Of a stretch of 64,000 nucleotides of DNA, positions 1-64,000 are shown piece by piece. The stretch is from contig JAYWIR010000105.1 of assembly GCA_036172245.1 (NCBI GenBank), positions 1 through 64,000 on the forward strand, in the 5' to 3' direction. The position numbers were made by a program, and so were the translations under genes. The DNA comes from Raillietiella orientalis (Eukaryota). Each line of letters starts with the position of its first letter. Position 1 is the first letter of the stretch. The notes beneath the pieces are model-generated. The model worked only from the letters and a program-made list of their open reading frames with translations, had not been told where the DNA came from and ran no database searches.

Positions 1-108
1 AATCCCCGCTGTGGAGAGCGGACGTGCTTTTCCTGCGCTCCGCCTGCGTGGCAAAGCGAGTGTTTTTTTCCTCTTAACTGATTTGTGCGTGCACATCGTC
101 GGTGTCCG

Positions 109-1976
109 ATGGCAGCGTTGCCAGAGGACACCGCGATGGAAGTAGGCGTGATGGAGGCTTGTTCGTCCCCACAGCCTACTGGATCAGGGGCAAGCGCCCG
201 GAATCGTCCCCGGCGACGCCGAGGTCCTGGAGCGCCATGGTGGCCGCGCCTAGCGTGGAAGCCATGGCCGAGATGGAAGCCTACAAGAAAGCAGGGTATA
301 AACCCTCGCTAGTCTACAAGGTAGGCAACCTTTTCGATGGACGAACTGTACGCGCCTTTACGAAGGCGCTGCAGGACGCCAATATTTTTGAAAAAGATCT
401 CGACGGCCTCTGCGTCCTCAGCGGCGGGCACCGGGTCGAGGTGGTATGTAAGGATATCACCTTGGCCCGACGCCTGTTCACCGACCCGCTGATCGTTGAT
501 GGTCGCAAGATCTTGCCGATAACGATGGACCGCTCGGTGGTGGTCCATCTCACTGGGATCTCAACTCGCATGACGAGGTCAGCGGTTCGAGAACAGCTTC
601 AAAAGCACGGAGAAGTTCACGCGTTGTGGCCGAAGTCCACGATTTTCCAAGGCTACAATAGCCTTTTCGGAGGTCAAGCTGCGGCGCGTATCACGGTAAA
701 AGAGGGTGGTGCGCTTCCCCATAAGCTGGGGGTCTGCCAAGAAGCTGTGGACCTCTGGTACGTGGGTAAACGCCAATTTTGTGGCTACTGCGATGCAGTA
801 GGGCATCTACGAAAAAGGTGCCCGAACATTGTGTGCCACCTATGCGGCGAAAAGGGTCACGTTCGGCGCGTGTGCCCCAAGCGCCCCACCCCGGTGCCCC
901 CTGCCGCCAAAAAGGCGCAGGGAAAACGTGGAAAGCTGGCAGAAAGACCAGCTCGCGAAAATGGCCGTTCCCAACTGCCAGCCTCCCTTCCTCCCGTACA
1001 GACGTCGGAGGAAATAGCTACCGCGGGAATGGAGGAGGGTTGGCAGCTGGTGCAGGCCAGAAAAGAGAAAAAAAAGAAAGTGATGATAGAAGAAAATTCG
1101 GAGAAGAAAACTGCCGGCAACAAGAGAAAAGCCGCGCCGCTTTCAAAAAAAAAACTCCGCGAATGCTCGGTGGCTCTGGAACGCTTAGCCGTTCCTGCCG
1201 AGTCCGCCCGCGGCAATGTTCACGGAACAGCTGATGCGGACGCGATGAATACTCGCGTGGACGAGCCCAATCTACGTGTAGAGGGTGAGACGCGAGACTC
1301 GCGCGCCGACAGCCAGGACGCCGCGCTCGATAAAGTCGCGGAGGAGCCCGCGGCAACGTTCGCCGTCAACGATGACGCCGCGCTCGATAAGGTCGCGGAG
1401 CAGCTTGCGGCAACGGTCGCCGCTGGCGAAGACGCGGCCTTCGAGAAAGCAGCGGAGGAGCTCGCAGCAACGCTCGCCGAGCGCGAAACCCCGTCGCGCA
1501 AGGGCGTACGCAGGTCGGCTCCGACGAAGAAGGCCCCCGCAGGTGAGTGCGACCTGGGGGCCGGAAGCGGATCCTCCTCCTCGCAGGCACCCCCCAGGAA
1601 GTCGGGACCCAAGTCCCACAAACCCAGGAGGCGCCTCCCCTCCACCAGTGAGGAGGAGAAGACGGAAGCCGCCGCCAGCGTGGGAATCCCGGAGGGGGAA
1701 TACCCACGCCCGGAAGCCGTCGAGTCGGCCACCCCCATGGAGGAGGGTGAGCAGGGGGGTGAAGTCCTCCCTGCAGTCGCGAAACCTGAGCAGCCCGAAC
1801 CCATGGAGCAGGACGAACAGGGAGGCGCCTCTCCACCTGCGGGTGATCCGGCCGACCCGCCGGCACCGATGGAGGAGGAGGAAAAGGTGCCTTCAGTACC
1901 TGTCCCCCCTCCCCCTCCACCTAGCGTCCCGCCCCAGCAGGTGGCGGACGCCGCATCGCCGTTTTCCCAGGAGTGA
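109..1976 (+). CDS. A1 ORF1, gag-like nucleic-acid-binding protein with two CX2CX4HX4C knuckles; one frameshift near the N-terminus
   Basis: CGYCDAVGHLRKRC and CHLCGEKGHVRRVC. ATG at 109 aligns with the A2/A3/A4 starts (MAALPEDTAMEV); the frame changes near 200. Confidence 0.85.
1317..1487 (+). repeat. Three imperfect 57-nt (19-aa) tandem repeats in A1 ORF1
   Basis: DAALDKVAEEPAATFAVND / DAALDKVAEQLAATVAAGE / DAAFEKAAEELAATLAERE. Confidence 0.8.
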
Positions 1977-2438
1977 CACCTGGGCTCGCCAGGCGCTGTC
2001 GGATTCGCGCGGCCTGTTGGAACGTCAACGGGCTGCGCGACAACGGCAACAGGCGAGATACAGCCGACACCCTGCTTGAGTTCGACCTGGCGCTGCTGCA
2101 GGAGATCCACGTGATCACCGCGGCAGACGCCCAGGAGATCGAGACGATCGCGGGGGGTCGGTTGTATTGGCGGTGCGGCCTCCGCAACACCTGCGGGGTG
2201 GGGTTCTTCGTGAAGCCGGCCATCGACGCTGCTGTGAAGGGCGTGCGCTTCGATGACGGCGGTCGGGTCGGTCAGCTGACTCTCGGCTGGTCCGACTCGA
2301 TCGATCTGATCGTCACAAACGTGTATGCCCCCAACGGCAAACAGGGCAACAGCAAACAGGTTGCTTCAAACCCTAAAACGCGACTATCTGGCGGAAAGGA
2401 CCGTGCGAAAGGCTCACCTGATAGCTGAGATTTCAATC
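1976..2438 (+). pseudogene. A1 ORF2 fragment 1: APE endonuclease N-half
   Basis: WNVNG, LLQEIH, NVYAP motifs; ends at HLIA-x-DFN where B1 is inserted. Confidence 0.88.
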
Positions 2439-2516
2439 GAGTGCAAACGTGTTTTTCTTCGCTCTCGTCTCCGTGCTTTCATCCGCTTGATCTTGGTGTC
2501 GTACATTTTGACGACG

Positions 2517-4439
2517 ATGTCGACCCAAATTGAAGCTACTAAAGTTGGAGAAACAGCATCCGGATCTGCAATCGCGGAACCGACGGCCGCCTCCACTTCG
2601 TCTTTCTCGCCAATTAAGAGGAGTTTTGCTGACGTTGCTGCCCCCGCATCCGTCAAAGGGAAGCCAGTCGACGAGTCGGAGTTGCGGGCATACGTATCCG
2701 AAGGCTATAGACCTGCTCTCCGTTATAAGGTGAGTGGTATTCTTTCTGCGCGCGATGGGAATCAGTTCGACGATGAACTGATTCGTGTTGGCGTGCGGGA
2801 GGAGGACCTTCTCGCCATTATGATCGTAAAAGACATGGACTATTTCAAAGTGCGTTGCAAAGACGCTGCACTTGTGCAACGCTTGCTGCGCACCCCGTTA
2901 TCGATCCGTGGCCAGAAGGTCTTCCCGGCCGCCATGGACGACTCATTTGCAGCGGAGATTTTCGACATTGAGTAGGAAATCACCGATATTGATATTCGGA
3001 ACGCGTTAGCGAAATTCGCCAAAGTCCATGCGCTGTGGAGGGTGCGTAGCAACCTCAAGGACTTCCCGTCCATACACAGCGGAGTCGCTGGAGTCCGGCT
3101 TACAATGCCGGAACGCCGTCTGCTGTCCACCAAACTACAGGTGGAAGACACGGTCGTTCACCTATGGTTCATGGGCAAAGTAAGAACGTGCGAGCAATGC
3201 GGGAAGGAGGGGCATTGTTTGGATAAATGCCCCTCTGGAAAATGCCGTTATTGCAAACTATCCGGGCACCTATTGAAAAATTGCCCGGATCTTTTGCGAA
3301 AAAAGTCAGCCGCGGAGCTCCATCTGAGAAAACAAAGCGCGGATGAGAAGAAAAAATCTGCGAAAAACCTGGAGACCCCACGGCAGAAATTCCGAAACAA
3401 CGCGAGGCGGAATGTCGCCCCAAAGCAGCAGGAAACCTCGCACGCGAAGCCCTGCGCGCCACCTCTCGCGGCAGGGGAGCCGCAAAAGAAAGGGTGCGGG
3501 GAATCCGGGCCAATGATAAGTCCCCCTAGGCGCAATAGCTGTCCTTCGCAAGCACGCCCGGCTCTCTCGGAGTTCAAGCAACCGGGGAAGACGTCAATGG
3601 ACAACGGCGGTAAGGACACTTCCAGTACAGTCAGATCCATTCCTTCACCTCCTGCAGTGGCTGAGAATCCCAAATCGGGTAAGAAGGGTTGTGCCGTGTC
3701 GACTTCGAAAGTTGGCAAAAAAAAATCCGCGTCGCGATCCAACACCGCGAAAGCGGACAAAAATCTCACGCCGTCGCAGTCGGAGAGCAAGCTCTCGACT
3801 GGCGCGGATGCCATGCCAACGAAGGGATTAAAAGCCCTTCCGAAAGCAGCGTCCATGACGAGCGTGTCGGAGCCATCGAAAGTGCTCCCGTCCAAAGACG
3901 CGGATGGCTTCAAAGATGGCCATGGAGCACAATCTCCATTTACGGCGCCACGCGAAGTGAGGAACCGTAATGAAGTAAAGAAGACTTCAGCAAAGGTCCC
4001 TCGTGCAACTGCGCGTGAGCACGCTGAAAACGCGCGCGCCGGGAAAGCAGGCGTCACCAAAAAAGATGCTCTGGTGACGGAAAACGAAAACAGGACAGCT
4101 GTCAATCCAGCAGAACCTGTCACTGCTTCGCGGAAGGCCGAAATTCGATCGAAAATGCGCCCGTCGGACTCCGAAATGGATGCCGTTCGGATCACCGAGA
4201 CGAGGACAACTCGTTCGAAAGCGTGTGCGCGCCGATCAAAAGTAGGCAGCCAGGCAACGCTAGCCGCGAAGCCACGCGAAGTCTCCACGAAACCCGACGG
4301 GGTTAAGCCTGGAGTGGAGGCATTACATGCATGCAGCACGACAGAGGACGGTGACGACCGTCTCCTCCAGCCATTCGTGCTGCTCGCCGTCTGCTCGCCG
4401 GATAAAGCGAGCAAAAAGCCGCCACATTCCCAGCAGTAA
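2517..4439 (+). pseudogene. B1 ORF1 (two CCHC knuckles) with one in-frame stop
   Basis: CEQCGKEGHCLDKC and CRYCKLSGHLLKNC; TAG at 2973-75 where B2-B4 have TCG. Confidence 0.88.
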
Positions 4440-7400
4440 TGCGGGCAATCGCGTCTTTTCGTCGTCTGTCCGTAACGTGTTGGAACGTGAACGGACTGCA
4501 GAACGACGAGAAGAGGCGATTAGTAGCCAACGCCCTGCGCCCCTTCGACCTCGCGCTGCTGCAGGAGATTCACGTAATCTCCGACGAGCAGGCAGCCGAA
4601 ATCGAGGAGCGCGCAGGCGGAACGCTACATTGGCGGTGCGGCGGCGCACACACGTGCGGCGTCCCGTTCCTCGTAAGAGGAAAAATGGCGGAAGCGGTGC
4701 GTAGTGTTCGTTTCGATGACGACGGACGGATAGGCCAGCTTGTCATCAAGTGGTCCGAGTCCATCGATCTCGTCGTTACGAACGTCTACGCGCCGAGTGG
4801 CTCTCGCTACCTCGAAGAAAGAGTAGCTTTCTTTGGTGAGGTGCAGAGCCAGTGGCTCAACAACTCCGGCTTCCAAGTGGCGCACCTCGTTGCTGGGGAC
4901 TTCAACGTCCGCCTGCTCTCCGACGATTGGAGCCGCCCGAGGAAGCGCGCGCTGCCCATCGAGATGTGCGCGTCCTTGCACGCCGCCAACTTGATGGTCA
5001 GCGAACCTGGAATGGAAAGATCGCTCGATCACGTTTTCCTCGATGAAAACCTGCATTCGCGTGTTGGTAGGAGAGGAAGATTGTTGACTGAGCTTTCTGA
5101 CCACCACAGGTTGGAGTTTGAGATCCTTCCGCCAGGCAGGGGGCCTCCGTTGCAAAGCTGGAGGATGCAGGCGGATTGGCTTAGCCAACCGGAGGCTGCG
5201 GAGCATCTACGTGGATACCTCCGAGGCTTTGCCATTCAAGAACTTGCGGACTGGGACGATCTCAAAAGATCTGTCCGCGAGTTCTGTTGCCAATTCCCCT
5301 TGCACCGTCTTCCACGCGGTTTCGGAGAGGGCCTGGCCAACAGTAGAGACTTTCTGCAGGCCCGCACGTTTTCGAGACGCACGGATGTCGGGCGTCTCGC
5401 AGAGTATAAGGCGAGGGCCGAGCGCCAGGTGTGGCAGTCCGGAGCAGCATTCCTGTTGGACGACAAGGGCCAGGAATGCTCGGCCCCAGCCGAAGTACGC
5501 CGCATTGTGAGACGCTACTACTCCTCGCTCTACGCGGAATCTCCGACGGAGGATATTCTTTCTGAGATACTCCTATCTCAAAATGCTCGTGTTGTCGGCG
5601 AGGAGGAACGCGAACTTCTCGACGAGCCCTTCACGGCGGATGAAATTTCGTCCGCAATCGCTGGGCTGAAGAGACGAAAGGCGCCAGGCGAGGATGGGCT
5701 CCCTGCAGAGTTTTATCAGTGCTTTGCAGTGGAGATCATTCCCTTCAAGCTGAAACTCGCGATGCTGATGAGTGAATCCGGGAATGTCCCGAATTCCTTC
5801 CGCTCAGCGAAGGTGCGTCTCCTGCCGAAAGGCGGAGACTTGCGCCAACTTAACAGCTGGCGTCCGATCACCTTGGTGAACTCGGACGTCAAGCTGTTTT
5901 CCAAGCTGTGGGTCGCGCGGTTAGGAAGTATCGCGGAATCTGTGGTGAGCCCGGAACAAACCTACGCGGTTCCGGGACGATCCATGGAGGCGAACATCCT
6001 TTTCGCGCGTACATGGATGCAGCTGCAGGAAGTTGTGACGCAGCAAAGCCAGGCTGCTGCGAAAGTCACTGCCGTAGGCAAGAAGAACAGGCGCCGACGG
6101 CAGGAGGGAACGCCAGGTGCCTTGGCGGTCGCGGTCGATCTCCACAAGGCGTTCGACTGCGTAAACCAGAAGCTGCTTTTGGAGCTAATGGAACGCCTTG
6201 GGTTCCCGGGACAACTCCTGCTGTATTTGCGCGCGTGCTGGCGCCACGCGCTAACCTGCATCACTTTTAGCGGCTGCCGCGTGTATGGTATTCCCGTTCG
6301 TAGGGGCATCCGACAGGGCGACAGCTTAATCCCGTTGCTCTTCAGCATCTTCTTTGAGTTGGTGCTAAGAGCATACAGGCTGACGCTGTCTCACTTGCCA
6401 AGCTCCTGCCCGGGAACGCCTGCCGTGGCCGCCTACGCTGATGACCTGCTTCTTCTGCTCCCCATGTCCACCCCGGCGTCCAGTGTCGAGGATTTCTTCG
6501 ACCTGATTCGTCGGGGAGCGGGCGTGAGCGTGAACAGAGAGAAGAGCGTGGTCGTTCCTGTGGATACGTCGTGGGAGGGGCAGTCCGACTGGATCCGTCT
6601 GGGGATCCCCACGGGCGGGTACTTTAAGTACCTTGGCGTTCCGTTCGGCGCTTTCGGCGCAACCCAAGCGTGGGCGGACTGTCCTCAGAAAGCAGAGTTG
6701 GCCATCAGCCCGTTCTTTAACGGCAAGTTCACCTTGCAGGATCGGGCGACTATTTGGAACACCTTTGTGGCCCCCCTCCTCCGTCCCCTGTTTTTTGTTT
6801 TGGATCCCCCCTATGCGGCGAAACAGCGAACTAAGCGCCTGCTCAGGAACGCTCTCTGGGGTCCGGCGAGATCCAGAATCCGCCTTAAAGAGTTGTCAGC
6901 TCCGCGTCGGGATGCAGGTTTGGGTATCCTGACAATGGAGCGAATCGGACTTCAGGTGCAGTTCCGACTGCTGGCACTGTGTGCCCAGCTATGGACATCC
7001 TCCCTGTGTGTGCCAGCTCGCATTCTCCTGCGGAGATGCGCCGGCAGCTGAGGATTTCTCTCGCTTTTGCCGGGCACTCAATACAGGAAGCGGGGTTTCG
7101 GTTTTCCATTGCGGCAGTTGACCGCACTTCTGGAAGCACACTCTTGGATCTCCTGCCGCCCAATGAACTTCGAAGCTTGGCGGCAGGAGTCTGTTGAATC
7201 CTGGGCGGCGTTCGAAGGAATACGCCCTGAAGATCTTCGCCCCCTGCGCCAATTTTTTCCACGATCCTTGGAAGAAGTACTGCAGCACGAGGTGAAGTTT
7301 TCTACCCTGGCTGCCACGCCTCTTGCCGCAGCGCTGTCTGCCCTCAGAGCAAGAAACGACAGTTACCAACCGGCGAGGTGGGAGGTTTCCTGCACGATAG

Positions 7401-8033
7401 CGGGAAGAACCAAACTCCTTGGCACCTGGAAGACAAGTGAGTTGGCGGACGCCTCCACTCCTCGTTTAAACTGCAATGGAACTCCTCCGGTGGGCAGAAG
7501 AACTTGCTGTCACCCCCGAAGAACTTGTAGTCCCTCCACAGTGTATTGACGGTTCGCTGCTCTCCCTTGCTTGAAAACAAGCCATGGTGCTTTTCGTTCA
7601 CTGGTGTTTTCATTGCAACGAGCGTTGGCATCCTGACTCCTTGGGACTTGCGTCTGCGAACTGATTTCGTAGCGGATCGACGGAGTCGATTCTGCACCTA
7701 CTTCTGGACTGCGGTGTCCTACAAGGACTGTGGCGTAGGCTGGCAACAGCACTAAGGCATCCCGTGGACACCGCAAGAGACTTGCTGCGACGATTCTTCA
7801 CGCCGAGCGGGCTGTCACTAAGCTCACGAATTGCAACCATCGGTTGCATACGCGCGTTAGTTTCCGTCCGCCAGGCGTTGGTAATCAACGGACAGCACCA
7901 AGAGGTAATCAGCAAAGCATCCTTCTACATGGGAGCATCCGCTAGATGGCCTCATTTGACAGAGGAGACAAAGAGGAATCTCGCCGCAATACACCGCCGG
8001 TTTACACACGCTCAGCAGCGGCCAACCCGGTGA
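4439..8033 (+). pseudogene. B1 ORF2 APE-RT-CCHC, open for 870 aa then nonsense and frameshift
   Basis: WNVNG/LQE/GDFN/SDH, KAPGEDG, WRPITL, DLHKAFD, GIRQGD, AYADD, FKYLG. TGA at 7049-51 where B2 has GGA. Confidence 0.92.
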
Positions 8034-8319
8034 TCATTGCCCTACCCTCCATAAACTATTTTTGTATTTTCTTTTTACACCCGCGTCCTCATAGGCTCCG
8101 GAACATTTTAGGTGCTCATCGTTTAAATCCCCGTGGGTACGGAGCCTAACCAAAAACTCGTTACCCTTCCCTACAGTTTTTGATTTTTGTTTGTTTCCCC
8201 TCATTCCTCCCACGCTGCTAGCGGTTTGTTTACCAGGCCTGCGTGCCTGTAATTATTCTATGTTCTCTGTCGTTCTGTTGGATAAGGACATTGTTTCTGA
8301 CCAGTTCATTATTATTATT

Positions 8320-8348
8320 AATAAACGCCCGGCGTGACCGGGTGATAA
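8320..8348 (+). terminator. Representative 3'-terminal module: AATAAA + CCCGG hairpin + GTGATAA
   Basis: AATAAA 8320-25, CCCGG-CGTGA-CCGGG 8328-42. Homologues end at 8692, 17264, 22889, 31115, 37034, 38746, 46632, 52780 and 56836. Confidence 0.7.
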
Positions 8349-8357
8349 ATTTCAATC

Positions 8358-8691
8358 TCCGCCTGCTAACAGGTGAGCCGGAAACACAAGTGAACGCTAT
8401 GAAGGAGTTGTGCGCCGCCATGCGTGCGCGCAACTTGTTCGCGGGTGAGAGGGGAATGGTCCACAGCATCGACTACGTCTTCCTCGACGCTGACCTGTGT
8501 TCACGCGTCGGCAAACGGGGGAGGGTTGTGTCGACGTTGTCGGACCATTCCCGGCTAATTTTCGAGATGCGGCCTCGCGACAAAGGACCGCTATCCAGGG
8601 ATTGGCGTCTGCCGGGGGACTGGACGCGACTCTCAGGTGCGAAGGAACACCTTCGCGGATACCTGAGAGGCGTCACGCTCCGGAATCTCTA
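8358..8691 (+). pseudogene. A1 ORF2 fragment 2: APE C-half and linker start
   Basis: LRLLTGEPETQVN...SIDYVFLD...LSDHSRL; matches the uninterrupted A4 sequence at 52798-53120 on the minus strand. Confidence 0.88.
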
Positions 8692-8904
8692 TTGAAACCC
8701 GGGTGCGCCGGGACGTTTATTCTCACGAATCAACCTATACAATCTGTGACTAGACCAGTAGTCCTGCCACGCCCTGGGAAGATATAGCTTGCCGGGCTAC
8801 CGGTGCGCAGACCGGCGCGGTCGACCTCGGCAGCAGAGGGGAGGGGCAACGAAACAAAAAGAAAACAAAGAATAAACAAAAATCAGGGAGGGAGCGGGAA
8901 GGGA

Positions 8905-11606
8905 TCACAGTCTGCTGGGAGGGTCCGTCATCCTCTGGAGGATGCCGGCAAGCTGTTTCTGATTGTGTGGTTCCAGATGGGGCCATCGCGTCGCCATCCT
9001 GAGGAAACGGGCGGCATACACGTTGGCATCCCTGTCGCTGGATCCTCCCGTCGCTTTGCTCCATCCCACGACGATCCCGCGTAGGCAGCACAGAACTGCA
9101 AGCGAGGCCGCTGGAGACAGGGCGTCACGGACGAAGAGGGGCGCAAAGCGTCTCTGGGATTGCCTTCGGGGATCCCCAGGGCTGCGGCAAAGCGTTCCCA
9201 CAAGGGACGGAGGGCAACACAATCCACTAACAGGTGGGGGAGGTATTCCCTCTCCCCGTACCTGACACAATTAGGGTTGACACCCCCCCGCGTCCAGTGG
9301 TGTCGGCGGGCGTTGCAAGGAAGCCCCCAATGCAACACCATCAGTGCCGACAATTGCCACTTCATGGGGAGGGTGCGCGAGTCCATGAGCACCGGGGGCC
9401 ACTCGAGATGTTCCTCTGGAACATCCAGTAGCTCTCCTCAGCGCAACAGTCCATTTGGGGTGGTCCTCGGGGTCGCAGCGTAGGTGAGCTGACCCGTTCT
9501 CCAATCCCCGATCTTCTTTGCCCTGCTGGCGATCTTCACAGTAACCTCCCATTGTGCCGCGACGTCGCTGCCCAGATGTTCCCGCAGGGTAGGCAGTACC
9601 GCAGCAAGGGAGGTTCTTTGTGCCCACGCTCTTCTTCGGGGATTCTTGATGATTTCTCGGAGCGTTCGGTGGGCATGCAGCCCGAAAAAAGCTATTCGCT
9701 CGTGTTGCGGGCTATGCTCCTGAATCATCAACCACGTGCGGACGGTTTCCTGCAACCAAGCAGGACCGTTCGCGGGGCGTACTAGGATCTGCGCCGAGTT
9801 GTTCTTCACGAGCTTGGCCGCCCTCCGAAGTTGAAGTCCGCAGTGGCAGATGGGGCTTCGGAGTGCAAAGTAGGACGAGAGTCCCGCATTGCCGGTGGCC
9901 CGCTCGACGAGGAGACGTGCAGGGAGGCACGAAGGGGTGCACCAATTTTCTGCAATAAAGGCAACAACTCGGAACTGGAGCTGTAGCTCCAGCCGCTCCA
10001 ACGTCGGAAGGCCCAGACCACCATCCCAACGAGGAGCGCACAAGTCCGAAAGACGGGCTCGGGGCCTCCCTCTGCCCCACAGGGCGATCCTCTTGAGGTC
10101 CTCCGTCCTCTTCTTTGACTCCGCTGAGGGGGAGCAAACAAAAAGCAAGGGGCGAAGGAGGGGGGCCGCAAACGCGTTCCACGCCGCGGCCCGTTCCTGC
10201 AGGTAGAACCTGCCGTCCTGGAACGGGCCGATCGCCGCCTGAGCCTTCTGAAGGCAGCCGGACCACGCTTCCGCAGGGGAGTACTCCCCCAACGGCACAC
10301 CAAGGTACTTGAAGTACCTCACCGTGGGGATCCCCAAACGGACCCAGTCCTGCTGCCCTGCCCACGCCGCTCCGACTGGCATTACGGACGACTTAGCCCT
10401 GTTCACCGTCAGTCCTGTTCCACGACTCAGCAGGTCGAAGAAGTCCTCGACCGCCGAGGCCGGGGTGGACATAGGCAGCAGCAGCAGAAGATCGTCCGCG
10501 TACGCCGAAACCGCAGGCGTACCGGGGCAATCGCACGGCAGGTGCGCAAGAGTCTCCCTGTACGCTCTCAGCACCAATTCGAAAAAGGCGCTAAAGAGCA
10601 GGGTGTTCAGGCTGTCTCCCTGCCGTATGCCGCGTCGCACCGGTACTCTGTGCACGGTTTTCCCGCTGAAAAGAACATTAACTAGCGCGTCGCGCCAGCT
10701 AGAGCGCAGGTAGGCCAACAAAGAGGCCGGGAAGCCCAAGCGTTCCAGAAGCTCCAGCAGGAGATTCTGGTCGACGATTTCGAATGCTTTACGCAAGTCG
10801 ACAGCGACCGAAGGGCTCCCTTCCTTACCCAACCGTTCCGTCTCCCGCCAACGGACGCACCGGAATTCCGGCTGCTCAATAAGCCCCTTCCTTGTTAAAG
10901 CTCTAACCATGTGGAAGCGTGGAACAGGTTGGCCTCCATGCTCCGACCGGGAACAGCATAAGTCTGTTCCGAGCTGATGAAGATGTTGGCAACCCGTCCC
11001 AGACGCTCTGCCTACATCTTGGCTATCAACTTGGCGTCCGCATTCACTATTGTGATGGGACGCCAGTTGTTCGTGCTCCTTAGGTCTCCTCCCTTCGGGA
11101 GCAGCCGCACCTTTGCTGAACGAAACGAGGTGGGAACGTCACCTGTTTCACGGATCAGCAAAATGAGCTGATGTACCAGTGGAGTAAGCTCAGTCGCGAA
11201 AGTTTGGTAAAACTCCGCAGGCAGGCCGTCCTCCCCTGGAGCCTTCCTCTTCTTGAGCTTTCCGATGGCCGAGAGGATCTCGTCCATCGTGAAAGGCTGG
11301 TCGAGGCCTCTTTTCTCCTCCTCCCCGATCGCTGGAGCACCTTCCGGAAGCAGAAGTCGTGAGACGTCTCGTTCCGGAGGCGCCCTGGCGTACAGGAAGG
11401 AGTAAAATTTTTTGAATATCCCGCGTTTGTGAGCGGAAACCGAGTGCTCATGGCCCTGGTCGTCCAGCAAGCTGGCCGACCCGGATTGACAGGCTTGCCT
11501 TTCGGCTCCCGCTCGGTACTCTGCTAACCTGCGCATGTCGGGGGTTCTCGCGTAACGTCGGGCCTGAAGATAGCACCTTTCGTTACGCGGCCCCTCCCCA
11601 AATCCC
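8905..11606 (-). pseudogene. C1 ORF2 3' part: linker, RT and CCHC, disrupted
   Basis: KAPGEDG, WRPITI, DLRKAF, GIRQGD, AYADD, CVRYGEREYLPHLLVDC spread over ORFs 11012-11713, 9438-10910 and 8928-9392. Confidence 0.9.
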
Positions 11607-11706
11607 TCTCCTCGAGAGCGGACGTTTTTTTCCGGCGCTCCGCGAACGAGCAGCGGAAAGCGGTTTTTTTGGTTCAGTGTGTGCTTTTTCACATCGTTGG
11701 TGTCCG

Positions 11707-13456
11707 ATGGCATCGCTGCCAGAGGACACCACGATGGAGGTAGGCGTGAGGGAGGCTAGCCCCCCCCACGACCTACAGAATCAGGTGCATCCGCCCCGGA
11801 ATCGCCCTCGTCGCCCAAGACGAGGAGCTGGAGCGCCATGGTCGCCGCGCCGAGCGCGGAAACCTTGGCTGAGCAAGCGGCCTACAGGGCCTCCGGATAT
11901 AAACCATCCCTGGTTTATAAGGTAGGAAACCTGTTCGACGGTCGCACCGCTCGTGGCTTTAGCAAGGCACTACAGGAATTCCCCGTGCGTGAGGAGGATC
12001 TTGACGGCCTCGCCGTACTCAGCGGGGGGCAACGCGTGGAGGTCGTCTGCAAAGACGTAGCCCTAGCGCAGCGCCTCATCAACACCCCGCTGAATGTGGC
12101 TGGCCGAAAGATCCTACCCGTTAGCATGGACCGCTTCGTAGTGGTCCATCTAACGGGGATCACGTACCGCATGACGCGCTCTGCGGTGAACGCGGAATTA
12201 AGGAAATACGGAGATGTGCACGCGCTGTGGCCAAAGCCAACCATTTTTGACTGCTATAACAGCCTCTTTGGTGGCCAGGCAGCAGCTCGTGTCACCGTGA
12301 ACGAGGGTGCTGGGTTACCTTACAAACTGGTGGTCGGGAAGGAGCCCATCGACCTCTGGTACGTGGGGAAACCCCGCTATTGTGGCCACTGCGATGCAGT
12401 AGGGCATGTGCGCAGGCGGTGCCCGAATATCGAGTGCCACTTGTGCGGGGGAAAGGGACACGTCCGTCGTATGTGCCCTAAACGCCCCACGCCGGTGCCA
12501 CCTGCTGCCAAAAAGGCACAGGTGAAAAGGATGCATAAGGTCGAAAGACCTCATCGCGAGAATGGCCGGCCCCAGCAGCCTTCTCCTCCTCCTCCAACCC
12601 AGGCGGCGGCGGAAAAAACCGCGAAAGACGCGGGCGAGGAAGAAGGATGGACGCTGGTAAAGGCCAGAAAAGAACCCAAAAAGGGTTCACAAGAGAAGGC
12701 GGAGAAAAAGTTGGTCGCGAAGGCGAAAAAACCTGGTTCGCGATCTAAAACTCTCCGCAAGTGCTCGGTAGCACTGGAGCGCATCAGCGTTCCCGAGGCT
12801 GCCACCCGGGGCGACGAGCCTCCCCTCGCCGTTTCCGCCGCGCCCGAGGTTTGCGACGGCGAACCCTCTGTTTGCACAGAGGGTGAGACGCGCGACGACC
12901 TCGCCGCCGGCGAGGACGCCGCCTTCGCGAAGGCGGCGGACGAGCTCGCGGCCACGCTGGCTGAGCGTGAGAACCCCTCACGCAAGGCCGAGCGAAGGCC
13001 TGCTCCGCCGAAGAAGGCCCCCGCAGGTGAGTGCGTTCTGGGGGCCGGAAGTGCATTTTCCTCCTCGGAGGCACCCCCCGGAAGACGGGACGCAAGTCCC
13101 AAAAGCCGAGGAAGCGCCTCCCCTCCACGAGGGAGGAGGAGAAGCAGGAAGTCGCCGGCCGCGTGGGAATCCCTGAGGGGGAGCTCCCACGCGCGGAAGC
13201 CGTCGAGCAGGACACCCTCATGGAGGAGGGTGAGCAGGGGGGCGAAATCCCCCCTGCCGTTCCAAACCCTGAGGAGCCCACCCCTATGGAGGAGGGCCAG
13301 CAGGTAGGCGCGACCCCACCTGAGGGTGACCCGATCGACGCGCCGTCACCGATGGAGCAGGGGGACCAGGTGCTCGAGGCACCTGTCCCTCCTGCTCCAC
13401 CTAGCGTCGCGCCCCAACAGGTGGCGGACGCCGCAGAGCCGATTTCCCAGGAATAA
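11707..13456 (+). pseudogene. A2 ORF1 (two CCHC knuckles), frameshifted
   Basis: CGHCDAVGHVRRRC and CHLCGGKGHVRRMC; pieces lie in ORFs 11677, 11838 and 13031. Confidence 0.85.
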
Positions 13457-16400
13457 CACCTGGGCTCGCCTGTCGCCGTCGAATCCGCGTGGCCAGTTGG
13501 AACGTCAACGGGCTGCGCGACGACGGCAACAGACGAGGTACGGCCGACACCCTGCGTGAGTTCGACCTGGCCCTGCTGCAGGAGATCCACGTGATCACCG
13601 CGGCTGACACCCAGGAGATCGAAACGATCGCGGGGGGTCGGTTGTATTGGCGATGCGGCGCCCGCAACACCTGTGGGGTCTCGTTTTTCGTGAAGCCGGC
13701 CATTGACGCTGCCGTGAAGGGCGTACGCTTCGATGACGACGGTCGGGTCGGTCAGCTGATTCTCAGCTGGTCCGACTCGATCGAATTGATCGTCACGAAC
13801 GTGTACGCCCCAAGCGGGAAAGGGGGATACAGCGACCGTACCAGGTTGCTGGAAACCCTGAAGCGCGACTGGCTGGCCGATACGAACGTGCGGAAGGCAC
13901 ACCTGATAGCTGAGGACTTTAATCTCCGTCTGCTGTCAGGTGAGCTCGAAGCACAAGAACGCACGGCCAACGAGTTGTGTGCTGCCATGCGCACGCACAA
14001 TCTGTTGACAAACGCGGAGAGAATGGACCGAAGCATCGACCACTTCTTTCTGGATGTCGACCTGTGCTCGCGGGTCGGCAAACGGGGAAAAGTTGCTTCG
14101 ACGCTGTCGGACCATTCCAGGATCATCGCCGAGGTTTCCCGCGTGACAAGGGACCCCCGTTCAGGGCGTGGCGGCTGCCTGGGGACTGGACGCGGTTCTC
14201 AGGTGCGAAAGAACACCTTGGTGAATTCCTGAGAGGCGTCAACCTTCGCAGTCTCCTAGACTGGGACCTGTTCACGGCCTTGGTCCGCGAGTTCTGCGAC
14301 GAGTTTCCCCTTCACCGCCTGCCCCCCGGATTCGGGGAGGGGGCTCGGAACCATCGGGCTTTTCTACAGGCCCGCCGGTACAAGAGTACCCCGAATGTCC
14401 GTCGCCTCGCGGAATATCGAGCCGGGGCCGAACGCCAAGCCTGGCAATCCGGGTTGGCCAGCTTGCTGGACGACCAGGGCCGGGAGCGATCCGCCCCACC
14501 CGCGATCAGGCACCTCGTGCGACGTTATTACTCCTCCCTCTACGCTAGGGCATTCCCAGAGCGGAACGCCTCGCGGCTCCTGCTCCCGGATGGAGCCTTG
14601 GCAATAGGGGAGGAGGAGAGGATCAGCCTCGACGAGCCTTTTTCTACTGGTGAAATTCTCGCCGTTATTAAAAGGCTTAAGAGGCTTAAGGCGCCAGGGG
14701 AGGACGGCCTGCCTGCGGAAATTTTTGAATGCTTCGCGACAGAGCTGGCTTCCCTGGTGCTCCAGTTGACCGGGCTGATCCGAGACGAAGGCGACGTTCC
14801 CGCCTCGTTTCGGTCAGCCCGTGTGAGGCTCCTCCCGAAGGGAGGGGACCTGAGATCCCTAGGCAACTGGCGTCCGATCACAATTGTGAATACGGTCGCC
14901 AGGCTGATCGCTGGACTGTGGGCATCGCGTCTAGGACAGGTGGCAGACTCCATAATTAGCCCGGAGCAGACATACGCTGTTCCCGGGCGAAGTATGGATG
15001 CCAACCTGTTCTTCGCGAGCACATAGTTCCATGTGCAACGCTGCCTGAATGAAACTGGCGGAAAGATTGGCAACCCCACTTTGGGGCCGCCAGCTGGGCT
15101 GGGAATGGACACCCGGGCTGGGAAGAGGGCCCTAGCGATCGCGGTCGATCTCCATAAGGCGTTCGACTGCGTTGACCAGGAGCTACTGCTGGAGCTCCTG
15201 GGTCGCATGGGCTTCCCACCCTCCCTTCTCTCCTTCCTGCGCTCCTGCTGGCGCAACGCCATAATTAACATCTGCTTTTCCAGCCAACAGGTGTACGGCG
15301 TGCCGGTGCGGCGGGCATACGGCAGGGCGATAGCCTCAGTCCCCTGCTCTTTAGCACCTACTTCGAGTTGGTGCTGAGAGCGTACAGGGTGACTTTGGCT
15401 GCCCTGCCCAGCTCGTGCCCCTTCACGTCCGCCGTAGCAGCATACGCCGACGACCTTCTCCTCATGTTGCCCATGTCCGCACCGGCAGCCGTAGTCGAGG
15501 ATTTCTTCGACCTGCTAAGTCGTGGGACTGGACTGCGGGTCAACAAGGCGAAGTCGTCGGTCGTACCGGTGGGTGCGACGTGGGTCGGACGACCTGACTG
15601 GATCCGTTCGGTGATCCCCACGGCCAGGTACCCGAAGTACCTGGGTGTCCCGTTGGGGGACTTCTGCCTCGCAGAATCCTGGTCAGGTCGTCTCCAGAAG
15701 GTAGAGTTGGCAATCGGCCCGTTCCTGGAAAGCAAGTTCCTTCTGCCGGAACGGGCCGCGGTGTGGAACGCCTTCGCGGCTCCCATCCTCCGCCCCCTGC
15801 TTTCTGTGTGCCTAGTCCCCCGTGACATTAAAAGAGGACAAAAGACCTACTCCGCATCGCCCTCTGGGGCAGCGGGAGGCCACGTGTGCCTCTGGTGGAT
15901 TTATGCGCTCCTCGTCGGGACGGCGGTCTCGGCCTCCTGACGCTGGAGCGCCTGGAAATACAGCTGCGATGGCGCACCCTCGCCATCGAAGCAAAGTCAT
16001 GGAGCACCCCTTGGTGCGCTCCCGCCCGAATCCTCGACAGCCGTGTGTCCAGGACGCAAGGACTCGCGTCGTACCTTCTGTGCTCCGGCAGGAAGGTGAG
16101 AAGATGCGGCCTTCTTCTTGGGCGCATGGAAGCCCTAGTCAGAGACAACGGCTGGACGGTATGCAGCCCCGCCAACTCCTCCGCCTGGCTGGAGAAATCA
16201 GTTGAGACGTGGGCCAAGCTGAACCTCCGGACTTCCCCGGACTGGAACCGCCTGAGATTCGGCCGCAACGCCCGCTGCACACTGCGGACTACTCTGGAGT
16301 GTCCCGCCAGGAGCGCGTGGGCGGAGACCACCCCTATAGCTTCGACTCTGCGCTTCCTCCGGAGGGTTTTAACCAGCGGCCTCAAGACAAAGTGGCAAGT

Positions 16401-17049
16401 CTCCTGCCGAATCGCAGGCAAGGAGAAGAAGATTAGCGGTTGGACCATGGGAGAACTGGCGGATGCTACGACCCCGAGTGCCCTCCCTCGTGGACTTCGT
16501 CGATGGGGCGAGCTGCTCGGCATCCCGACAGATGACCTGAAGTGGCCCCCAATACTGATAGGATCCAGGCTTCTCCCCCTGAAGTGGCAAGAGTCGGCGC
16601 TGCTGCTCTTGCACTGGGGTCTACCCTGCAGCGCGCGCCGCTTCCACTGGACGCTGGGGAGTGTTAGGCCGGAGTGTGCCAGGTGTGGGGAGCGAGAATC
16701 GCTCCTCCACCTACTAGTTGACTGTGCTGCCCTCCGACCCCTGTGGGAACGGTTCGGGACGACCTTCGGTCTCCCAATGGGCAGCGCGCCCAGAGACGTT
16801 CTTCGGCACCTCTTCGTGCGGGACGCCCTGCAGCCCGCCGCAGCCCTCGCAGCCCTCTGCTTCATCCGGGGCATCGTGGCGGCATGGAGCGACATTCGCG
16901 ACGAAGGAGTGGATGCCAACGTGAGGGATGTCATCCCGTATGCGGTCTGCTTCATGCGGAGAGCAGCGAGATGGCCCCATCTAGGAAACATGAAGATGGA
17001 CCTAGAGGGCATCCTGCGAAGGATTCACCCTCCTCTAAGTGGATTGTGA
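13456..17049 (+). pseudogene. A2 ORF2 APE-RT-CCHC, several frameshifts and stops
   Basis: WNVNG, LQE, EDFN, SDH, KAPGEDG, DLHKAFD, AYADD, CARCGERESLLHLLVDC. Confidence 0.9.
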
Positions 17050-17275
17050 TCTTCTCCTCTCCCTCCAAACTCTTTTTTTTGTTTTCCTTATCCTTATTTT
17101 TCTTTTTGTTTTGATCCCTATCCCCCTCCACAGCCAAAGAGCGTCACGCCGGGATGCGTCCCGGCGTCCCGGCAGGTCCGGTGTTGTGTGGCCGCTAGTG
17201 GGGCCTCGTACCACGTGTATGCAGAGTTTTTCCAATGAACGCCTTGGGCGTACCCGGGTGACAACCCCAAATCCC

Positions 17276-18153
17276 GCAGTTAGGCGATGCAGGGGGAACT
17301 GATCGCAGAACTCCTGGACCGACCGCTTGAAGCGGTCCCAGTCCTAAAGTGTCTGCATCCTGAAGCTCCGAATAAACGCGCGGAGGTTCTCCGCCGCGTC
17401 GGGAAACTTCAGTCAGAACCCTGGCAGACGCCACGCTGACAAGGGGGGGCCCTTGTTGCGCGGACGCACTTAGAAAATGATCCGACCATGGTCCGACAAT
17501 TCGGATGGTACCTTGCCGCGCCTGCCCACCCGAGAGCATAGGTGCTGATCAAGGTACACGTGCTGGATGCTGCTTTCCATGGCCGTGTACCCGGCCAACA
17601 AGTTGCGCGTGTTCATTTCGGCGCACAACTCGTTGACGCGGTCGTTCAGTGTATCCGGCGCACCTAAAAGCAGGCGCAGGTTGAAATCACCTGCGATCAG
17701 GTGCGCTTTGCGAACTCCTGCATCGGTCAGACAATCGCGTCTCAGGGCAAGGTAGAATTCGCTTCTTGCCTTCGCCCTCAACGCGTTGTTTCCCCTAGAA
17801 GCGTATAGGTTGGTGACGACCAGGTCGATAGAGTCCGACCAGCTGAGAGTCAGCTGACCGACGCGACCTGCGTCATCGAACCGAACGTCCTTTATTGCGG
17901 GCTCGATGGCTGGGCGAAGCAGGAAAGCGACACCGCTTGATTTCGCGGTGCCGCAACGCCACAACAGCCGCCCACCCGAGATCCGTTCGATCTCCCGGGC
18001 TTGAGCTGCCGAGATCACGTGGATCTCCTGCAGCAGCACCAGGTCGAAGGATGCCAGGGTGGCGGCCACGTCACGCCTCTTGCCGTCGTCCCCTAGCCCG
18101 TTCACGCTCCAACAGGCGATCAGAAGACGACGGCGAGAGGCGATTCCCGGCAT
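17276..18153 (-). pseudogene. C1 ORF2 5' part: APE endonuclease and linker start
   Basis: MPGIASRRR..WSVNG, LLQEIH, GDFN, SDH; premature TAA at 17470. Confidence 0.9.
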
Positions 18154-19760
18154 TATGGCTGGGAAAGTGGCGTCGCGACACCTGCCGCGGGGCAGGTGTA
18201 GGACAGGTCCATCGGTACGAGGACGGAGGCCTCTTCAGGCGCCTGGGGTACCTGTTCGGCCTTCATCCTCACCGTCCCCCCCGTGTCCGAGCGTGGAATT
18301 CTCTCGGGCGACGGGTCCCGGTAGTTTCCCACGCTCATGGCACCCTCGCTACCCGAAGCCATCTCTTCCCCTTCGTCGGGGGAGACGATCTTCCGGGGCA
18401 TTGTGGACTTTCGTGCTGCCTTTTTGCGGGGTGCCGCGGAGATGGATGCTGTGTTTCCGGCCTTCACCTCGGGGTCGGAAGTGGCCGACTCCTGAGGGGA
18501 AGCCGGACGCCTGACGGCCTTCTTGCCAGCCTTGGGGGCAACCGGCTGCAGCGAGGCAGCCAGCTCCTCCGCGGCGCGCTCGAAGGCGACGTCATCGTGC
18601 GTATACTCGATGACGGACGCCGCCGCCTCGCTCCCTTCCTTGTTGACTTTGTCAACGGAGGGTTGAGCAGGGGCAGGAGCGAGTTCTTTAGCGCCGCATC
18701 GGTCGATGGCGGGAATCCGCTCTACTACGACGCAGAAGCTTTTAATTTTTCCGCGGCGCAGAGCGATTTCGTTCCGTTTCGCCACGTTCTTTCCCTTCTT
18801 ATGGGAGTTTTTCTTGGGGTCGACCTTCTGCCACCCTGGCTCTTGACCCTCGCCCTCGACCTTTTCGGCGTTTTTCGCCGAAGTCTCAGGACTGGCCTTC
18901 GCCTTGGTGGCGGAGGTGACCTCCTTAGCAGCAGCACGAGCTGCCAGCATCTTCCTTTTTTTAGCCGCGCGCTTTCTCGCGTTTTTCGCGGACACGACGC
19001 GGACTCTGTTTTGGGGGCACACCAGACGGGTGTGCCCCGCTTGTTTGCATTGCTGGCACTGCACGTTCGGACACCTCATTTTAAGGTGACTAAAGCTGCT
19101 GCAGCAGCCGCAAAACTTGGGTTTCCCCACGTACCACACGTCAACGGATTCACCGTTGACGGTGAGTTTGTGGGGAAACTCACATCCCTCGCCAACCGTC
19201 ACTCGCGCTGCACCCAGGCCGCCAAGCACACCGTCGTGATCGACAAAAGGAGTAGGCTTGCCCCACAGCGCGTGGACAGTTGCAAACTTTTCCAATTCGT
19301 TCCAGACGGCCTCCTTCGCCATCCGGAACGTGATACCTGTCAGGTGAATGATCACCAACCGGTCTTCAGTAATGGGGAGAAGTTTCCGGCTGCTTATAAT
19401 TACGGGGGTTCGCAGAAGTCTCTGCGCAAGAGTTGCCTCCTTGCAGATAACTTCCACAAATTGACCCCCGCTTCTGACGGACATAGCCAGAAGCTCCTCT
19501 TTTTGTACACCGACAACGCGAATAGCCTGCGAAAAGGCGCGCGCGTTCTCGGGAGAATATAAACCGCCTACCTTATATAGAAGGGGTGGGTTATACCCCT
19601 CCTCCAGGTAAGCGCGCATTTCCGCCATAGCCGCTGGCGTAGGTGCCGCAGCCACGGCGTTCCAAGCCCTGGGTAAAGCCGAGGGCGCATCCATGCTGGC
19701 GGAAGCTTCCACTGATGCGGGAGCCCCCACCTCCATCTCCTCCGGGGGCAATGAGTTCAT
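18153..19760 (-). CDS. C1 ORF1, intact ~530 aa, two CCHC knuckles
   Basis: CGCCSSFSHLKMRC and CQQCKQAGHTRLVC; stop overlaps the ORF2 ATG (TAATG). Exact start codon uncertain. Confidence 0.88.
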   Translation of the reverse strand: MNSLPPEEMEVGAPASVEASASMDAPSALPRAWNAVAAAPTPAAMAEMRAYLEEGYNPPLLYKVGGLYSPENARAFSQAIRVVGVQKEELLAMSVRSGGQFVEVICKEATLAQRLLRTPVIISSRKLLPITEDRLVIIHLTGITFRMAKEAVWNELEKFATVHALWGKPTPFVDHDGVLGGLGAARVTVGEGCEFPHKLTVNGESVDVWYVGKPKFCGCCSSFSHLKMRCPNVQCQQCKQAGHTRLVCPQNRVRVVSAKNARKRAAKKRKMLAARAAAKEVTSATKAKASPETSAKNAEKVEGEGQEPGWQKVDPKKNSHKKGKNVAKRNEIALRRGKIKSFCVVVERIPAIDRCGAKELAPAPAQPSVDKVNKEGSEAAASVIEYTHDDVAFERAAEELAASLQPVAPKAGKKAVRRPASPQESATSDPEVKAGNTASISAAPRKKAARKSTMPRKIVSPDEGEEMASGSEGAMSVGNYRDPSPERIPRSDTGGTVRMKAEQVPQAPEEASVLVPMDLSYTCPAAGVATPLSQP

Positions 19761-19895
19761 CGCCCCCGGATCCTCTCCCGTGGTGGTATCAGGAATTGCT
19801 GCCTAATCCTCCACACACACCACGCAAAAGCACCAACGGAAATCGAACTCAGGAGCAACGAAAAGACACGTCCGCTCGACGCTCCGGAATCTCCA

Positions 19896-22678
19896 GGACT
19901 AAGACCTTTTTAAGGAATCGGTCCGCGAGTTCTGTGAGCAGTTCCCCCTGGATCGCCTGCCCCCCGGATTTGGCGAGGGAGCTCGCAACCATACAGGCTC
20001 GTAGGAACGAGAGAACCCCTAATGTCCGTCGCCTGGCTGAGTACCGCGCCGGGACCGAAAGCCAAGCCTGGCAATCCGGGTCGGCCAGCTTGCTGGACGA
20101 CCAGGGCCGGGAATGTTCTTCCCCGGCGCCGGTACGGCATCTTGTGCGGAGTTTTTATTCCTCCTTTTACGCCAGGGAGCCCCCGGATCGAAACGCCTCT
20201 CCGCGCTTGCTTCCGGATGGCGCCCCGGCAATAGGGGAGGAGGAGATGGAAAGCCTCGACGAGCCTTTTACCAACGGCGAAATTCTCGCCGGTATCCAAA
20301 GGCTCAAGAGGTGTAAAGCTCCAGGGGAAGACAACTTGCCCGCGGAGTTTTTTCAAAGCTTCGTGGAAGAGCTGGCACCCCTGCTGCTTAAGTTGATAAG
20401 GCTGATCCGAAACGAAGGCGATGTTCCCGCCTCGTTTCGGTTAGCCAGAGTGAGGCTCCTTCCGAAAGGGGAAGACCTCAGGGATTTAAAGAACTGGCGT
20501 TTGATCACGATCGTGGATACGGACGCCAAGTTGATAGCAGGGCTATGGGCTTCAAGGCTGGGGCAGGTGGCAGAATCCGTAATTAGCGCGGAGCAGACTT
20601 ATGCTGTTTCCGGGCAAAGTATGGATGCCACCCACTTCTTCGCAAGCACATGGGTGCACCTGCAGTGAAGACAAAAGAAAGGGATAGGGAAAGTCGGCAA
20701 ACCCACATTGGGGCCGCCAGCCGGGCTGGGAAGCGACCCCCGGGCGATGATGGGGGCCCTAGCGCTCTCAGTCGATCACCACAAGGCGTTCGACTGTGTA
20801 GACCAGGAACTCCTCTTGGAGCTCCTGAGTCGCATGGGCTTCCCACCCTCCCTGATTTACTACCTGCGCTCTTGCTGGCGGAATGCGATAATTACCGTCT
20901 GTTTCAGTGGACAGACGTTGTATGGCGTGCCGGTGCGGCGGGGCATAAGGCAGGGCGATAGCCTCAGCGCCCTGCTCTTCAGCACCTACTTTGAGTTGTG
21001 TTGAGAGCGTAGAGGGTGACTTTGGCCCCTTTGCCGAGCTCGTGCCCCGGCACGCCAGCCGTAGAAGCGTATGCCGACGATCTTCTGCTCCTCTTACCTA
21101 TGTCCACCCCGGCGAAGTCGGTCGGAGATTTCTTCGACCTGCTTAGCCGTGGGGCCGGATTACAGGTTAACAGGGCGAAGTCGTCAGGGTTGCCAGTTAG
21201 AGCGACGTGGGCAGGGCAGCAGGACTGGGTCCGTCCGGGGATCCCCACGTTGAGGTGCATCAAGTACCTCGGTGTGCCGTTGGGTGACTATTTCCCTGCG
21301 GAAGCGTGGTCCAGCTGTCTTCAAAAAGTTGAGACGGCGATCGGCCCGTTCCTGGAAGGCAAGTTTCACTTGCCGGAACGGGCCGCGGTTTGGACCGCCT
21401 TCGCGGTCTTCATCCTCCGCTTCTCGCTTTTTGTTTGCCCCGCCCCAGGAGTAGTTAAAAAGAGGACGAAGGACCTCCTCCGCATCGCTTTTTGGGGAAA
21501 GGGGAGGCCCCGATTCCCTCTGGAGGACTTGTGCGCTCCGCGTCGGGATGGCGGCCTTGGCCTCCTGACGCTGGAGCGCGTGGAAATTCAGCTGCGGTGG
21601 CGAAACCTTCGCCATCGCAGCGCAGATGTGGAGCACCGCTTGGTGCGTTCCGGCCCGCCACTTCGCCAGACGTGTGTCCCGATGCGAAGGAACCGCGTCG
21701 TTTCTTCTGTGCCCTGGCCGGAAGATCCGAAGATGCGGCCTTATGCTCGGACGCATAGCAACCTTGGCGAAGACGAACGGTTGGATGGTTTGTGGCCCCG
21801 CCAACTCCTCCGCCTGATTGGAGGAGTCTGCTGGCACATGGGCTAAGCTGAACCGGAGGAGTGAAAACCACATGAACTGCCTGCGAATCGGCCCATACGC
21901 CAACAGCACCCTGCGGGAAATACTGGAATTTCCTCGAAGTCGCAGGTGGGCGTTGACGACCTACCTTCCTACGGCGATGCCCTACCTTCTGCGGGCGCTT
22001 CAGGATCGCCAGAAGCCGAGATGGCAAGTCACCTTCCAGATCTCAGGCAGGGAGAAGATGTTAAGCGGCTGGACCACAGGAGAACAGGCGGACGCCACGA
22101 CCCCGAGCGTCCAGCCGCGTGGATTAATGAGATGGGGCGAGCTGCTCGCCATCCCTACGGATGTGCTGAAGTGGCCCCCGGTATTAAACGAATCCAGGAT
22201 TCTGCCCCTTATGTGGCAAGAGTCGGCGTTGCTACTGCTGTCCTGGGGTTTACCCTGCAACGCACGGCGCTTCCACTGGACAAGGGGAGCTGTGGATCCT
22301 GAGTGTGTCAGGTGCGGAGAGCGGGAATCGCTCTCCCACCTTATTGTGGACTGTGCTGCCATTCGACCCCTCTGGGAACGGTTCGGGGCGACCCTAGGGC
22401 TCCCTACGGGCAGCACCATCAGAGACGTTCTTCGGCCCCTCTTCGTGAAGGACGCACTTCAGCCAGCCGCAGCCATCGCAGCCTTGTGCTGCGTCCGAGG
22501 CATCGTGGCGGCATGGAGCGACACCAACAAGGAAGGAGTGGGTCAACACGCGAGGGATGTCATCCCATACGCCCAACGCTTCATGCGGAGAGCTGCCAGA
22601 TGACCCCAACTGGGGTATATACGGACGGACCTCGAGGGCTTCCTTCAACGGATGGGCCCTCCTCTCAGCGAACAGTGA
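19896..22678 (+). pseudogene. A1 ORF2 fragment 3: linker, RT and CCHC, disrupted
   Basis: KAPGEDN, DHHKAFD, GIRQGD, AYADD, CVRCGERESLSHLIVDC across broken frames. Confidence 0.9.
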
Positions 22679-22899
22679 TCCCTTCCCTGCCCCCCAACCT
22701 CATTTGTTTGTTTGCTTTTTTTTTTTTATTTTTGTTTTATCTCCATCCTCCTTCGCTGCTGAGGAACGCTACGCTGGGCTGCGTCCCGGTGTCCTGTTAG
22801 GTCCAGTGCATATGGCCGTGAGCGGTGCCTTGTACCGCGGATGTAGAGTTTTTTTAAAAATAAACGCCATGTGCGTACCCGGGTGTGAACCTCCCAGGC

Positions 22900-25208
22900 C
22901 AGTTGGAGGACGTGTTTTTCCTTCACTCCTCAAAGAGTAGTAGGAAAGCGCTTTCTTGTGTGTGGTGTTTTCTGTACATCATCGTTGTCCAATGGCCACG
23001 ACTTTAGAGGACACTGCGATGGAGGTGGGAAAGGGGGAGGCTAGTTCGCCCCACAGCCTACTGGAGCAAAAGCAGCCGCTCCGGAATCATCCCCGGTCAC
23101 GCCGTGGACATGGAGCGCCATGGTGGCCGCGCCCAGCGCAGAAGCCATGGCGGAGATGGCCGCATACAAGGCCTCCTTGTACAAGCCATCGCTTGTCTAC
23201 GAGGTAGGCAACTTGTTCGACGGCCGTACAGCGCGCGCCTTCAGCAAAGCGTTGAAGGACGCGAATGTCACCGAGAAGGATCTGGACGGCCTCTCCGTCC
23301 TCAGCGGCGGGCAGCGGATCGAGGTAGTCTGCAAAGATGTCACCTTGGCTCACCGCCTAATCCATGCGCCGCTGAACGTAGACGGCCGCCAGATCCTGCC
23401 AGTATGAATGGACCGATCCGTGGTGGTCCACATGACTAGCATCAGCAGCCGCATGACGCAATCAACGGTTGGTGAGGACTTACGGAAGTAAACTGAGGTG
23501 CACGCACTGTGGACGAAACCCTCCATTTTCGACGGCTTCGATAGCCTTTTTGGTGGTCAGGCTGCAGCGCGGTTCACCGAAAGGAAGAATTGTGGGCTTC
23601 ACCACAAACTACAGGTGGCGCAAGAAAACGTCGACCTGTGGTATGTAGGGAAGCCCCTGTATTGCGGGAATTGTGATACCGTGGGACAGCTAGGTAAAAG
23701 GTGTCTTAATATACAATGCCATTTGTGCAGGGTGCGGGGCCACGTTCGGCGCGTGTGCCCCAAACGCCCCACTTCGGTTCCCCCTGCCGCAAAAAAAGCG
23801 CCGGGTAAACGCGCTTTAAAGGTCTCTAGACCTAAAGTAGAAAAGGCCCAGCACAAGCTGCCAACACCTCAACCTCCGGCGCGTAAGCCAGAGGATAAAC
23901 CTTCTGAAACGGTGGAAGGCGAAGACGGATAGCAGCTTGTAGAGGCCAGAAAACCAAGGAAACTCCCACCCGCGAAGAGCAAAGAGCGCAAGACGGCCAA
24001 TTAGTTGAAAAAACCCGGTCCGCGCTCGAAAACTCTGCGCGAGTGCACGGTGGCACTGGAACGAATCGTCGTTCCCGAGATTGCTACCCGGAGCGTCGAT
24101 CAGCCCTTGCCGTTTCCGCTGTTTTCGAAGCTCGCGACGGCGAACGCTCTGTTTACACAGAGGGTGAGCTGCGGGACATAGCGGCGGTCGAAGCCGCAGA
24201 CGCCGCGTTCGCGCAGGCGGCGGAGGAGCTCGCGGTCACGCTGGCCGAGCGTGAGAATCCCTCACGCAAGGCCGTGCGAAGGCCGACTCCGGCGAGGAAG
24301 GCCCCCACAGGTGAGTAAGACCTGGGGTCCGGAAGTACATCCTCCTCCTCGGAGGCACCCCCCAGGAATTCAGGACGCAAGTCCCAGAAGCCCAGGAGGG
24401 GCCTCCCCTCCTCCAGCGAGGAGGAGAAGACGGAAGCCGCCGCCAGCGTGGGAAATTCGGAGGATGAATTCCCACGCTCGGAAGCCGTCGATGCGGCCAT
24501 CCCTATGAAGGAGGGTGAACAGGGGGGTGGAGTCTCCCCTGCAGGCGCCGACCCTGAACAGCCCGCCCCCATGGAGGAGGGCGAACACGTACGCGCGACC
24601 CCACCTTTGGGTGATCCGCTCGACGTACAGTTTCCTATGGAGGAGGGGGACCAGGTGCCTACAGCACCTGACCCCCCTCCTCCACCTAGCGTCCCGCCCC
24701 AGCAGGTGGCGGACGCCGCACTGCCATCTTACCAGGAGTAACACCTGGGCTCGCCAGTCGCCGTCGGATTCGCGCGGCCTGTTGGAATGTCAACGGGCTG
24801 CGCGACGACAGTAATAGGCGAGATAAAGCCGACACCCTGCGGGAATTCGACCTGGCCCTGTTGCAGGAGATCCACGTGATCACCGCAGCAGACGTCCAGG
24901 AGATCGAGACGATCGCGGGAGGTCGGCTGTACTGGCAAAGCAGCATCCGCAACACCTGCGGGGTCGCGTTCTTCGTGAAGCCGGCCACGGACGCTGCCGT
25001 GAAGGGCGTGCGCTTCGATGACGACGGCAGGGTCGGTCAGCTGATTCTCAGTGGTCCTAATCGATCGAACTGATCGTCACGAATGTGTACGCCCCCAGCC
25101 GTAAACAGGGATACAGCGACCGCACCAGGCTGCTGGAATCCATGAAGCGCGACTGGCTGGCGGACACGAACGTGCGGAAGGCTCACCTCATTGCGGGCGA
25201 TTTCAATC
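22900..25208 (+). mobile_element. LINE copy A3, 5' part only (decayed ORF1 22992-24741 and APE up to GDFN); interrupted by B2-B4, 3' part absent
   Basis: Starts CAGTTGGAGGACGTG like A4; separated from A1 by CCTCCCAGGC (22890-22899); ends at HLIAGDFN. Confidence 0.9.
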
Positions 25209-25214
25209 GAGTGC

Positions 25215-25227
25215 GGACGTGTTTTTC
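25215..25227 (+). promoter_or_regulatory. Representative 5'-terminal GGACGTG(T)n motif, DPE-like internal promoter candidate
   Basis: Present, exact or with 1-2 substitutions, within ~15 nt of all 13 visible 5' ends; function inferred only from resemblance to RGWCGTG. Confidence 0.55.
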
Positions 25228-25286
25228 TTCGCTCTCGTCTCCGTGCTTTCATCCGCTTCATCTTGGCGTCGTACATTTTGACGACG

Positions 25287-27210
25287 ATGTCGACCCAACT
25301 TGAAGCTACTGAAGTTGGAGGAACAGCATCCGGATCTGCAATCGCGGAACCGACGGCCGCCTCCACTTCGTCTTTCTCGCCAATGGAGAGGAGTTTTGCT
25401 GACGTTGCTGCCACAGCAGCCGTCAAAGGGAAACCACTCGACGAGTCGGAGTTGCGGGCATACGTAGCCCAAGGCTATAGACCTGCTCTCCGATATAAGG
25501 TGAGTGGTTTTCTTTCTGCGCGCGACGGGAATCAGTTCAACGATGAACTGACGCGTGTTGGCGTGCGGGAGGAGGACCTTCTCGCCATTATGCCCGTAAA
25601 AGACATGGGCTATTTCAAGGTGCGTTGCAAAGACGCTGCACTTGTGCAACGCTTGCTGCGCACCCCGTTGTCGATCCGTGGCCAGAAGGTCTTCCCGGCC
25701 GCCATGGACGACTCATTTGTGGCGGAGATTTTCGACATCGAGTCGGAAATCTCCGATACTGATATTCGGAACGCGTTGGCGAAATTCGCCACGGTCCATG
25801 CGCTGTGGAGGGTGCGTAGCAACCTCAAGGACTTCCCGTCCATACACAGCGGAGTCGCTGGAGTCCGGCTTACAATGCCGGACCGCCGTCTGCTGCCTAC
25901 CAAAATACAGGTGAATGACACGGTCGTTCACCTGTGGTTCGTGGGCAAAGTAAAAACGTGCGAGCAATGCGGGAACGAGGGGCATTGTTTGGATAAATGC
26001 CCCTCTGGAAAATGCCGTTATTGCAAACTATCCGGGCACCAATTGAAAAATTGCCCGGATCTTTTGCGAAAAAAGGCAGCCGCGGAGCTCCATTTTAAAA
26101 AACAGAGCGCGGATAAAAAGAAAAAATCTGCGAAAAACCTGGAGACCCCACGGCAGAAATTCGGTAAAAACGCGAGGCGGAATGTCGCCCCAAAGCAGCA
26201 GGAAACCTCGAACGCGAAGCCCTGCGCACCCCCTCTCGCGGCAGGGGAGCCGCAAAAGAAAGGGTGCGGGGACTCCGGGGCAATGGTAAGTCCCCCTAGG
26301 CGCAATAGCGGTCCTTCCCAAGCACGCCCGGCTCTCTCGGAGTTCGAGCAACCGGCGGGGACGTCAATGGACAACGGCGGTAAGGACACTTCCAGTACCG
26401 TCAGATCCATTCCTTCACCTCCTGCAGTGGCTGAGAAGCCCAAATCGGGTAAGAAGGGTTGTGCCGTGTCGACTTCGAAAGTCGGCAAAAAAAAAATCCG
26501 CGTCGCGATCCAACACCGCGAAAGCGGAGAAAAATCTCACGCCGTCGCAGTCGGAGAGCAAGCTCTCGACTGGCGCGGATGCCATGCCAACGAAGGGATT
26601 AAAAGCCCTTCCGAAAGCAGCGTCCATGACGAGCGTGTCGGAGCCATCGAAAGTGCTCCCGTCCAAAGACGCGGATGGCTTCAAAGATGGCCATGGAGCA
26701 CAATCTCCATTTACGGCGCCACGCGAAGTGAGGAACCGTAATGAAGTAAAGAAGACTTCAGCAAAGGTCCCTCGTGCAACTGCGCGTGAGCACGCTGAAA
26801 ACGCGCGCGCCGGGAAAGCAGCCGTCACCAAAAGCGATGCTCTGGTGACGGAAAACGAAAACAGGACAGCTGTCAATCCAGCAGAACCTGTCACTGCTTC
26901 GCGGAAGGCCGAAACCCGATCGAACATGCGCCGGTCGGACTCCGAAATGGATGCTGTTCCGATCACCGAGACGAGGACAACTCGTTCGAAAGCGTGTGCG
27001 CGCCGATCAAAAGTAGGCAGCCAGGCAACGCTCGCCGCGAAGCAACGCGAAGTCTCCACGAAACCCGACGGGGTTCAGCCTGGCGTGGAGGCATTACATG
27101 CATGCAGCACGACAGAGGACGGTGGCGACCGTCCCCTCCAGCCAGTCGTGCTGCTCGCCGTCTGCTCGCCGGATAAAGCGAGCAAAAAGCCGCCACCTTC
27201 CCAACAGTAA
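25287..27210 (+). pseudogene. B2 ORF1, single frameshift in an A-run near 26490
   Basis: ORFs 25191-26741 and 26461-27210 join to give the B3 ORF1 protein. Confidence 0.88.
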
Positions 27211-30200
27211 TGCGGGGAATCGCGTCTTCTCGTCGTCTGTCCGTAACGTGTTGGAACGTGAACGGACTGCAGAACGACGAGAAGAGGCGATTAGTAGCCA
27301 ACGCCCTGCGCCCCTTCGACCTCGCGCTCCTGCAAGAGATTCACGTAATCTCCGACGAGCAGGCAGCCGAAATCGAGGAGCGCGCAGGCGGAACGCTACA
27401 TTGGCGGTGCGGCGGCGCACACACGTGCGGCGTCGCGTTCCTCGTAAGAGGAAAAATGGCGGAAGCGGTGCGTAGTGTTCGTTTCGATGACGACGGACGG
27501 ATAGGCCAGATTGTCATCAAGTGGTCCGAGTCCATCGATCTCGTCGTTACGAACGTCTACGCGCCGAGTGGCTCTCGCTACCTCGAAGAAAGAGTAGCTT
27601 TCTTTGGTGAGGTGCAGAGCCAGTGGCTCAACAGCTCCGGCTTCCAAGTGGCGCACCTCGTCGCTGGGGACTTCAACGTCCGCCTGCTCTCCGACGATTG
27701 GAGCCGCCCGAGGGAGCGCGCGCTGCCCATCGAGATGTGCGCGTCCGTGCACGCCGCCAACTTGATGATCAGCGAACCTGGAATGGAAAGATCGCTCGAT
27801 CACGTTTTCCTCGATGAAAACCTGCATTCGCGTGTGGGCAGGAGAGGAAGATTGTTGACTAGGCTTTCTGACCACCACAGGTTGGAGTTTGAGATCCTTC
27901 CGCCAGGCAGGGGGCCTCCGTTGCAAAACTGGAGGATGCAGGCGGATTGGCTTAGCCAACCGGAGGCTGCGGAGCATCTACGTGGATACCTCCGAGGCTT
28001 TGCCATTCAAGAACTTGCGGACTGGGACGATCTCAAAAGATCTGTCCGCGAGTTCTGCTGCCAATTCATCTTGCACCGGCTTCCACGCGGTTTCGGAGAG
28101 GGCGTGGCCAACAGTAGAGACTTTCTGCAGGCCCGCACGTTTTCGAGACGCGCGGATGTCGGGCGTCTCGCAGAGTACAAGGCGAGGGCCGAGCGCCAGG
28201 TCTGGCAGTCCGGAGCAGCATGCCTGTTGGACGACAAAGGCCAGGAATGTTCGGCCCCAGCCGAAGTACGCCGCATTGTGAGACGCTACTACTCCTCGCT
28301 CTACGCGGAATCCCCGACGGAGAATATTCTTTCTGAGATACTCCTGTCTCAGGATGCTCGTGTTGTCGGCGAGGAGGAACGCGAACGTCTCGACGAGCCC
28401 TTCACGGCGGATGAATTTTCGTTCGCCATCGCTGGGCTGAAGAGACGAAAGGCGCCAGGCGAGGATGGGCTCCCTGCAGAGTTTTATCAGTGCTTTGCAG
28501 TGGAGCTCATTCCTTTGATGCTGAAACTCGCGACGCTGATGAGTGAATACGGAAATGTCCCTGATTCCTTCCGCTCAGCGAAGGTGCGTCTCCTGCCGAA
28601 AGGCGGAGACTTGCGCCAACTTAACAACTGGCGTCCGATCACCTTGGTGAACTCGGACGTCAAGTTGTTTTCCAAGCTGTGGGTCGCGCGGTTAGGAAGA
28701 ATCGCGGAATCTGTGGTGAGCCCGGAACAAACCTACGCGGTTCCGGGACGATCCATGGAGGCGAACATCCTTTTCGCGCGTACATGGATGCAGCTGCAGG
28801 AAGTTGTGGCGCAGCAAAGCCAGGCTGCTGCGAAAGTCACTGCCGCAGGCAAAAAGAACAGGCGCCGACGGCAGGAGGGAACGCCAGGTGCCTTGGCGGT
28901 CGCGGTCGATCTCCACAAAGCGTTCGACTGCGTAAACCAGAAGCTGCTTTTGGAGCTTATGGAACGCCTTGGGTTCCCGGCGCAACTCCTGCTGTATTTG
29001 CGCGCGTGCTGGCGCCACGCGCTAACCTGCATCACTTTTAGCGGCTGCCGCGTGTATGGTATTCCCGTTCGTAGGGGCATCCGACAGGGCGACAGCTTAA
29101 GCCCGTTGCTCTTCAGCATCTTCTTTGAGTTGGTGCTAAGAGCATACAGGCTGACGCTGTCTCACTTGCCAAGCTCCTGCCCGGGAACGCCTGCCGTGGC
29201 CGCCTACGCTGATGACCTGCTTCTTCTGCTCCCCATGTCCACCCCGGCGTCCAGTGTCGAGGACTTCTTCGACCTGATTCGTCGGGGAGCGGGCGTGAGC
29301 GTGAACAGAGAGAAGAGCGTGGTCGTTCCTGTGGGTACGTCGTGGGAGGGGCAGTCCGACTGGATACGCCTGGGGATCCCCACGGGCGGGTACTTTAAGT
29401 ACCTTGGCGTTCCGTTGGGCGCTTTCGGCGCAGCCGAAGCGTGGGCGGACTGTCTTCAGAAAGCAGAGTTGGCCATCAGCCCGTTCTTTAACGGCAAGTT
29501 TACCTTGCAGGAACGGGCGACTATTTGGAACACCTTTGTGGCCCCCCTCCTCCGTCCCCTGTTTTTTGTTTTGGACCCCCCTATGCGGCAAAACAGCGGG
29601 CTAAGCGCCTGCTCAGGAACGCTCTCTGGGGTCCGGCGAGATCCAGGATCCGCCTTAAAGATTTGTCAGCTCCGCGTCGGGATGCTGGTTTGGGTATCCT
29701 GACAATGGAGCGAATCGGACTGCAGGTGCAGTTCCGACTGCTGGCACTGTGTGCCCAGCTATGGACATCCCCCCTGTGTGTGCCAGCTCGCATTCTCCTG
29801 CGGAGATGCGCCGGCAGCGGAGGATTTCTCTCGCTTTTGCCGGGCACTCAATACAGGAAGCGGGGTTTCGGGTTTCCATTGCGGCAGTTGACCGCACTTC
29901 TGGAAGCACACACTTGGATCTCCTGCCGCCCAATGAACTTTGAAGCTTGGCGGCAGGAGTCTGTTGAATCCTGGGCGGCGTTCCAAGGAATACGCCCTGA
30001 AGATCTTCGCCCCCTGCGCCAATTTTTTCCACGATCCTTGGAAGAAGTACTGCAGGACGAGGTGAAGTTTTCTACACTGGCTGCCACGCCTCTTGCCGCA
30101 GCGCTGTCTGCCCTCAGGGCAAGAAACGACAGTTACCAACCGGCGAGGTGGGAGGTTTCCTGCACGATAGCGGGAAGAACCAAACTCCTTGGCACCTGGA

Positions 30201-30802
30201 AGCCAAGTGAGTTGGCGGACGCCGCCACTCCTCGTGTTACTGCAAAGGGACTCCTCCGGTGGGCAGAAGAACTTGCTGTCACCCCCGAAGAACTTGTAGT
30301 CCCTCCACAGTGTATGGACAGTTCGCTGCTCCCCCTTGCTTGGAAACAAGCCGTGCTGCTTTTCGTTCACTGGGGTTTTCAGTGCAACGAGCGTTGGCAT
30401 CGTGACTCTGGGGGACTTGCGTCTGCGAACTGCGTTCGGTGCGGGTCGACGGAGTCGATTCCGCACCTACTTCTGGACTGCGGTGTCCTACAAGGACTGT
30501 GGCGTAGGCTGGCAACAGCACTATTGCATCCCGTGGACACCGCAAGAGACTTGCTGCGACGATTCTTCACGCCGAGCGGGCTTTCAGTAAGCGCAAGGAT
30601 TGCAACTATCGGTTGCATACGCGCGATAGTTTCCGTCCGCCAGGCGTTGGTAATCAACGGACAGTACCAAGAGGTAATCAGCAAAGCATCCTTCTACATG
30701 GGAGCATCCGCTAGATGGCCTCATTTGACAGAGGAGACAAAGAGGAATCTCGCCGCAATACACCGCCGGTTTACACACCCTCATCAGCGGCCAACCCGGT
30801 GA
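27210..30802 (+). pseudogene. B2 ORF2 APE-RT-CCHC, single frameshift in a C-run near 29580 (nearly intact, ~1200 aa)
   Basis: 830-aa and 425-aa ORFs overlap; all catalytic motifs present; CVRCGSTESIPHLLLDC. Confidence 0.92.
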
Positions 30803-31202
30803 TCATTGCCCTACCCTCCATAAACTAAATTTGTATTTTCTTTTTACACCCGCGTCCCCATAGGCTCCGGAACATTTGAGGTGCTCATCGTTTAAATCCC
30901 CGTGAGTACGGAGCCTAACCAAAACCCCTTTTCCCTTCCCTCCAGTTTTTGATTTTTGTTTGTTTCCCCTCATTCCCCCCACGCTGCGAGCGGTTTGTTT
31001 ACCAGGCCTGCGTGGCGGTAATTTTTCTATGTTCTCTGTCGTTCTGTTGGTTGGGGACATTGTCCCTGACCAGTTTATTATAATTAATAAACGCCCCGGC
31101 GTGACCGGGTGATAAATTTCAATCGAGTGCGGACGTGTTTTTCTTCGCTCTCGTCTCCGTGCTTTCATCCGCTTCATCTTGGCGTCGTACATTTTGACGA
31201 CG

Positions 31203-33119
31203 ATGTCGACCCAACTTGAAGCTACTGAAGTTGGAGGAACAGCATCCGGATCTGCAATCGCGGAACCGACGGCCTCCTCCACTTCGTCTCTCTCGCCAAT
31301 GGAGAGGAGTTTTGCTGACGTTGCTGCCACAGCAGCCGTCAAAGGGAAACCACTCGACGAGTCGGAGTTGCGGGCATACGTAGCCCAAGGCTATAGACCT
31401 GCTCTCCGATATAAGGTGAGTGGTTTTCTTTCTGCGCGCGACGGGAATCAGTTCATCGATGAACTGACCCGTGTTGGCGTGCGGGAGGAGGACCTTCTCG
31501 CCATTATGCCCGTAAAAGACATGGGCTATTTCAAGGTGCGTTGCAAAGACGCTGCACTTGTGCAACGCTTGCTGTGCACCCCGTTGTCGATCCGTGGCCA
31601 GAAGGTCTTCCCGGCCGCCATGGACGACTCATTTGTGGTGGAGATTTTCGACATCGAGTCGGAAATCTCCGATACTGATATTCGGAACGCGTTGGCGAAA
31701 TTCGCCACGGTCCATGCGCTGTGGAGGGTGCGTAGCAACCTCAAGGACTTCCCGTCCATACACAGAGGAGTCGCTGGAGTCCGGCTTACAATGCCGGACC
31801 GCCGTCTGCTGCCCACCAAACTACAGGTGAAAGACACGGTCGTTCACCTGTGGTTCGTGGGCAAAGTAAGAACGTGCGAGCAATGCGGGAAGGAGGGGCA
31901 TTGTTTGGATAAATGCCCCTCTGGAAAATGCCGTTATTGCAAACTATCCGGGCACCAATTGAAAAATTGCCCGGATCTTTTGCGAAAAAAGGCAGCCGCG
32001 GAGCTCCATTTTAAAAAACAAAGCGCGGATAAAAAGAAAAAATCTGCGAAAAACCTGGAGACCAAACGGCAGAAATTCGGTAAAAACGCGAGGCGGAATG
32101 TCGCCCCAAAGCAGCAGGAAACCTCGCACGCGAAGCCCTGCGCACCCCCTCTCGCGGCAGGGGAGTTGCAAAAGAAAGGGTGCGGGGAATCCGGGGCAAT
32201 GGTAAGTCCCCCTAGGCGCAATAGCTGTCCTTCGCAAGCACGCCCGGATCTCTCGGAGTTCGAGCAACCGGCGGGGACGCCAATGGACAACGGCGGTAGG
32301 GACACTTTCAGTACCGTCAGATCCATTCCTCCACCTCCTGCAGTGGCTGAGAAGCCCAAATCGGGTAAGAAGGGTTGTGCCGTGTCGACTTCGAAAGTCG
32401 GAAAAAAAAAATCTGCGTCGCGATCCAACACCGCGAAAGCGGAGAAAAACCTCACGGCGTCGCAGTCGGAGAGCAAGCTCTCGAATGGCGCGGATGCGAT
32501 GCCAACGAAGGGATTAAAAGCCCTTCCGAGGGCAGCGTCCATGACGAGCGTGTCGGAGCCATCGAAAGTTCTCCCGTCCAAAGACGCGGATGGCTTCAAA
32601 GATGGCCATGGAGCACAATCTCCATTTACGGCGCCACGCGAAGTAAGGAACCGTAATGAAGTAAAGAAGACTTCAGCAAAGGTCCCTCGTGCAACTGCGC
32701 GTGAGCACGCTGAAAACGCGCGCGCCGGGAAAGCAGCCGTCACCAAAAGCGATGCTCTGGTGACGGAAAACGAAAAGAGGACAGCTGTCAATCCAGCAGA
32801 ACCTGTCACTGCTTCGCGGAAGGCCGAAACCCGATCGAACATGCGCCGGTCAGACTCCGAAATGGATGCCGTTCCGATCACCGAGACGAGGACAACTCGT
32901 TCGAAAGCGTGTGCGCCCCGATCAAAAGTAGGCAGCCAGGCAACGCTCGCCGCGAAGCAACGCGAAGTCTCCACGAAACCCGACGGGGTTAAGCCTGGCG
33001 TGGAGGCATTACATGCATGCAGCACGACAGAGGACGGTGGCGACCGTCCCCTCCAGCCAGTCGTGCTGCTCGCCGTCTGCTCGCCGGATAAAGCGAGCAA
33101 AAAGCTGCCACCTTCTTAG
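31203..33119 (+). CDS. B3 ORF1, essentially intact (stops two codons early)
   Basis: Open frame with both knuckles; TAG at 33117-19 replaces a Gln codon. Confidence 0.88.
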   Translation: MSTQLEATEVGGTASGSAIAEPTASSTSSLSPMERSFADVAATAAVKGKPLDESELRAYVAQGYRPALRYKVSGFLSARDGNQFIDELTRVGVREEDLLAIMPVKDMGYFKVRCKDAALVQRLLCTPLSIRGQKVFPAAMDDSFVVEIFDIESEISDTDIRNALAKFATVHALWRVRSNLKDFPSIHRGVAGVRLTMPDRRLLPTKLQVKDTVVHLWFVGKVRTCEQCGKEGHCLDKCPSGKCRYCKLSGHQLKNCPDLLRKKAAAELHFKKQSADKKKKSAKNLETKRQKFGKNARRNVAPKQQETSHAKPCAPPLAAGELQKKGCGESGAMVSPPRRNSCPSQARPDLSEFEQPAGTPMDNGGRDTFSTVRSIPPPPAVAEKPKSGKKGCAVSTSKVGKKKSASRSNTAKAEKNLTASQSESKLSNGADAMPTKGLKALPRAASMTSVSEPSKVLPSKDADGFKDGHGAQSPFTAPREVRNRNEVKKTSAKVPRATAREHAENARAGKAAVTKSDALVTENEKRTAVNPAEPVTASRKAETRSNMRRSDSEMDAVPITETRTTRSKACAPRSKVGSQATLAAKQREVSTKPDGVKPGVEALHACSTTEDGGDRPLQPVVLLAVCSPDKASKKLPPS

Positions 33120-33124
33120 CAGTA

Positions 33125-36100
33125 ATGCGGGTAATCGCGTCTTCTCGTTGTCTGTCCGTAACGTGTTGGAACGTGAACGGACTGCAGAACGACGAGAAGA
33201 GGCGATTAGTAGCCAACGCCCTGCGCCCCTTCGACCTCGCGCTGCTGCAGGAGATTCACGTAATCTCCGACGAGCAGGCAGCCGAAATTGAGGAGCGCGC
33301 AGGCGGAACGCTACATTGGCAGTGCGGCGGCGCACACACGTGCGGCGGCGCGTTCCTCGTAAGAGGAAAAATGGCGGAAGCGGTGCGCAGTGTTTGTTTC
33401 GATGACAACGGACGGATAGGCCAGCTTGTCATCAAGTGGTCCGAGTCCATCGATCTCGTCGTTACGAACGTCTACGCGCCGAGTGGCTCTCGCTACCTCG
33501 AAGAAAGAGTAGCTTTCTTTGGTGAGGTGCAGAGCCAGTGGCTCAACAGCTCCGGCTTCCAAGTGGCGCACCTCGCCGCTGGGGACTTCAACGTCCGCCT
33601 GCTCTCCGACGATTGGAGCCGCCCGAGGGAGCGCGCGCTGCCCACCGAGATGTGCGCGTCCGTGCACGCCGCCAACTTGATGGTCAGCGAACCTGGAATG
33701 GAAAGATCGCTCGATCACGTTTTCCTCGATGAAAACCTGCATTCGCGTGTGGGTAGGAGAGGAAGATTGTTGACTGAGCTTTCTGACCACCACAGGTTGG
33801 AGTTTGAGATCTTTCCGCCAGGCAGGGGGCCTCCGTTGCAAAGCTGGAGGATGCAGGCGGATTGGTTTAGCCAACCGGAGGCTGCGGAGCATCTACGTGG
33901 ATACCTCCGGGGCTTTGCCATTCAAGAACTTGCGGACTGGGACGATCTCAAAAGATCTGTCCGCGAATTCTGTTGCCCATTCCCCTTGCATCGGCTTCCA
34001 CGCGGTTTCGGAGAGGGCGTGGCCAACAGTAGAGACTTTCTGCAGGCCCGCACGTTTTCGAGACGCGCGGATGTCGGGCGTCTTGCAGAGTACAAGGCGA
34101 GGGCCGAGCGCCAGGTCTGGCAGTCCGGAGCAGCATGCCTGTTGGACGACAAAAGCCAGGAATGTTCGGCCCCAGCCGGAGTACGCCGCATTGTGAGACC
34201 CTACTACTCCTCGCTCTACGCGGAATCCCCGACGGAGGATATTCTTTCTGAGATACTCCTGTCTCAGGATGCTCGTGTTGTCGGCGAGGAGGAACGCGAA
34301 CGTCTCGACGAGCCCTTCACGGCGGATGAATTTTCGTCCGCCATCGCTGGGCTGAAGAGACGAAAGGCGCCAGGCGAGGATGGACTCCCTGCAGAGTTTT
34401 ATCAGTGCTTTGCAGTGGAGCTCATTCCCTTGATGCTCAAACTCGCGAAGCTGATGAGTGAATCCGGGAATGTCCCTGATTCCTTCCGCTCAGCGAAGGT
34501 GCGTCTCCTGCCGAAAGACGGAGACTTGCGCCAGCTTAACAACTGGCGTCCGATCACCTTGGTGAACTCGGACTTCAAGTTGTTTTCCAAGCTGTGGGTC
34601 GCGCGGTTAGGAAGAATCGCGGAATCTGTGGTGAGCTCGGAACAAACCTACGCGGTTTCGGGACGATCCATGGAGGCGAACATCCTTTTCGCGCGTACAT
34701 GGATGCAGCTGCAGGAAGTTGTGGCGCAGCAAAGCCAGGCTGCTGCGAAAGTCACTGCCGCAGGCAAAAAGAACAGGCGCCGACGGTAGGAGGAAACGCC
34801 AGGTGCCTTGGCGGTCGCGGTCGATCTCCACAAGGCGTTCGACTGCGTAAACCAGAAGCTGCTTTTGGAGCTTATGGAACGCCTTGGGTTCCCGGCGCAA
34901 CTCCTGCTGTATTTGCGCGCGTGCTGGCGCCACGCGCTAACCTGCATCACTTTTAGCGGCTGCCGCGTGTATGGTATTCCCGTTCGTAGGGGCATCCGAC
35001 AGGGCGACAGCTTAAGCCCGTTGCTCTTCAGCATCTTCTTTGAGTTGGTGCTAAGAGCATACAGGCTGACGCTGTTTCACTTGCCAAGCTCCTGCCCGGG
35101 AACGCCTGCCGTGGCCGCCTACGCTGATGACCTGCTTCTTCTGCTCCCCATGTCCACCCCGGCGTCCAGTGTCGAGGATTTCTTCGACCTGATTCGTCGG
35201 GGAGCGGGCGTGAGCGTGAACTGAGAGAAGAGCGTGGTCGTTCCTGTGGGTACGTCGTGGGAGGGGCAGTCCGACTGGATCCGCCTGGGGATCCCCACGG
35301 GCGGGTACTTTAAGTACCTTAACGTTCCGTTGGGCGCTTTCAGCGCAGCCGAAGCGTGGGCGGACTGCCTTCAGGAAGCAGAGTTGGCCATCAGCCCGTT
35401 CTTTAACGGCAAGTTTACCTTGCAGGAACGGGCGACTATTTGGAACACCTTTGTGGCCCCCCTCCTCCGTCCCCTGTTTTTTGTTTTGGACCCCTCCTAT
35501 GCGGCAAAACAGCGGGCTAAGCGCCTGCTCAGGAACGCTCTCTGGGGTCCGGCGAGATCCAGATTCCGCCTTAAAGATTTGTCAGCTCCGCGTCGGGATG
35601 CTGGTTTGGGTATCCTGACAATGGAGCGAATCGGACTGCAGGTGCAGTTCCGACTGCTGGCACTGTGTGCCCAGCTATGGACATCCCTCCTGTGTGTGCC
35701 AGCTCGCATTCTCCTGCGGAGATGCGCCGGCAGCGGAGGATTACTCTCGCTTTTGCCGGGCACTCAATACAGGAAGCGGGGTTTCGGTTTTCCATTGCGG
35801 CAGTTGACCGCACTTCTGGAAGCACACTCTTGGATCTCCTGCCGCTCAATGAACTTTGAAGCTTGGCGGCAGGAGTCTGTTGAATCCTGGGCGGCGTTTC
35901 AAGGAATACGCCCTGAAGATTTTCTTTCCCTGCGCCAATTTTTTCCACGATCCTTGGAAGAAGTACTGCAGGACGAGTTGAAGTTTTCTATGCTGGCTGC
36001 CACGCCTCTTGCCGCAGCGCTGTCTGCCCTGAGGGCAAGAAACGACAGTTACCAACCGGCGAGGTAAGAGGTTTCCTGCACGATAGCGGGAAGAACCAAA

Positions 36101-36718
36101 CTCCTTGGCACCTGGAAGACAAGTGAGTTGGCGGACTCCGCCACTCCTCGTGTTACTGCAAAGGGACTGCTCCGGTGGGCAGAAGAACTTGCTGTCACCC
36201 CCGAAGAACTTGTAGTCCAACCACAGTGTATGGACAGTTCGCTGCTCCCCCCTGCTTGGAAACAAGCCGTGCTGCTTTTCGTTCACTAGGGTTTTCAGTG
36301 CAACGAGCGTTGGCATCGTGACTCCGGGGGACTTGCGTCTGCGAACTGCGTTCGGTGCGGATCGACGGAGTCGATTCCGCACCTACTTCTGGACTGCGGT
36401 GTCCTACAAGGACTGTGGCGTAGGCTGGCAACAGCACTATTGCATCCCGTGGACACCGCAAGAGACTTGCTGCGACGATTCTTCACGCCGAGCGGGCTTT
36501 CACTAAGCGCAAGGATTGCAACCATCGGTTGCATACGCGCGATAGTTTCCGTCCGCCAGGCATTGGTAATCAACGGACAGCACCAAGAGGTAATCAGAAA
36601 AGCATCCTTCTACATGGGAGCATCCGCTAGATGGCCTCATTTGACAGAGGAGACAAAGAGGAATCTCGCCGCAATACACCGCCGGTTTACACACCCTCAT
36701 CAGGGGCCAACCCGGTGA
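33125..36718 (+). pseudogene. B3 ORF2 with several nonsense codons
   Basis: Stops near 34787, 35222, 36065 and 36287 in an otherwise colinear B ORF2. Confidence 0.92.
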
Positions 36719-37043
36719 TCATTGCCCTACCCTCCATAAACTAAATTTGTATTTTCTTTTTACACCCGCGTCCCCATAGGCTCCGGAACATTTTAGGTGC
36801 TCATCGTATAAATCCCCGTGAGTACGGAGCCTAACCAAAAACCCGTTACCGTTGTCTCCAGTTTTTGATTTTTGTTTGTTTCCCCTCATTCCCCCCACGC
36901 TGCGAGCGGTTTGTTTACCAGGCCTGCGTGCCGGTAATTTTTCTATGTTCTCTGTCGTTCTCTTGGTTGGGGACATTGTCCCTGACCAGTTTATTATTAT
37001 TATTAATAAACGCCCCGGCGTGACCGGGTGATAAATTTCAATC

Positions 37044-38333
37044 GAATGCGGACGTGTTTTTCTTCGCTCTCGTCTCCGTGGTTTCATCCGCTTTATCTTG
37101 GCGTCGTACATTTTGACGACGATGTCGACCCAACTTGAAGCTACTGAAGTTGGAGGAACAGCATCCGGATCTGCAATCGCGGAACCGACGGCCGCCTCCA
37201 CTCCGTCCTTCTCGCCAATTGAGAGGAGTTTTGCTGACGTTGCTGCCACAGCAGCCGTCAAAGGGAAGCCACTCGACGAGTCGCAGTTGCGGTCATACGT
37301 AGCCGAAGGCTATAGACCTGCTCTCCGATATAAGGTGAGTGGTTTTCTTTCTGCGCGCGACGGGAATCAGTTCAACGATGAACTGACCCGTGTTGGCGTG
37401 CGGGAGGAGGACCTTCTCGCTATTATGCCCGTGAAAGACATGACCTATTTCAAGGTGCGTTGCAAAGACGCTGCACCTGTGCAACGCTTGCTGCGCACCC
37501 CGTTGTCGATCCGTGGCCAGAAGGTCTTCCCGGCCGCCATGGACGACTCATTTGTGGCGGACATTTTCGACATCGAGTCGGAAATCTCCGATATTGATAT
37601 TCGGAACGCGTTGGCGAAATTCGCCACGGTCCATGCGCTGTGGAGGGTGCGTAGCAACCTCAAGGACTTCCCGTCAATACACAGCGGAGTCGCTGGAGTC
37701 CGGCTTACAATGCCGGAACGCCGTCTACTGCCCACCAAACTACAGGTGAAAGACACGGTCGTTTACCTGTGGTTCGTGGGCAAAGTAAGAACGTGCGAGC
37801 ATTGCGGGAAGGAGGGGCATTGTTTGGATAAATGCCCCTCTGGAAAATGCCGTTATTGCAAACTATCCGGACACCAATTGAAAAATTGCCCGGATCTTTT
37901 GCGAAAAAAGGCAGCCGCGGAGCTCCGTTTTAGAAAACAAAGCGCGGATAAGAAGAAAAAATCTGCGAAAAACCTTGAGACACTTCGGCAGAAATTCCGA
38001 AAAAACGCGAAGCGGAATGCCGCCCCAAAGCAGCTCGAAACCTCGCACGCGAAGCCCTGCGCGCCCCCTCTCGCGGCAGGGGAGCCGCAGAAGAAAGGGT
38101 GCGGGGAATATGGTGCAATGCTAAGTCCCCCTAGGCGCAATAGCTGTCCTTCCCAAGCACGCCCGGCTCTCTCGGAGTTCGAGCAACCGGCGGGGACGTC
38201 AATGGACAACGGCGGTAAGGACACTTCCAGTAACGTCAGATCCATTCCTTCACCTCCTGCAGTGGCTGAGAAGCCCAAATCGGGTAAGAAGGGTTGTGCC
38301 GTGTCGACTTCGAAAGTCGGCCAAAAAAAATCC
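37044..38333 (+). mobile_element. LINE copy B4, 3'-truncated within ORF1
   Basis: B 5' end and ORF1 from ATG 37122; similarity to B stops at AAAAAAAATCC (38333). Confidence 0.9.
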
Positions 38334-38955
38334 CGGACGTCAGCGGGAGGAGATTCCCGGCATTACTGCCGGGAAGATGACGGTGTGTGGGAACCCGCCT
38401 TTTCCGAGGCGGGTGAGATGACCATTAGAGTTTCGGCCTCCTCAGGCACCTTGAGTACCTTTCCGTTTTCAACCTCCTCCATCTCTACCGTGTCTGTGCG
38501 TTGTGGTCTCTCGGGTGACGATTCCCGGGATTCTCCCACGTTCATGGCACCATTGCAGTCTGAAGTCATCTCCACGCCTTCGGCCTGGAGAGGGGCTTTC
38601 CGGGGTTTGCTGGACTACCTTCCAGCCTTCCGACGGGGTGGCGTGGAGATGGAAACTTGGTTTCCGGCCTGCGCTGCGGGGTCGGAAGTTACCGACTCGT
38701 CGGTGGAGGCCGGACGCCTCACTGCCTTTTTGCCAGCCTTGGAGGTTTACACCCGGGTACGCCCGGGGCGTTTATTGGTAAAACTCTACATCCGCGGTAC
38801 AAGGCATCGCTCACGGCCATATACACTGGACCTGGCAGGAAGCCAGGACGCAGCCCAGCGTAGCGGTGCGCAGCAGCGAAGGATGATGGGGAAAAAACAA
38901 AATGAAAAATAAAAAAAATAAACAGACAAAAAGAAGTTTGAGGGCAGGGAAGGGA

Positions 38956-41764
38956 TCAGTAAACGCTGTGAGGAGGGCCCATCCGTTGCAGGAAGCCCTC
39001 GAGGTCCGTCCGTATATTCCCCAGTTGGGGCCATCCGGCAGCTCTCCGCATGAAGCGTTGGGCGTATGGGATGACATCCCTCGCGTGTGGACCCACTGCT
39101 TCCTTATTGGCGTTGCTCCATGCCGCCACGATGCCACGGACACAGCACAAGGCTGCGATGGCTGCGGCTGGTTGCAGTGCGTCCTTCACGAAGAGGGGCC
39201 GAAGAACGTCTCTGGGGGTGCTACCTGCAGGGAGCCCAAGGGTCGTCCCGAACCGTTCCCAAAGGCGTCGGAGGGCAGCACAATCCACAATAAGGTGATG
39301 AAGCGACTCACGCTCCCCGCATCTGGCACACGCAGGATCCACAGCTCCCCTCGTCCAGTGGAAGCGGCGTGCGTTGTAGGGTAAACCCCAGTGCAGCAGT
39401 AGCAACGCCGACTCTTGCCACTTAATGGGCAGGATCCTGGATTCCTTTAGTACCGGGGACCACTTCAGCACATCCGTAGGGATGGCGAGCAGCTCGCCTC
39501 ATCTCATTAATCCACGCAAATGGACGCTCGTGGTCGTGGCGTCCGCCAGTTCTCCTGTGCTCCAGCCGCTTAACATCTTCTGCCTGCCTGCGATCTGGCA
39601 GGTGACTTCCCACCTCGGCTTCTGGCGATCCTGAAGCGCCTTCAGGAGATAGAGCATCGCCGTAGCAAGGAAGTCGTGAACGCCCACCTGCGACTCCGGG
39701 GAAATTCCAGTATTTCCCGCAGGTAGCGGTTGGCCTGTGGGCCGATTCGCAGGCAGTTCATGTGGTTTTCACTCCTCCGGTTCTGCTCTGCCCATGTTCC
39801 AGCAGTCTCCTCCAATCAGGCGGAGGAGCTGGCGGGGCCGCAAACCATCCAGCCGTTCGTCTTCGCCAGGGTTGCTATGCGTCCGAGCATAAAACCGCAT
39901 CTTCGGATCTTCCGCCCAGGGCACAGAAGAAACGACGCGAGTCCTTCGCATCGGGACACACGCTTGGCGAGGAGGCGGGACGTCACGCACCAAGGGGTGC
40001 TCCACATCTTCGCTGCGATGGCGAAAGTTCGCCACCGCAGCTGTATTTCCACGCGCTCCAGCGTCAGGAGGCCAAGAACGTCGTCCCGACGCGGGGCGCA
40101 AAAGTCCCTCAGAGGGACTAGTTGCCTCTTTCGCCCAAAAGGTCGACACGTAAGAGGTCCTTCGTCCTGTTTTTGCATTCTCTGGGGGCGGGACAAACAA
40201 AAAGCAAGAAGCGGAGGATGAGGGACGCAAAAGTGTTCCAAACCGCGTCCCGTTCCGGCAAGTGAAACTTCCCTTCCAGGAACGGGCCGATCGCCGTCTC
40301 AACTTTTTGAAGACAGCTGGACCACGCTTCCGCAGGGGAGTAGTCACTCAACGGCACACCAAGGTACTTGAGGCACCTCGCCGTGGGGATCCCCAGACGG
40401 ACCCAGTCCTGCTGCCCTGCCCACGCCGCACCTACGGGCACCACCGACGTCTTCGCCCATTTGACCTGCAGTCCGGTCCCACGGCTGAGCAGATCGAAGA
40501 AGTCTCCGACCGCCTTCGCCGGGGTGGACATAGGTAACAGGAGCAGAAGGTCGTCGGCATAGGCTGCGTCGGCGGGCGTGCCGGGACACGAGCTCGGCAA
40601 GGAGGCCAAAGTCACCCTGTACGCTCTTAGCACCAACTCAAAGTAGGTGTTGAAGAGCAGGGGGCTGAGGCTATCTCCCTGCCTGATGCTTCGCCGCTTC
40701 GGCACGCCATACACCTTCTGGCTACTGAAACAGACGGAGATAAACGCATTCCGCCAGCAAGAGCGCAGGTAGGTAATCAAGGAGGGTGGGAAGCCCATGC
40801 GGCCCAGGAGCTCCAACAAAAGCGCCTCGTCAACACAGTCGAACGCCTTATGGAGTTCGACTGCGAGCGCTAAGGCCCCCTTCCCCGCTTGGGAGTGCAT
40901 TCCCTGCCCTGCTGGCGGCCCCAAAGTGGGGTTCCCGATTCTTAATTTCCCTTCCTTTTGACACCTCTGCGCGTGCATCCATGTGCTCCCGAAGAAGAGG
41001 TTGGCGCCCATACTTCGCCCGGGAACAGCATATGTCTGCTTCCGGCTAATTATGGATTCTACCACCTGCCCCAGACGCGAAGCCCATAGCCCTGCTATCA
41101 ACTTGGCGTCCATATTCACGATCGTGATCAAACGCCAGTTCTTTAAATCCCCGAGGTCTTCCCCTTTCGGAAGGAGCCTCACTCTGGCTAACCGAAATGA
41201 GGCGGGAACATCGCCTTCGTTTCGGATCAGCCTTATCAACTTAAGCAGCAGGGGTGCCAGCTCTTCCACGAAGCTTTGAAAAAACTCCGCGGGCAAGTTG
41301 TCTTCCCCTGGAGCTTTACACCTCTTGAGCCTTTGGATACCGGCGAGAATTTCGCCGGTGGTAAAAGGCTTGTCGAGGCTTTCCATCTCCTCCTCCCCTA
41401 TTGCCGGGGCGCCATCCGGAAGCAAGCGCGGAGAGGCGTTTTGATCCGGGGGCGCCCTAGCGTGAAGGGAGGAATAATAACTCCGCACGAGATGCCGTAC
41501 CGACGCCGGGGACGAACATTCCCGGCCCTGGTCGTCCAGCAAGCTGGCCGACACAGATTGCCAGGCTTGGCGTTCGGCCCCGGCGCGGATCTCGGCCAGG
41601 CGACGGACATTAGGGGTTCGCTCGTACCTAAGAGCCTGTAAATAGGCCCGATGGTTGCGAGCACCCTCGCCGAATCCGGAGGGCAGGCGGTTCAGGGGAA
41701 ACCGCTCGTACAACTTCCGGACCAATTCCTTAAAAAGGTCCCAGTCCTGGAGATTCCTGAACGT
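38956..41764 (-). pseudogene. A4 ORF2 3' part: linker, RT and CCHC
   Basis: 535-aa ORF 40118-41725 with ELHKAFD, IRQGD, AYADD; CARCGERESLHHLIVDC. Confidence 0.9.
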
Positions 41765-41891
41765 CGAGCGGACGTGTCTTTTCGTTGCTCCTTAGTTCCA
41801 TTTCCGTTGGTGCTTGTGCGTGGTGTGGGTGGAGGATTAGGCAGCAATGCCTGATACCACCACCGGTGAGGATCCGGGGGCGATGTCCTAA

Positions 41892-43489
41892 TTGCCCCCG
41901 GAGGGGATGGAGGTGGGGGCTCCCGCATCAGTGGAGGATTTCGCCAGCATGGATGCGCCCATGGCCCTACCCAGGGCTTGGAACGCCGTGGCTGCGGCAC
42001 CTACGCCAGCGGCTATGGCGGAAATGCGCGTTCACCTGGTGGAGGGGTATAACCCACCCCTTCTATATAAGGTAGGCGGTTTATATTCTCCCGAGAAAGC
42101 GCGCGCCTTTTCGCAGGCGATGCGCGTTCTCGGTGTACAAAAAGAGGAGCTTCTGGCTATGTCCTTCAGAAGCGGGGGTCAATTTGTGGAAATTATCTGC
42201 AAGCAGGCAACTCTTGCGCAGAGACTTCTGCGAACCCCCGTAATTATGGGCAGCCGGAGGCTTCTCCCCATTACTAAACACCGGTCGGTGATCATTCACG
42301 TGACCGGTATCACGTTCCGGATGACGAAGGAGGCCGTCCGGAACAAATTGGAAAAATTCGCAACTGTCCACGCGCTGTGGGGCAAGCCTACTCCTTTTGT
42401 CGATTACGACGGGTTGCTTGGCGGCCTGGGTGCAGCGCGAGTGACGGTTCGCGAGGGATGTGAGATTCCCCACAAACTCACCGTCAACGGTGAATCCGTT
42501 GACGTGTGGTACGTAAGGAAACCCAAGTTTTGCGGCTGCTGCAGCAGCTTTGGTCACCTTAAAATGAGGTGTCCGAGCGTGCAGTTCCAGCAATGCAAAC
42601 AAGCAGGGCACACCCGTCTGGTGTGCCCCCAAAACACAGTCCGCGTCGTGTCCGCGAAAAACGCGAGAAAGCGCTCGGAAAAAAGAAAAAGAAGCTGGCA
42701 GCTCGTGCTGCTGCTAAGGAGGTCACCTCTGCCACCAAGGCGAAGGCCAGCCCCGAGACTTCGGCGAAAAACGCCGAAAAGGTCGAGGGCGAGGGTCAAG
42801 AGCCAGGGTGACAGAAGGTGGACCCCAAGAAAAACTCCCATAAGAAGGGAAAGAACGTGGCGAAACGGAGCGAAACCGCTCTGCGCCGCGAAAAAATTAA
42901 AAGCTGCTGCGTCGTTGTAGAGCAGATTCCCGCCATCGACGAATGCGGCGCTAAAGAACTCGCTGCTGCCCCTGCTCAACCCTCCGTTGACAAAGTCAAC
43001 AAGGAGGGGAGCGAGGCGGCGGCGTCCGTCATCGAGCCCACGCTCGATGACGTCACCTTGGAGCGCGCCGCGGAGAAGCTGGCTGCCACGTTGCAGCCGG
43101 TTGCCCCCAAGGCTGGCAAGAAGGCCGTCAGGCGTCCGTCTTCCCCTCAGGAGTCGGCCAGATCCCAACCCGAGGTGAAGGCCGGAAACACAGCATCCAT
43201 CTCCGCGGCACCCCGCAAAAAGGCAGGACGAAAGTCCACAATGCCTCGGAAGATCGTCTCCCCCGACGAAGGGGAATAGATGGCTTCCGGTAGCGAGGGT
43301 GCCATGAGCGTGGGAAACTCCCGGGACCCGTCGCCCGAGAGAATTCCACGCTCGGACACGGAGGGGATGGTGAGGATGGAGGCCGAACAGGTACCCCAGG
43401 CGCCTGAGGAGGCCTCCGTCGTCGTACCGATGGACCTTTCTTACACCTGCCCCGCGGCAGGAGTCGCGACGCCACTTTCCCAGCCATAA
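41892..43489 (+). pseudogene. C2 ORF1, frameshift and stops
   Basis: Colinear with the intact C1 ORF1; broken near 42680, 42810 and 43278. Confidence 0.88.
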
Positions 43490-46400
43490 TGCCGGGAATC
43501 GCCTCTCGCCGTCGTCTTCTGATCGACTGTTGGAAAGTGAACGGGCTAAGCGACGACGGCAAGAGGCGTGACGTGGTCGCCACCCTGGAATCCTTCGACC
43601 TGGTGCTGCTGCAGGAGATCCACGTGATCTCCGCAGATCAAGCCCTGGAGATCGAACGGATCTCGTTTAGGCAGCTGTTGTGGCGTTGCGGCACCGCGAA
43701 ATCAAGCGGTGTCGCCTTCCTGCTTCGGCCAGCCATCGAGACCGCAATAAGGGACGTTCGGTTCGATGACGCAGGTCGCGTCGGTCAGCTGACTCTGAGC
43801 TGGTCCGACTCTATCGACCTGGTCGTCACCAACCTATACGCTCCTAGCGGAAACAACGCGTTGAGGGCGAAGGCGAGAAGGGAATTCTACCTTGCCCTGA
43901 GACGCGAATGGCTGACCGATGCTGGAGTTCGCAAAGCGCACCTGATCGCAGGTGATTTCAACTTGCGCCTACTTTCAGGTGCGCCGGATACACTGAACGA
44001 CCTCATCAACGAGTTGTGCGCAGAAATGAACACGCGCAACTTGTTGGCCGGGGACAGGGCCATGGAAAGCAGCATAGATCACGTGTACCTTGATCAGCAC
44101 CTATGCTCTTGGGTGGGCAGGCGCGGCAAGGAACCATCCGAGCTGTCGGACCATGGTCGGATTATGTTCGAAGTGCGTCCGCGCGACAAGGGCCCCCTCG
44201 TGAGCGTGGCGTCTGCCAGGGGACTGGCTGAAGTTTCCCGACGCGACGGAGCATCTCCGCGCGTTTATTCGGAGCGTCAGGATGCAGACACTTCAGGACT
44301 GGGACCTCTTCAAGCGGTCGGTCTAGGAGTTCTGCGACCAGTTCCCTCTGCATCGCCTACCTGCGGGATTTGGGGAGGGGCCGCGTAACGAAAGGCGCTA
44401 TCTTCAGGCCCGACGTTACGCGAGAACCCCCGACATGCGCTGGTTAGCAGAGTATCAAGCGAGATTCGAGAGGCAAGCCTGGAAATCCGGGTCGGCCAGC
44501 TTGCTGGACGACCAGGGCCGGGTGCACTCGGTTCCCGCTCAGAAACATTAGATAGTGAGGAAATTTTACCCCTCCCTGTACGCCAGGGCGCCTCCGGAGC
44601 AGGCTGTCTGACGACTCCTGCTTCCGGAAGGTGCTCCAGCGATCGTGTAGGAGAAAAAAGGAACCTCGACGAGCCTTTCACGATGGGCGAGATCATCTCG
44701 GCCATCGGAAAGCTCAAGAGGCGAAAGGCTCCAGGGGAGGACGGCCTGCCTGCGGAGTTTGATCAAACTTTCGCGGCAGAGCTTACTCCCCTGGTACATC
44801 AGCTCACCTTGCTGATCTGCGAAACAGGTGACGTTCCCACCTCGTTTCGTTCAGCAAAGGTGCGGCTCCTCCCTAAGGGAGGAGACTTTAGGAGCATGAA
44901 CAACTGGCCTCCCATGACTATAGTGGATGCGGACGCCAAGTTGATAGCCAAGATGTGGGCAGAGCGCCTGGGACGGGTCGCCAACATCTTCATCAGCTCG
45001 GAACAGACTTATGCTGTTCCCGGGCGAAGTATGGAGGCGAACCTGTTCCACGCTTCCACATGGTTAGAGCTCCAACAAGGAAGGGGCTTATTGAGCAGCC
45101 GGAATTCCGGTGCGTCGGTTGGCGGGAGACGGGACGGTCGGGTGGGGAAGGGAGCCCTTGCGGTCGCTGTCGACTTGCGTAAAGCATTCGACAGCGTCGA
45201 CCAGAATCTCCTGCTGGAGCTTCTGGAACGCTTGGGCTTCCCGGCCTCTTTGTTGGCCTACCTGCGCTCCAGCTGGCGCGACGCGCTTATTAATGTTTTT
45301 TTTAGTGGATCCACCGTGTACGGCGTACCGGTACAAGGCCGCATACGGCAGGGAGACAGCCTGAGCCCCCTGCTCTTGAGCGCCTTTTTCGAATTGGTGC
45401 TGAGAGCGTTCAGGAAGACTCTTGCGCACCTGCCGTGCGATTGCCCCGGTACGCCTGCGGTTTCGGCGTACGCGGACGATCTTCTGCTGCTGCTGCCTAT
45501 GTCCACTCCGGCCTCGGCGGTCGAGGACTTCTTCGACCTGCTGAGTCGTGGAACAGGACTGACGGTGAACAGGGCGAAGTCGTCCGTAATGCCCGTCGGA
45601 GCGGCGTGGGCAGGGCAGCAGGACTGGGTCCGTTTGGGGATCCCCACGGTGAGGTACTTCAAGTACCTTGGTGTGCCGTTGGGGGAGTACTCCCCTGCGG
45701 AAGCGTGGTCCGGCTGCCTTCAGAAGGCTCAGGTTGCGATCGGCCCGTTCCAGGACGGCAGGTTCTACATGCAGGAACGGGCCGCGGCGTGGAACGCGTT
45801 TGCGGCCCCCCTCCTTCGCCCCTTGCTTTTTGTTTGCCCCCCCTCAGCGGAGTCAAAGAAGAGGACGAAGGACCTCCTGAGGATCGCCCTTTAGGGCAGA
45901 GGGAGGCCCCGAGTCCGTCTTTCGGACTTGTGCGCTCCTCGTCGGGATGGTGGTCTGGGCCTCCTGACGTTGGAGCGGCTGGAGCTACAGCTCCAGTTCC
46001 GAGTTGTTGCCTTTATGGCAGAAAATTGGTGCACCCCTTGGTGCCTCCCTGCACGTCTCCTCGTCGAGCGGGCCACCGGCAATGCGGGACTCTCGTCCTA
46101 CTTCGCACTCCGAAGCCCCATCTGCCACTGCGGACTTCAACTTCGGAGGGCGGCCAAGCTCGTGAAGAACAACTCGGCGCGGATCCTCGTACGCCCCGCG
46201 AACGGTCCTGCCTGGCTGCAGGAAACCGTCCGCACGTGGGCGATGATTCAGGAGCAGAGCCCGCAACACGAGCGAATAGCTCTGTTCGGGCCGCATGCCC
46301 GCCGCACGCTCCGAGAAATCATCGAGAATCCCCGAAGAAGAGCGTGGGCACAAAGAACCTCCCTTGCTGCGGTACTGCCTACCCTACGGGAACATCTGGG

Positions 46401-46631
46401 CAGCGACGTCGCTGCACAATGGGAGGTAACTGTGAAGATCGCCAGCAGGGCAAAGAAGATCGGGGATTGGAGAACGGGTCAGCTCACCAAAGCTGCGACC
46501 CCGAGGACCACCCCAAATGGACTGTTGCGCTGGGGAGCGCTACTGGATGTTCCAGAGGAACATCTCGAGTGGCCCCTGGTGCTCATGGACTCGCGCACCC
46601 TCCCCATGAAGTGGCAACTGTCGGTACTGCT
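43489..46631 (+). pseudogene. C2 ORF2 APE-RT, disrupted; C-terminus continues at 52132-52567 after D
   Basis: LQE, GDFN, SDH, DLRKAFD, AYADD; CVRCGEREYLPHLLVNC lies at ~52203-52253. Confidence 0.9.
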
Positions 46632-46855
46632 TTTACACCCGGGTGCGCCGGGGCGTTTATTTCTTTAATAAAAAATAAACAAGCAAGTGTAGGGCTAACG
46701 CCTCTACAGTGTTCAGAACATGTTCTTCTGAACTCACCGAGTGGGCAGCACGCAGCATCTTAAGGTCGACTCGGCAGCGGAGGGGGAAGGGACAAATAGA
46801 AAAAAGCAAAAAGAAAACACTATTTACAAAGGCAGGGAGGGGTTGGGGAAGGGAT

Positions 46856-49800
46856 CACGTTCCGCTGGAGACGTCCTCTACATCCTTTGCAGGATGCCGG
46901 CAAGTTCAAACTGCATGTGTCCCAGATGGGTCCATCTGGCTGCCGTCCTCAGGAAGCGCAGGGCGTAGCAAAAGATGTCCCTATCGTTCGGTCCACCAGT
47001 GGCGGTGTTCCAAGCCGCTACAATCCCTCGTAGGCAGCAGAGGGCTGCAAGGGCTGCGGCAGGCGAAATGGCGTCGCTCACGAAGAGGCGCTTTAAAACG
47101 TCTCTGGGAGCGTGCAAGGGTGCACCAACGGCTGTTGCAAAGCGCAACCACAAGGGCCGGAGGGCAACACAGTCAACGAGCAGGTGCGGGAGAGTTTCTC
47201 GTTCGCCGCACCTGACACCGTTTGGGTCCACAACCCCGCTCGTCCAATGAGAGCGGCGGGCGTTGCTGGTGAGTCCCCAGTGCAACACCAGGAACGTCGA
47301 CTCCTGCCACTTTAGGGGGAGGGCCCGAGTATTCCTCAGCACTGGGGGCCACTCGAGTTCATCCCGCGGGATGCACAGCAGCTCGCCCCAGCTCAACAGT
47401 CCTCTCGGTGGGGAACTTGGGATCGCGGCATCAGCAAGCTGACCCGTGGTCCAACCACCTTGTTCTTTCTCAGTGTCCCTGATCGTACACCGGACCTCCC
47501 ACATGGCCGGCTGGCTACTGCCCAGATGTTCCTTGAGGTGGGACAGAGCTGTGGCAAGGGAGGTCCTCTCAGCCCACGCACTCAAGGCGGGCTGCACGAT
47601 GATGTCCTGCAGCGAGCGGCTCTTATGATAGGAGTGCAGCATTCGCTGCCGCAACTCCGGGCTCGCTTCCTCGATCTGGGCCCACGTTCGAAGGCTTTCC
47701 TGCAACCAGGTAGTGCCGTTCGCGGGCCGGCAGGAGATCCAGGTGTTCTTCCTGGTCAGCTCCGCCACTCGCCGAAGAGCCAGTCCTTAGTGGAACAGGT
47801 ACCGGCGTTTGCGGCGCGCTAGGAAGGTAGACAGTCCCGCGCAGCCGCCGACTCGCTGAACCAGGCATCGTGCAGGCTCGCACCAGCTGGCGCTCCACAA
47901 CTTCGCCACTGGGGCGATTGTTCGGAACTGCAGCTGCAGTTCGAGGCGCTCCAGCGTGAGGAGGCCAAGGCCCCCATCGCGACGAGGTGCGCACAAGTCT
48001 TTCCAACGCGCGAGGGGCCTTCCTCTGCCCCAGATGGCGATTCTGAGGAGGTCCTTTGTACGTATTCTCACACCACGGGGTGGGGGACAAACAAAAAGCG
48101 AGGAGCGAAACAGGGGGGCCACGAAAGTGTTGCACAGCACGGCCCGTTCCGGCAAGAAGAACTTGCCATCCAGGAACGGGCCGATCGCTTTCTCGGCCTT
48201 TTGGAGGCAGCAAGACCATTGTTCCGCTGGGGAGTAGTCCCCCGACGGCACACCGAGGTACTTAAGGTACCGTACCGCGGGGATCCCCAAGCGAGACCAG
48301 TCTAGCTGCCCTGCCCACGAGGAACCGACTGCAACAACGGACGACTTTGCTCTGTTCACCTCCAGTCCTGTCCCGCGACGCAGCAGCTCGAAAAAGTTTT
48401 CGACCGCCGACGCCGGGGTGGACATGGGGAGCAGCAGCAGAAGATCGTCCGCATACGCCCCCGAGGCCGGTGTACCTGGGCACACGCGCGGCAGGCGACC
48501 AAGTGTCTCCCTGAATGCCCTCAGCACCAACTCGAAGTAGGTGCTGAAGAGCAAGGGGCTCAAGCTATCACCCTGCCGTATCCCGCGGCGCACCGGCACA
48601 CCGAACACGTTCCTTCCCCTGAAAGAAATGTTGGTCAGCGCGTCGCGCCAGCAAGAGCGCAGAAAGGCCAATAAGGAGGCCGGGAAGCCCAAGCGCTCCA
48701 GAAGCTCCAGCAGGAGCTCCTGGTCGACACTGTCGAATGCTTTCCGCAAATCGACAGCGACCGCGAGGGCCCCTTCTCTCTCCCGACTATTCCGCGAACC
48801 ACCAGCGGACGTCCCGCAAATCGGGCTGCCGACCTTGTTTTCTCCATTCATTCTGGTTGTTTGAAGTTCGAACCAGGTGTTCGCGAAGAGCAGGTTGGCG
48901 TCCATGCTTCGCCCGGGAACAGCGTAGGTCTGCTCCGGGCTGATGAAGCTTTCCGCCACCCGCCCCATTCGCTCCGACCATAGCTTCGCAAGCAGCTTGG
49001 CGTCCGCGTTCAGTATAGTAATCGGACGCCAATTGCTGAGGTTCCGTAAGTCTCCTCCTTTCGGTAGGAGACGCATACGTGCCGATCGGAAGGAGGCGGG
49101 AACGTCTCCTGTCTCCCGGATCAGCAGCGTTAGCTTCTGCACCAGGGGAGCCAGCTCCGCCGCGAAGCACTGAAAAAACTCCGCGGGCAGGCCGTCTTCC
49201 CCGGTGACTTCCGCCTTTTGAGCTTCTGGATTGCGGTGATGATTTCACCCATCGTGAAAGGCTCGTCCAGGCGTACTCTCTCTTCTTCCCCGATCGCCGG
49301 GGCACCGTCCGGAAGCAAAAATTGGGAAAATTCCCGGTCCGGAGGCACCCTGGTGTACAGGGAAGAATAATAGCCGTGCACTAGGCTACTCACCTCTGCC
49401 GGGGCCGAGTGCTCTTGGCCTTCGTCGTCCAGCAGGCTGGGCGACCCCGATTGCCAGGCCTGCCGCTCGGCCCCGGCTTTAAATTCCGCCAGTCTTCGGA
49501 CGTCTGGTGTTCGGGAGTAACGACGGGCCTGCAGGTAAGCCCTATCGTTCCGAACACCTTCTCCAAATCCTTTCGGGAGACGGTCCATGGGGAACTGTTG
49601 GCAGAACTCTCGCACCGAGACTTTCAAATCGTCCCAGTCGTCGAGCGTCTGCAGGCTGAAACCTCGCAAGAACGCGCGGAGGTGTTCCGCTGCGCCTGGC
49701 GTGGTCAGCCAGTCCCCCGGTAGACGCCACGCCTGCGCGGGGGGCCCCCTGTCGCGCGGGCGAATGACGAGTTCCACACGGGAGTGGTCGGAGACTGCGG

Positions 49801-50443
49801 ACTGTATCTTACCTCGCCTGCCCACGCGACAGCGCAGGTGATCGTCGAGGAAGACGTGGTCCACGCTCCGTTCCATCCCGGTATCCCCGGCTAACAAGTT
49901 GGATGCGTGCACCGCAGCGCACATCTCGTTAACCGAGGTGGCCTCTGTCCTCGCCGCACCTGATAGCAGGCGAATATTAAAATCGCCGGCTATCAGGTGC
50001 GCCGTGCGCGTGCCTGCTTCCGACAGCCAGTCGCGCTTCAACGCACGGAAAAACGCCGTCCGTGCCACGCGCGCGTGACCGCCGCTCGGCGCGTACACGT
50101 TCGTGACGACGAGATTGATGGAGTCGGACCACCTGAAGGTGGTTTGCCCGACCCGACCTGCCTCATCGAAACGAACTTTCCGCACCGCGCGTTGTAAGGC
50201 AGGCTTCTGAAGGAAAGCGACCCCGCGCGTACGGCGGTGGCCGCATCGCCACATAAGCTGACCACCTGCTATCCGTTCGATCTCCCGCGCATGTTCTGCG
50301 GAAATCTCATGGATCTCCTGCAGCAGCACGAGGTCGAAGGCTTGCAAGGTGGCAGCTATGTCTCGTCTCCTGCCGTCATCGCAAAGCCCGTTGACGTTCC
50401 AGCTGGCGATGCGTATTTGACGGCAGGTGGCGAGTCCCGGCAT
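46856..50443 (-). pseudogene. D ORF2 APE-RT-C-terminal domain, frameshifts near 49200 and 47780
   Basis: 437, 451 and 296-aa ORFs with WNVNG, GDFN, SDH, DLRKAFD, AYADD. Confidence 0.9.
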
Positions 50444-52044
50444 TACTGCTGGGAAAGTGATGCTGCGTCTCCCGCCTCACCTAGGGGCGGGACGCCGGCT
50501 TTCTCCTGTGCGGTGGGGGGCGGCTCGACGACCCCCTCCGTCTCCATCGGCTCCGTCTCGACCGATCGTGGGAGTTCAGAACTCGTGTCCATCTCTCCCA
50601 CGCTCGCCGCACCCTCGTTTCCGGAGGATTCCCCTTCCTCGGAGGAGACGATCCTTCTCGGGTTACGGATTTTCCTTCCGGTCTTCCTCGGGGGTGCAGA
50701 TGCTGATGGTGCGTGTCCGGTCTCCGGGTCCGAGTCCGAGGTCCCGGTCCCCCTCCTCTCGGCCAAACGTCGAACGGCCTTCTTCCCGACCTTTGCGGGA
50801 GGCTGCTGACTGACGGCGAGCTCGGCGGCGGCTTTTGCAATGCCCGCGTCATCGCGGCTCTCCCCCTCGCCGCAGCCCTCGGACGCTGTTTGCACAGCGA
50901 CGGGGCTGTCAGCGTTGTTGCACACGGCAACGTCCTGTTCGCACGGCACTTCGGCGTCTGCAAGGCGCTCCAGTGCGACCGTGCATTTATTCAGTCCCTG
51001 CTTTTTCGCGGGTTTCGCGGTTTTTGCAGGGACTTTATTTTTATTATTTACGTCCTTTTTTTCTTTGTTTTTCTTTGGACTGACCTTTTGCCAGCCAGGC
51101 ACTCCTCCTTCCACCTCGGTTGCCTGCGTTTCTGCTGACGGGGTGGTCGGGATGTTCTTTTTGGCTGGCTCCGGGTCAACCGTATTTTCAGACGGCGGCC
51201 TGGTCTTGCCAGGCTTCTTGCTCGCGTTCGTGCCGCTCACGGCAGCAGCCGGCGCGCGCGAAGTCTTTTTGGGGCACACTTCTTCAGTGTGCCCGATTGC
51301 TTCGCACTTGCTGCAGGTGATGTTGGGGCAGCGTTTCTTCACGTGCCCCGTACCATCACAAAACGCACAGTATTTGGGTTTCCCCAGATACCAGATGTCG
51401 ACAGAATCTCCGTCGACTACTAGTTTATGAAGAACCCCAATGTCCTTATTCACAGTCACACGTGCCGCGGCGAGTCCGCTCAGGAGTCCGTCATAAGTAC
51501 GCAACCTGTTGGGCTTCAGCCACAGCGCGCGTAAGGTGCCGAATTTGCTGAGTTCAGCCCTAACGGCGCTCGGTGACATCCGCACGGTGATTCCACGAAG
51601 GTGGACAACTATTGAGTTGTCCACCGGGACAGGAAAGATCTGGCGGCCCTCGACCCTGACGGGGGTTCGCAGCAGTCTTTGCGCCAACCCTGCTTCTTTG
51701 CAGGTCAACTCGACATGCTGTCCCCCGCTGCGGATGGAGAGACCCAGCAGATCCTCCTTGTTAACGTTCAACCGGTGGAGCTCCTTCTCGGAGGAGCGCG
51801 CCACACGGTCATCAAACACCCGGCCTACCTTATACAGCAGACTCGGGTTGTAGTTGTAGGCCTTGTAGGCCTGGGCCTCGGCGATGGCCGCTGCAGATGG
51901 CGCGGCGACCGCGGCGCTGTATTCCCTCGCCGGCGCGGGGGACGAAGCTTTCGGGGCAGGTGCCCCTATCTCCATGGGTACGGGGGACGTTCGCCCGGCC
52001 CCCACCCCACATTCACTAGTGGCGGGATCAGGCATTTCTGCCAT
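50443..52044 (-). CDS. D ORF1, intact, two CCHC knuckles
   Basis: CAFCDGTGHVKKRC and CSKCEAIGHTEEVC; ATG at 52044 (MAEMPD); TAATG overlap with ORF2. Confidence 0.87.
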   Translation of the reverse strand: MAEMPDPATSECGVGAGRTSPVPMEIGAPAPKASSPAPAREYSAAVAAPSAAAIAEAQAYKAYNYNPSLLYKVGRVFDDRVARSSEKELHRLNVNKEDLLGLSIRSGGQHVELTCKEAGLAQRLLRTPVRVEGRQIFPVPVDNSIVVHLRGITVRMSPSAVRAELSKFGTLRALWLKPNRLRTYDGLLSGLAAARVTVNKDIGVLHKLVVDGDSVDIWYLGKPKYCAFCDGTGHVKKRCPNITCSKCEAIGHTEEVCPKKTSRAPAAAVSGTNASKKPGKTRPPSENTVDPEPAKKNIPTTPSAETQATEVEGGVPGWQKVSPKKNKEKKDVNNKNKVPAKTAKPAKKQGLNKCTVALERLADAEVPCEQDVAVCNNADSPVAVQTASEGCGEGESRDDAGIAKAAAELAVSQQPPAKVGKKAVRRLAERRGTGTSDSDPETGHAPSASAPPRKTGRKIRNPRRIVSSEEGESSGNEGAASVGEMDTSSELPRSVETEPMETEGVVEPPPTAQEKAGVPPLGEAGDAASLSQQ

Positions 52045-52797
52045 CCCCCGACCACTGATGCACCGCACTACACCAATAAAGTCGAGCGAGTCAGGAGCGC
52101 GCAGAAAACACCTCTGACCGTCGGCGCGGCTGGTGTTGCATTGGGAGCTTCCTTGCAGCGCCCGCCGACACCACTGGACGCGGGTGGGTGTCAACCCTAA
52201 TTGTGTCAGGTGCGGGGAGAGGGAATACCTCCCCCACCTGTTAGTAAATTGTGTTGCCCTCCGTCCCATGTGGGAACGCTTTGCCGCAGCCCTGAAGATC
52301 CCCGGAGGCAACCCCAGAGACGCTTTGCGCCCCCTCTTCGTCCGTGACGCCCTGCCTTTAGCGGCCTCCCTTGAAGCCCTCTGCTGCCTACGCGGAATCG
52401 TCGTGGCATGGAGCAAAGCGACGGGAGGATCCAGCGACAGGGATGCCAACGTGTATGCCGCCCGTTTCCTCAGGATGGCGACAAGATGGCCCCATCTGGA
52501 ACCACACAAGCAGAAACAGCTTGCCGGCATCCTCCAGAGGATGACGGACCCTCCCAGCAGACTGTGATCCCTTCCCGCTCCCTCCCTGATTTTTGTTTAT
52601 TTTTTGTTTTCTTTTTGTTTCGTTCCCCCTCCCCTCTGCTGCCGAGGTCGACCGCGCCGGTCTGCGCACCAGTAGCCCGGCAAGCTATATCTTTCCAGGG
52701 CGTGGCTGGACTACTGGTCCAGTCACAGATTGTATAGGTTTATTCGTGAGAATAAACGTCCCGGCGCACCCGGGTTTCAATGGAGATTCCGGAGCGT

Positions 52798-53583
52798 GAC
52801 GCCTCTCAGGTATTCGCGAAGGTGTTCCTTCGCACCTGAGAGTCGCGTCCAGTCCCCCGGCAGACGCCAGTCCCTGGATGGCGGTCATTTGTCGCGAGGC
52901 CGCATCTCGAAAATTAATCGGGAATGGTCCGACAACGTTGACGCAACCCTCCCCCGTTTGCCGACCCGTGAACACAGGTCAGCTTGGAGGAAGTCGTGGT
53001 CGATGCTGCGGACCATTCCCCTCTCACCCGCGAAAAAGTTGCGCGCACGCATGGCGGCGCACAACTCGTTCATCGCGTTCACTTGTGTTTCCGGCTCACC
53101 TGTTAGCAGGCGGAGATTGAAATCTCCCGCTATCAGGTGAGCCTTCCGCACGCTCGTGTTCGCCAGCCAGACGCGGTTCAGGGATTCAAGCAGCCTGGTA
53201 CGGTTGCTGTATCCCTTTTGACCGGTTGGGGCGTACACATTCGTGACGATCAGATCGATCGAGTCGGACCAGCCGAGAGTCAGCTGACCGACCCGACCGT
53301 CGTCATCGAAGCGCACGCCCTTCACGGCAGCGTAGATGGCCGGCTTCACGAAGAACGCGACCCCGCAGCTGTTGCGGATGCCGCATTGCCAGTACAGCCG
53401 ACCCCCCGCGATCGTCTCGATCTCCTGGACGTCTGCCGCGGCGATCACGTGGATCTCCTGCAACAGGGCCAGGTCGAACTCCCGCAGGGTGTCGGCTGTA
53501 TCTCGCCTGTTCCCGTCGTAGCGCAGCCCGTTGACATTCCAACAGGCCGCGCGAATCCGACGGCGACTGGCGAGCCCAGGTGT
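52798..53583 (-). pseudogene. A4 ORF2 5' part: APE with an unoccupied GDFN site
   Basis: WNVNG, LQEIH, HLIAGDFNLRLL, LSDHSRL. Confidence 0.9.
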
Positions 53584-55334
53584 TAATCCTGGGAAGATGG
53601 CAGTGTGGCTTCCGCCACCTGCTAGGGCGGGACGCTAGGTGGAGGAGGGGGGTCAGGTGCTGAAGGCACCTGGTCCCCCTCCTCCATCGGTGCCGGCGCG
53701 TCGGCCGGATCACCCGCAGGTGGAGTCGCGCCTACCTGTTCGCCCTCCTCCATGAAGTCGGGCTGTTCAGTGTCGGCGCCTGCAGGGGGGACTTCACCCC
53801 CCTGTTCACCCTCCTCCATGGGGGTGGCCGCATCGACGGCTTCCGAGCGTGGGAATTCCTCCTCCGAATTTCCCACGCTGGCGACAGCTTCCGACTTCTC
53901 CTCCTCGCTGGTGGAGGGGAGGCGCCTCCTGGGCATCTGGGAATTGCGTCCCGACTTCCTGGGGGGTGCCTCCGAGGAGGAGGATGTACTTCCGGACCCC
54001 AGGTCTTACTCACCTGTGGGGGCCTTCCTCGCCGGAGCCGGCCTTCGCACGGCCTTGCGCGAGGGGTTCTCACGCTCGACCAGCGTGACCGCGAGCTCCT
54101 CCGCCGCCTGCGCGAACGCGGCGTCCGCGACTTCGACCGCCGCTTTGTCGCGCGGCTCACCCTCTGTGTAAACAGAGGGTTCGCCTTCGCGACCCTCGGG
54201 TGCAGTGGAAACGGCAAGGCGGGGATCGACGCTCCGGGTGGCAATCTCCGGAACGACTATTCGTTCCAGTGCCACCGTGCACTCGCGCAGAGTTTTCGAG
54301 CGCGGACCGGGTTTTTTCAGCTTACCGGCCGTCTTGCGTTCTTTGCTCTCCGCGGGTGGGAGTTTCCTTGGCTTTCTGGCCTCTACAAGCTGCCATCCCT
54401 CTTCGCCTTCCACCGTTTCAGAAGGTTTATCCTCCTGCTTACGCTCCGGATGTTGAGGTCTTGGCAGCTTGTGCTGGCCCTTTTTTACTTTAGGTCTAGA
54501 GACCTTTGAAGCACGTTTCCCCTGCGCTTTTTTTGCGGCAGGGGGAACCGGGGTGGGGCGTTTGGGGCACACGCGCCGATCGTGGCCCCGCTCTCCGCAC
54601 AAATGGCATTGTATATTGGGACACTCTTTACGTAGGTGTCCCACGGTATCACAATGCCTGCAATACAGGGGCTTCCCTACATACCACAGGTCGACGTTTT
54701 CTTGCGCCACCTGTAGTTTGTGGGGAAGCCAACATTTCTCCCTTACGGTGACCCGCGCTGCAGCCTGCCCACCAAAAAGGCTATCGAAGCCGTCGAAAAT
54801 GGACGGTTTCGGCCACAGTGCGTGCACCTCACCGTACTTCCGTAATTCCTTACCAACCGCTGACCGCGTCATGCGGCTGGTGATGCCAGTCATGTAAACC
54901 ACCACGGAGCGGTCCATTGATACTGGCAGCATCTTGCGGCCGTCTACGTTCAGCGGCGCATGGATTAGGCGGTGAGCCAAGGTGACATCTTTGCAGACCA
55001 CCTCGACCCGCTGCCCGCCGCTGAGGACGCAGAGGCCGTTCAGATCCTTCTCATTGACATTCGCGACCTTCAACGCTTTGCTGAAGGCGCGCGCTGTCCG
55101 GATGTCGAACAAGTTGCCTACCTGGTAGACAAGCGATGGCTTGTATCCGGAGGCCTTGTATGCGGCCATCTCCGCCATGGCTTCTGCGCTGGGCGGGGCC
55201 ATTATGGCGCTCCATGTCCTCGGCGTGGCCGGGGATGATTCCGGGGCGGCTGCCCCTCCTCCAGTAGGCTGTGGGGGCGAACTAGCCTTCCCCACTTCAA
55301 CCTCCATCGCGGTGTCCTCTGGCGTCGTGGCCAT
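53583..55334 (-). pseudogene. A4 ORF1, nonsense codons near 54006 and 53622
   Basis: CRHCDTVGHLRKEC and CHLCGERGHDRRVC. Confidence 0.87.
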
Positions 55335-55436
55335 TGGACACCGACAATGTACACAAAACACCACACACAAGAAAGCGCTTTCCTACTACCCTTTGAGGAG
55401 TGAAGGAAAAACACGTCCTCCAACTGGCCTGGGATT

Positions 55437-56727
55437 GGGCTGGCTGCGACGATGCAGCCGGCTCCTCCGCGGCACGCTCCAAGGCGGCGTCAACGATCAC
55501 GTTCTCGATGACAGACGCTTCCGCCGGTTCGCTCCCTACGCTGTTGACATTTTCAACAGTGGGTTGCTCGTCGGTAGCCGCGAATTCTACCTTGCGGCGT
55601 TCTGCTGGAACGCGTTTCACGACGACGCTGCATTCTTTTAAGTTCTCGCTAACCTGCTGTTTTTTATTTTGGTAGGCGAGCTTTTTTTCAATTCGTCGTT
55701 CTTTCTTCGACTTTCTCTTTTTCGCTGTGGCTTCCTGCCATTCCATCAACTGAGTGCTTTCGTCGATCATTCCAGCATTCGTTGCCGGGGTGTCGGCTGC
55801 GGCCTGGACCACGGATGTGGGTGTCACAGCTTGAACGGCAGCCTTCGCCGCCAGCCCTTTCTGTGGCAGCCGCGCGCGTTTTTTTAGGTTCCTCGCGGAA
55901 ACCACGCGCACAACGGATTGTGGACACACTTCCTTCCTGTGGCCCATTGTCCCGCATACCAGGCACTGTACGTTGGGGCACCTCCTTTTCAGGTGTCCCG
56001 ACGTGCTGCAGAAGCCACAGTATTTGGGCTTCCCCACGTACCAGAGGTCGACGCTTTCTGCGCTGACCACCAGTTTCTGGTGAAGGGTAGAGCCCTCCCG
56101 AACGGTTACACGGTCAGCCGTGAGGCCGCACTGAACTATGGTATAGTCCTCGAAAGGACTTGGCTTGGTCCATACTGCATGGACCGTGCCTTCTTTTCCC
56201 AATGCGGCGCGTAACTGTTCTTTTGGCATCCGCGTGGTAACTCCTAAATGATGGACCACCATACTGTGGTTCGCCGTAATGGGAAGGAGCCTGCGTGTCC
56301 CCATCACCAGAAGAGTTGTGAGCAGACGTTGGGGCAGATCTGCGTATTTGCAGATCACCTGTACGTACTGATTCCTGCTACGAATGGTCATAGCGCAGAG
56401 CTTCTTCTCTTTAACATCGAGATCGCGCATCCCCTTCGAAAAGGCGCGCGCACTCTCGAGAGAATACAAATTTCCTTCCTTGTAGAATAGTGCTGGGTTA
56501 TACCCCTCTTCTACATAGGCAGATAATTCCGCCGCGGCAGCAGCTGATGGTTCCGACACGACGGCGCTATACGCCCGCGCTGCAGCGGGGACCGGTTTTG
56601 TGATGGCGGACGCCCCCACCTCCTTCGCCACTAAAGGCGACGTTGCCGCCGCCACCTGGCACTCCAACTTTTCTAGAATGGACGTTGCCGCCGCCACCTG
56701 GCACGCACTGGTGGTCGTGTCAGGCAT
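55437..56727 (-). pseudogene. E ORF1 5' part, interrupted by A4
   Basis: CGFCSTSGHLKRRC and CLVCGTMGHRKEVC; related to C ORF1. Confidence 0.87.
56639..56704. repeat. 24-bp perfect direct repeat in the E ORF1 N-terminus
   Basis: GACGTTGCCGCCGCCACCTGGCAC at 56639-62 and 56681-704 (CQVAAATS twice). Confidence 0.85.
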
Positions 56728-56835
56728 TGCTGAATGATCGAACACCACCACACACGAAGCCTACACGTAGGAACGGTTCCCGGCACGAGGAGCACCAAGA
56801 AAACACGTCCGCTCTAACTGAGGTAAAGCGTTCGA

Positions 56836-59800
56836 TTCTCACCCGGATTTCTCCGGGTCTTTTTTTAAAAAAATAAACATTATAAAGTAATTATTAATGG
56901 CTGTGGCAATGCTCCAGCCAGAAGCTAAGAACCACGGAGCCTGCCAATTCACCGGTTTCTAGACCGGTGCGGTCCACCAAGGCAGCAGGGGAAAGGGGAA
57001 AAACAAAAAAACTAAACAAAAAGACACAAAGGGTGGGAGGGAACGGGAAGGGATTACTGATGCTGCTGGGGCCGCATCATCACCCTCAGGATGCTCACAA
57101 GCTCTTGTTTGTTATGAACATCAAGGTGGGGCCATCGAGACGCCCTCCTCAGGAATTGGGAGGCGCACTGGATGGCGTTCTCATCACTAGGTCCTCCCGT
57201 CGCCGTGCTCCAGACGGCGACAATCCCACGGAGGCAGCACAAGGCTGCTATCGAGGACGCTGGCCGCTGGGCGTCGGCAACGAAGAAGGCTTTTAGTGCG
57301 TCCCTGGGGTTGTCGCAAGGGATACCGATGGCCGCGGCAAAGCGGAACCAAAGGGGTTGAAGGGCAACACAATTTACTAGGAGTTGGGGAAGGGATTCCC
57401 GTTCCCCGCTCCTTACACAATTGGGATCCACCGCTCCCCAGGTCCAGTGGTGTCGACGGGCGTTGCAGGGGAGTCCCCAGTGCTGCAACAGGAATGCCCA
57501 CTCTTGCCAGTTTAGGGGGAGGATGGAAGTGTTCATAAGAATCGGGGGCCACTTCAGATGTTCAATCGGAACATCTAGCAGCGCTCCCCAGCGCAGAAGT
57601 CCATTAGAAGGCGTACTCGGGGTCGCAGCATCAGTTAGCTGGCCCGTCTTATACTCTCTCTGCTTCTTCTCCTTCCCGCAGATTTTTATTGTAACCTCCC
57701 ACTTCGCCGCAACATCGCTGTCCTGATGTACCACTAGGGAGTCCGGCGCAGCAGCGAGGGGGGTTCTTCCTGACCACGCTCTCTTCTTAGGATCCTCCAG
57801 GATCTCACGGAGCGTGCAACTTCTGTAACACCCAAACAGGAACCTTCGTTCCTGATGGGAGGGTTGCATGCCGAACTGTCCCCACGTGCGAACAGTTTCC
57901 TGCAACCAAACACTACCGTTCGCAGGGAGACAGGTGATCCATCCTTGATTTTTCCTTGCCAGCGCAACTACCCTACGTAGCTGAAGCCCACATCGATTGA
58001 TGCGGCTTCGATGGAGTGCAAGAAACGACGTAAGTCCCGTCTTGCCGGTGGCTTGCTGAAGGAGGAGACGTGCAGGGACGCACCAACAGGTGCACCACAA
58101 CTCCGGCACAAGTGCCAAAATCCGGAACTGCAGCTGCATCTCCAGCTGCTCCAATGTCAGGAGGCCGAGACCACCGTCCCGAAGCGGAGCGCACAAGTCC
58201 TTCAAGCGGACTCGGACCCTCCCGTTGCTCTAAAGAACGATACGGAGGAGGTCCTTCGTCCGCTTTTTGATCCTCTCTGTGGGGGTACAAACGAAAAGCA
58301 GCGAACGGAGGAGAGGAGCTGCGAACATGTTCCAAACCGCGGCCCGTTCAGGCAGGAAAAACCTGCCGCCTCGGAACGGGCTGATAGCCGTTTCTACTTT
58401 TTGAAGGCAGCCGGACCACGCTTCCGCAGGGGAGTAGTCCCCCAACGGCACATAAAGGTACTTGAAGTACCTCAACGTGGGGATCCCCAAACGGACCCAG
58501 TCCTGCTGCTCTGCCCACGCCGCACCAACTGGCATCACGGACGACTTCACCCTGTTCACCGTAAGCCCGGTTCCTCGATTCAGCAGGTCGAAGAACTTCT
58601 CCACCGCCGAAGCCGAGGTGGACATAGGGAGCAGTAGCAGGAGGTCGTACGCATATGCTGAAACCGCAAACGTTCCGGCGCATTCATGCGGCAGGTGCGC
58701 CAGAGTTTCCCTGTACGCTTTCAGTACCAACTCAAAGTAGGTACTGAAGAGCAAGGGGCTCAGGCTGTCTCCCTGCCGTATCCCACGTCGCACCGGCACG
58801 CCGTGAACAGTCTGCCCGCTGAAAGTAAGATTGATTAGCGAATAGCGCCAGCTGGAGCGCAGATAGGCCAATAATGAGGCCGGGAAGCGCAAGCGTTCCA
58901 AAAGCTCCAGCAGGAGATTCTGGTCGACGCTGTGGAATGCTTTACGCAAGTCGACAGCGACCGCAAGTGCTCGTTCCCCCATCCGACCATCCCTTGCATG
59001 ACTGACGGAATCACCGGAATACCCGGTGCGCATCAAGCCCCTTTCGTGTTGGAGCTCTAGCCAGGTGAAAGCGTGGAAAAGGTTCGCCTCCATGCTTCGC
59101 CCCGGAACAGCATACGTCTGTTCCGAGCTGATGAAGGCGTTTGCAACCCGTTCCAAACGCTCAGCCCAAACCTTAGCTATCAACTTGGCATCCGCATTCA
59201 CTATTGTGATGGGACGCCAGTTGTTCATGCTCCTCAGATCCCCTCCCTTAGGGAGAAGCCGAACCTTTGCCGCACGAAACGAGGCGGGAACGTCACCTGT
59301 CTCGCGTATCAACAAGGTGAGTTGATGTACCGGGGGAGTAAGCTCAGCCGCGAAAGTTTGATAAAACTCCGCGGACAGGCCGTCCTCCCCTGGAGCCTTT
59401 CGCCTCTTGAGCTTTCCGATGGCCGAGATGATCTCGCCCATCGTGAAAGACTCGTCGAGGGACTTTTTCTCTTCTTCCCCGATCGAAAGAGCGCCTTCCG
59501 GAAGCAGGAGTCGTGAGACGTTCCTCTCCGGAAGTGCCCTGGCATACAGGGAGGAGTAAAAACGCCGCAGCAGACCGCGGATCTGAGCGGGTGCCGAATG
59601 CTCCTGGCCCTGATCGTCCAGCAAGCTGGCCGATCCTGACTGCCAGGTTTGCCTCTCGGCTCTCGCTTTGTATTCCGCCAGCCTGCGGATGTCGGGGGTC
59701 CTGGTGTAACGGCGAGCCTGTAGATAGGCTCGTTCGTTACGTACCCCGTCCCCAAATCCCGCAGGTGAGCGGTGCCGAGGGAACTGGTCGCAGAACTCCA

Positions 59801-60488
59801 GGACCGACCTTTTGAAGAGGTCCCAATCCTGAAGTGTCTGCATCGTAAAGCTCCGTATAAACGTACGGAGATGTTACGTCGCGTCCGGGAGCTTCAGCCA
59901 GTCCCCTGGCAAACGCCACGCTGACGAGGGGGGGCCCCTGTCACGCGGATGGATTTCAATCACGATTGGTCCATGGTCGGACAACTCGCACGGCAACTTC
60001 TAGAGCCTGCCCACACGAGTGCACAGGTGGTCGTCAAGGAACACGTGATCGATGTTGTCCTCCATCCCTGGTACACTGGCCAACAAATTACAAGTGTGCA
60101 CCGCCGCGAACACTTCGTTGACCAGGTCACGCTCGTGATTCGGCACATCCGGTTTCAGACGAACGTTAAAATCGCTTGCAACCAGATGGGCATTCCGCAC
60201 GCCTGCCTCGGTCAACCAGTCGCGATGGAGGGCAAGGAAAAATTCTTTCCTGGCCCTCCTGTTCGTCAGGTCCGCTCCGCTCGGGGCGTAAACGTTCGTA
60301 ACGATCAGGTCGATCGAGTCGGCCAGCTGAGAGTCAGCTGGCCGACACGACCGTGATCGTCGAACCGAACTTCACGGGCGGCGGCCTCGATGGCGGGCTG
60401 AAGCAGGTAGGCGGAACCACAACTTCTCGATGTTCCACACCGGTACCACAGCCGCCCTCCGTAGATGCGTTCGATCTCTTGCGCTCGT
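56836..60488 (-). mobile_element. LINE copy F: ORF2 (APE to CCHC, 60488-57054, disrupted) and 3' UTR; 5' part displaced beyond G
   Basis: ASDFN, DLRKAFH, GIRQGD, AYAYD (mutated YADD); 3' hairpin ACCCGGA-GAAA-TCCGGGT. Confidence 0.9.
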
Positions 60489-60602
60489 ACAGTGCAGACG
60501 TGTTTCCGCGTCTTTCCGCGCCAACGATCGGGCAACTTTGTGCCTGCGTTTTTGCTCGCACTTGTGTGTTCCTGTGCAATCTGCCAAGTAGCATAGTGCA
60601 AC

Positions 60603-62507
60603 ATGGCCAGTACACAGGATAGTGTGGAGGAGCAAGCCACTGGATGCACTTCAGCTGCACTTGAAGTGGCCGCATCCTCCGTAATGGTTTCCTCGCCCCC
60701 GGTGAGGAGTTACGCCGTCGTTACCTCCCAAAGACCAGGACCCTGCGATGCGGAGTTCCAGGCATATGTGTCATCAGGATACATGCCTGCACTCCGTTAT
60801 AAGGTCAGTGGGCCACTTACCGGGAGAATCGGTCGTGAGCTCAATGATGAGCTCGTCCGGATAGGCGTTCGCGAGGAGGAACTCCTTGCCATAATGCCTG
60901 CTGGCAGGATGGAATATACGAAGATTCGGTGCAAGAACGCAGCACTTGTGCAGCGCCTTCTCCGTACGCCGTTGACCATCAATGGCAAGGAAGTCCTACC
61001 TAACGCGATGGACGACTCTTTTGTCGTTCAATTGTGCGACATCGAACCGGAAATCTCCGACCGCGATGTCGTAAGTGTGCTGGCGAAGTTCGCCACCGTG
61101 CACGCTCTGTGGAGGAGGCCAAATCCTTTAAAGGATTTCCCCTCTGTCCACATTGGACAAGCCTCCGCGAGGATCACCGTCGCGAACAGGCGTGTTGTGC
61201 CTGAGCAGCTGCAGGTGAACGGCACGGTCGTTCACCTGTGGTTCATAAACCAGACTCGCGCGTGCGAGCAGTGCGGCAAGGATGGGCACCGAATTAAAGA
61301 GTGCCCCTCTCCAAGATGCCGCTATTGCAAAGATTCCGGGCACGAAATCAAGAAGTGCCCGGTAATTGCAAGAAAAAGAGCCGCAGCGGAAATTCGTCGG
61401 GTTCAAGAGACCACTGCACGAAAAGCCGCAGCGGCAAATAAAAAACGTCGTCCGCAAAAACTCGAAAAAAACCACGAGCGATCCGCGGATAACAAGAAAG
61501 CATCCCCGCCCGCAACGCCCCGAAAGGGGAAAGTCACGGCGGGGAAGCCAATTAAAAAGGGGCGCGAGGGTTTGACGCGTGCCGTGCCTTCCCTCTCTGC
61601 CGAACTCGCAGGCACCTTTCCGAACCTTGAACCAGGAAATCTCCGTAACACCCTGGAGGGAAAGGTAGGAAAACAGGAAGATCGCAACAGTGCGAAGACT
61701 TCTTGCCCCGTTCCGTTGTCCCTTCCGAGTTCCGGACAGCCCCACGGCAGCGCAGGCCCCACTGCAAAGGCTACGAAAGCCGTAAAAAGCAGCGTCGCAA
61801 CGAGCAAAAGCACGCTGCATGCAGTCGCCCCATCGCCGACTCGGCAGGAGAGGAGCAATCTCCCGACTGTCAAGAAGGTGACTCCGTTGCCGCCTTTTAA
61901 AGGCGTAGCGAAAGCAACGCCCCCAGAGAACGCAGCGAAAATCCCGGAGGTTTCCGCACCTACTGTCGCGGAAGCTTCCGAAAATCGCGAAGGCGAATGG
62001 AAGGTTGTGGAGAGGAGGAAAGAAAAATCTCCAAAGAAAGCTCCGCAACCTCCATCCCTGAGCTCTTCCAAAGGAAAAAGCAGTCACGCGAATACGAAAA
62101 CACGCGCGGCTTGTGACTCTTCCAAGGAAAAAGCCAACGCCTTCAACGCGTGCAAGTCCGCTTCTGTGACCGCCGAGAAGACCACTCCGGTGCAATCGGA
62201 CGGATGCAAGCGCACGTCGATCGTGCGAGCATCAGACTTCGCAAAGGAGTCCGATAACGCAGCTGAACGACGCGTAACTCGCGCGGGAGCGAGCGCCCGC
62301 AGGGCTGAAGCCCTGAGGCGTGACACACTCGCCGCGGAACGGCGAGTGCTCACCCCGGAACCCACAGGTTCTGCACCCGGGGAGGAGCACCAGATTACGT
62401 GCAGCACAGTTGAGGCCGGTGGCGACCGCGCCCTCCAGCCCGTCGTGCTGCTTACTGCCCGCTCGCCGGGTGAGGCGAGCACCACGGCCTCGCTTTCACA
62501 GCCGTGA
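60603..62507 (+). CDS. G ORF1, intact 634 aa, two CCHC knuckles
   Basis: CEQCGKDGHRIKEC and CRYCKDSGHEIKKC; shares ALRYKVSG and QPVVLL with B ORF1; TGATG overlap with ORF2. Confidence 0.88.
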   Translation: MASTQDSVEEQATGCTSAALEVAASSVMVSSPPVRSYAVVTSQRPGPCDAEFQAYVSSGYMPALRYKVSGPLTGRIGRELNDELVRIGVREEELLAIMPAGRMEYTKIRCKNAALVQRLLRTPLTINGKEVLPNAMDDSFVVQLCDIEPEISDRDVVSVLAKFATVHALWRRPNPLKDFPSVHIGQASARITVANRRVVPEQLQVNGTVVHLWFINQTRACEQCGKDGHRIKECPSPRCRYCKDSGHEIKKCPVIARKRAAAEIRRVQETTARKAAAANKKRRPQKLEKNHERSADNKKASPPATPRKGKVTAGKPIKKGREGLTRAVPSLSAELAGTFPNLEPGNLRNTLEGKVGKQEDRNSAKTSCPVPLSLPSSGQPHGSAGPTAKATKAVKSSVATSKSTLHAVAPSPTRQERSNLPTVKKVTPLPPFKGVAKATPPENAAKIPEVSAPTVAEASENREGEWKVVERRKEKSPKKAPQPPSLSSSKGKSSHANTKTRAACDSSKEKANAFNACKSASVTAEKTTPVQSDGCKRTSIVRASDFAKESDNAAERRVTRAGASARRAEALRRDTLAAERRVLTPEPTGSAPGEEHQITCSTVEAGGDRALQPVVLLTARSPGEASTTASLSQP

Positions 62508-64000
62508 TGAGGGCAATCGCGTCTTCTCGTCGTGTTGCCGTAACGTCTTGGAACGTCAACGGGCTCCAACACGAGGAGAAGAGGCGACTAGTGGCTGACG
62601 CCCTGCGCGCCTTCGACTTGACGCACCTGCAGGAGATTCACAGCATCTCCGGAGAGCAGGCTGCCGAAATCGAACGGCGCGCGGGCGGAACGCTACTTTA
62701 TAGGTGCGGCGTTGCACGTACGTGCGGCGTCGCTTTCCTCGTCGAGGAACTTTGGCGGGAGCGGTGCGCAGCGTTCGTTTCGACACGGAAGGCCGAGTGG
62801 GACAGCTTGTACTCAAGTGGTCCGACTCGATCGACCTTGTCGTAACCCACGTGTACGCGCCGAGCGGTGCTGGACGATGGGCCGAAAGGATTGAGTTCTT
62901 CGGTACCCTTCAAGGCCAGTGGCTCACTCGATCTCACCCTACTGTGGCCCATCTCATTGCGGGGGACTTTAACGTCCACCTGCTTTCTGAGAATAGATCC
63001 CACAAAAGGGAAAAGTTGCTAGCGGAAGAGATGTGCGCGTCCGTGCACGCGTGCAACTTGTTAGCTAGCGACCCTGTTATGGCAGCAACGCCGGACCACG
63101 TATACCTTGATGAACACTTGCTCTGTCGAGTGGGTCGGAGAGGTCCCGTGCCGTCCGTGCTTTCAGACCACAACAGGCTCGAGTTCGAGTTGCTCCCGCC
63201 AGGCAAGGGGCCTCCAAACTGTTTTTGGAGGATGCGAGCAGACTGGCTAAGCCACCCGGAGGCGGCTGAGCATCTTCGCCAGTACCTCCTCTGCTTTGCC
63301 ATAAGTGAGCTCGAGGACTGGGACGATCTGAAAAGATCGGTCCGCGAGTTCTGCTGCCGGTTTCCCTTGCACCAGCTTCCGCGCGGCTTCGGAGAGGGCG
63401 TAGCCAACAGCAGAGATTTTCTGCAGGCCCGCTCCTTTTTGAGGCGCGCGGACGTTGGTCGATTATCCGAGTACAAGGCCAAGGCCGAGCGCCAGGTCTG
63501 GCAGTCAGGGGCGACAGTTCTGCTCGACGACCAGGACCGGGAATGCTCGGCTCCAGCCGACGTGCGACGGATAGTCAGGCGCTATTACTCTTTGTATGCA
63601 GAGGCACCGACGGAACGCAGCCTCTCCCGGCTGCTTCTGCCGATTGATGCACCTGTTGTAGGCGAGGAGGAACGCGCGCGTCTTGATGAGCCCTTCACGG
63701 CAGAGGAAATTTCCTCGGCCATCTCGGGGCTCAAGAGACGAAAAGCGCCAGGCGAAGATGGGCTCCCCGCGGACTTCTTTCAGTGTTTTGCGGCGGAGCT
63801 CATCCCTCTGGTGCTCCAGCTCTCGTCGCTGATGCGAGACTCGGGCGATGTCCCCGCCTCGTTTCGCTCAGCGAAGGTGCGTCTACTGCCGAAAGGCGGA
63901 GATTTGCGCCAACTGAACAACTGGCGTCCGATCACATTAGTGAATTCGGACGTCAAGTTGTTCTCGAAACTTGGGGTGGCGCGGATGGGTAGGATCGCGG
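62507..64000 (+). pseudogene. G ORF2, APE and start of RT, frameshift near 62745; incomplete in window
   Basis: WNVNG, LQEIH, GDFN, SDH, KAPGEDG, WRPITL. Confidence 0.88.

Follow-up and report, generated by a model that had tools for sequence, protein, structure and literature searches.

A LINE-only island whose lineages are nested at precise, re-used sites in each other's genes

How does a stretch of DNA come to consist of retrotransposons set one inside another, and do the inserting elements single out the nucleotide at which they enter? The window described here, by which we mean the whole stretch of 64,000 nucleotides (64 kb) that was analysed, raises both questions. Copies were resolved across the whole window by self-BLAST, a tblastn map and terminus motifs, and positions 14-64000 were found to be tiled by 14 copies of one LINE family with an endonuclease (APE) and a reverse transcriptase (RT), namely A1, A2, A3, A5, B1-B4, C1, C2, X, E, F and G (A5 and X were earlier named A4 and D). 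Only a 13-base flank (1-13) and two spacers, of 13 nt (22890-22902) and 21 nt (56815-56835), lie outside these copies, confirming the original prediction of 14 LINE copies without non-LINE DNA. The lineages had also been taken for sister clades of one family, and they do show 63-84% nucleotide identity over the RT, by which they fall into three clades, A, B/G and C/F/X, plus the partial copy E. GC content of the window is 53-63%, ARAGORN finds no tRNA in it and no Rfam model matches it at gathering score. Nesting reaches a depth of up to four (X in C2 in A5 in E). As a whole, the window is a LINE-only island with lineages nested at precise, re-used spots in each other's genes.

The 5' end GAGnGCGGACGTGTTTT is common to all copies, and none of the 13 copies with a visible 5' region is 5'-truncated. 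The 3' end consists of a hairpin and GGGTG(n)AA, after which the target-site duplication (TSD) follows directly, without poly(A); Zepp bears a poly(A) tail. The terminal 5-bp stem is kept in all ten 3' ends, with C-to-U changes that preserve G-U pairs, and a second hairpin upstream shows compensatory changes in six of seven pairs. A conserved 3' stem-loop without an A-tail is a feature of stringent-type LINEs, and the stem-loop is presumably recognised by the RT. No ribozyme was matched by Rfam at gathering score at the conserved 5' ends, where relaxing the E-value to 1 returned only sub-threshold miRNA-like and sRNA-like hairpins.

Among 29 long ORFs, PF03372 (APE, N-terminal in ORF2) is above cut-off in four (E 7e-15 to 4e-11) and PF00078 (RT, downstream of the endonuclease) in seven, with one more below it; B, A, C, X and G all contain the GDFN motif. 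PF13966 (zf-RVT) reached 16.4 and 17.5 bits, against a cut-off of 27.5, in two of the three C-terminal ORFs scanned, and a C-x2-C-x7-H-x4-C pattern is visible in the translations of C1 and C2. In ORF1, PF00098 (CCHC knuckle) scored 21.3-22.3 bits (cut-off 20.8) for A1, A2 and A5, was sub-threshold for G, X and E, and gave no match for B. Judged by its predicted APE, RT and ORF1 CCHC knuckle, the family belongs to the APE-type LINEs of the L1/Tx1 group. Target-sequence-specific insertion, a trait of Tx1-type elements, is found for B and is probably also a property of C and of A5-type elements; A2, X and G are represented by single events. A protein search with B ORF2 returned 38 matches, the best being JGI protein P0001 (identity 62% with B, 73% with X) and all others 30% or less; the nearest named proteins, fish and fungal entries, are 20-28% identical, and protein atlas matches are generic APE+RT clusters only. 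When metagenomes were scanned with P0001 and five of the lineages aligned together, seven loci came up, 22-44% identical and on contigs 1.5-5.6 kb long, none of them with nested relatives.

The clearest answer to the second question comes from B. A1 opens with the 5' end GAGAGCGGACG, and its 5' part (14..2438, + strand) holds ORF1 with the CCHC knuckle and the APE domain up to the GDFN codons. There the full-length B1 (5910 bp, 2439..8348, +) is inserted between a left TSD copy (2430-2438) and a right copy, ATTTCAATC, at 8349-8357, followed by the middle piece of A1 from the B site to the C site (8358..8689, +). A3 likewise extends from its 5' end as far as the GDFN codons (22903..25208, +), the remainder being lost behind a tandem B array (25209..38333, +) of B2 (25209-31115), B3 (31125-37034) and B4 (37044-38333, cut in ORF1), with ATTTCAATC at 25200-25208 and between the copies at 31116-31124 and 37035-37043. 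A sense insertion of B at the GDFN codons with a 9-bp TSD, and recurrence of that site, had been predicted, and both hold, in hosts A1 and A3 and again in the tandem B2-B3-B4. In the window ATTTCAATC occurs seven times, against 0.37 expected, and five of the seven flank B copies. As an exact 9-mer the target exists only in the A1/A3/A5 sublineage, where two of the three sites are filled and the third, in A5 (53115-53123), is empty; at this position C, X, B, G and A2 differ by 1-3 bases, mostly synonymous (near-matches ATTTCAAC in C and GACTTTAATC in A2).

Along the 300 bp adjoining the B junction the hosts agree at 246 of 306 positions (80.4%) and the B ends at 283 of 300 (94.3%; Fisher p=1.8e-7); over 1 kb the A1/A3 hosts are 84.2% alike, and B1 and B2 over their whole length 96.1%. 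Since host identity stays at 80-84% as far as the final base ahead of the TSD and that among the B copies is 94-96%, B in A1 and B in A3 are not one copied composite. B1, B2 and B3 have no disabling mutation in common, only private ones in ORF2 (one frameshift and three stops in B1, two frameshifts in B2, four stops in B3). Sequence-specific insertion of B into A, independently in two hosts, is thus well supported.

The second recurrent site is that of C, which lies antisense in the linker of A. C1 is split by another element into a 3' part (8690..11606, -; ORF2 from about aa 305 to the 3' hairpin) and a 5' part (17265..19878, -; 5' end, ORF1 and ORF2 aa 1 to about 307), and is bounded in A1 by TSD copies at 8675-8689 and 19879-19893 (+); the 3' part of A1 (19879..22889, +) continues with linker, RT, C-terminal domain and 3' hairpin. 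C2, in turn, interrupts A5, whose 3' part (38746..41764, -) and 5' part (52783..55423, -) carry the TSD copies at 41750-41764 and 52783-52797; its own 5' part (41765..46629, +) and 3' end (52120..52782, +) are again separated by an insert. The predicted host, orientation and recurrence in A1 and A5 were recovered, and the TSD, ACGCTCCGGAATCTC, is 15-16 bp long rather than the 17 bp first given. Both C insertions use the identical nucleotide and orientation with a 15-bp TSD; were insertion random, two elements would coincide in nucleotide and strand within a 5.7-kb host in about 1 of 11,000 pairs.

Such repeated sites might nevertheless have arisen without nucleotide specificity, if elements were drawn to the region, for instance by centromeric or heterochromatic chromatin, and host-plus-insert composites then multiplied at the DNA level through segmental or inverted duplication, unequal crossing-over and gene conversion, a reading that we consider unlikely. 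The window does have mirrored arms, the pair A1 and C1 on its left corresponding to A5 and C2 on its right, and A3 and the 5' part of A5 are 91% alike. A1 and A5 form a mosaic of tracts of 80-100% identity (from 0-3 to 17-24 differences per 100 bp), hence recombination or gene conversion acted here, and the tracts beside C, at 94-98%, are as alike as C1 and C2. Zepp clusters, moreover, are reported to grow by insertion into existing copies with no defined nucleotide site in the account cited (PMC8226300). Against composite copying, in addition to the divergence of the B hosts, stands the step at the 5' end of C, where the hosts are 82.3% alike over 300 bp and the C ends 93.0% (p=7e-5), the hosts falling to about 75-82% immediately beside the junction. 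This step fades at 600 bp (hosts 90.2%, C 93.0%; p=0.08) and no identity step is seen at the 3'-end junction of C (94.3% versus 96.3%, p=0.33); a gene-conversion tract stopping at the insert edge could be responsible. The fixed TSD length of each lineage also speaks against copied composites.

One W-to-TGA stop is common to A1 and A5, as copying would have it. C2 and F, which are of different lineages, have a common stop at one codon where C1 reads W, and therefore parallel hits at one codon do occur. C1 and C2 have no stop or frameshift in common in the true frame, which, like the private mutations of B1, B2 and B3, counts against copying; a TAA common to C1 and C2 was ruled out, as it lies in the wrong frame between two private C2 frameshifts. 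The ORF2s of A1 and A5 hold seven private stops in roughly 400 differences (estimated over 3.6 kb at about 11% divergence), compared with about 13 expected from a neutral simulation in which 3-4% of substitutions create stops, a hint that the two hosts diverged partly as active lineages. Within-lineage dN/dS (0.44-0.60) was dropped as a discriminator between the models, the values overlapping the lower neutral range (simulated medians 0.67-0.97, 5th percentiles 0.51-0.72). Site-specific insertion of C into A is thus moderately supported; given the step at one junction only, the A1/A5 mosaic and the common stop, a single ancestral C insertion may instead have spread as DNA. The proposal that common sites descend from one ancestral insertion copied in this way is contradicted for B by the divergence of hosts and inserts, and could apply to C.

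The remaining nestings extend the pattern to other lineages. A2 is full length (5658 bp with 7 extra nucleotides at the 5' junction counted in; 11607..17264, +) and interrupts C1 antisense at the GFGEG codons, with an 11-bp TSD at 11596-11606 and, as CCCCAAATCCC, at 17265-17275, exactly as predicted. Its site is identical in C1, C2 and F and filled in one of the three, the empty copies lying in C2 (44365-44375) and F (59750-59760). X, also full length (5490 bp, 46630..52119, -), is antisense in the C-terminal region of C2 ORF2 (left TSD copy 46620-46629); host and strand agree with the prediction, and the TSD measures 6-10 bp with an altered 5' side, not about 15 bp. G, a B-like lineage with 5' end, ORF1 and ORF2 to about aa 510 (60488..64000, +), runs off the window, and only its 5' junction is in view; as foreseen, it is inserted antisense in the APE domain of F near aa 58-61, F being a C-like copy that extends from ORF2 at about aa 60 to the 3' hairpin (56836..60487, -).

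Three filled/empty pairs are found in the window (A2 site empty in C2, X site empty in C1 at 9342-9351, B site empty in A5), and the host frame is continuous without the insert in C1 across the A2 site and in C2 across the X site. Each lineage keeps to a TSD length of its own: 9 bp for B, 11 bp for A2, about 11-13 bp for the A5-type and 15-16 bp for C. Reciprocal targeting, which had been proposed, is borne out to the extent that A1 contains C1, which in turn contains A2; A into C is a single event, and the A2 sublineage responsible for it shares no more than about 77-78% identity with the C-hosting A copies.

A5 lies sense in ORF1 of E, as had been described, between TSD copies at 38733-38745, in the distal fragment of E (38334..38745, -; ORF1 end to ORF2 about aa 21), and upstream at 55424-55436, in its 5' part (55424..56814, -; 5' end GAGCGGACG and ORF1). 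This TSD was given as 10 bp; about 11-13 bp can be traced, with 3-5 differences between the copies. Recurrence of the E-type site holds as well, for A5 and for the 13-nt spacer CCTCCCAGGCCAG between A1 and A3 (+), whose sequence is that of the E-ORF1 target. A3 and A5 are preceded by the same 11 nt, which would be consistent with a target copy having been carried along. A1 might conceivably be a chimera whose 5' flank derives from a C site, but the E site matches the 6 flank bases in view just as well. The 21-nt spacer (-) that separates the 3' end of F from the 5' end of E has no other match in the window, even within 3 mismatches, and a tRNA-like origin was discarded, ARAGORN detecting none.

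One might still hold that only B, and perhaps the A5-type, is site-specific and that the other nestings are ordinary insertions accumulating where they do no harm, so that no reciprocal guild exists. Indeed, A2 in C, X in C and G in F are each seen a single time, two of the identical A2 sites (C2, F) and the C1 copy of the X site are unfilled, and the independence of the two C insertions is not secure; one contig of sequencing run X1 also joins an antisense 3' end, ...CCCGGGTGATAA, to the A APE domain at position 24930, which no insertion within the window uses. The insertions are, however, all full length with clean TSDs and fall in conserved motifs (GDFN, GFGEG), C has entered the identical nucleotide twice, the A5-type site sequence reappears at the A1-A3 spacer, and unfilled sites are normal for a site-specific element short of target saturation, and we therefore regard so restricted a specificity as quite improbable.

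The original prediction had placed every resolvable junction inside the ORF of a sister lineage. Its six listed types do so; the A1-A3, B-B and F-E junctions are head-to-tail and not internal, and position 38333/38334 is of another kind altogether. Here B4, cut in ORF1, is joined in opposite orientation to E, cut near ORF2 aa 21, with no element terminus; this is a rearrangement breakpoint and not an insertion junction, and therefore a DNA-level rearrangement occurred in the island, a point in favour of composite copying as well. B was found in one of the three sequencing runs listed (0.77 of B words; run X1). Against positions 8001-28000, 466 X1 contigs match, 15 at 99% or more, 78 at 95-99%, 171 at 90-95% and 202 below 90%, a spread which shows many diverged copies; runs X2 and X3 give low-complexity matches only over the same interval. 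That some junctions are assembly artefacts from misjoined repeats is very improbable: the region consists entirely of repeats of 90-97% identity, 38333/38334 lacks an insertion signature and, among the short X1 contigs listed, none spans a junction with 31 bases on each side, but mis-joins give neither matching TSDs nor frames that close exactly without the insert, and the X1 contigs, including the 15 most similar ones, cover all 30 bins of 8001-28000.

We thus consider it likely that the island was built by successive site-specific target-primed reverse transcription of sister lineages into each other's coding sequence, on evidence from one window with two hosts per recurrent site. Several sister lineages with APE, RT and a poly(A)-less 3' stem-loop would take part. 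The endonuclease of each lineage would nick its own short sequence within a conserved coding stretch of another lineage, and a second nick at a lineage-typical stagger would yield the lineage-typical TSD. A new copy would inactivate its host copy and add fresh target sites for other lineages, and re-use of the duplicated target would produce head-to-tail arrays; co-transcripts may help to form the exact 5' junctions. More tentatively, and with somewhat less than even confidence, the window may sample a self-propagating ecosystem in which at least three clades carry endonucleases specific for conserved motifs of another clade, parasitise each other reciprocally and jointly form a LINE-only domain. 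The targeted motifs would then be partly catalytic (GDFN of the endonuclease, GFGEG before the RT), and each insertion would disable a rival copy, spare the host genome and seed targets for others, the resulting chromosomal domain possibly being a centromere. Synonymous changes at the B site and the altered C site in A2 could represent escape from targeting.

The island unites two modes of LINE behaviour, target specificity for multicopy genes or repeats and Zepp-type self-clustering, the multicopy target here being the coding sequence of sister LINEs, addressed with nucleotide precision and apparently in both directions. If this is true genome-wide, the lineages would offer a natural panel of closely related APE endonucleases with different known targets, a resource for studying DNA recognition by LINE endonucleases and for programmable insertion. 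They would also be a tangible example of transposon lineages that compete with and depend on one another, and would provide a route by which a repeat-only domain, such as a transposon-built centromere, could grow with genes left undamaged.

In the full-text literature searched, no description was found of sister LINE lineages inserting at each other's specific coding sites, and several known systems share part of the arrangement. Zepp of Coccomyxa subellipsoidea C-169 and ZeppL of Chlamydomonas are L1-type LINEs that form clusters nested by insertion into existing copies, and Zepp, at 61% GC, is richer in GC than its genome (PMC3446292, PMC8226300). By description, the window is likewise a localised cluster of nested LINE copies. 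According to the account cited, however, Zepp and ZeppL comprise one or very few families per species and their arrays are mostly 3' ends left by frequent 5' truncation (PMC8226300), whereas at least six lineages coexist in the window, none of the 13 assessable copies is truncated and, unlike those described for Zepp, the insertion points are nucleotide-exact and lineage-specific.

Tx1-clade LINEs, as described from animals in the reports cited, also use an APE-type endonuclease and one defined sequence in a multicopy target that may itself be a transposon: Tx1 enters the piggyBac-type Tx1D, Keno enters U2 genes, and Kibi and Koshi enter microsatellites (PMC4494074, PMC4640811). Their targets in these reports are RNA genes, microsatellites and a DNA transposon, whereas those in the window are the coding sequences of sister LINEs, apparently used reciprocally. 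R1 and R2 in rDNA, whose integration may be made more precise by co-transcription with the target (PMC4494074), resemble the window in their exact sites in a conserved multicopy sequence and their full-length copies; their described target is a host gene and not another retrotransposon, and, unlike in R1/R2, no ribozyme was found by Rfam at the 5' ends in the window. The B2-B3-B4 and A1-A3 arrangements, head-to-tail with a target duplication between, recall the tandem TE dimers that McGurk and Barbash attributed to double insertion at one site in Drosophila populations and linked to satellite origin (10.1101/158386), although the window is, unlike the dimers in that account, a nested multi-lineage island. 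Finally, the telomeric elements HeT-A, TART and TAHRE of Drosophila are described as specialised LINE lineages that share one chromosomal niche in head-to-tail arrays (PMC5537684); they attach to chromosome ends, whereas the LINEs of the window insert at each other's internal coding sites.

Fourteen LINE copies (A1, A2, A3, A5, B1-B4, C1, C2, X, E, F and G), resolved by self-BLAST, a tblastn map based on the ORFs of one intact-looking copy and a scan for shared termini, tile bases 14-64000, leaving outside the elements only bases 1-13 as flank, one 13-nt spacer and one 21-nt spacer. The original prediction of 14 copies and no other DNA is borne out save for these bases. GC content is 53-63 % across the whole 64-kb window. 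Amongst the 29 stop-to-stop ORFs of at least 250 aa submitted to a Pfam scan, 17 had no match and 12 matched LINE domains without exception, namely RVT_1 in 8 ORFs (7 above cut-off), Exo_endo_phos in 4 and zf-CCHC in 3. CCHC knuckles are present in ORF1, and a zf-RVT match, below threshold, lies at the C-terminus of ORF2. No tRNA was found in the window, nor any Rfam family at gathering score. Every copy carries stops or frameshifts and none has an intact ORF2; 5' truncation was seen in none of the 13 copies with a visible 5' region.

The copies are nested in two arms. In the left arm, A1 (plus strand) hosts B1 at the codons of the ORF2 motif GDFN and C1 (minus) in its linker, and C1 in turn hosts A2 (plus) at the codons of GFGEG. 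The 3' end of A1 is followed by the 13-mer spacer CCTCCCAGGCCAG (22890-22902) and then by the 5' end of A3 (plus), whose GDFN site is likewise occupied, here by a tandem array of B copies (B2|B3|B4). In the right arm, F is followed, as read on the minus strand, by the 21-nt spacer and E; E (minus) hosts A5 in ORF1, A5 (minus) hosts C2 (plus) at the linker site occupied by C1 in A1, and C2 hosts X (minus) close to its C-terminus. The endonuclease (APE) domain of F (minus) is broken by G (plus), which extends past the window end.

All five B junctions carry the 9-bp TSD ATTTCAATC, C is flanked by ACGCTCCGGAATCTC (15-16 bp) in both hosts and A2 by CCCCAAATCCC (11 bp). The TSD of A5 is about 11-13 bp with 3-5 mismatched positions between its two copies, and that of X is 6-10 bp, altered on the 5' side; the lengths first given for C (17 bp) and X (about 15 bp) were somewhat off. 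The boundaries are confirmed by three sister copies that lack the insert: C2 has an empty A2 site, C1 an empty X site and A5 an empty B site. On excision of the inserts, C1 reads as a single frame over aa 4-561 through the A2 site while the frame of C2 is preserved through the X site. The six junction types of the original prediction are therefore real; its list lacked the head-to-tail junctions A1|A3, B|B and F|E, where a target-site-like spacer separates the copies. The 21-nt spacer TCGAACGCTTTACCTCAGTTA between the 3' end of F and the 5' end of E (56815-56835, minus strand) has no second match in the window within 3 mismatches and may be the target that the E/F lineage duplicated on entering a host out of view. 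At 38333/38334, B4 is broken in an A-run of ORF1 and joined in opposite orientation to E, itself cut at about aa 21 of ORF2, with neither an element terminus nor a TSD at the junction. The site marks the breakpoint of a deletion or inversion, or possibly a mis-join, and is evidence of DNA-level rearrangement in the island.

All copies start with variants of GAGnGCGGACGTGTTTT and end in AATAAACGCCCCGGCG..ACCCGGGTG(n)AA, without poly(A). The terminal hairpin is retained in all ten 3' ends, with C-to-U changes that keep G-U pairs, and a second hairpin upstream of it has compensatory changes in 6 of 7 pairs. A tree of the reverse transcriptase (RT) region gave three clades, A (with A2 outside A1 + A5), B + G and C + F + X, with nucleotide identity of 63-84 % between lineages in that region. 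A3 and E were left out because both lack it; the 5' part of A3 groups with A5 (91 %), and ORF1 of E resembles that of C (66-74 %).

Some features are particular to the A copies. The first 1.3 kb of A1 (5' UTR and ORF1) shows only 59-79 % identity to A3/A5 and A2, as against 80-98 % to A5 for the remainder, and therefore A1 has a different ORF1 module; in the distal part of this ORF1, a 57-bp unit is repeated in tandem 3.3 times (77 % matches, 1300-1487). A conserved hairpin directly upstream of ORF2 (24632-24691, 53630-53695 and 13347-13406) gave sub-threshold miRNA-family matches of 27-35 bits, far under gathering scores. In A2, 7 extra nucleotides, TCTCCTC (11607-11613), separate the conserved 5' motif from the upstream copy of the target, and in A1 the same motif is preceded by 7 others, CGCTGTG (7-13); these may be untemplated nucleotides or reflect a variable true 5' end. 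A2 holds neither a B nor a C insert, and differs from A1/A3/A5 by two synonymous changes at the B target (13918-13926, GACTTTAATC) and by several bases at the C target (14240-14260).

Insertion sites recur as originally predicted: B at GDFN in A1 and A3, C in the linker of A1 and A5, and the E-ORF1 sequence at A5 and A1|A3. That the two B insertions descend from a single ancestral event copied as DNA, the alternative raised with the prediction, is contradicted by diverged hosts that carry similar inserts. The flanks of A1 and A3 are 84.2 % identical over 1 kb, as against 96.1 % for B1 and B2. Within 300 bp on each side of the B 5' junction, 246 of 306 host positions agree (80.4 %), as against 283 of 300 in the inserts (94.3 %; Fisher p=1.8e-7). 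An equally sharp step is seen for 150 bp and 600 bp, and no high-identity tract was found anywhere between A1 and A3. The disabling mutations of B1, B2 and B3 are all private, so all three came from an intact source. These comparisons argue strongly for independent insertion of B in A1 and A3. The exact 9-mer ATTTCAATC occurs 7 times in the window against 0.37 expected, 5 times beside B copies, once at the empty A5 site and once in F on the other strand; the homologous GDFN codons of C, X, B, G and A2, with 1-3 mostly synonymous base differences, are all unoccupied. We take B to be sequence-specific.

For C, the same comparison gave a mixed result. Overall identity is 87-89 % between the hosts A1 and A5, as against 93.7-95 % between the inserts C1 and C2. 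Beside the C 5' end, identity over 300 bp is 82.3 % for hosts and 93.0 % for inserts (p=7e-5); this step fades at 600 bp (p=0.08), and the other C junction has none (94.3 % vs 96.3 %). C1 and C2 have no common stop or frameshift in the true frame, each carrying 6 stops and 2 frameshifts of its own. Against this, the A1/A5 alignment is a mosaic, some tracts having 0-3 differences per 100 bp and others 17-24; gene conversion among A copies is evident, and a conversion tract could stop at the edge of an insert. One W-to-TGA stop in the C-terminal domain of ORF2 is also common to A1 and A5 (near 21810 and 39810), where A2 has TGG. However, C2 (45895-45897) and F (58230-58232), which belong to different lineages, have a stop at the same codon, where C1 reads W; parallel hits therefore happen, and the common TGA is only weak evidence against independence. 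On balance, the two C insertions were probably independent.

The dN/dS ratio is 0.22-0.31 between lineages and 0.44-0.60 within them. Neutral simulation of two ORFs gave medians of 0.67-0.97 and 5th percentiles of 0.51-0.72, with 3-4 % of substitutions making stops, so that the within-lineage values, at the lower edge of the neutral range, do not discriminate. The number of ORF2 differences was estimated by multiplying the length of ORF2 by the pairwise divergence. On these estimates, private stops number 12 among ~230 differences for C1/C2 and 7 among ~170 for B1/B3, both compatible with neutral decay of inserted copies. For A1/A5 there are 7 among ~400, about half the neutral expectation, a hint that part of the divergence between these hosts arose while their lineages were active and, by the same token, that the insertions were separate.

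The E-ORF1 site sequence flanks A5 on both sides, separates A1 from A3 and aligns with a homologous stretch of C ORF1. Its hosts are not comparable, because the E copy expected beside A1/A3 lies beyond the window. A3 and A5 share an identical 11 nt, TCCCAGGCCAG, directly upstream of their 5' ends (22890-22902 and 55424-55436), whereas in the target copy downstream of A5 3 of these positions are different. The upstream target copy may travel with the element; the match would be consistent with read-in transcripts that bring a copy of the target with them, a model put forward for rDNA elements (PMC4494074).

Beyond the window, a protein (P0001) on a 2.9-kb JGI metagenome contig is 62 % identical to B; the figure is 73 % for X ORF2 and 67-69 % for F and C2, and therefore the family exists outside the source genome. 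All other matches in the protein search were at or below 30 % identity, and a metagenome scan gave 7 loci at 22-44 %. B was found in one (X1) of the three public sequencing runs listed. From this run, 466 short contigs at 85-99 % identity cover all 30 bins of 8001-28000, so the families are multicopy and diverged; among the contigs listed, none bridges a junction. One X1 contig has a further A copy with the B site empty, and in another an antisense 3' end (...CCCGGGTGATAA) is joined at 24930 to an A APE domain, an insertion point that no copy in the window uses.

The original interpretation, of lineages using each other as targets, holds in part: B is taken as sequence-specific and independently inserted, the evidence on C is mixed, and three of the nestings (A2 in C, X in C, G in F) occur once each in the window, the A2 target being unfilled in both C2 and F. 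We favour, with reasonable though not high confidence, a stringent poly(A)-less L1/Tx1-like LINE family with lineages diverged in endonuclease specificity. The anatomy and the independence of the B insertions are shown, in a single window in which each site recurrence involves two hosts. Each lineage would nick another at a short sequence within a conserved coding region, the nicked site would prime reverse transcription and a second nick would follow at a fixed stagger. Renewed use of the duplicated target would yield tandem arrays, and every insertion would supply targets for other lineages. Endonuclease specificity would then be the cause of the pattern, C would also have entered its hosts independently, reciprocity would be the rule and the growth of the island would be self-driven.

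The literature covered, though partial and so no proof of absence, yielded no report of LINE lineages that insert into each other at specific coding sites. Tx1-clade elements are described as target-specific, Tx1 itself residing in a DNA transposon (PMC4494074, PMC4640811); the likeness considered here is one of target use, and their targets, unlike those in the window, are not sister LINEs. Compared by description with Zepp, the window differs in its copies without 5' truncation, its several coexisting lineages and its exact insertion sites.

Follow-up and report, generated by a model that had tools for sequence, protein, structure and literature searches.

The window analysed here is a 64-kb stretch of Raillietiella orientalis DNA (contig JAYWIR010000105.1, positions 1 to 64,000) with a G+C content of about 59%. 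Self-comparison revealed that it consists throughout of related non-LTR retrotransposons (LINEs) nested in one another, and a domain scan of its 41 long open reading frames (ORFs) detected reverse transcriptase 11 times, Exo_endo_phos seven times and a CCHC knuckle five times. Self-comparison and the joints together gave the nesting order: A1 holds B1 and E1, E1 holds A2, A4 holds E2, and E2 holds F. The 5′ end is reached by B1 to B4, A2, A3, A4, E1 and E2. This is not the pattern of one family inserting into itself with mostly 5′-truncated copies; instead, several families, whose endonucleases are about 50% alike, target one another.

All families share a 3′ end with AATAAA and a CCCGG/CCGGG-type hairpin, without poly(A), and all except F share a 5′-terminal (G)GACGTG followed by a T-rich run. 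Such 5′ ends lie at 14, 2439, 11614, 22903, 25209 and 41763, and 3′ ends at 8348, 17266, 22891 and 46630. Insect LINE promoters carry the downstream promoter element RGWCGTG, which the 5′ motif of these families appears to resemble.

The first host, A1, runs on the plus strand. Its 5′ part (14..2438) holds the 5′ UTR, an ORF1 that encodes a CCHC knuckle, and the endonuclease as far as its GDFN codons, and is decayed, with frameshifts ahead of the site. The left copy of a 9-bp sequence, ATTTCAATC, occupies 2430..2438 (+) and forms the A1/B1 5′ junction. It is followed by B1 (2439..8348, +), a full-length B element of 5910 bp with a broken ORF1 and an ORF2 (4439-7051) that encodes endonuclease and reverse-transcriptase domains and stays open for 870 codons. 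The right copy of ATTTCAATC (8349..8357, +) forms the B1/A1 3′ junction, after which A1 resumes with the rest of its endonuclease (8358..8689, +; 94.9% identical to A4) until antisense E1 interrupts it.

The second host, A3, contributes only its 5′ part up to the GDFN codons (22892..25208, +; 91.5% identical to A4), ending in the target copy at 25200-25208. Three B copies follow head to tail on the plus strand, with exactly one ATTTCAATC per joint. B2 (25209..31115; 5907 bp) has the fewest private changes and an ORF2 (27210-29702) with endonuclease and reverse-transcriptase domains; ATTTCAATC at 31116..31124 (+) separates it from B3 (31125..37034; 5910 bp), whose ORF1 (31203-33119) is open for 638 codons and whose ORF2 is broken after 554 codons. 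A further ATTTCAATC at 37035..37043 (+) leads into B4 (37044..38333), which consists of the first 1290 bp alone and has the most private changes within the array. At 38333/38334, B4 abuts internal ORF1 sequence, on the minus strand, of the LINE into which A4 is also inserted; the break marks a rearrangement or a deletion and is no retrotransposition joint. Because B4 is cut off at this rearrangement, the downstream half of A3 is absent from the window.

A4 provides the empty counterpart. On the minus strand, ATTTCAATC lies at 53115..53123 within the GDFN codons of an endonuclease frame (52888-53592) that is open for 235 codons, and the codons run uninterrupted as AHLIAGDFNLRLLTGE, reading HLIAGDFNLRL. 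At its joint, A3 has CTC ATT GCG GGC GAT TTC AAT C, reading LIAGDFN within the longer frame AHLIAGDFN, and A1 has CAC CTG ATA GCT GAG ATT TCA ATC, one base short, which reads HLIAEISI. Past the right ATTTCAATC, A1 continues as TCCGCCTGCTAACAGG, letter for letter the A4 empty site. Since ATTTCAATC stands on both sides and A1 resumes as the empty A4, B1 is a clean 5910-bp insertion with a 9-bp target-site duplication and no terminal repeats. The 3′ ATTTCAATC may be a true duplication or, alternatively, part of the end of the B RNA itself. A sequence-only reading of the window had placed the starts of B1 (2439) and B2 (25209) right after ATTTCAATC in HLIA(G)DFN, in two different hosts, and had seen the empty site in A4; all three observations were confirmed.

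All four B copies in the window sit at the GDFN site, every joint is exact and every copy is in sense orientation relative to its host; self-comparison found no other stretch highly similar to B. The copies differ from one another by 2.5-6.5% and so represent distinct loci rather than a collapsed repeat. In contigs assembled from public reads (four runs; the best run, with 70% of sampled words, may be the source sample), no B junction was bridged at the 31-letter minimum: the left flank entering B was covered by 29 letters and the right flank leaving B by about 10-19 letters. One read-contig joint, 2325->8349, fits the empty-site form; one of its sides measures 27 letters, below the 31-letter minimum, and it gives no independent support.

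B is an element of about 5.9 kb with a 78-nt leader (5′ UTR). ORF1 (638 codons) is open only in B3 and matched no Pfam family at E up to 1; the ORF1s of A1, A2 and A4, unlike that of B, carry a CCHC knuckle. In B1 (4436-4441) and B2 (27207-27212), the ORF2 start shares one base with the ORF1 stop, which suggests translation of ORF2 by termination-reinitiation in these copies; in B3, ORF2 starts five bases past the ORF1 stop. The ORF2 of B2 matches PF03372 (Exo_endo_phos, E 5e-13) and PF00078 (RVT_1, E 1e-21), and the ORF piece that follows it has a weak zf-RVT match. None of the three long copies has an uninterrupted ORF2, which breaks off at 870 (B1), 830 (B2) and 554 (B3) codons, and the window thus holds no intact B.

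Among solved structures, the best relative of B ORF2 is human L1 ORF2p (E = 3.8e-47, against 4e-15 for R2). When the endonuclease domains of B1, B2 and four other elements were aligned (six in all), B was seen to keep the invariant N, E, Y, D/N, D and DH columns and to be about 50% identical to the endonucleases of the other families. A three-residue insertion directly after its GDFN is, as speculation, a candidate specificity element. The 3′ end of B consists of (TTA)n, AATAAA, the CCCGG/CCGGG hairpin and GATAA, with no poly(A) tail; the hairpin folds as predicted, modestly better than shuffled sequences (z -1.6 to -2.0). By its ORF1, its ORF2 with endonuclease then reverse transcriptase, and its target-site duplication, B is classed as an APE-type LINE of the L1 superfamily.

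Searches beyond the window returned no close relative of B. The 3′ hairpin-tail pattern had no matches in metagenome contigs, and its single match in prokaryote genome contigs fell in an unrelated bacterial-looking stretch and was taken as chance. A protein-based scan of metagenome contigs gave 74 loci whose long matches were at most about 31% identical, with higher identity just in a few segments of about 30-80 residues. Of 24 hits in the protein database, one on a 2.9-kb contig reached 62% identity and the other 23 at most 30%; none carried a LINE family name or was useful for junctions.

Alignment to a solved structure identified what the insertion site encodes. The A4 endonuclease aligned to the human L1 endonuclease structure 1vyb with LIAGDFN on LIMGDFN, and the D and N of GDFN correspond to positions 145 and 147, counted along the 1vyb alignment; on this basis, the target is assigned to the D145/N147-equivalent codons of an L1-type endonuclease. 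In the mutant data of PMC1950540, D145A, the control that lacks catalysis, has 3% nicking activity, and retrotransposition of the double mutant D145A/N147A is 0% (Table 1). The earlier view that GDFN carries catalytic APE residues is thereby borne out, and so is the view that the host endonuclease is destroyed by each insertion. GDFN stays upstream of the insert, and the A3 frame continues 33 codons into the 5′ end of B2 before a stop; judged from the reading frames, host ORF2 is cut right after GDFN and loses the latter half of its endonuclease as well as its entire reverse transcriptase.

We compiled 12 GDFN-codon sites in the window, 10 by pattern search and those of A1 and A2 by eye (frame or first residue altered). 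Three of them match the 10-mer GATTTCAATC exactly: A1 and A3, both occupied, and A4, empty. The remaining nine differ from it at 1-4 of ten bases and are all empty. They comprise the GDFN codons of B itself (GACTTCAACG, three mismatches, at 4880-4909 in B1, 27651-27680 in B2, where they read AHLVAGDFNV, and 33566-33595 in B3), those of E1 (GATTTCAACC), E2 (GATTTCAACT), F (GATTTTAATA), H (GATTTTAACG) and G (GACTTTAACG), and that of A2 (GACTTTAATC, 13915..13924, +, reading AEDFNLRL). Occupancy was therefore 2/3 for exact sites and 0/9 for variant sites (Fisher p = 0.045, on sites that are not independent copies, several coming from one family).

Sixteen of the 22 differences at the variant sites fall at third codon positions, and the rest at the tenth base, which is the first base of the next codon. 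GAC and AAC were preferred over the GAT and AAT of the target in all six coding stretches counted, so the target is the minor-codon version of the GDFN motif, from which synonymous escape is easy. The proposal that B uses a site the host cannot easily mutate is thus not supported: the amino acids are fixed, the bases are not. Self-protection of B by recoding of its own GDFN codons was also considered, but these codons give no evidence for it, GAC and AAC being the preferred ones in all families counted.

Allowing at most one mismatch, the window has eight occurrences of the 10-mer where 3.09 are expected, a number that 2 of 100 shuffles reached. A fourth exact copy lies at 59952-59961, outside any endonuclease motif, and is empty. 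Because this copy and the exact A4 site are both unoccupied, either the GDFN site is not saturated or the 10-mer alone is insufficient and more context is needed.

Whether the two host contexts record separate events was evaluated by comparing the divergence of the flanks with that of the inserts. The 5′ parts of A1 and A3 are 74.5% identical over about 2.4 kb (1710/2294 compared bases), with 84.4% in the final 1000 columns and 83.6% in the final 300, and they diverge up to 1-2 bases from the 9-mer; B1 and B2 are 96.1% identical (5674/5905). The difference in identity between flank and B is highly significant (Fisher p = 1.6e-37, last 1000 columns). The nearest relative of A3 is A4 (91.5%), which lacks B. 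Together with the clean 9-bp duplication, these observations point to independent site-specific insertion, as the sequence-only reading had proposed; within the scope of two host contexts and four B copies in one window, it is well supported for the two hosts and likely for all four events.

That reading had itself named the main alternative, in which the A1 and A3 flanks are one converted ancestral junction. In this scenario a single ancestral A+B composite, the product of one insertion event, was later duplicated or moved as a unit, and its flanks were overwritten by gene conversion. Composites of this kind do occur in the window. E1 (8690-19881, -, with A2 nested inside) in A1 and E2 (41757-52782, +, with F nested inside) in A4 share one host site, antisense and just past the endonuclease domain, at CTCCGGAATCTC; this sequence is duplicated on both sides of E1, and the second copy at E2 has drifted to TTCAGGAATCTC. 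Because inserts (93.7-94.7% identical) and A1/A4 flanks (88.9-94.9%) are similarly alike, the E pair may be one duplicated composite rather than two separate events. The A copies also vary in mutual identity along their length, with 80-99% per 200 columns, a pattern that hints at recombination between them.

For B, the flanks are 4-6 times more diverged than the B copies and differ to within 1-2 bases of the 9-mer. Conversion would have had to end exactly at the joint in both copies. The undisturbed site of A4, the element closest to A3, would in addition require a precise loss of B. Since the flanks are far more diverged than the inserts and the nearest relative of A3 is empty, a single copied ancestral junction is very unlikely. 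A related candidate, that A1 is a chimera of two B-bearing hosts recombined at B1, was not supported. Identity between A1 and A4 does step up at the site, being 86% over the 200 columns that precede it and 94-97% beyond it (p = 0.002), but A1/A4 identity elsewhere spans the same 80-99% per 200 columns and the 13-base 5′ flank is ambiguous.

A second alternative holds that B has only a regional or chromatin-state preference for the LINE island, the shared base being a coincidence or an artefact of collapsed-repeat assembly. The make-up of the window is compatible with a regional preference, since every insertion into 64 kb of nested LINEs falls in a LINE. It leaves unaccounted for that four joints, in two diverged hosts, agree in base, strand and 9-bp duplication; by our own reasoning, two independent events would share base and strand of a host of about 5.6 kb by chance in about 1 in 11,000 cases. 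The 2.5-6.5% divergence among B copies speaks against a collapsed repeat, and we consider this explanation the least credible of those weighed here.

The tandem array in A3 provides additional information on the order of insertion. Over the 1291 columns common to the four copies, private changes number 48 in B1, 30 in B4, 16 in B3 and 9 in B2, and B1 and B4 share 10 variants against B2 and B3. Because private changes fall from B4 through B3 to B2, the array copies appear to differ in age, with the oldest rightmost and the youngest beside the upstream flank of the host. In this one array, the gradient suggests entry of new copies at the upstream 9-mer; if so, B would have to recognise the 9-mer together with host sequence upstream of it, and not the downstream TCCGCC. 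Unequal crossing-over could have contributed in part to the three tandem copies.

Target-primed reverse transcription is the standard model of LINE integration. We propose that B is probably a target-specific LINE that integrates by this route at G^ATTTCAATC, in the GAT TTC AAT C(TC) GDFN codons of A-type LINE endonucleases. It most likely aims at the nine-base sequence, because exactly the same nine bases were hit in two clearly different hosts. The B endonuclease would nick the bottom strand at the left edge of the 9-mer, 5′-GATTGAAAT^C-3′, and the nicked 3′ end would prime cDNA synthesis on B RNA. A top-strand cut 9 bp downstream would then generate the 9-bp duplication. As each insertion would regenerate the 9-mer on both sides, the site would be reusable and a head-to-tail array could grow. 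For B, such a target would be a multicopy landing pad, harmless to the cell; the ORF2 of the host copy is killed.

Alternatively, the position could be set mainly by base pairing, with precision derived from the RNA, as has been proposed for the 3′ ends of some rDNA elements: read-through B transcripts ending in AUUUCAAUC would anneal to nicked DNA ending in GATTGAAAT. The presence of ATTTCAATC after every B copy is consistent with this, since a read-through transcript would be able to pair with the primer strand, whose end is complementary to AUUUCAA; so is the lack of poly(A) in B. Annealing alone would leave the position of the initial nick unexplained, though, and the exact 10-mer at 59952 is empty, while the age order of the array points to a required upstream host sequence. 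Base pairing is thus improbable as the main determinant; it overlaps with target-specific nicking by the B endonuclease and may add precision to it.

Among known systems, target-specific APE LINEs are probably the closest to B. R1Bm in 28S rDNA and Tx1L in the DNA transposon Tx1D are described as APE LINEs with exact targets and sequence-specific endonucleases (PMC1950540), and the specific APE endonuclease of R1Bm is reported to cut both strands (PMC1919474). Like B, Tx1L (Xenopus laevis, L1/Tx1 group) is an APE LINE that uses one exact sequence inside another mobile element, as presented in the former source. Whereas the target of Tx1L is a DNA transposon, that of B is a retrotransposon of the same broader group, hit in protein-coding catalytic codons; the likeness lies in targeting and in an L1-like ORF2. 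R1Bm and R2 of insects resemble B in exact insertion, a short duplication, a conserved multicopy target and independence from poly(A). They insert into a cellular gene on which host selection acts, in contrast to the gene of another parasite used by B, whose bases are free to drift synonymously, and B ORF2 is closer to L1 ORF2p than to R2.

The nested landscape itself recalls Zepp of Coccomyxa/Chlorella and ZeppL-1_cRei of Chlamydomonas, reported as L1-type LINEs that target existing copies and thereby form nested clusters (PMC8226300, PMC3446292). Zepp is described as self-nesting with frequent 5′ truncation, yielding arrays of 3′ ends (PMC8226300). In the window, LINE copies are likewise nested in one another, but distinct families cross-target, most copies extend to the 5′ end and the joints are precise to a single base. 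B acts like the target-specific APE LINEs and sits in a Zepp-like landscape, and what sets it apart is its target, the codons for the catalytic motif in the endonuclease of a sister LINE.

Homing endonuclease genes and mobile introns copy as DNA via double-strand-break repair, and splicing rescues the host gene. The likeness of B to homing elements drawn in the sequence-only reading holds in part: both choose a target in the codons of a conserved catalytic motif. It does not extend to mechanism, as B shows a target-site duplication, LINE architecture, reverse-transcriptase-type ends and a truncated host ORF, with no sign of splicing or DNA-repair copying. A full-text literature search returned no description of a LINE that targets the endonuclease codons of another LINE; an earlier one may exist.

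Other families in the window likewise occupy recurrent or motif-coding sites. A2 (11614-17270) lies antisense in E1, with joints near 11600-11625 and 17255-17285, and is flanked by an 11-bp duplication, CCCCAAATCCC, corresponding in reverse to the PAGFGEG codons in ORF2 of E; the matching site is undisturbed in E2 near 44365-44375. F (about 46630-52119) is antisense in E2. The 3′ end of A1 and the 5′ end of A3 share a single 11-mer, TCCCAGGCCAG (22880-22905), in a tail-to-head tandem like the B array. A4 sits in sense orientation inside ORF1 of another minus-strand LINE, flanked by TCCCAGGCCAG and TCCAAGGCTGG (38727-38745, 55424-55440), and E1 and E2 carry CCCCCAAGGCTGG at the corresponding place of ORF1. 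From these sequences, the A4-type lineage may have a fixed target of its own.

G, a sister family of B (about 60490 to the end of the window), is 75% identical to B in ORF2 and starts antisense early in the endonuclease of H (60470-60610), before the LEIERI codons and about 300 bp upstream of the GDFN of H; one joint is visible. Judged from this joint, G seems to use a site and orientation other than those of B.

These observations lead us to a broader reading that we offer tentatively and hold to be somewhat doubtful: B would be a member of a guild of sister LINE families, each recognising its own short sequence in conserved coding motifs of the others. With similar reserve, the possible members in the window would be B in sense at GDFN, E antisense past the endonuclease, A2 antisense at PAGFGEG, the A4 type in sense in ORF1, and G antisense early in the endonuclease. 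If such a guild exists, LINE islands build themselves without touching host genes, and the families escape one another only by synonymous drift, a retrotransposon arms race fought in codon choice. Given its sense orientation and 78-nt 5′ UTR, B could also ride on the transcript of its host element; R2 rides on rRNA.

Insertion of one LINE into the catalytic codons of others would amount to a retrotransposon living as a parasite on another retrotransposon. It would also offer a simple mechanism by which pure-LINE islands, such as the centromere-like Zepp clusters of algae, grow without damage to genes. Target-specific LINEs are natural models for programmable, RNA-templated gene insertion, for which a new specificity means a new endonuclease/target pair. 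The target of B also offers a testable example of a sequence that is conserved as protein and free to change as DNA.

Follow-up and report, generated by a model that had tools for sequence, protein, structure and literature searches.

A head-to-tail LINE junction within a nest of sister LINE families, each at its own short site inside another

Positions 31086–31140 of the window, by which we mean the whole 64-kb stretch of DNA that was analyzed, are the joint between two head-to-tail copies, A2 and A3, of one LINE family, here called family A. The 3′ end of A2 is followed by a single 9-bp copy of the target, ATTTCAATC, and then by the 5′ end of A3, in this order:

31086–31091, forward strand: AATAAA hexamer of A2, 24 nt from the A2 3′ boundary
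31095–31109, forward strand: GC hairpin of A2, CCCGG-CGTGA-CCGGG
31111–31115, forward strand: 3′ tail of A2, GATAA, without poly(A)
31116–31124, forward strand: target or target-site duplication (TSD) ATTTCAATC, one copy between A2 and A3
31125–31143, forward strand: 5′ end of A3, GAGT followed by a conserved 15-mer, GCGGACGTGTTTTTC (31129–31143), the “DPE-like” motif

This junction anatomy is firmly established. The dinucleotide CG directly follows the AATAAA of A2, a T lies between the hairpin and the GATAA tail, and GAGTGCGGACGTGTTT makes up the rest of the interval after the 9-mer. A3 begins GAGTGC at 31125 and carries GGACGTG at 31131–31137, 6 nt inside its 5′ boundary. The initial annotation had placed an AATAAA about 25 nt from the 3′ boundary and a DPE-like motif against the 5′ boundary, and both placements are correct.

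Self-comparison reveals that a unit of 5.9 kb occurs four times in the window, the fourth copy being cut:

2439–8348, forward strand: A1, inside host element B1, with ATTTCAATC at 2430–2438 and 8349–8357
25209–31115, forward strand: A2; its upstream TSD, 25200–25208, is the D-F-N codons of host element B2
31125–37034, forward strand: A3
37044–38333, forward strand: A4, cut in ORF1 at 38333, with a TSD copy before it at 37035–37043
53115–53123, reverse strand: empty A site, a perfect target in host copy B3

At 38333/38334, A4 ends inside ORF1 after a run of eight A's and adjoins an oppositely oriented element, H, that is broken at about codon 11 of ORF2; this joint is not of the TPRT type and is a rearrangement or an assembly joint. 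The ORF2 of family A matches the Pfam models Exo_endo_phos (PF03372, E = 5.5e-13) and RVT_1 (PF00078, E = 1.3e-21), contains every APE catalytic motif (WNVNG, QEIH, NVYAP, GDFN, LDH, and SDH), and shows a YADD box in translation; the best solved relatives of the endonuclease are L1 endonucleases (E about 1e-6). A zf-RVT match (E = 0.0066) falls below its cutoff, as does the Pfam match to the CCHC knuckles that ORF1 bears. By these predicted domains, family A is an APE-type non-LTR retrotransposon (LINE) with ORF1, an APE endonuclease, and a reverse transcriptase (RT). Both ORFs are open together in none of the A copies. A protein search returned 38 matches, one of them 62% identical and without DNA context and the others at most 29% identical; the distant named ones include a fish protein annotated as “reverse transcriptase” and hypothetical proteins of fungi. 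A metagenome scan with the 3′-end pattern yielded 120 loci, which we take as chance matches, a related RT or ORF1 being found at 0 of the 120; one locus (L020) has an APE-like stretch that is 22% identical.

The 9-mer ATTTCAATC reads GAT-TTC-AAT-C and encodes D-F-N within the catalytic GDFN motif of family B, in which A is inserted in the sense orientation. Excision of A1 together with one 9-mer rejoins a continuous family B ORF2, and the uninterrupted paralogue B3 reads GGGAG-ATTTCAATC-TCCGCC at 53123–53115. The exact 9-mer is found at the GDFN codons of family B only, those of C, D, F, G, and I differing by at least one base. The corresponding sequence of A itself, GACTTCAACG, differs from the target only at synonymous or third positions, so that A is immune to itself and family B is hit. 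These codons of A, GGGGACTTCAAC-G, lie at about element position 2457 (window 27666–27677, for example). Staggered cleavage duplicates the 9-mer, and the duplicate regenerates the A target; A2, A3, and A4, separated by exactly one ATTTCAATC each, share one target because it is regenerated in this way as the TSD. The initial annotation, which had A2 on a target unrelated to that of A3 and A4, was mistaken on this point: all four copies are preceded by the same 9-mer.

The surroundings follow the same logic on a larger scale. Mapped by tblastn, self-alignment, and junction reads, the entire window resolves into a nest of at least eight sister LINE families, each at its own 9- to 19-bp site inside another family. 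The elements other than A are as follows:

13–2438, 8358–8689, and 19894–22891, forward strand: host B1, interrupted by A1 and C1
22901–25208, forward strand: host B2, the next head-to-tail element after B1, separated from it by the spacer TCCCAGGCC (22892–22900)
38744–55425 (pieces 52796–55425 and 38744–41762), reverse strand: host B3, in ORF1 of H, enclosing C2 and F
8690–19880 (pieces 8690–11606 and 17276–19880), reverse strand: C1, antisense in B1, TSD GAGATTCCGGAGC, enclosing D
41763–52782 (pieces 41763–46630 and 52131–52782), forward strand: C2, in B3 at the site used by C1, enclosing F
11607–17264, forward strand: D, TSD CCCCAAATCCC, with empty sites at 44365–44375 (in C2) and 59750–59760 (in I)
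46631–52119, reverse strand: F, 11-bp TSD, in the C-terminal region of C2 ORF2, with an empty site in C1 at 9341–9351
56836–60486, reverse strand: I (3′ part), followed by a 19-nt spacer (56817–56835) and then H
55435–56816 plus 38334–38734: H, head-to-tail with I
60487–64000, forward strand: G, which is the closest relative of A; antisense APE codons of I adjoin its 5′ end, and the element extends past the window edge

Once inserts are excised by coordinates, nine of nine reconstructed elements are full length (5489–5910 nt). The sites used by these families are:

C: GAGATTCCGGAGC, 13 bp, antisense in ORF2 of B, in two hosts
D: CCCCAAATCCC, 11 bp, antisense of the GFGEG codons of C
F: 11 bp, in the C-terminal part of the ORF2 of C
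B: TCCMAGGCY, 9 bp, in an ORF1
I/H: the 19-nt spacer, resembling the antisense DLRKAFD codons of an RT with 4 mismatches
G: 5′ end adjoining antisense EIERI codons in the APE of I, one G junction being visible

The TSDs of A, D, F, and C (9, 11, 11, and 13 bp) each have an empty counterpart, namely a paralogue in the window for A, D, and F and, for C, one DNA contig of sequencing run X1. The three DNA runs, X1–X3, were aligned on window positions 8000–25300 and gave short contigs, 15 of the 329 from X1 being at least 99% alike. A further X1 contig joins window position 24930 to 8697 with TTATC between them and marks a candidate further family, with a hairpin of the C/F type and a GATAA tail, inserted antisense into B-like APE sequence at a position that carries no insertion in the window. 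Free targets for A, D, and B, perfect or with a single mismatch, also remain (53115–53123 on the reverse strand, 59750–59760, 18528–18536, and 43106–43114), so saturation has not been reached. Practically the entire 64 kb consists of LINE sequence, at 53–63% GC and with no host gene, and the nest is reminiscent of the nested LINE clusters described from algal centromeres. B1 is mosaic in structure: the initial 1.4 kb (window 1–1430) is 68–70% identical to B2, B3, and D (compared over 22908–24247, 55418–54077, and 11601–12961, respectively), the remainder is 84–95% identical to B2 and B3, and a 62-bp internal repeat (1304–1365 and 1418–1479) lies at the switch point.

Shared junctions could in principle have been copied along with their surroundings. 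Segmental duplication is rejected as their source by comparison of inserts with hosts: A1 and A2 are 96.0% identical, against 84.2% for 1-kb host stretches of B1 and B2 upstream of them, and C1 and C2 are 93.7–95.1% identical, against 88.9% for hosts B1 and B3. Since the inserts are more alike than their hosts, A and C have each hit one nucleotide position twice, independently, within this window. The independent events are few, amounting to one or two hosts per family plus the arrays.

Related families do not share sites. A and G, whose ORF2s are 73–74% identical, lie in the sense GDFN codons of B and by antisense EIERI codons, respectively; B and D, 65–90% identical in nucleotides along their length, lie in an ORF1 site and in antisense GFGEG codons. 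The earlier claim that close relatives use unrelated targets thus stands in a weaker form, for A versus G and B versus D, and fails for A2, A3, and A4 with their common target. These closest pairs with different targets diverge most in the APE loops after GDFN: over the ~40 residues that follow the motif, dN is 0.31 for B versus D and 0.41 for A versus G, compared with 0.085 and 0.20 in the N-terminal part. The dN/dS ratio in the loops is 0.4–0.6; being below 1, it does not support diversifying selection, and the loops may simply be less constrained. B and D moreover share a segment from the end of ORF1 to the GDFN codons (e.g., 12901–13924) at 82–90% nucleotide identity and a dS of 0.26, compared with 65–80% and 0.77–0.94 outside it. 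This pattern points to recombination between families with different targets, in which the N-terminal half of the APE domain would have been recently exchanged; since B and D share that half and yet differ in site, at least this half is not what sets the target. The nick dinucleotides differ by family, with no common consensus, and TSD lengths are family specific (9, 9, 11, 11, 13, and about 19 bp).

The element ends are conserved across the nest. We surveyed ten 3′ ends (A1, A2, A3, B1, B3, C1, C2, D, F, and I), and all ten carry a GC hairpin followed by a tail of 5–9 nt (GATAA, GACAA, GAGAA, GTAAAA, GTGTAAACC/GTGTGAACC, or TTTCAATA/TTTCAATG) and an exact junction without untemplated bases. 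Tails are constant within a family, being identical in 3/3 for A and of the same length in 2/2 for both B and C. A poly(A) or simple-repeat tail is not universal among LINEs and is absent here, more than four terminal A's occurring at none of the ten 3′ ends of the window, as had been noted initially for the junctions. We looked for microhomology between tail and TSD at the window junctions and found none. The hairpin is predicted in six of seven single folds, and in an RNAalifold analysis of nine 3′ ends it is conserved in sequence, with compensatory change in 0/5 pairs; the structure is therefore plausible as a prediction that rests on sequence conservation and not on covariation. We considered the hairpin loops as readers of the target and rejected the idea: B and D share CGTA and C and F share CGCAC, yet the targets within each pair differ.

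The hexamer AATAAA lies 24–27 nt from the 3′ end in four of the six families (A, B, C, and F); D has AATGAA and I an A-run. In A and F it is predicted to pair with an upstream TTTATT stretch into an AU-rich stem (z = −2.0 and −2.5, respectively), at 31074–31091 in A2 and at 46662–46680 on the reverse strand in F. The stem partners in I are the A-run and a T-run, and in D the A-to-G change pairs with U. The hexamer may owe its conservation to RNA structure and not to a role as a poly(A) signal.

At the 5′ side, GGACGT is exact in 10 of 13 element ends, about 7 nt inside the element, the variants being AAACGT (A1), AGACGT (G), and AGAGGT (F); outside this motif the 5′ UTRs are 43–58% identical between families. 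A DPE has the form RGWYV and spans +28 to +32 from the transcription start. GGACGT, which begins 7–8 nt inside the element, is misplaced for this role: DPE spacing would put the start 20 nt upstream, beyond the 9-bp TSD, and A1 and A2 carry no upstream flank, host sequence being contiguous. A promoter of the HeT-A-like 3′ kind, combining a TATA-like box of the upstream copy with the “DPE” across the junction, was likewise rejected for want of a conserved geometry; the hexamer or A-run lies 39 nt (A), 43 nt (B), and about 49 nt (I/H junction) from the 5′ motif.

We posit, with moderate confidence, that A is a site-specific LINE inserting in the sense orientation in ATTTCAATC, for which site choice falls to the family nuclease, placement of the RT to the hairpin, and growth of the array to re-entry into the TSD. 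Each family's endonuclease would nick its own site by means of the variable loops lying between GDFN and the (I/L)DH strand. The RT would bind the conserved 3′ hairpin and begin cDNA at a fixed point 5–9 nt behind it, and such a fixed start would give precise junctions without poly(A). Later copies would re-enter the TSD to produce a tandem array. As in R1Bm, R2, and melanogaster-type R1, target-derived RNA at the transcript ends may assist with priming or with 5′ joining; the choice of site would not depend on it. A precedent is described in part of PMC1919474, where swapping the TRAS1 and SART1 endonucleases shifts the insertion site. The same source reports that the R1Bm endonuclease by itself recognizes about 5 nt; by analogy, the endonuclease here may not account for sites of 9–19 bp, which would count against the nuclease-led view. 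Also against it, B and D differ in site despite sharing the N-terminal half of the APE domain, and all ten 3′ ends have exact junctions, the outcome that annealed read-through RNA gives in R1Bm and R2Ol.

A second reading is modeled on R1Bm: the endonuclease still picks and nicks the site, and read-through RNA carrying at least 9 nt of the target anneals there and fixes the cDNA start. Annealing would raise accuracy and efficiency and thereby favor array growth. We regard this as possible and entertain it tentatively. It fits the exact 3′ junctions and the tails that are constant within families (A, 3/3; lengths in B and C, 2/2), and it could draw on the family C tail, described below, as a possible fossil of an earlier target. 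The hexamer may be sequestered in the AU-rich stem (z = −2.0 in A and −2.5 in F), is absent in I, and is altered in D, so cleavage at the boundary is not assured. R1Bm and R2Ol supply precedents (in the relevant portions of PMC7265360 and PMC6795142). However, an RT that measures its start from the hairpin explains the exact junctions equally well.

The A2-A3-A4 array might also have grown without repeated insertion, by tandem duplication, or by unequal crossing-over, of a single insertion together with its TSD. The junctions at 31116 and 37035 are identical, and other parts of the nest show clear gene conversion and recombination. Yet neighbors in the array differ by 2.4–4.7%, as much as A1 and A2 at separate loci (4.0%); the one-spacer architecture recurs at B1-B2 and at I-H; and R1 arrays of this pattern are attributed to re-insertion in the part of PMC2718515 that treats them. 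We consider duplication an unlikely origin of the array.

Also unlikely is the strong form of RNA guidance, the speculation from which the analysis departed. Here, the proteins would be largely generic, and TSD or flank sequence borne by the transcript would base-pair with the nicked DNA and decide where priming occurs, making the address heritable and reprogrammable. The background to this proposal is sound: annealing of read-through target RNA, which the initial annotation had cited as known for R1Bm- and R2-type integration, is documented for R2Ol and R1Bm in the relevant parts of PMC6795142 and PMC7265360. The locus offers several further hints, among them the ten exact 3′ junctions without poly(A) and the different targets of B and D despite their shared APE N-terminal half. 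The tail that follows the hairpin in family C, TTTCAAT(A/G), equals 7 nt of the A target (P about 0.012 by composition-preserving shuffles, post hoc) and may have been transduced from an earlier target and left as a fossil; the argument nevertheless amounts to one post hoc match. In B3, the 5′ TSD copy, TCCCAGGCC, shows 2 mismatches in 9 positions to the 3′ copy of the same element, TCCAAGGCT, and equals the separate B1/B2 spacer, and the 3′ copy agrees with the homologous codons of C, so that this one 5′ TSD copy of family B looks inherited. The window contains no off-target copy in which a tag of a former flank might be read. Deviating positions number 6/75 in 5′ TSD copies and 1/66 in 3′ copies, but this excess is not significant (Fisher p = 0.08). 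D and the 5′ module of B1 both follow AATCCC with different 7-nt fillers, which argues against an RNA 5′ end that bears the TSD.

The remaining evidence weighs against a transcript-borne address as the determinant. Its key example is void, A2, A3, and A4 being on one target, and no family occupies two different sites in the window (A, 4/4; C, 2/2; B, 3/3). Every change of target is accompanied by divergence concentrated in the endonuclease loops, and family-specific TSD lengths without a nick-dinucleotide consensus would be unexpected for one generic nuclease. If AATAAA, 24–27 nt before the end in four of six families, is a used poly(A) signal, it would stop the RNA at the boundary. The related picture of a guild of sister LINEs whose address resides at the ends of the RNA template, in the TSD or flank of the parental locus, likewise receives little credence from us.

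Elements of this kind are known from R1, Tx1L, and the Zepp nests. R1, as represented by R1Bm and Drosophila R1 in the portions of the literature that we draw on, resembles A in being an APE-type LINE with one exact target, a fixed TSD, and arrays spaced by one TSD; the pertinent part of PMC2718515 describes R1 copies separated by a 14-bp TSD and explains them by insertion into the TSD of resident copies. Passages in PMC2718515 and PMC7265360 further state that downstream target sequence is needed for accurate reverse transcription in R1Bm and that transcripts of some R1 lineages carry upstream target. R1 differs in that its target is 28S rDNA, whereas here at least eight sister families target one another's coding sequence, and in that the best solved relatives of the endonuclease here are of the L1 type. 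The Tx1 group (Tx1L, Keno, Mutsu, and others), in the account given in PMC1919474, comprises L1-like LINEs of the APE type whose insertion is sequence specific; the transposon Tx1D is the target of Tx1L, and the Tx1L endonuclease recognizes about 10 bp. In contrast to that group, the targets here are catalytic-motif codons of related LINEs, in either orientation, and poly(A) is lacking. Zepp and ZeppL of green algae form GC-rich LINE clusters by insertion into existing copies, according to sections of PMC8226300 and PMC3446292, but Zepp arrays are mostly 5′-truncated 3′ ends, whereas here nine of nine elements are full length, with one exact site per family and a clean TSD. R2 (R2Ol and R2Bm) differs from A in its restriction-like endonuclease, single ORF, rDNA target, and co-transcription with the host; in R2Ol, accuracy and efficiency both rise when 28S RNA from read-through anneals to the target (PMC6795142). 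In human L1, complementarity of the RNA 3′ end to the last ~10 nt of nicked DNA modulates priming (“snap-velcro”; PMC3649969), but L1 sets poly(A) against T-tracts and has low specificity. In the portions of the literature that our search reached, we came across no guild of sister LINEs that home to the catalytic-motif codons of one another.

The targets in this nest are conserved catalytic or structural motif codons of rival LINEs: GDFN in the sense orientation for A, GFGEG in antisense for D, and probably DLRKAFD in antisense for I/H. Each insertion therefore inactivates its host element, and the elements disable one another within a gene-free nest. If the RNA-address reading were true, a lineage could switch to a new site and stably inherit it before any change in its endonuclease, and the C tail and the B 5′ TSD copy would be fossils of such switches. 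Whether the nuclease or the RNA template determines the target matters to transposon biology and to LINE-based gene-insertion tools alike, and the locus constitutes a natural test bed for this question, with at least eight related families at different exact sites, recombinant nuclease modules in B and D, and clean empty sites.
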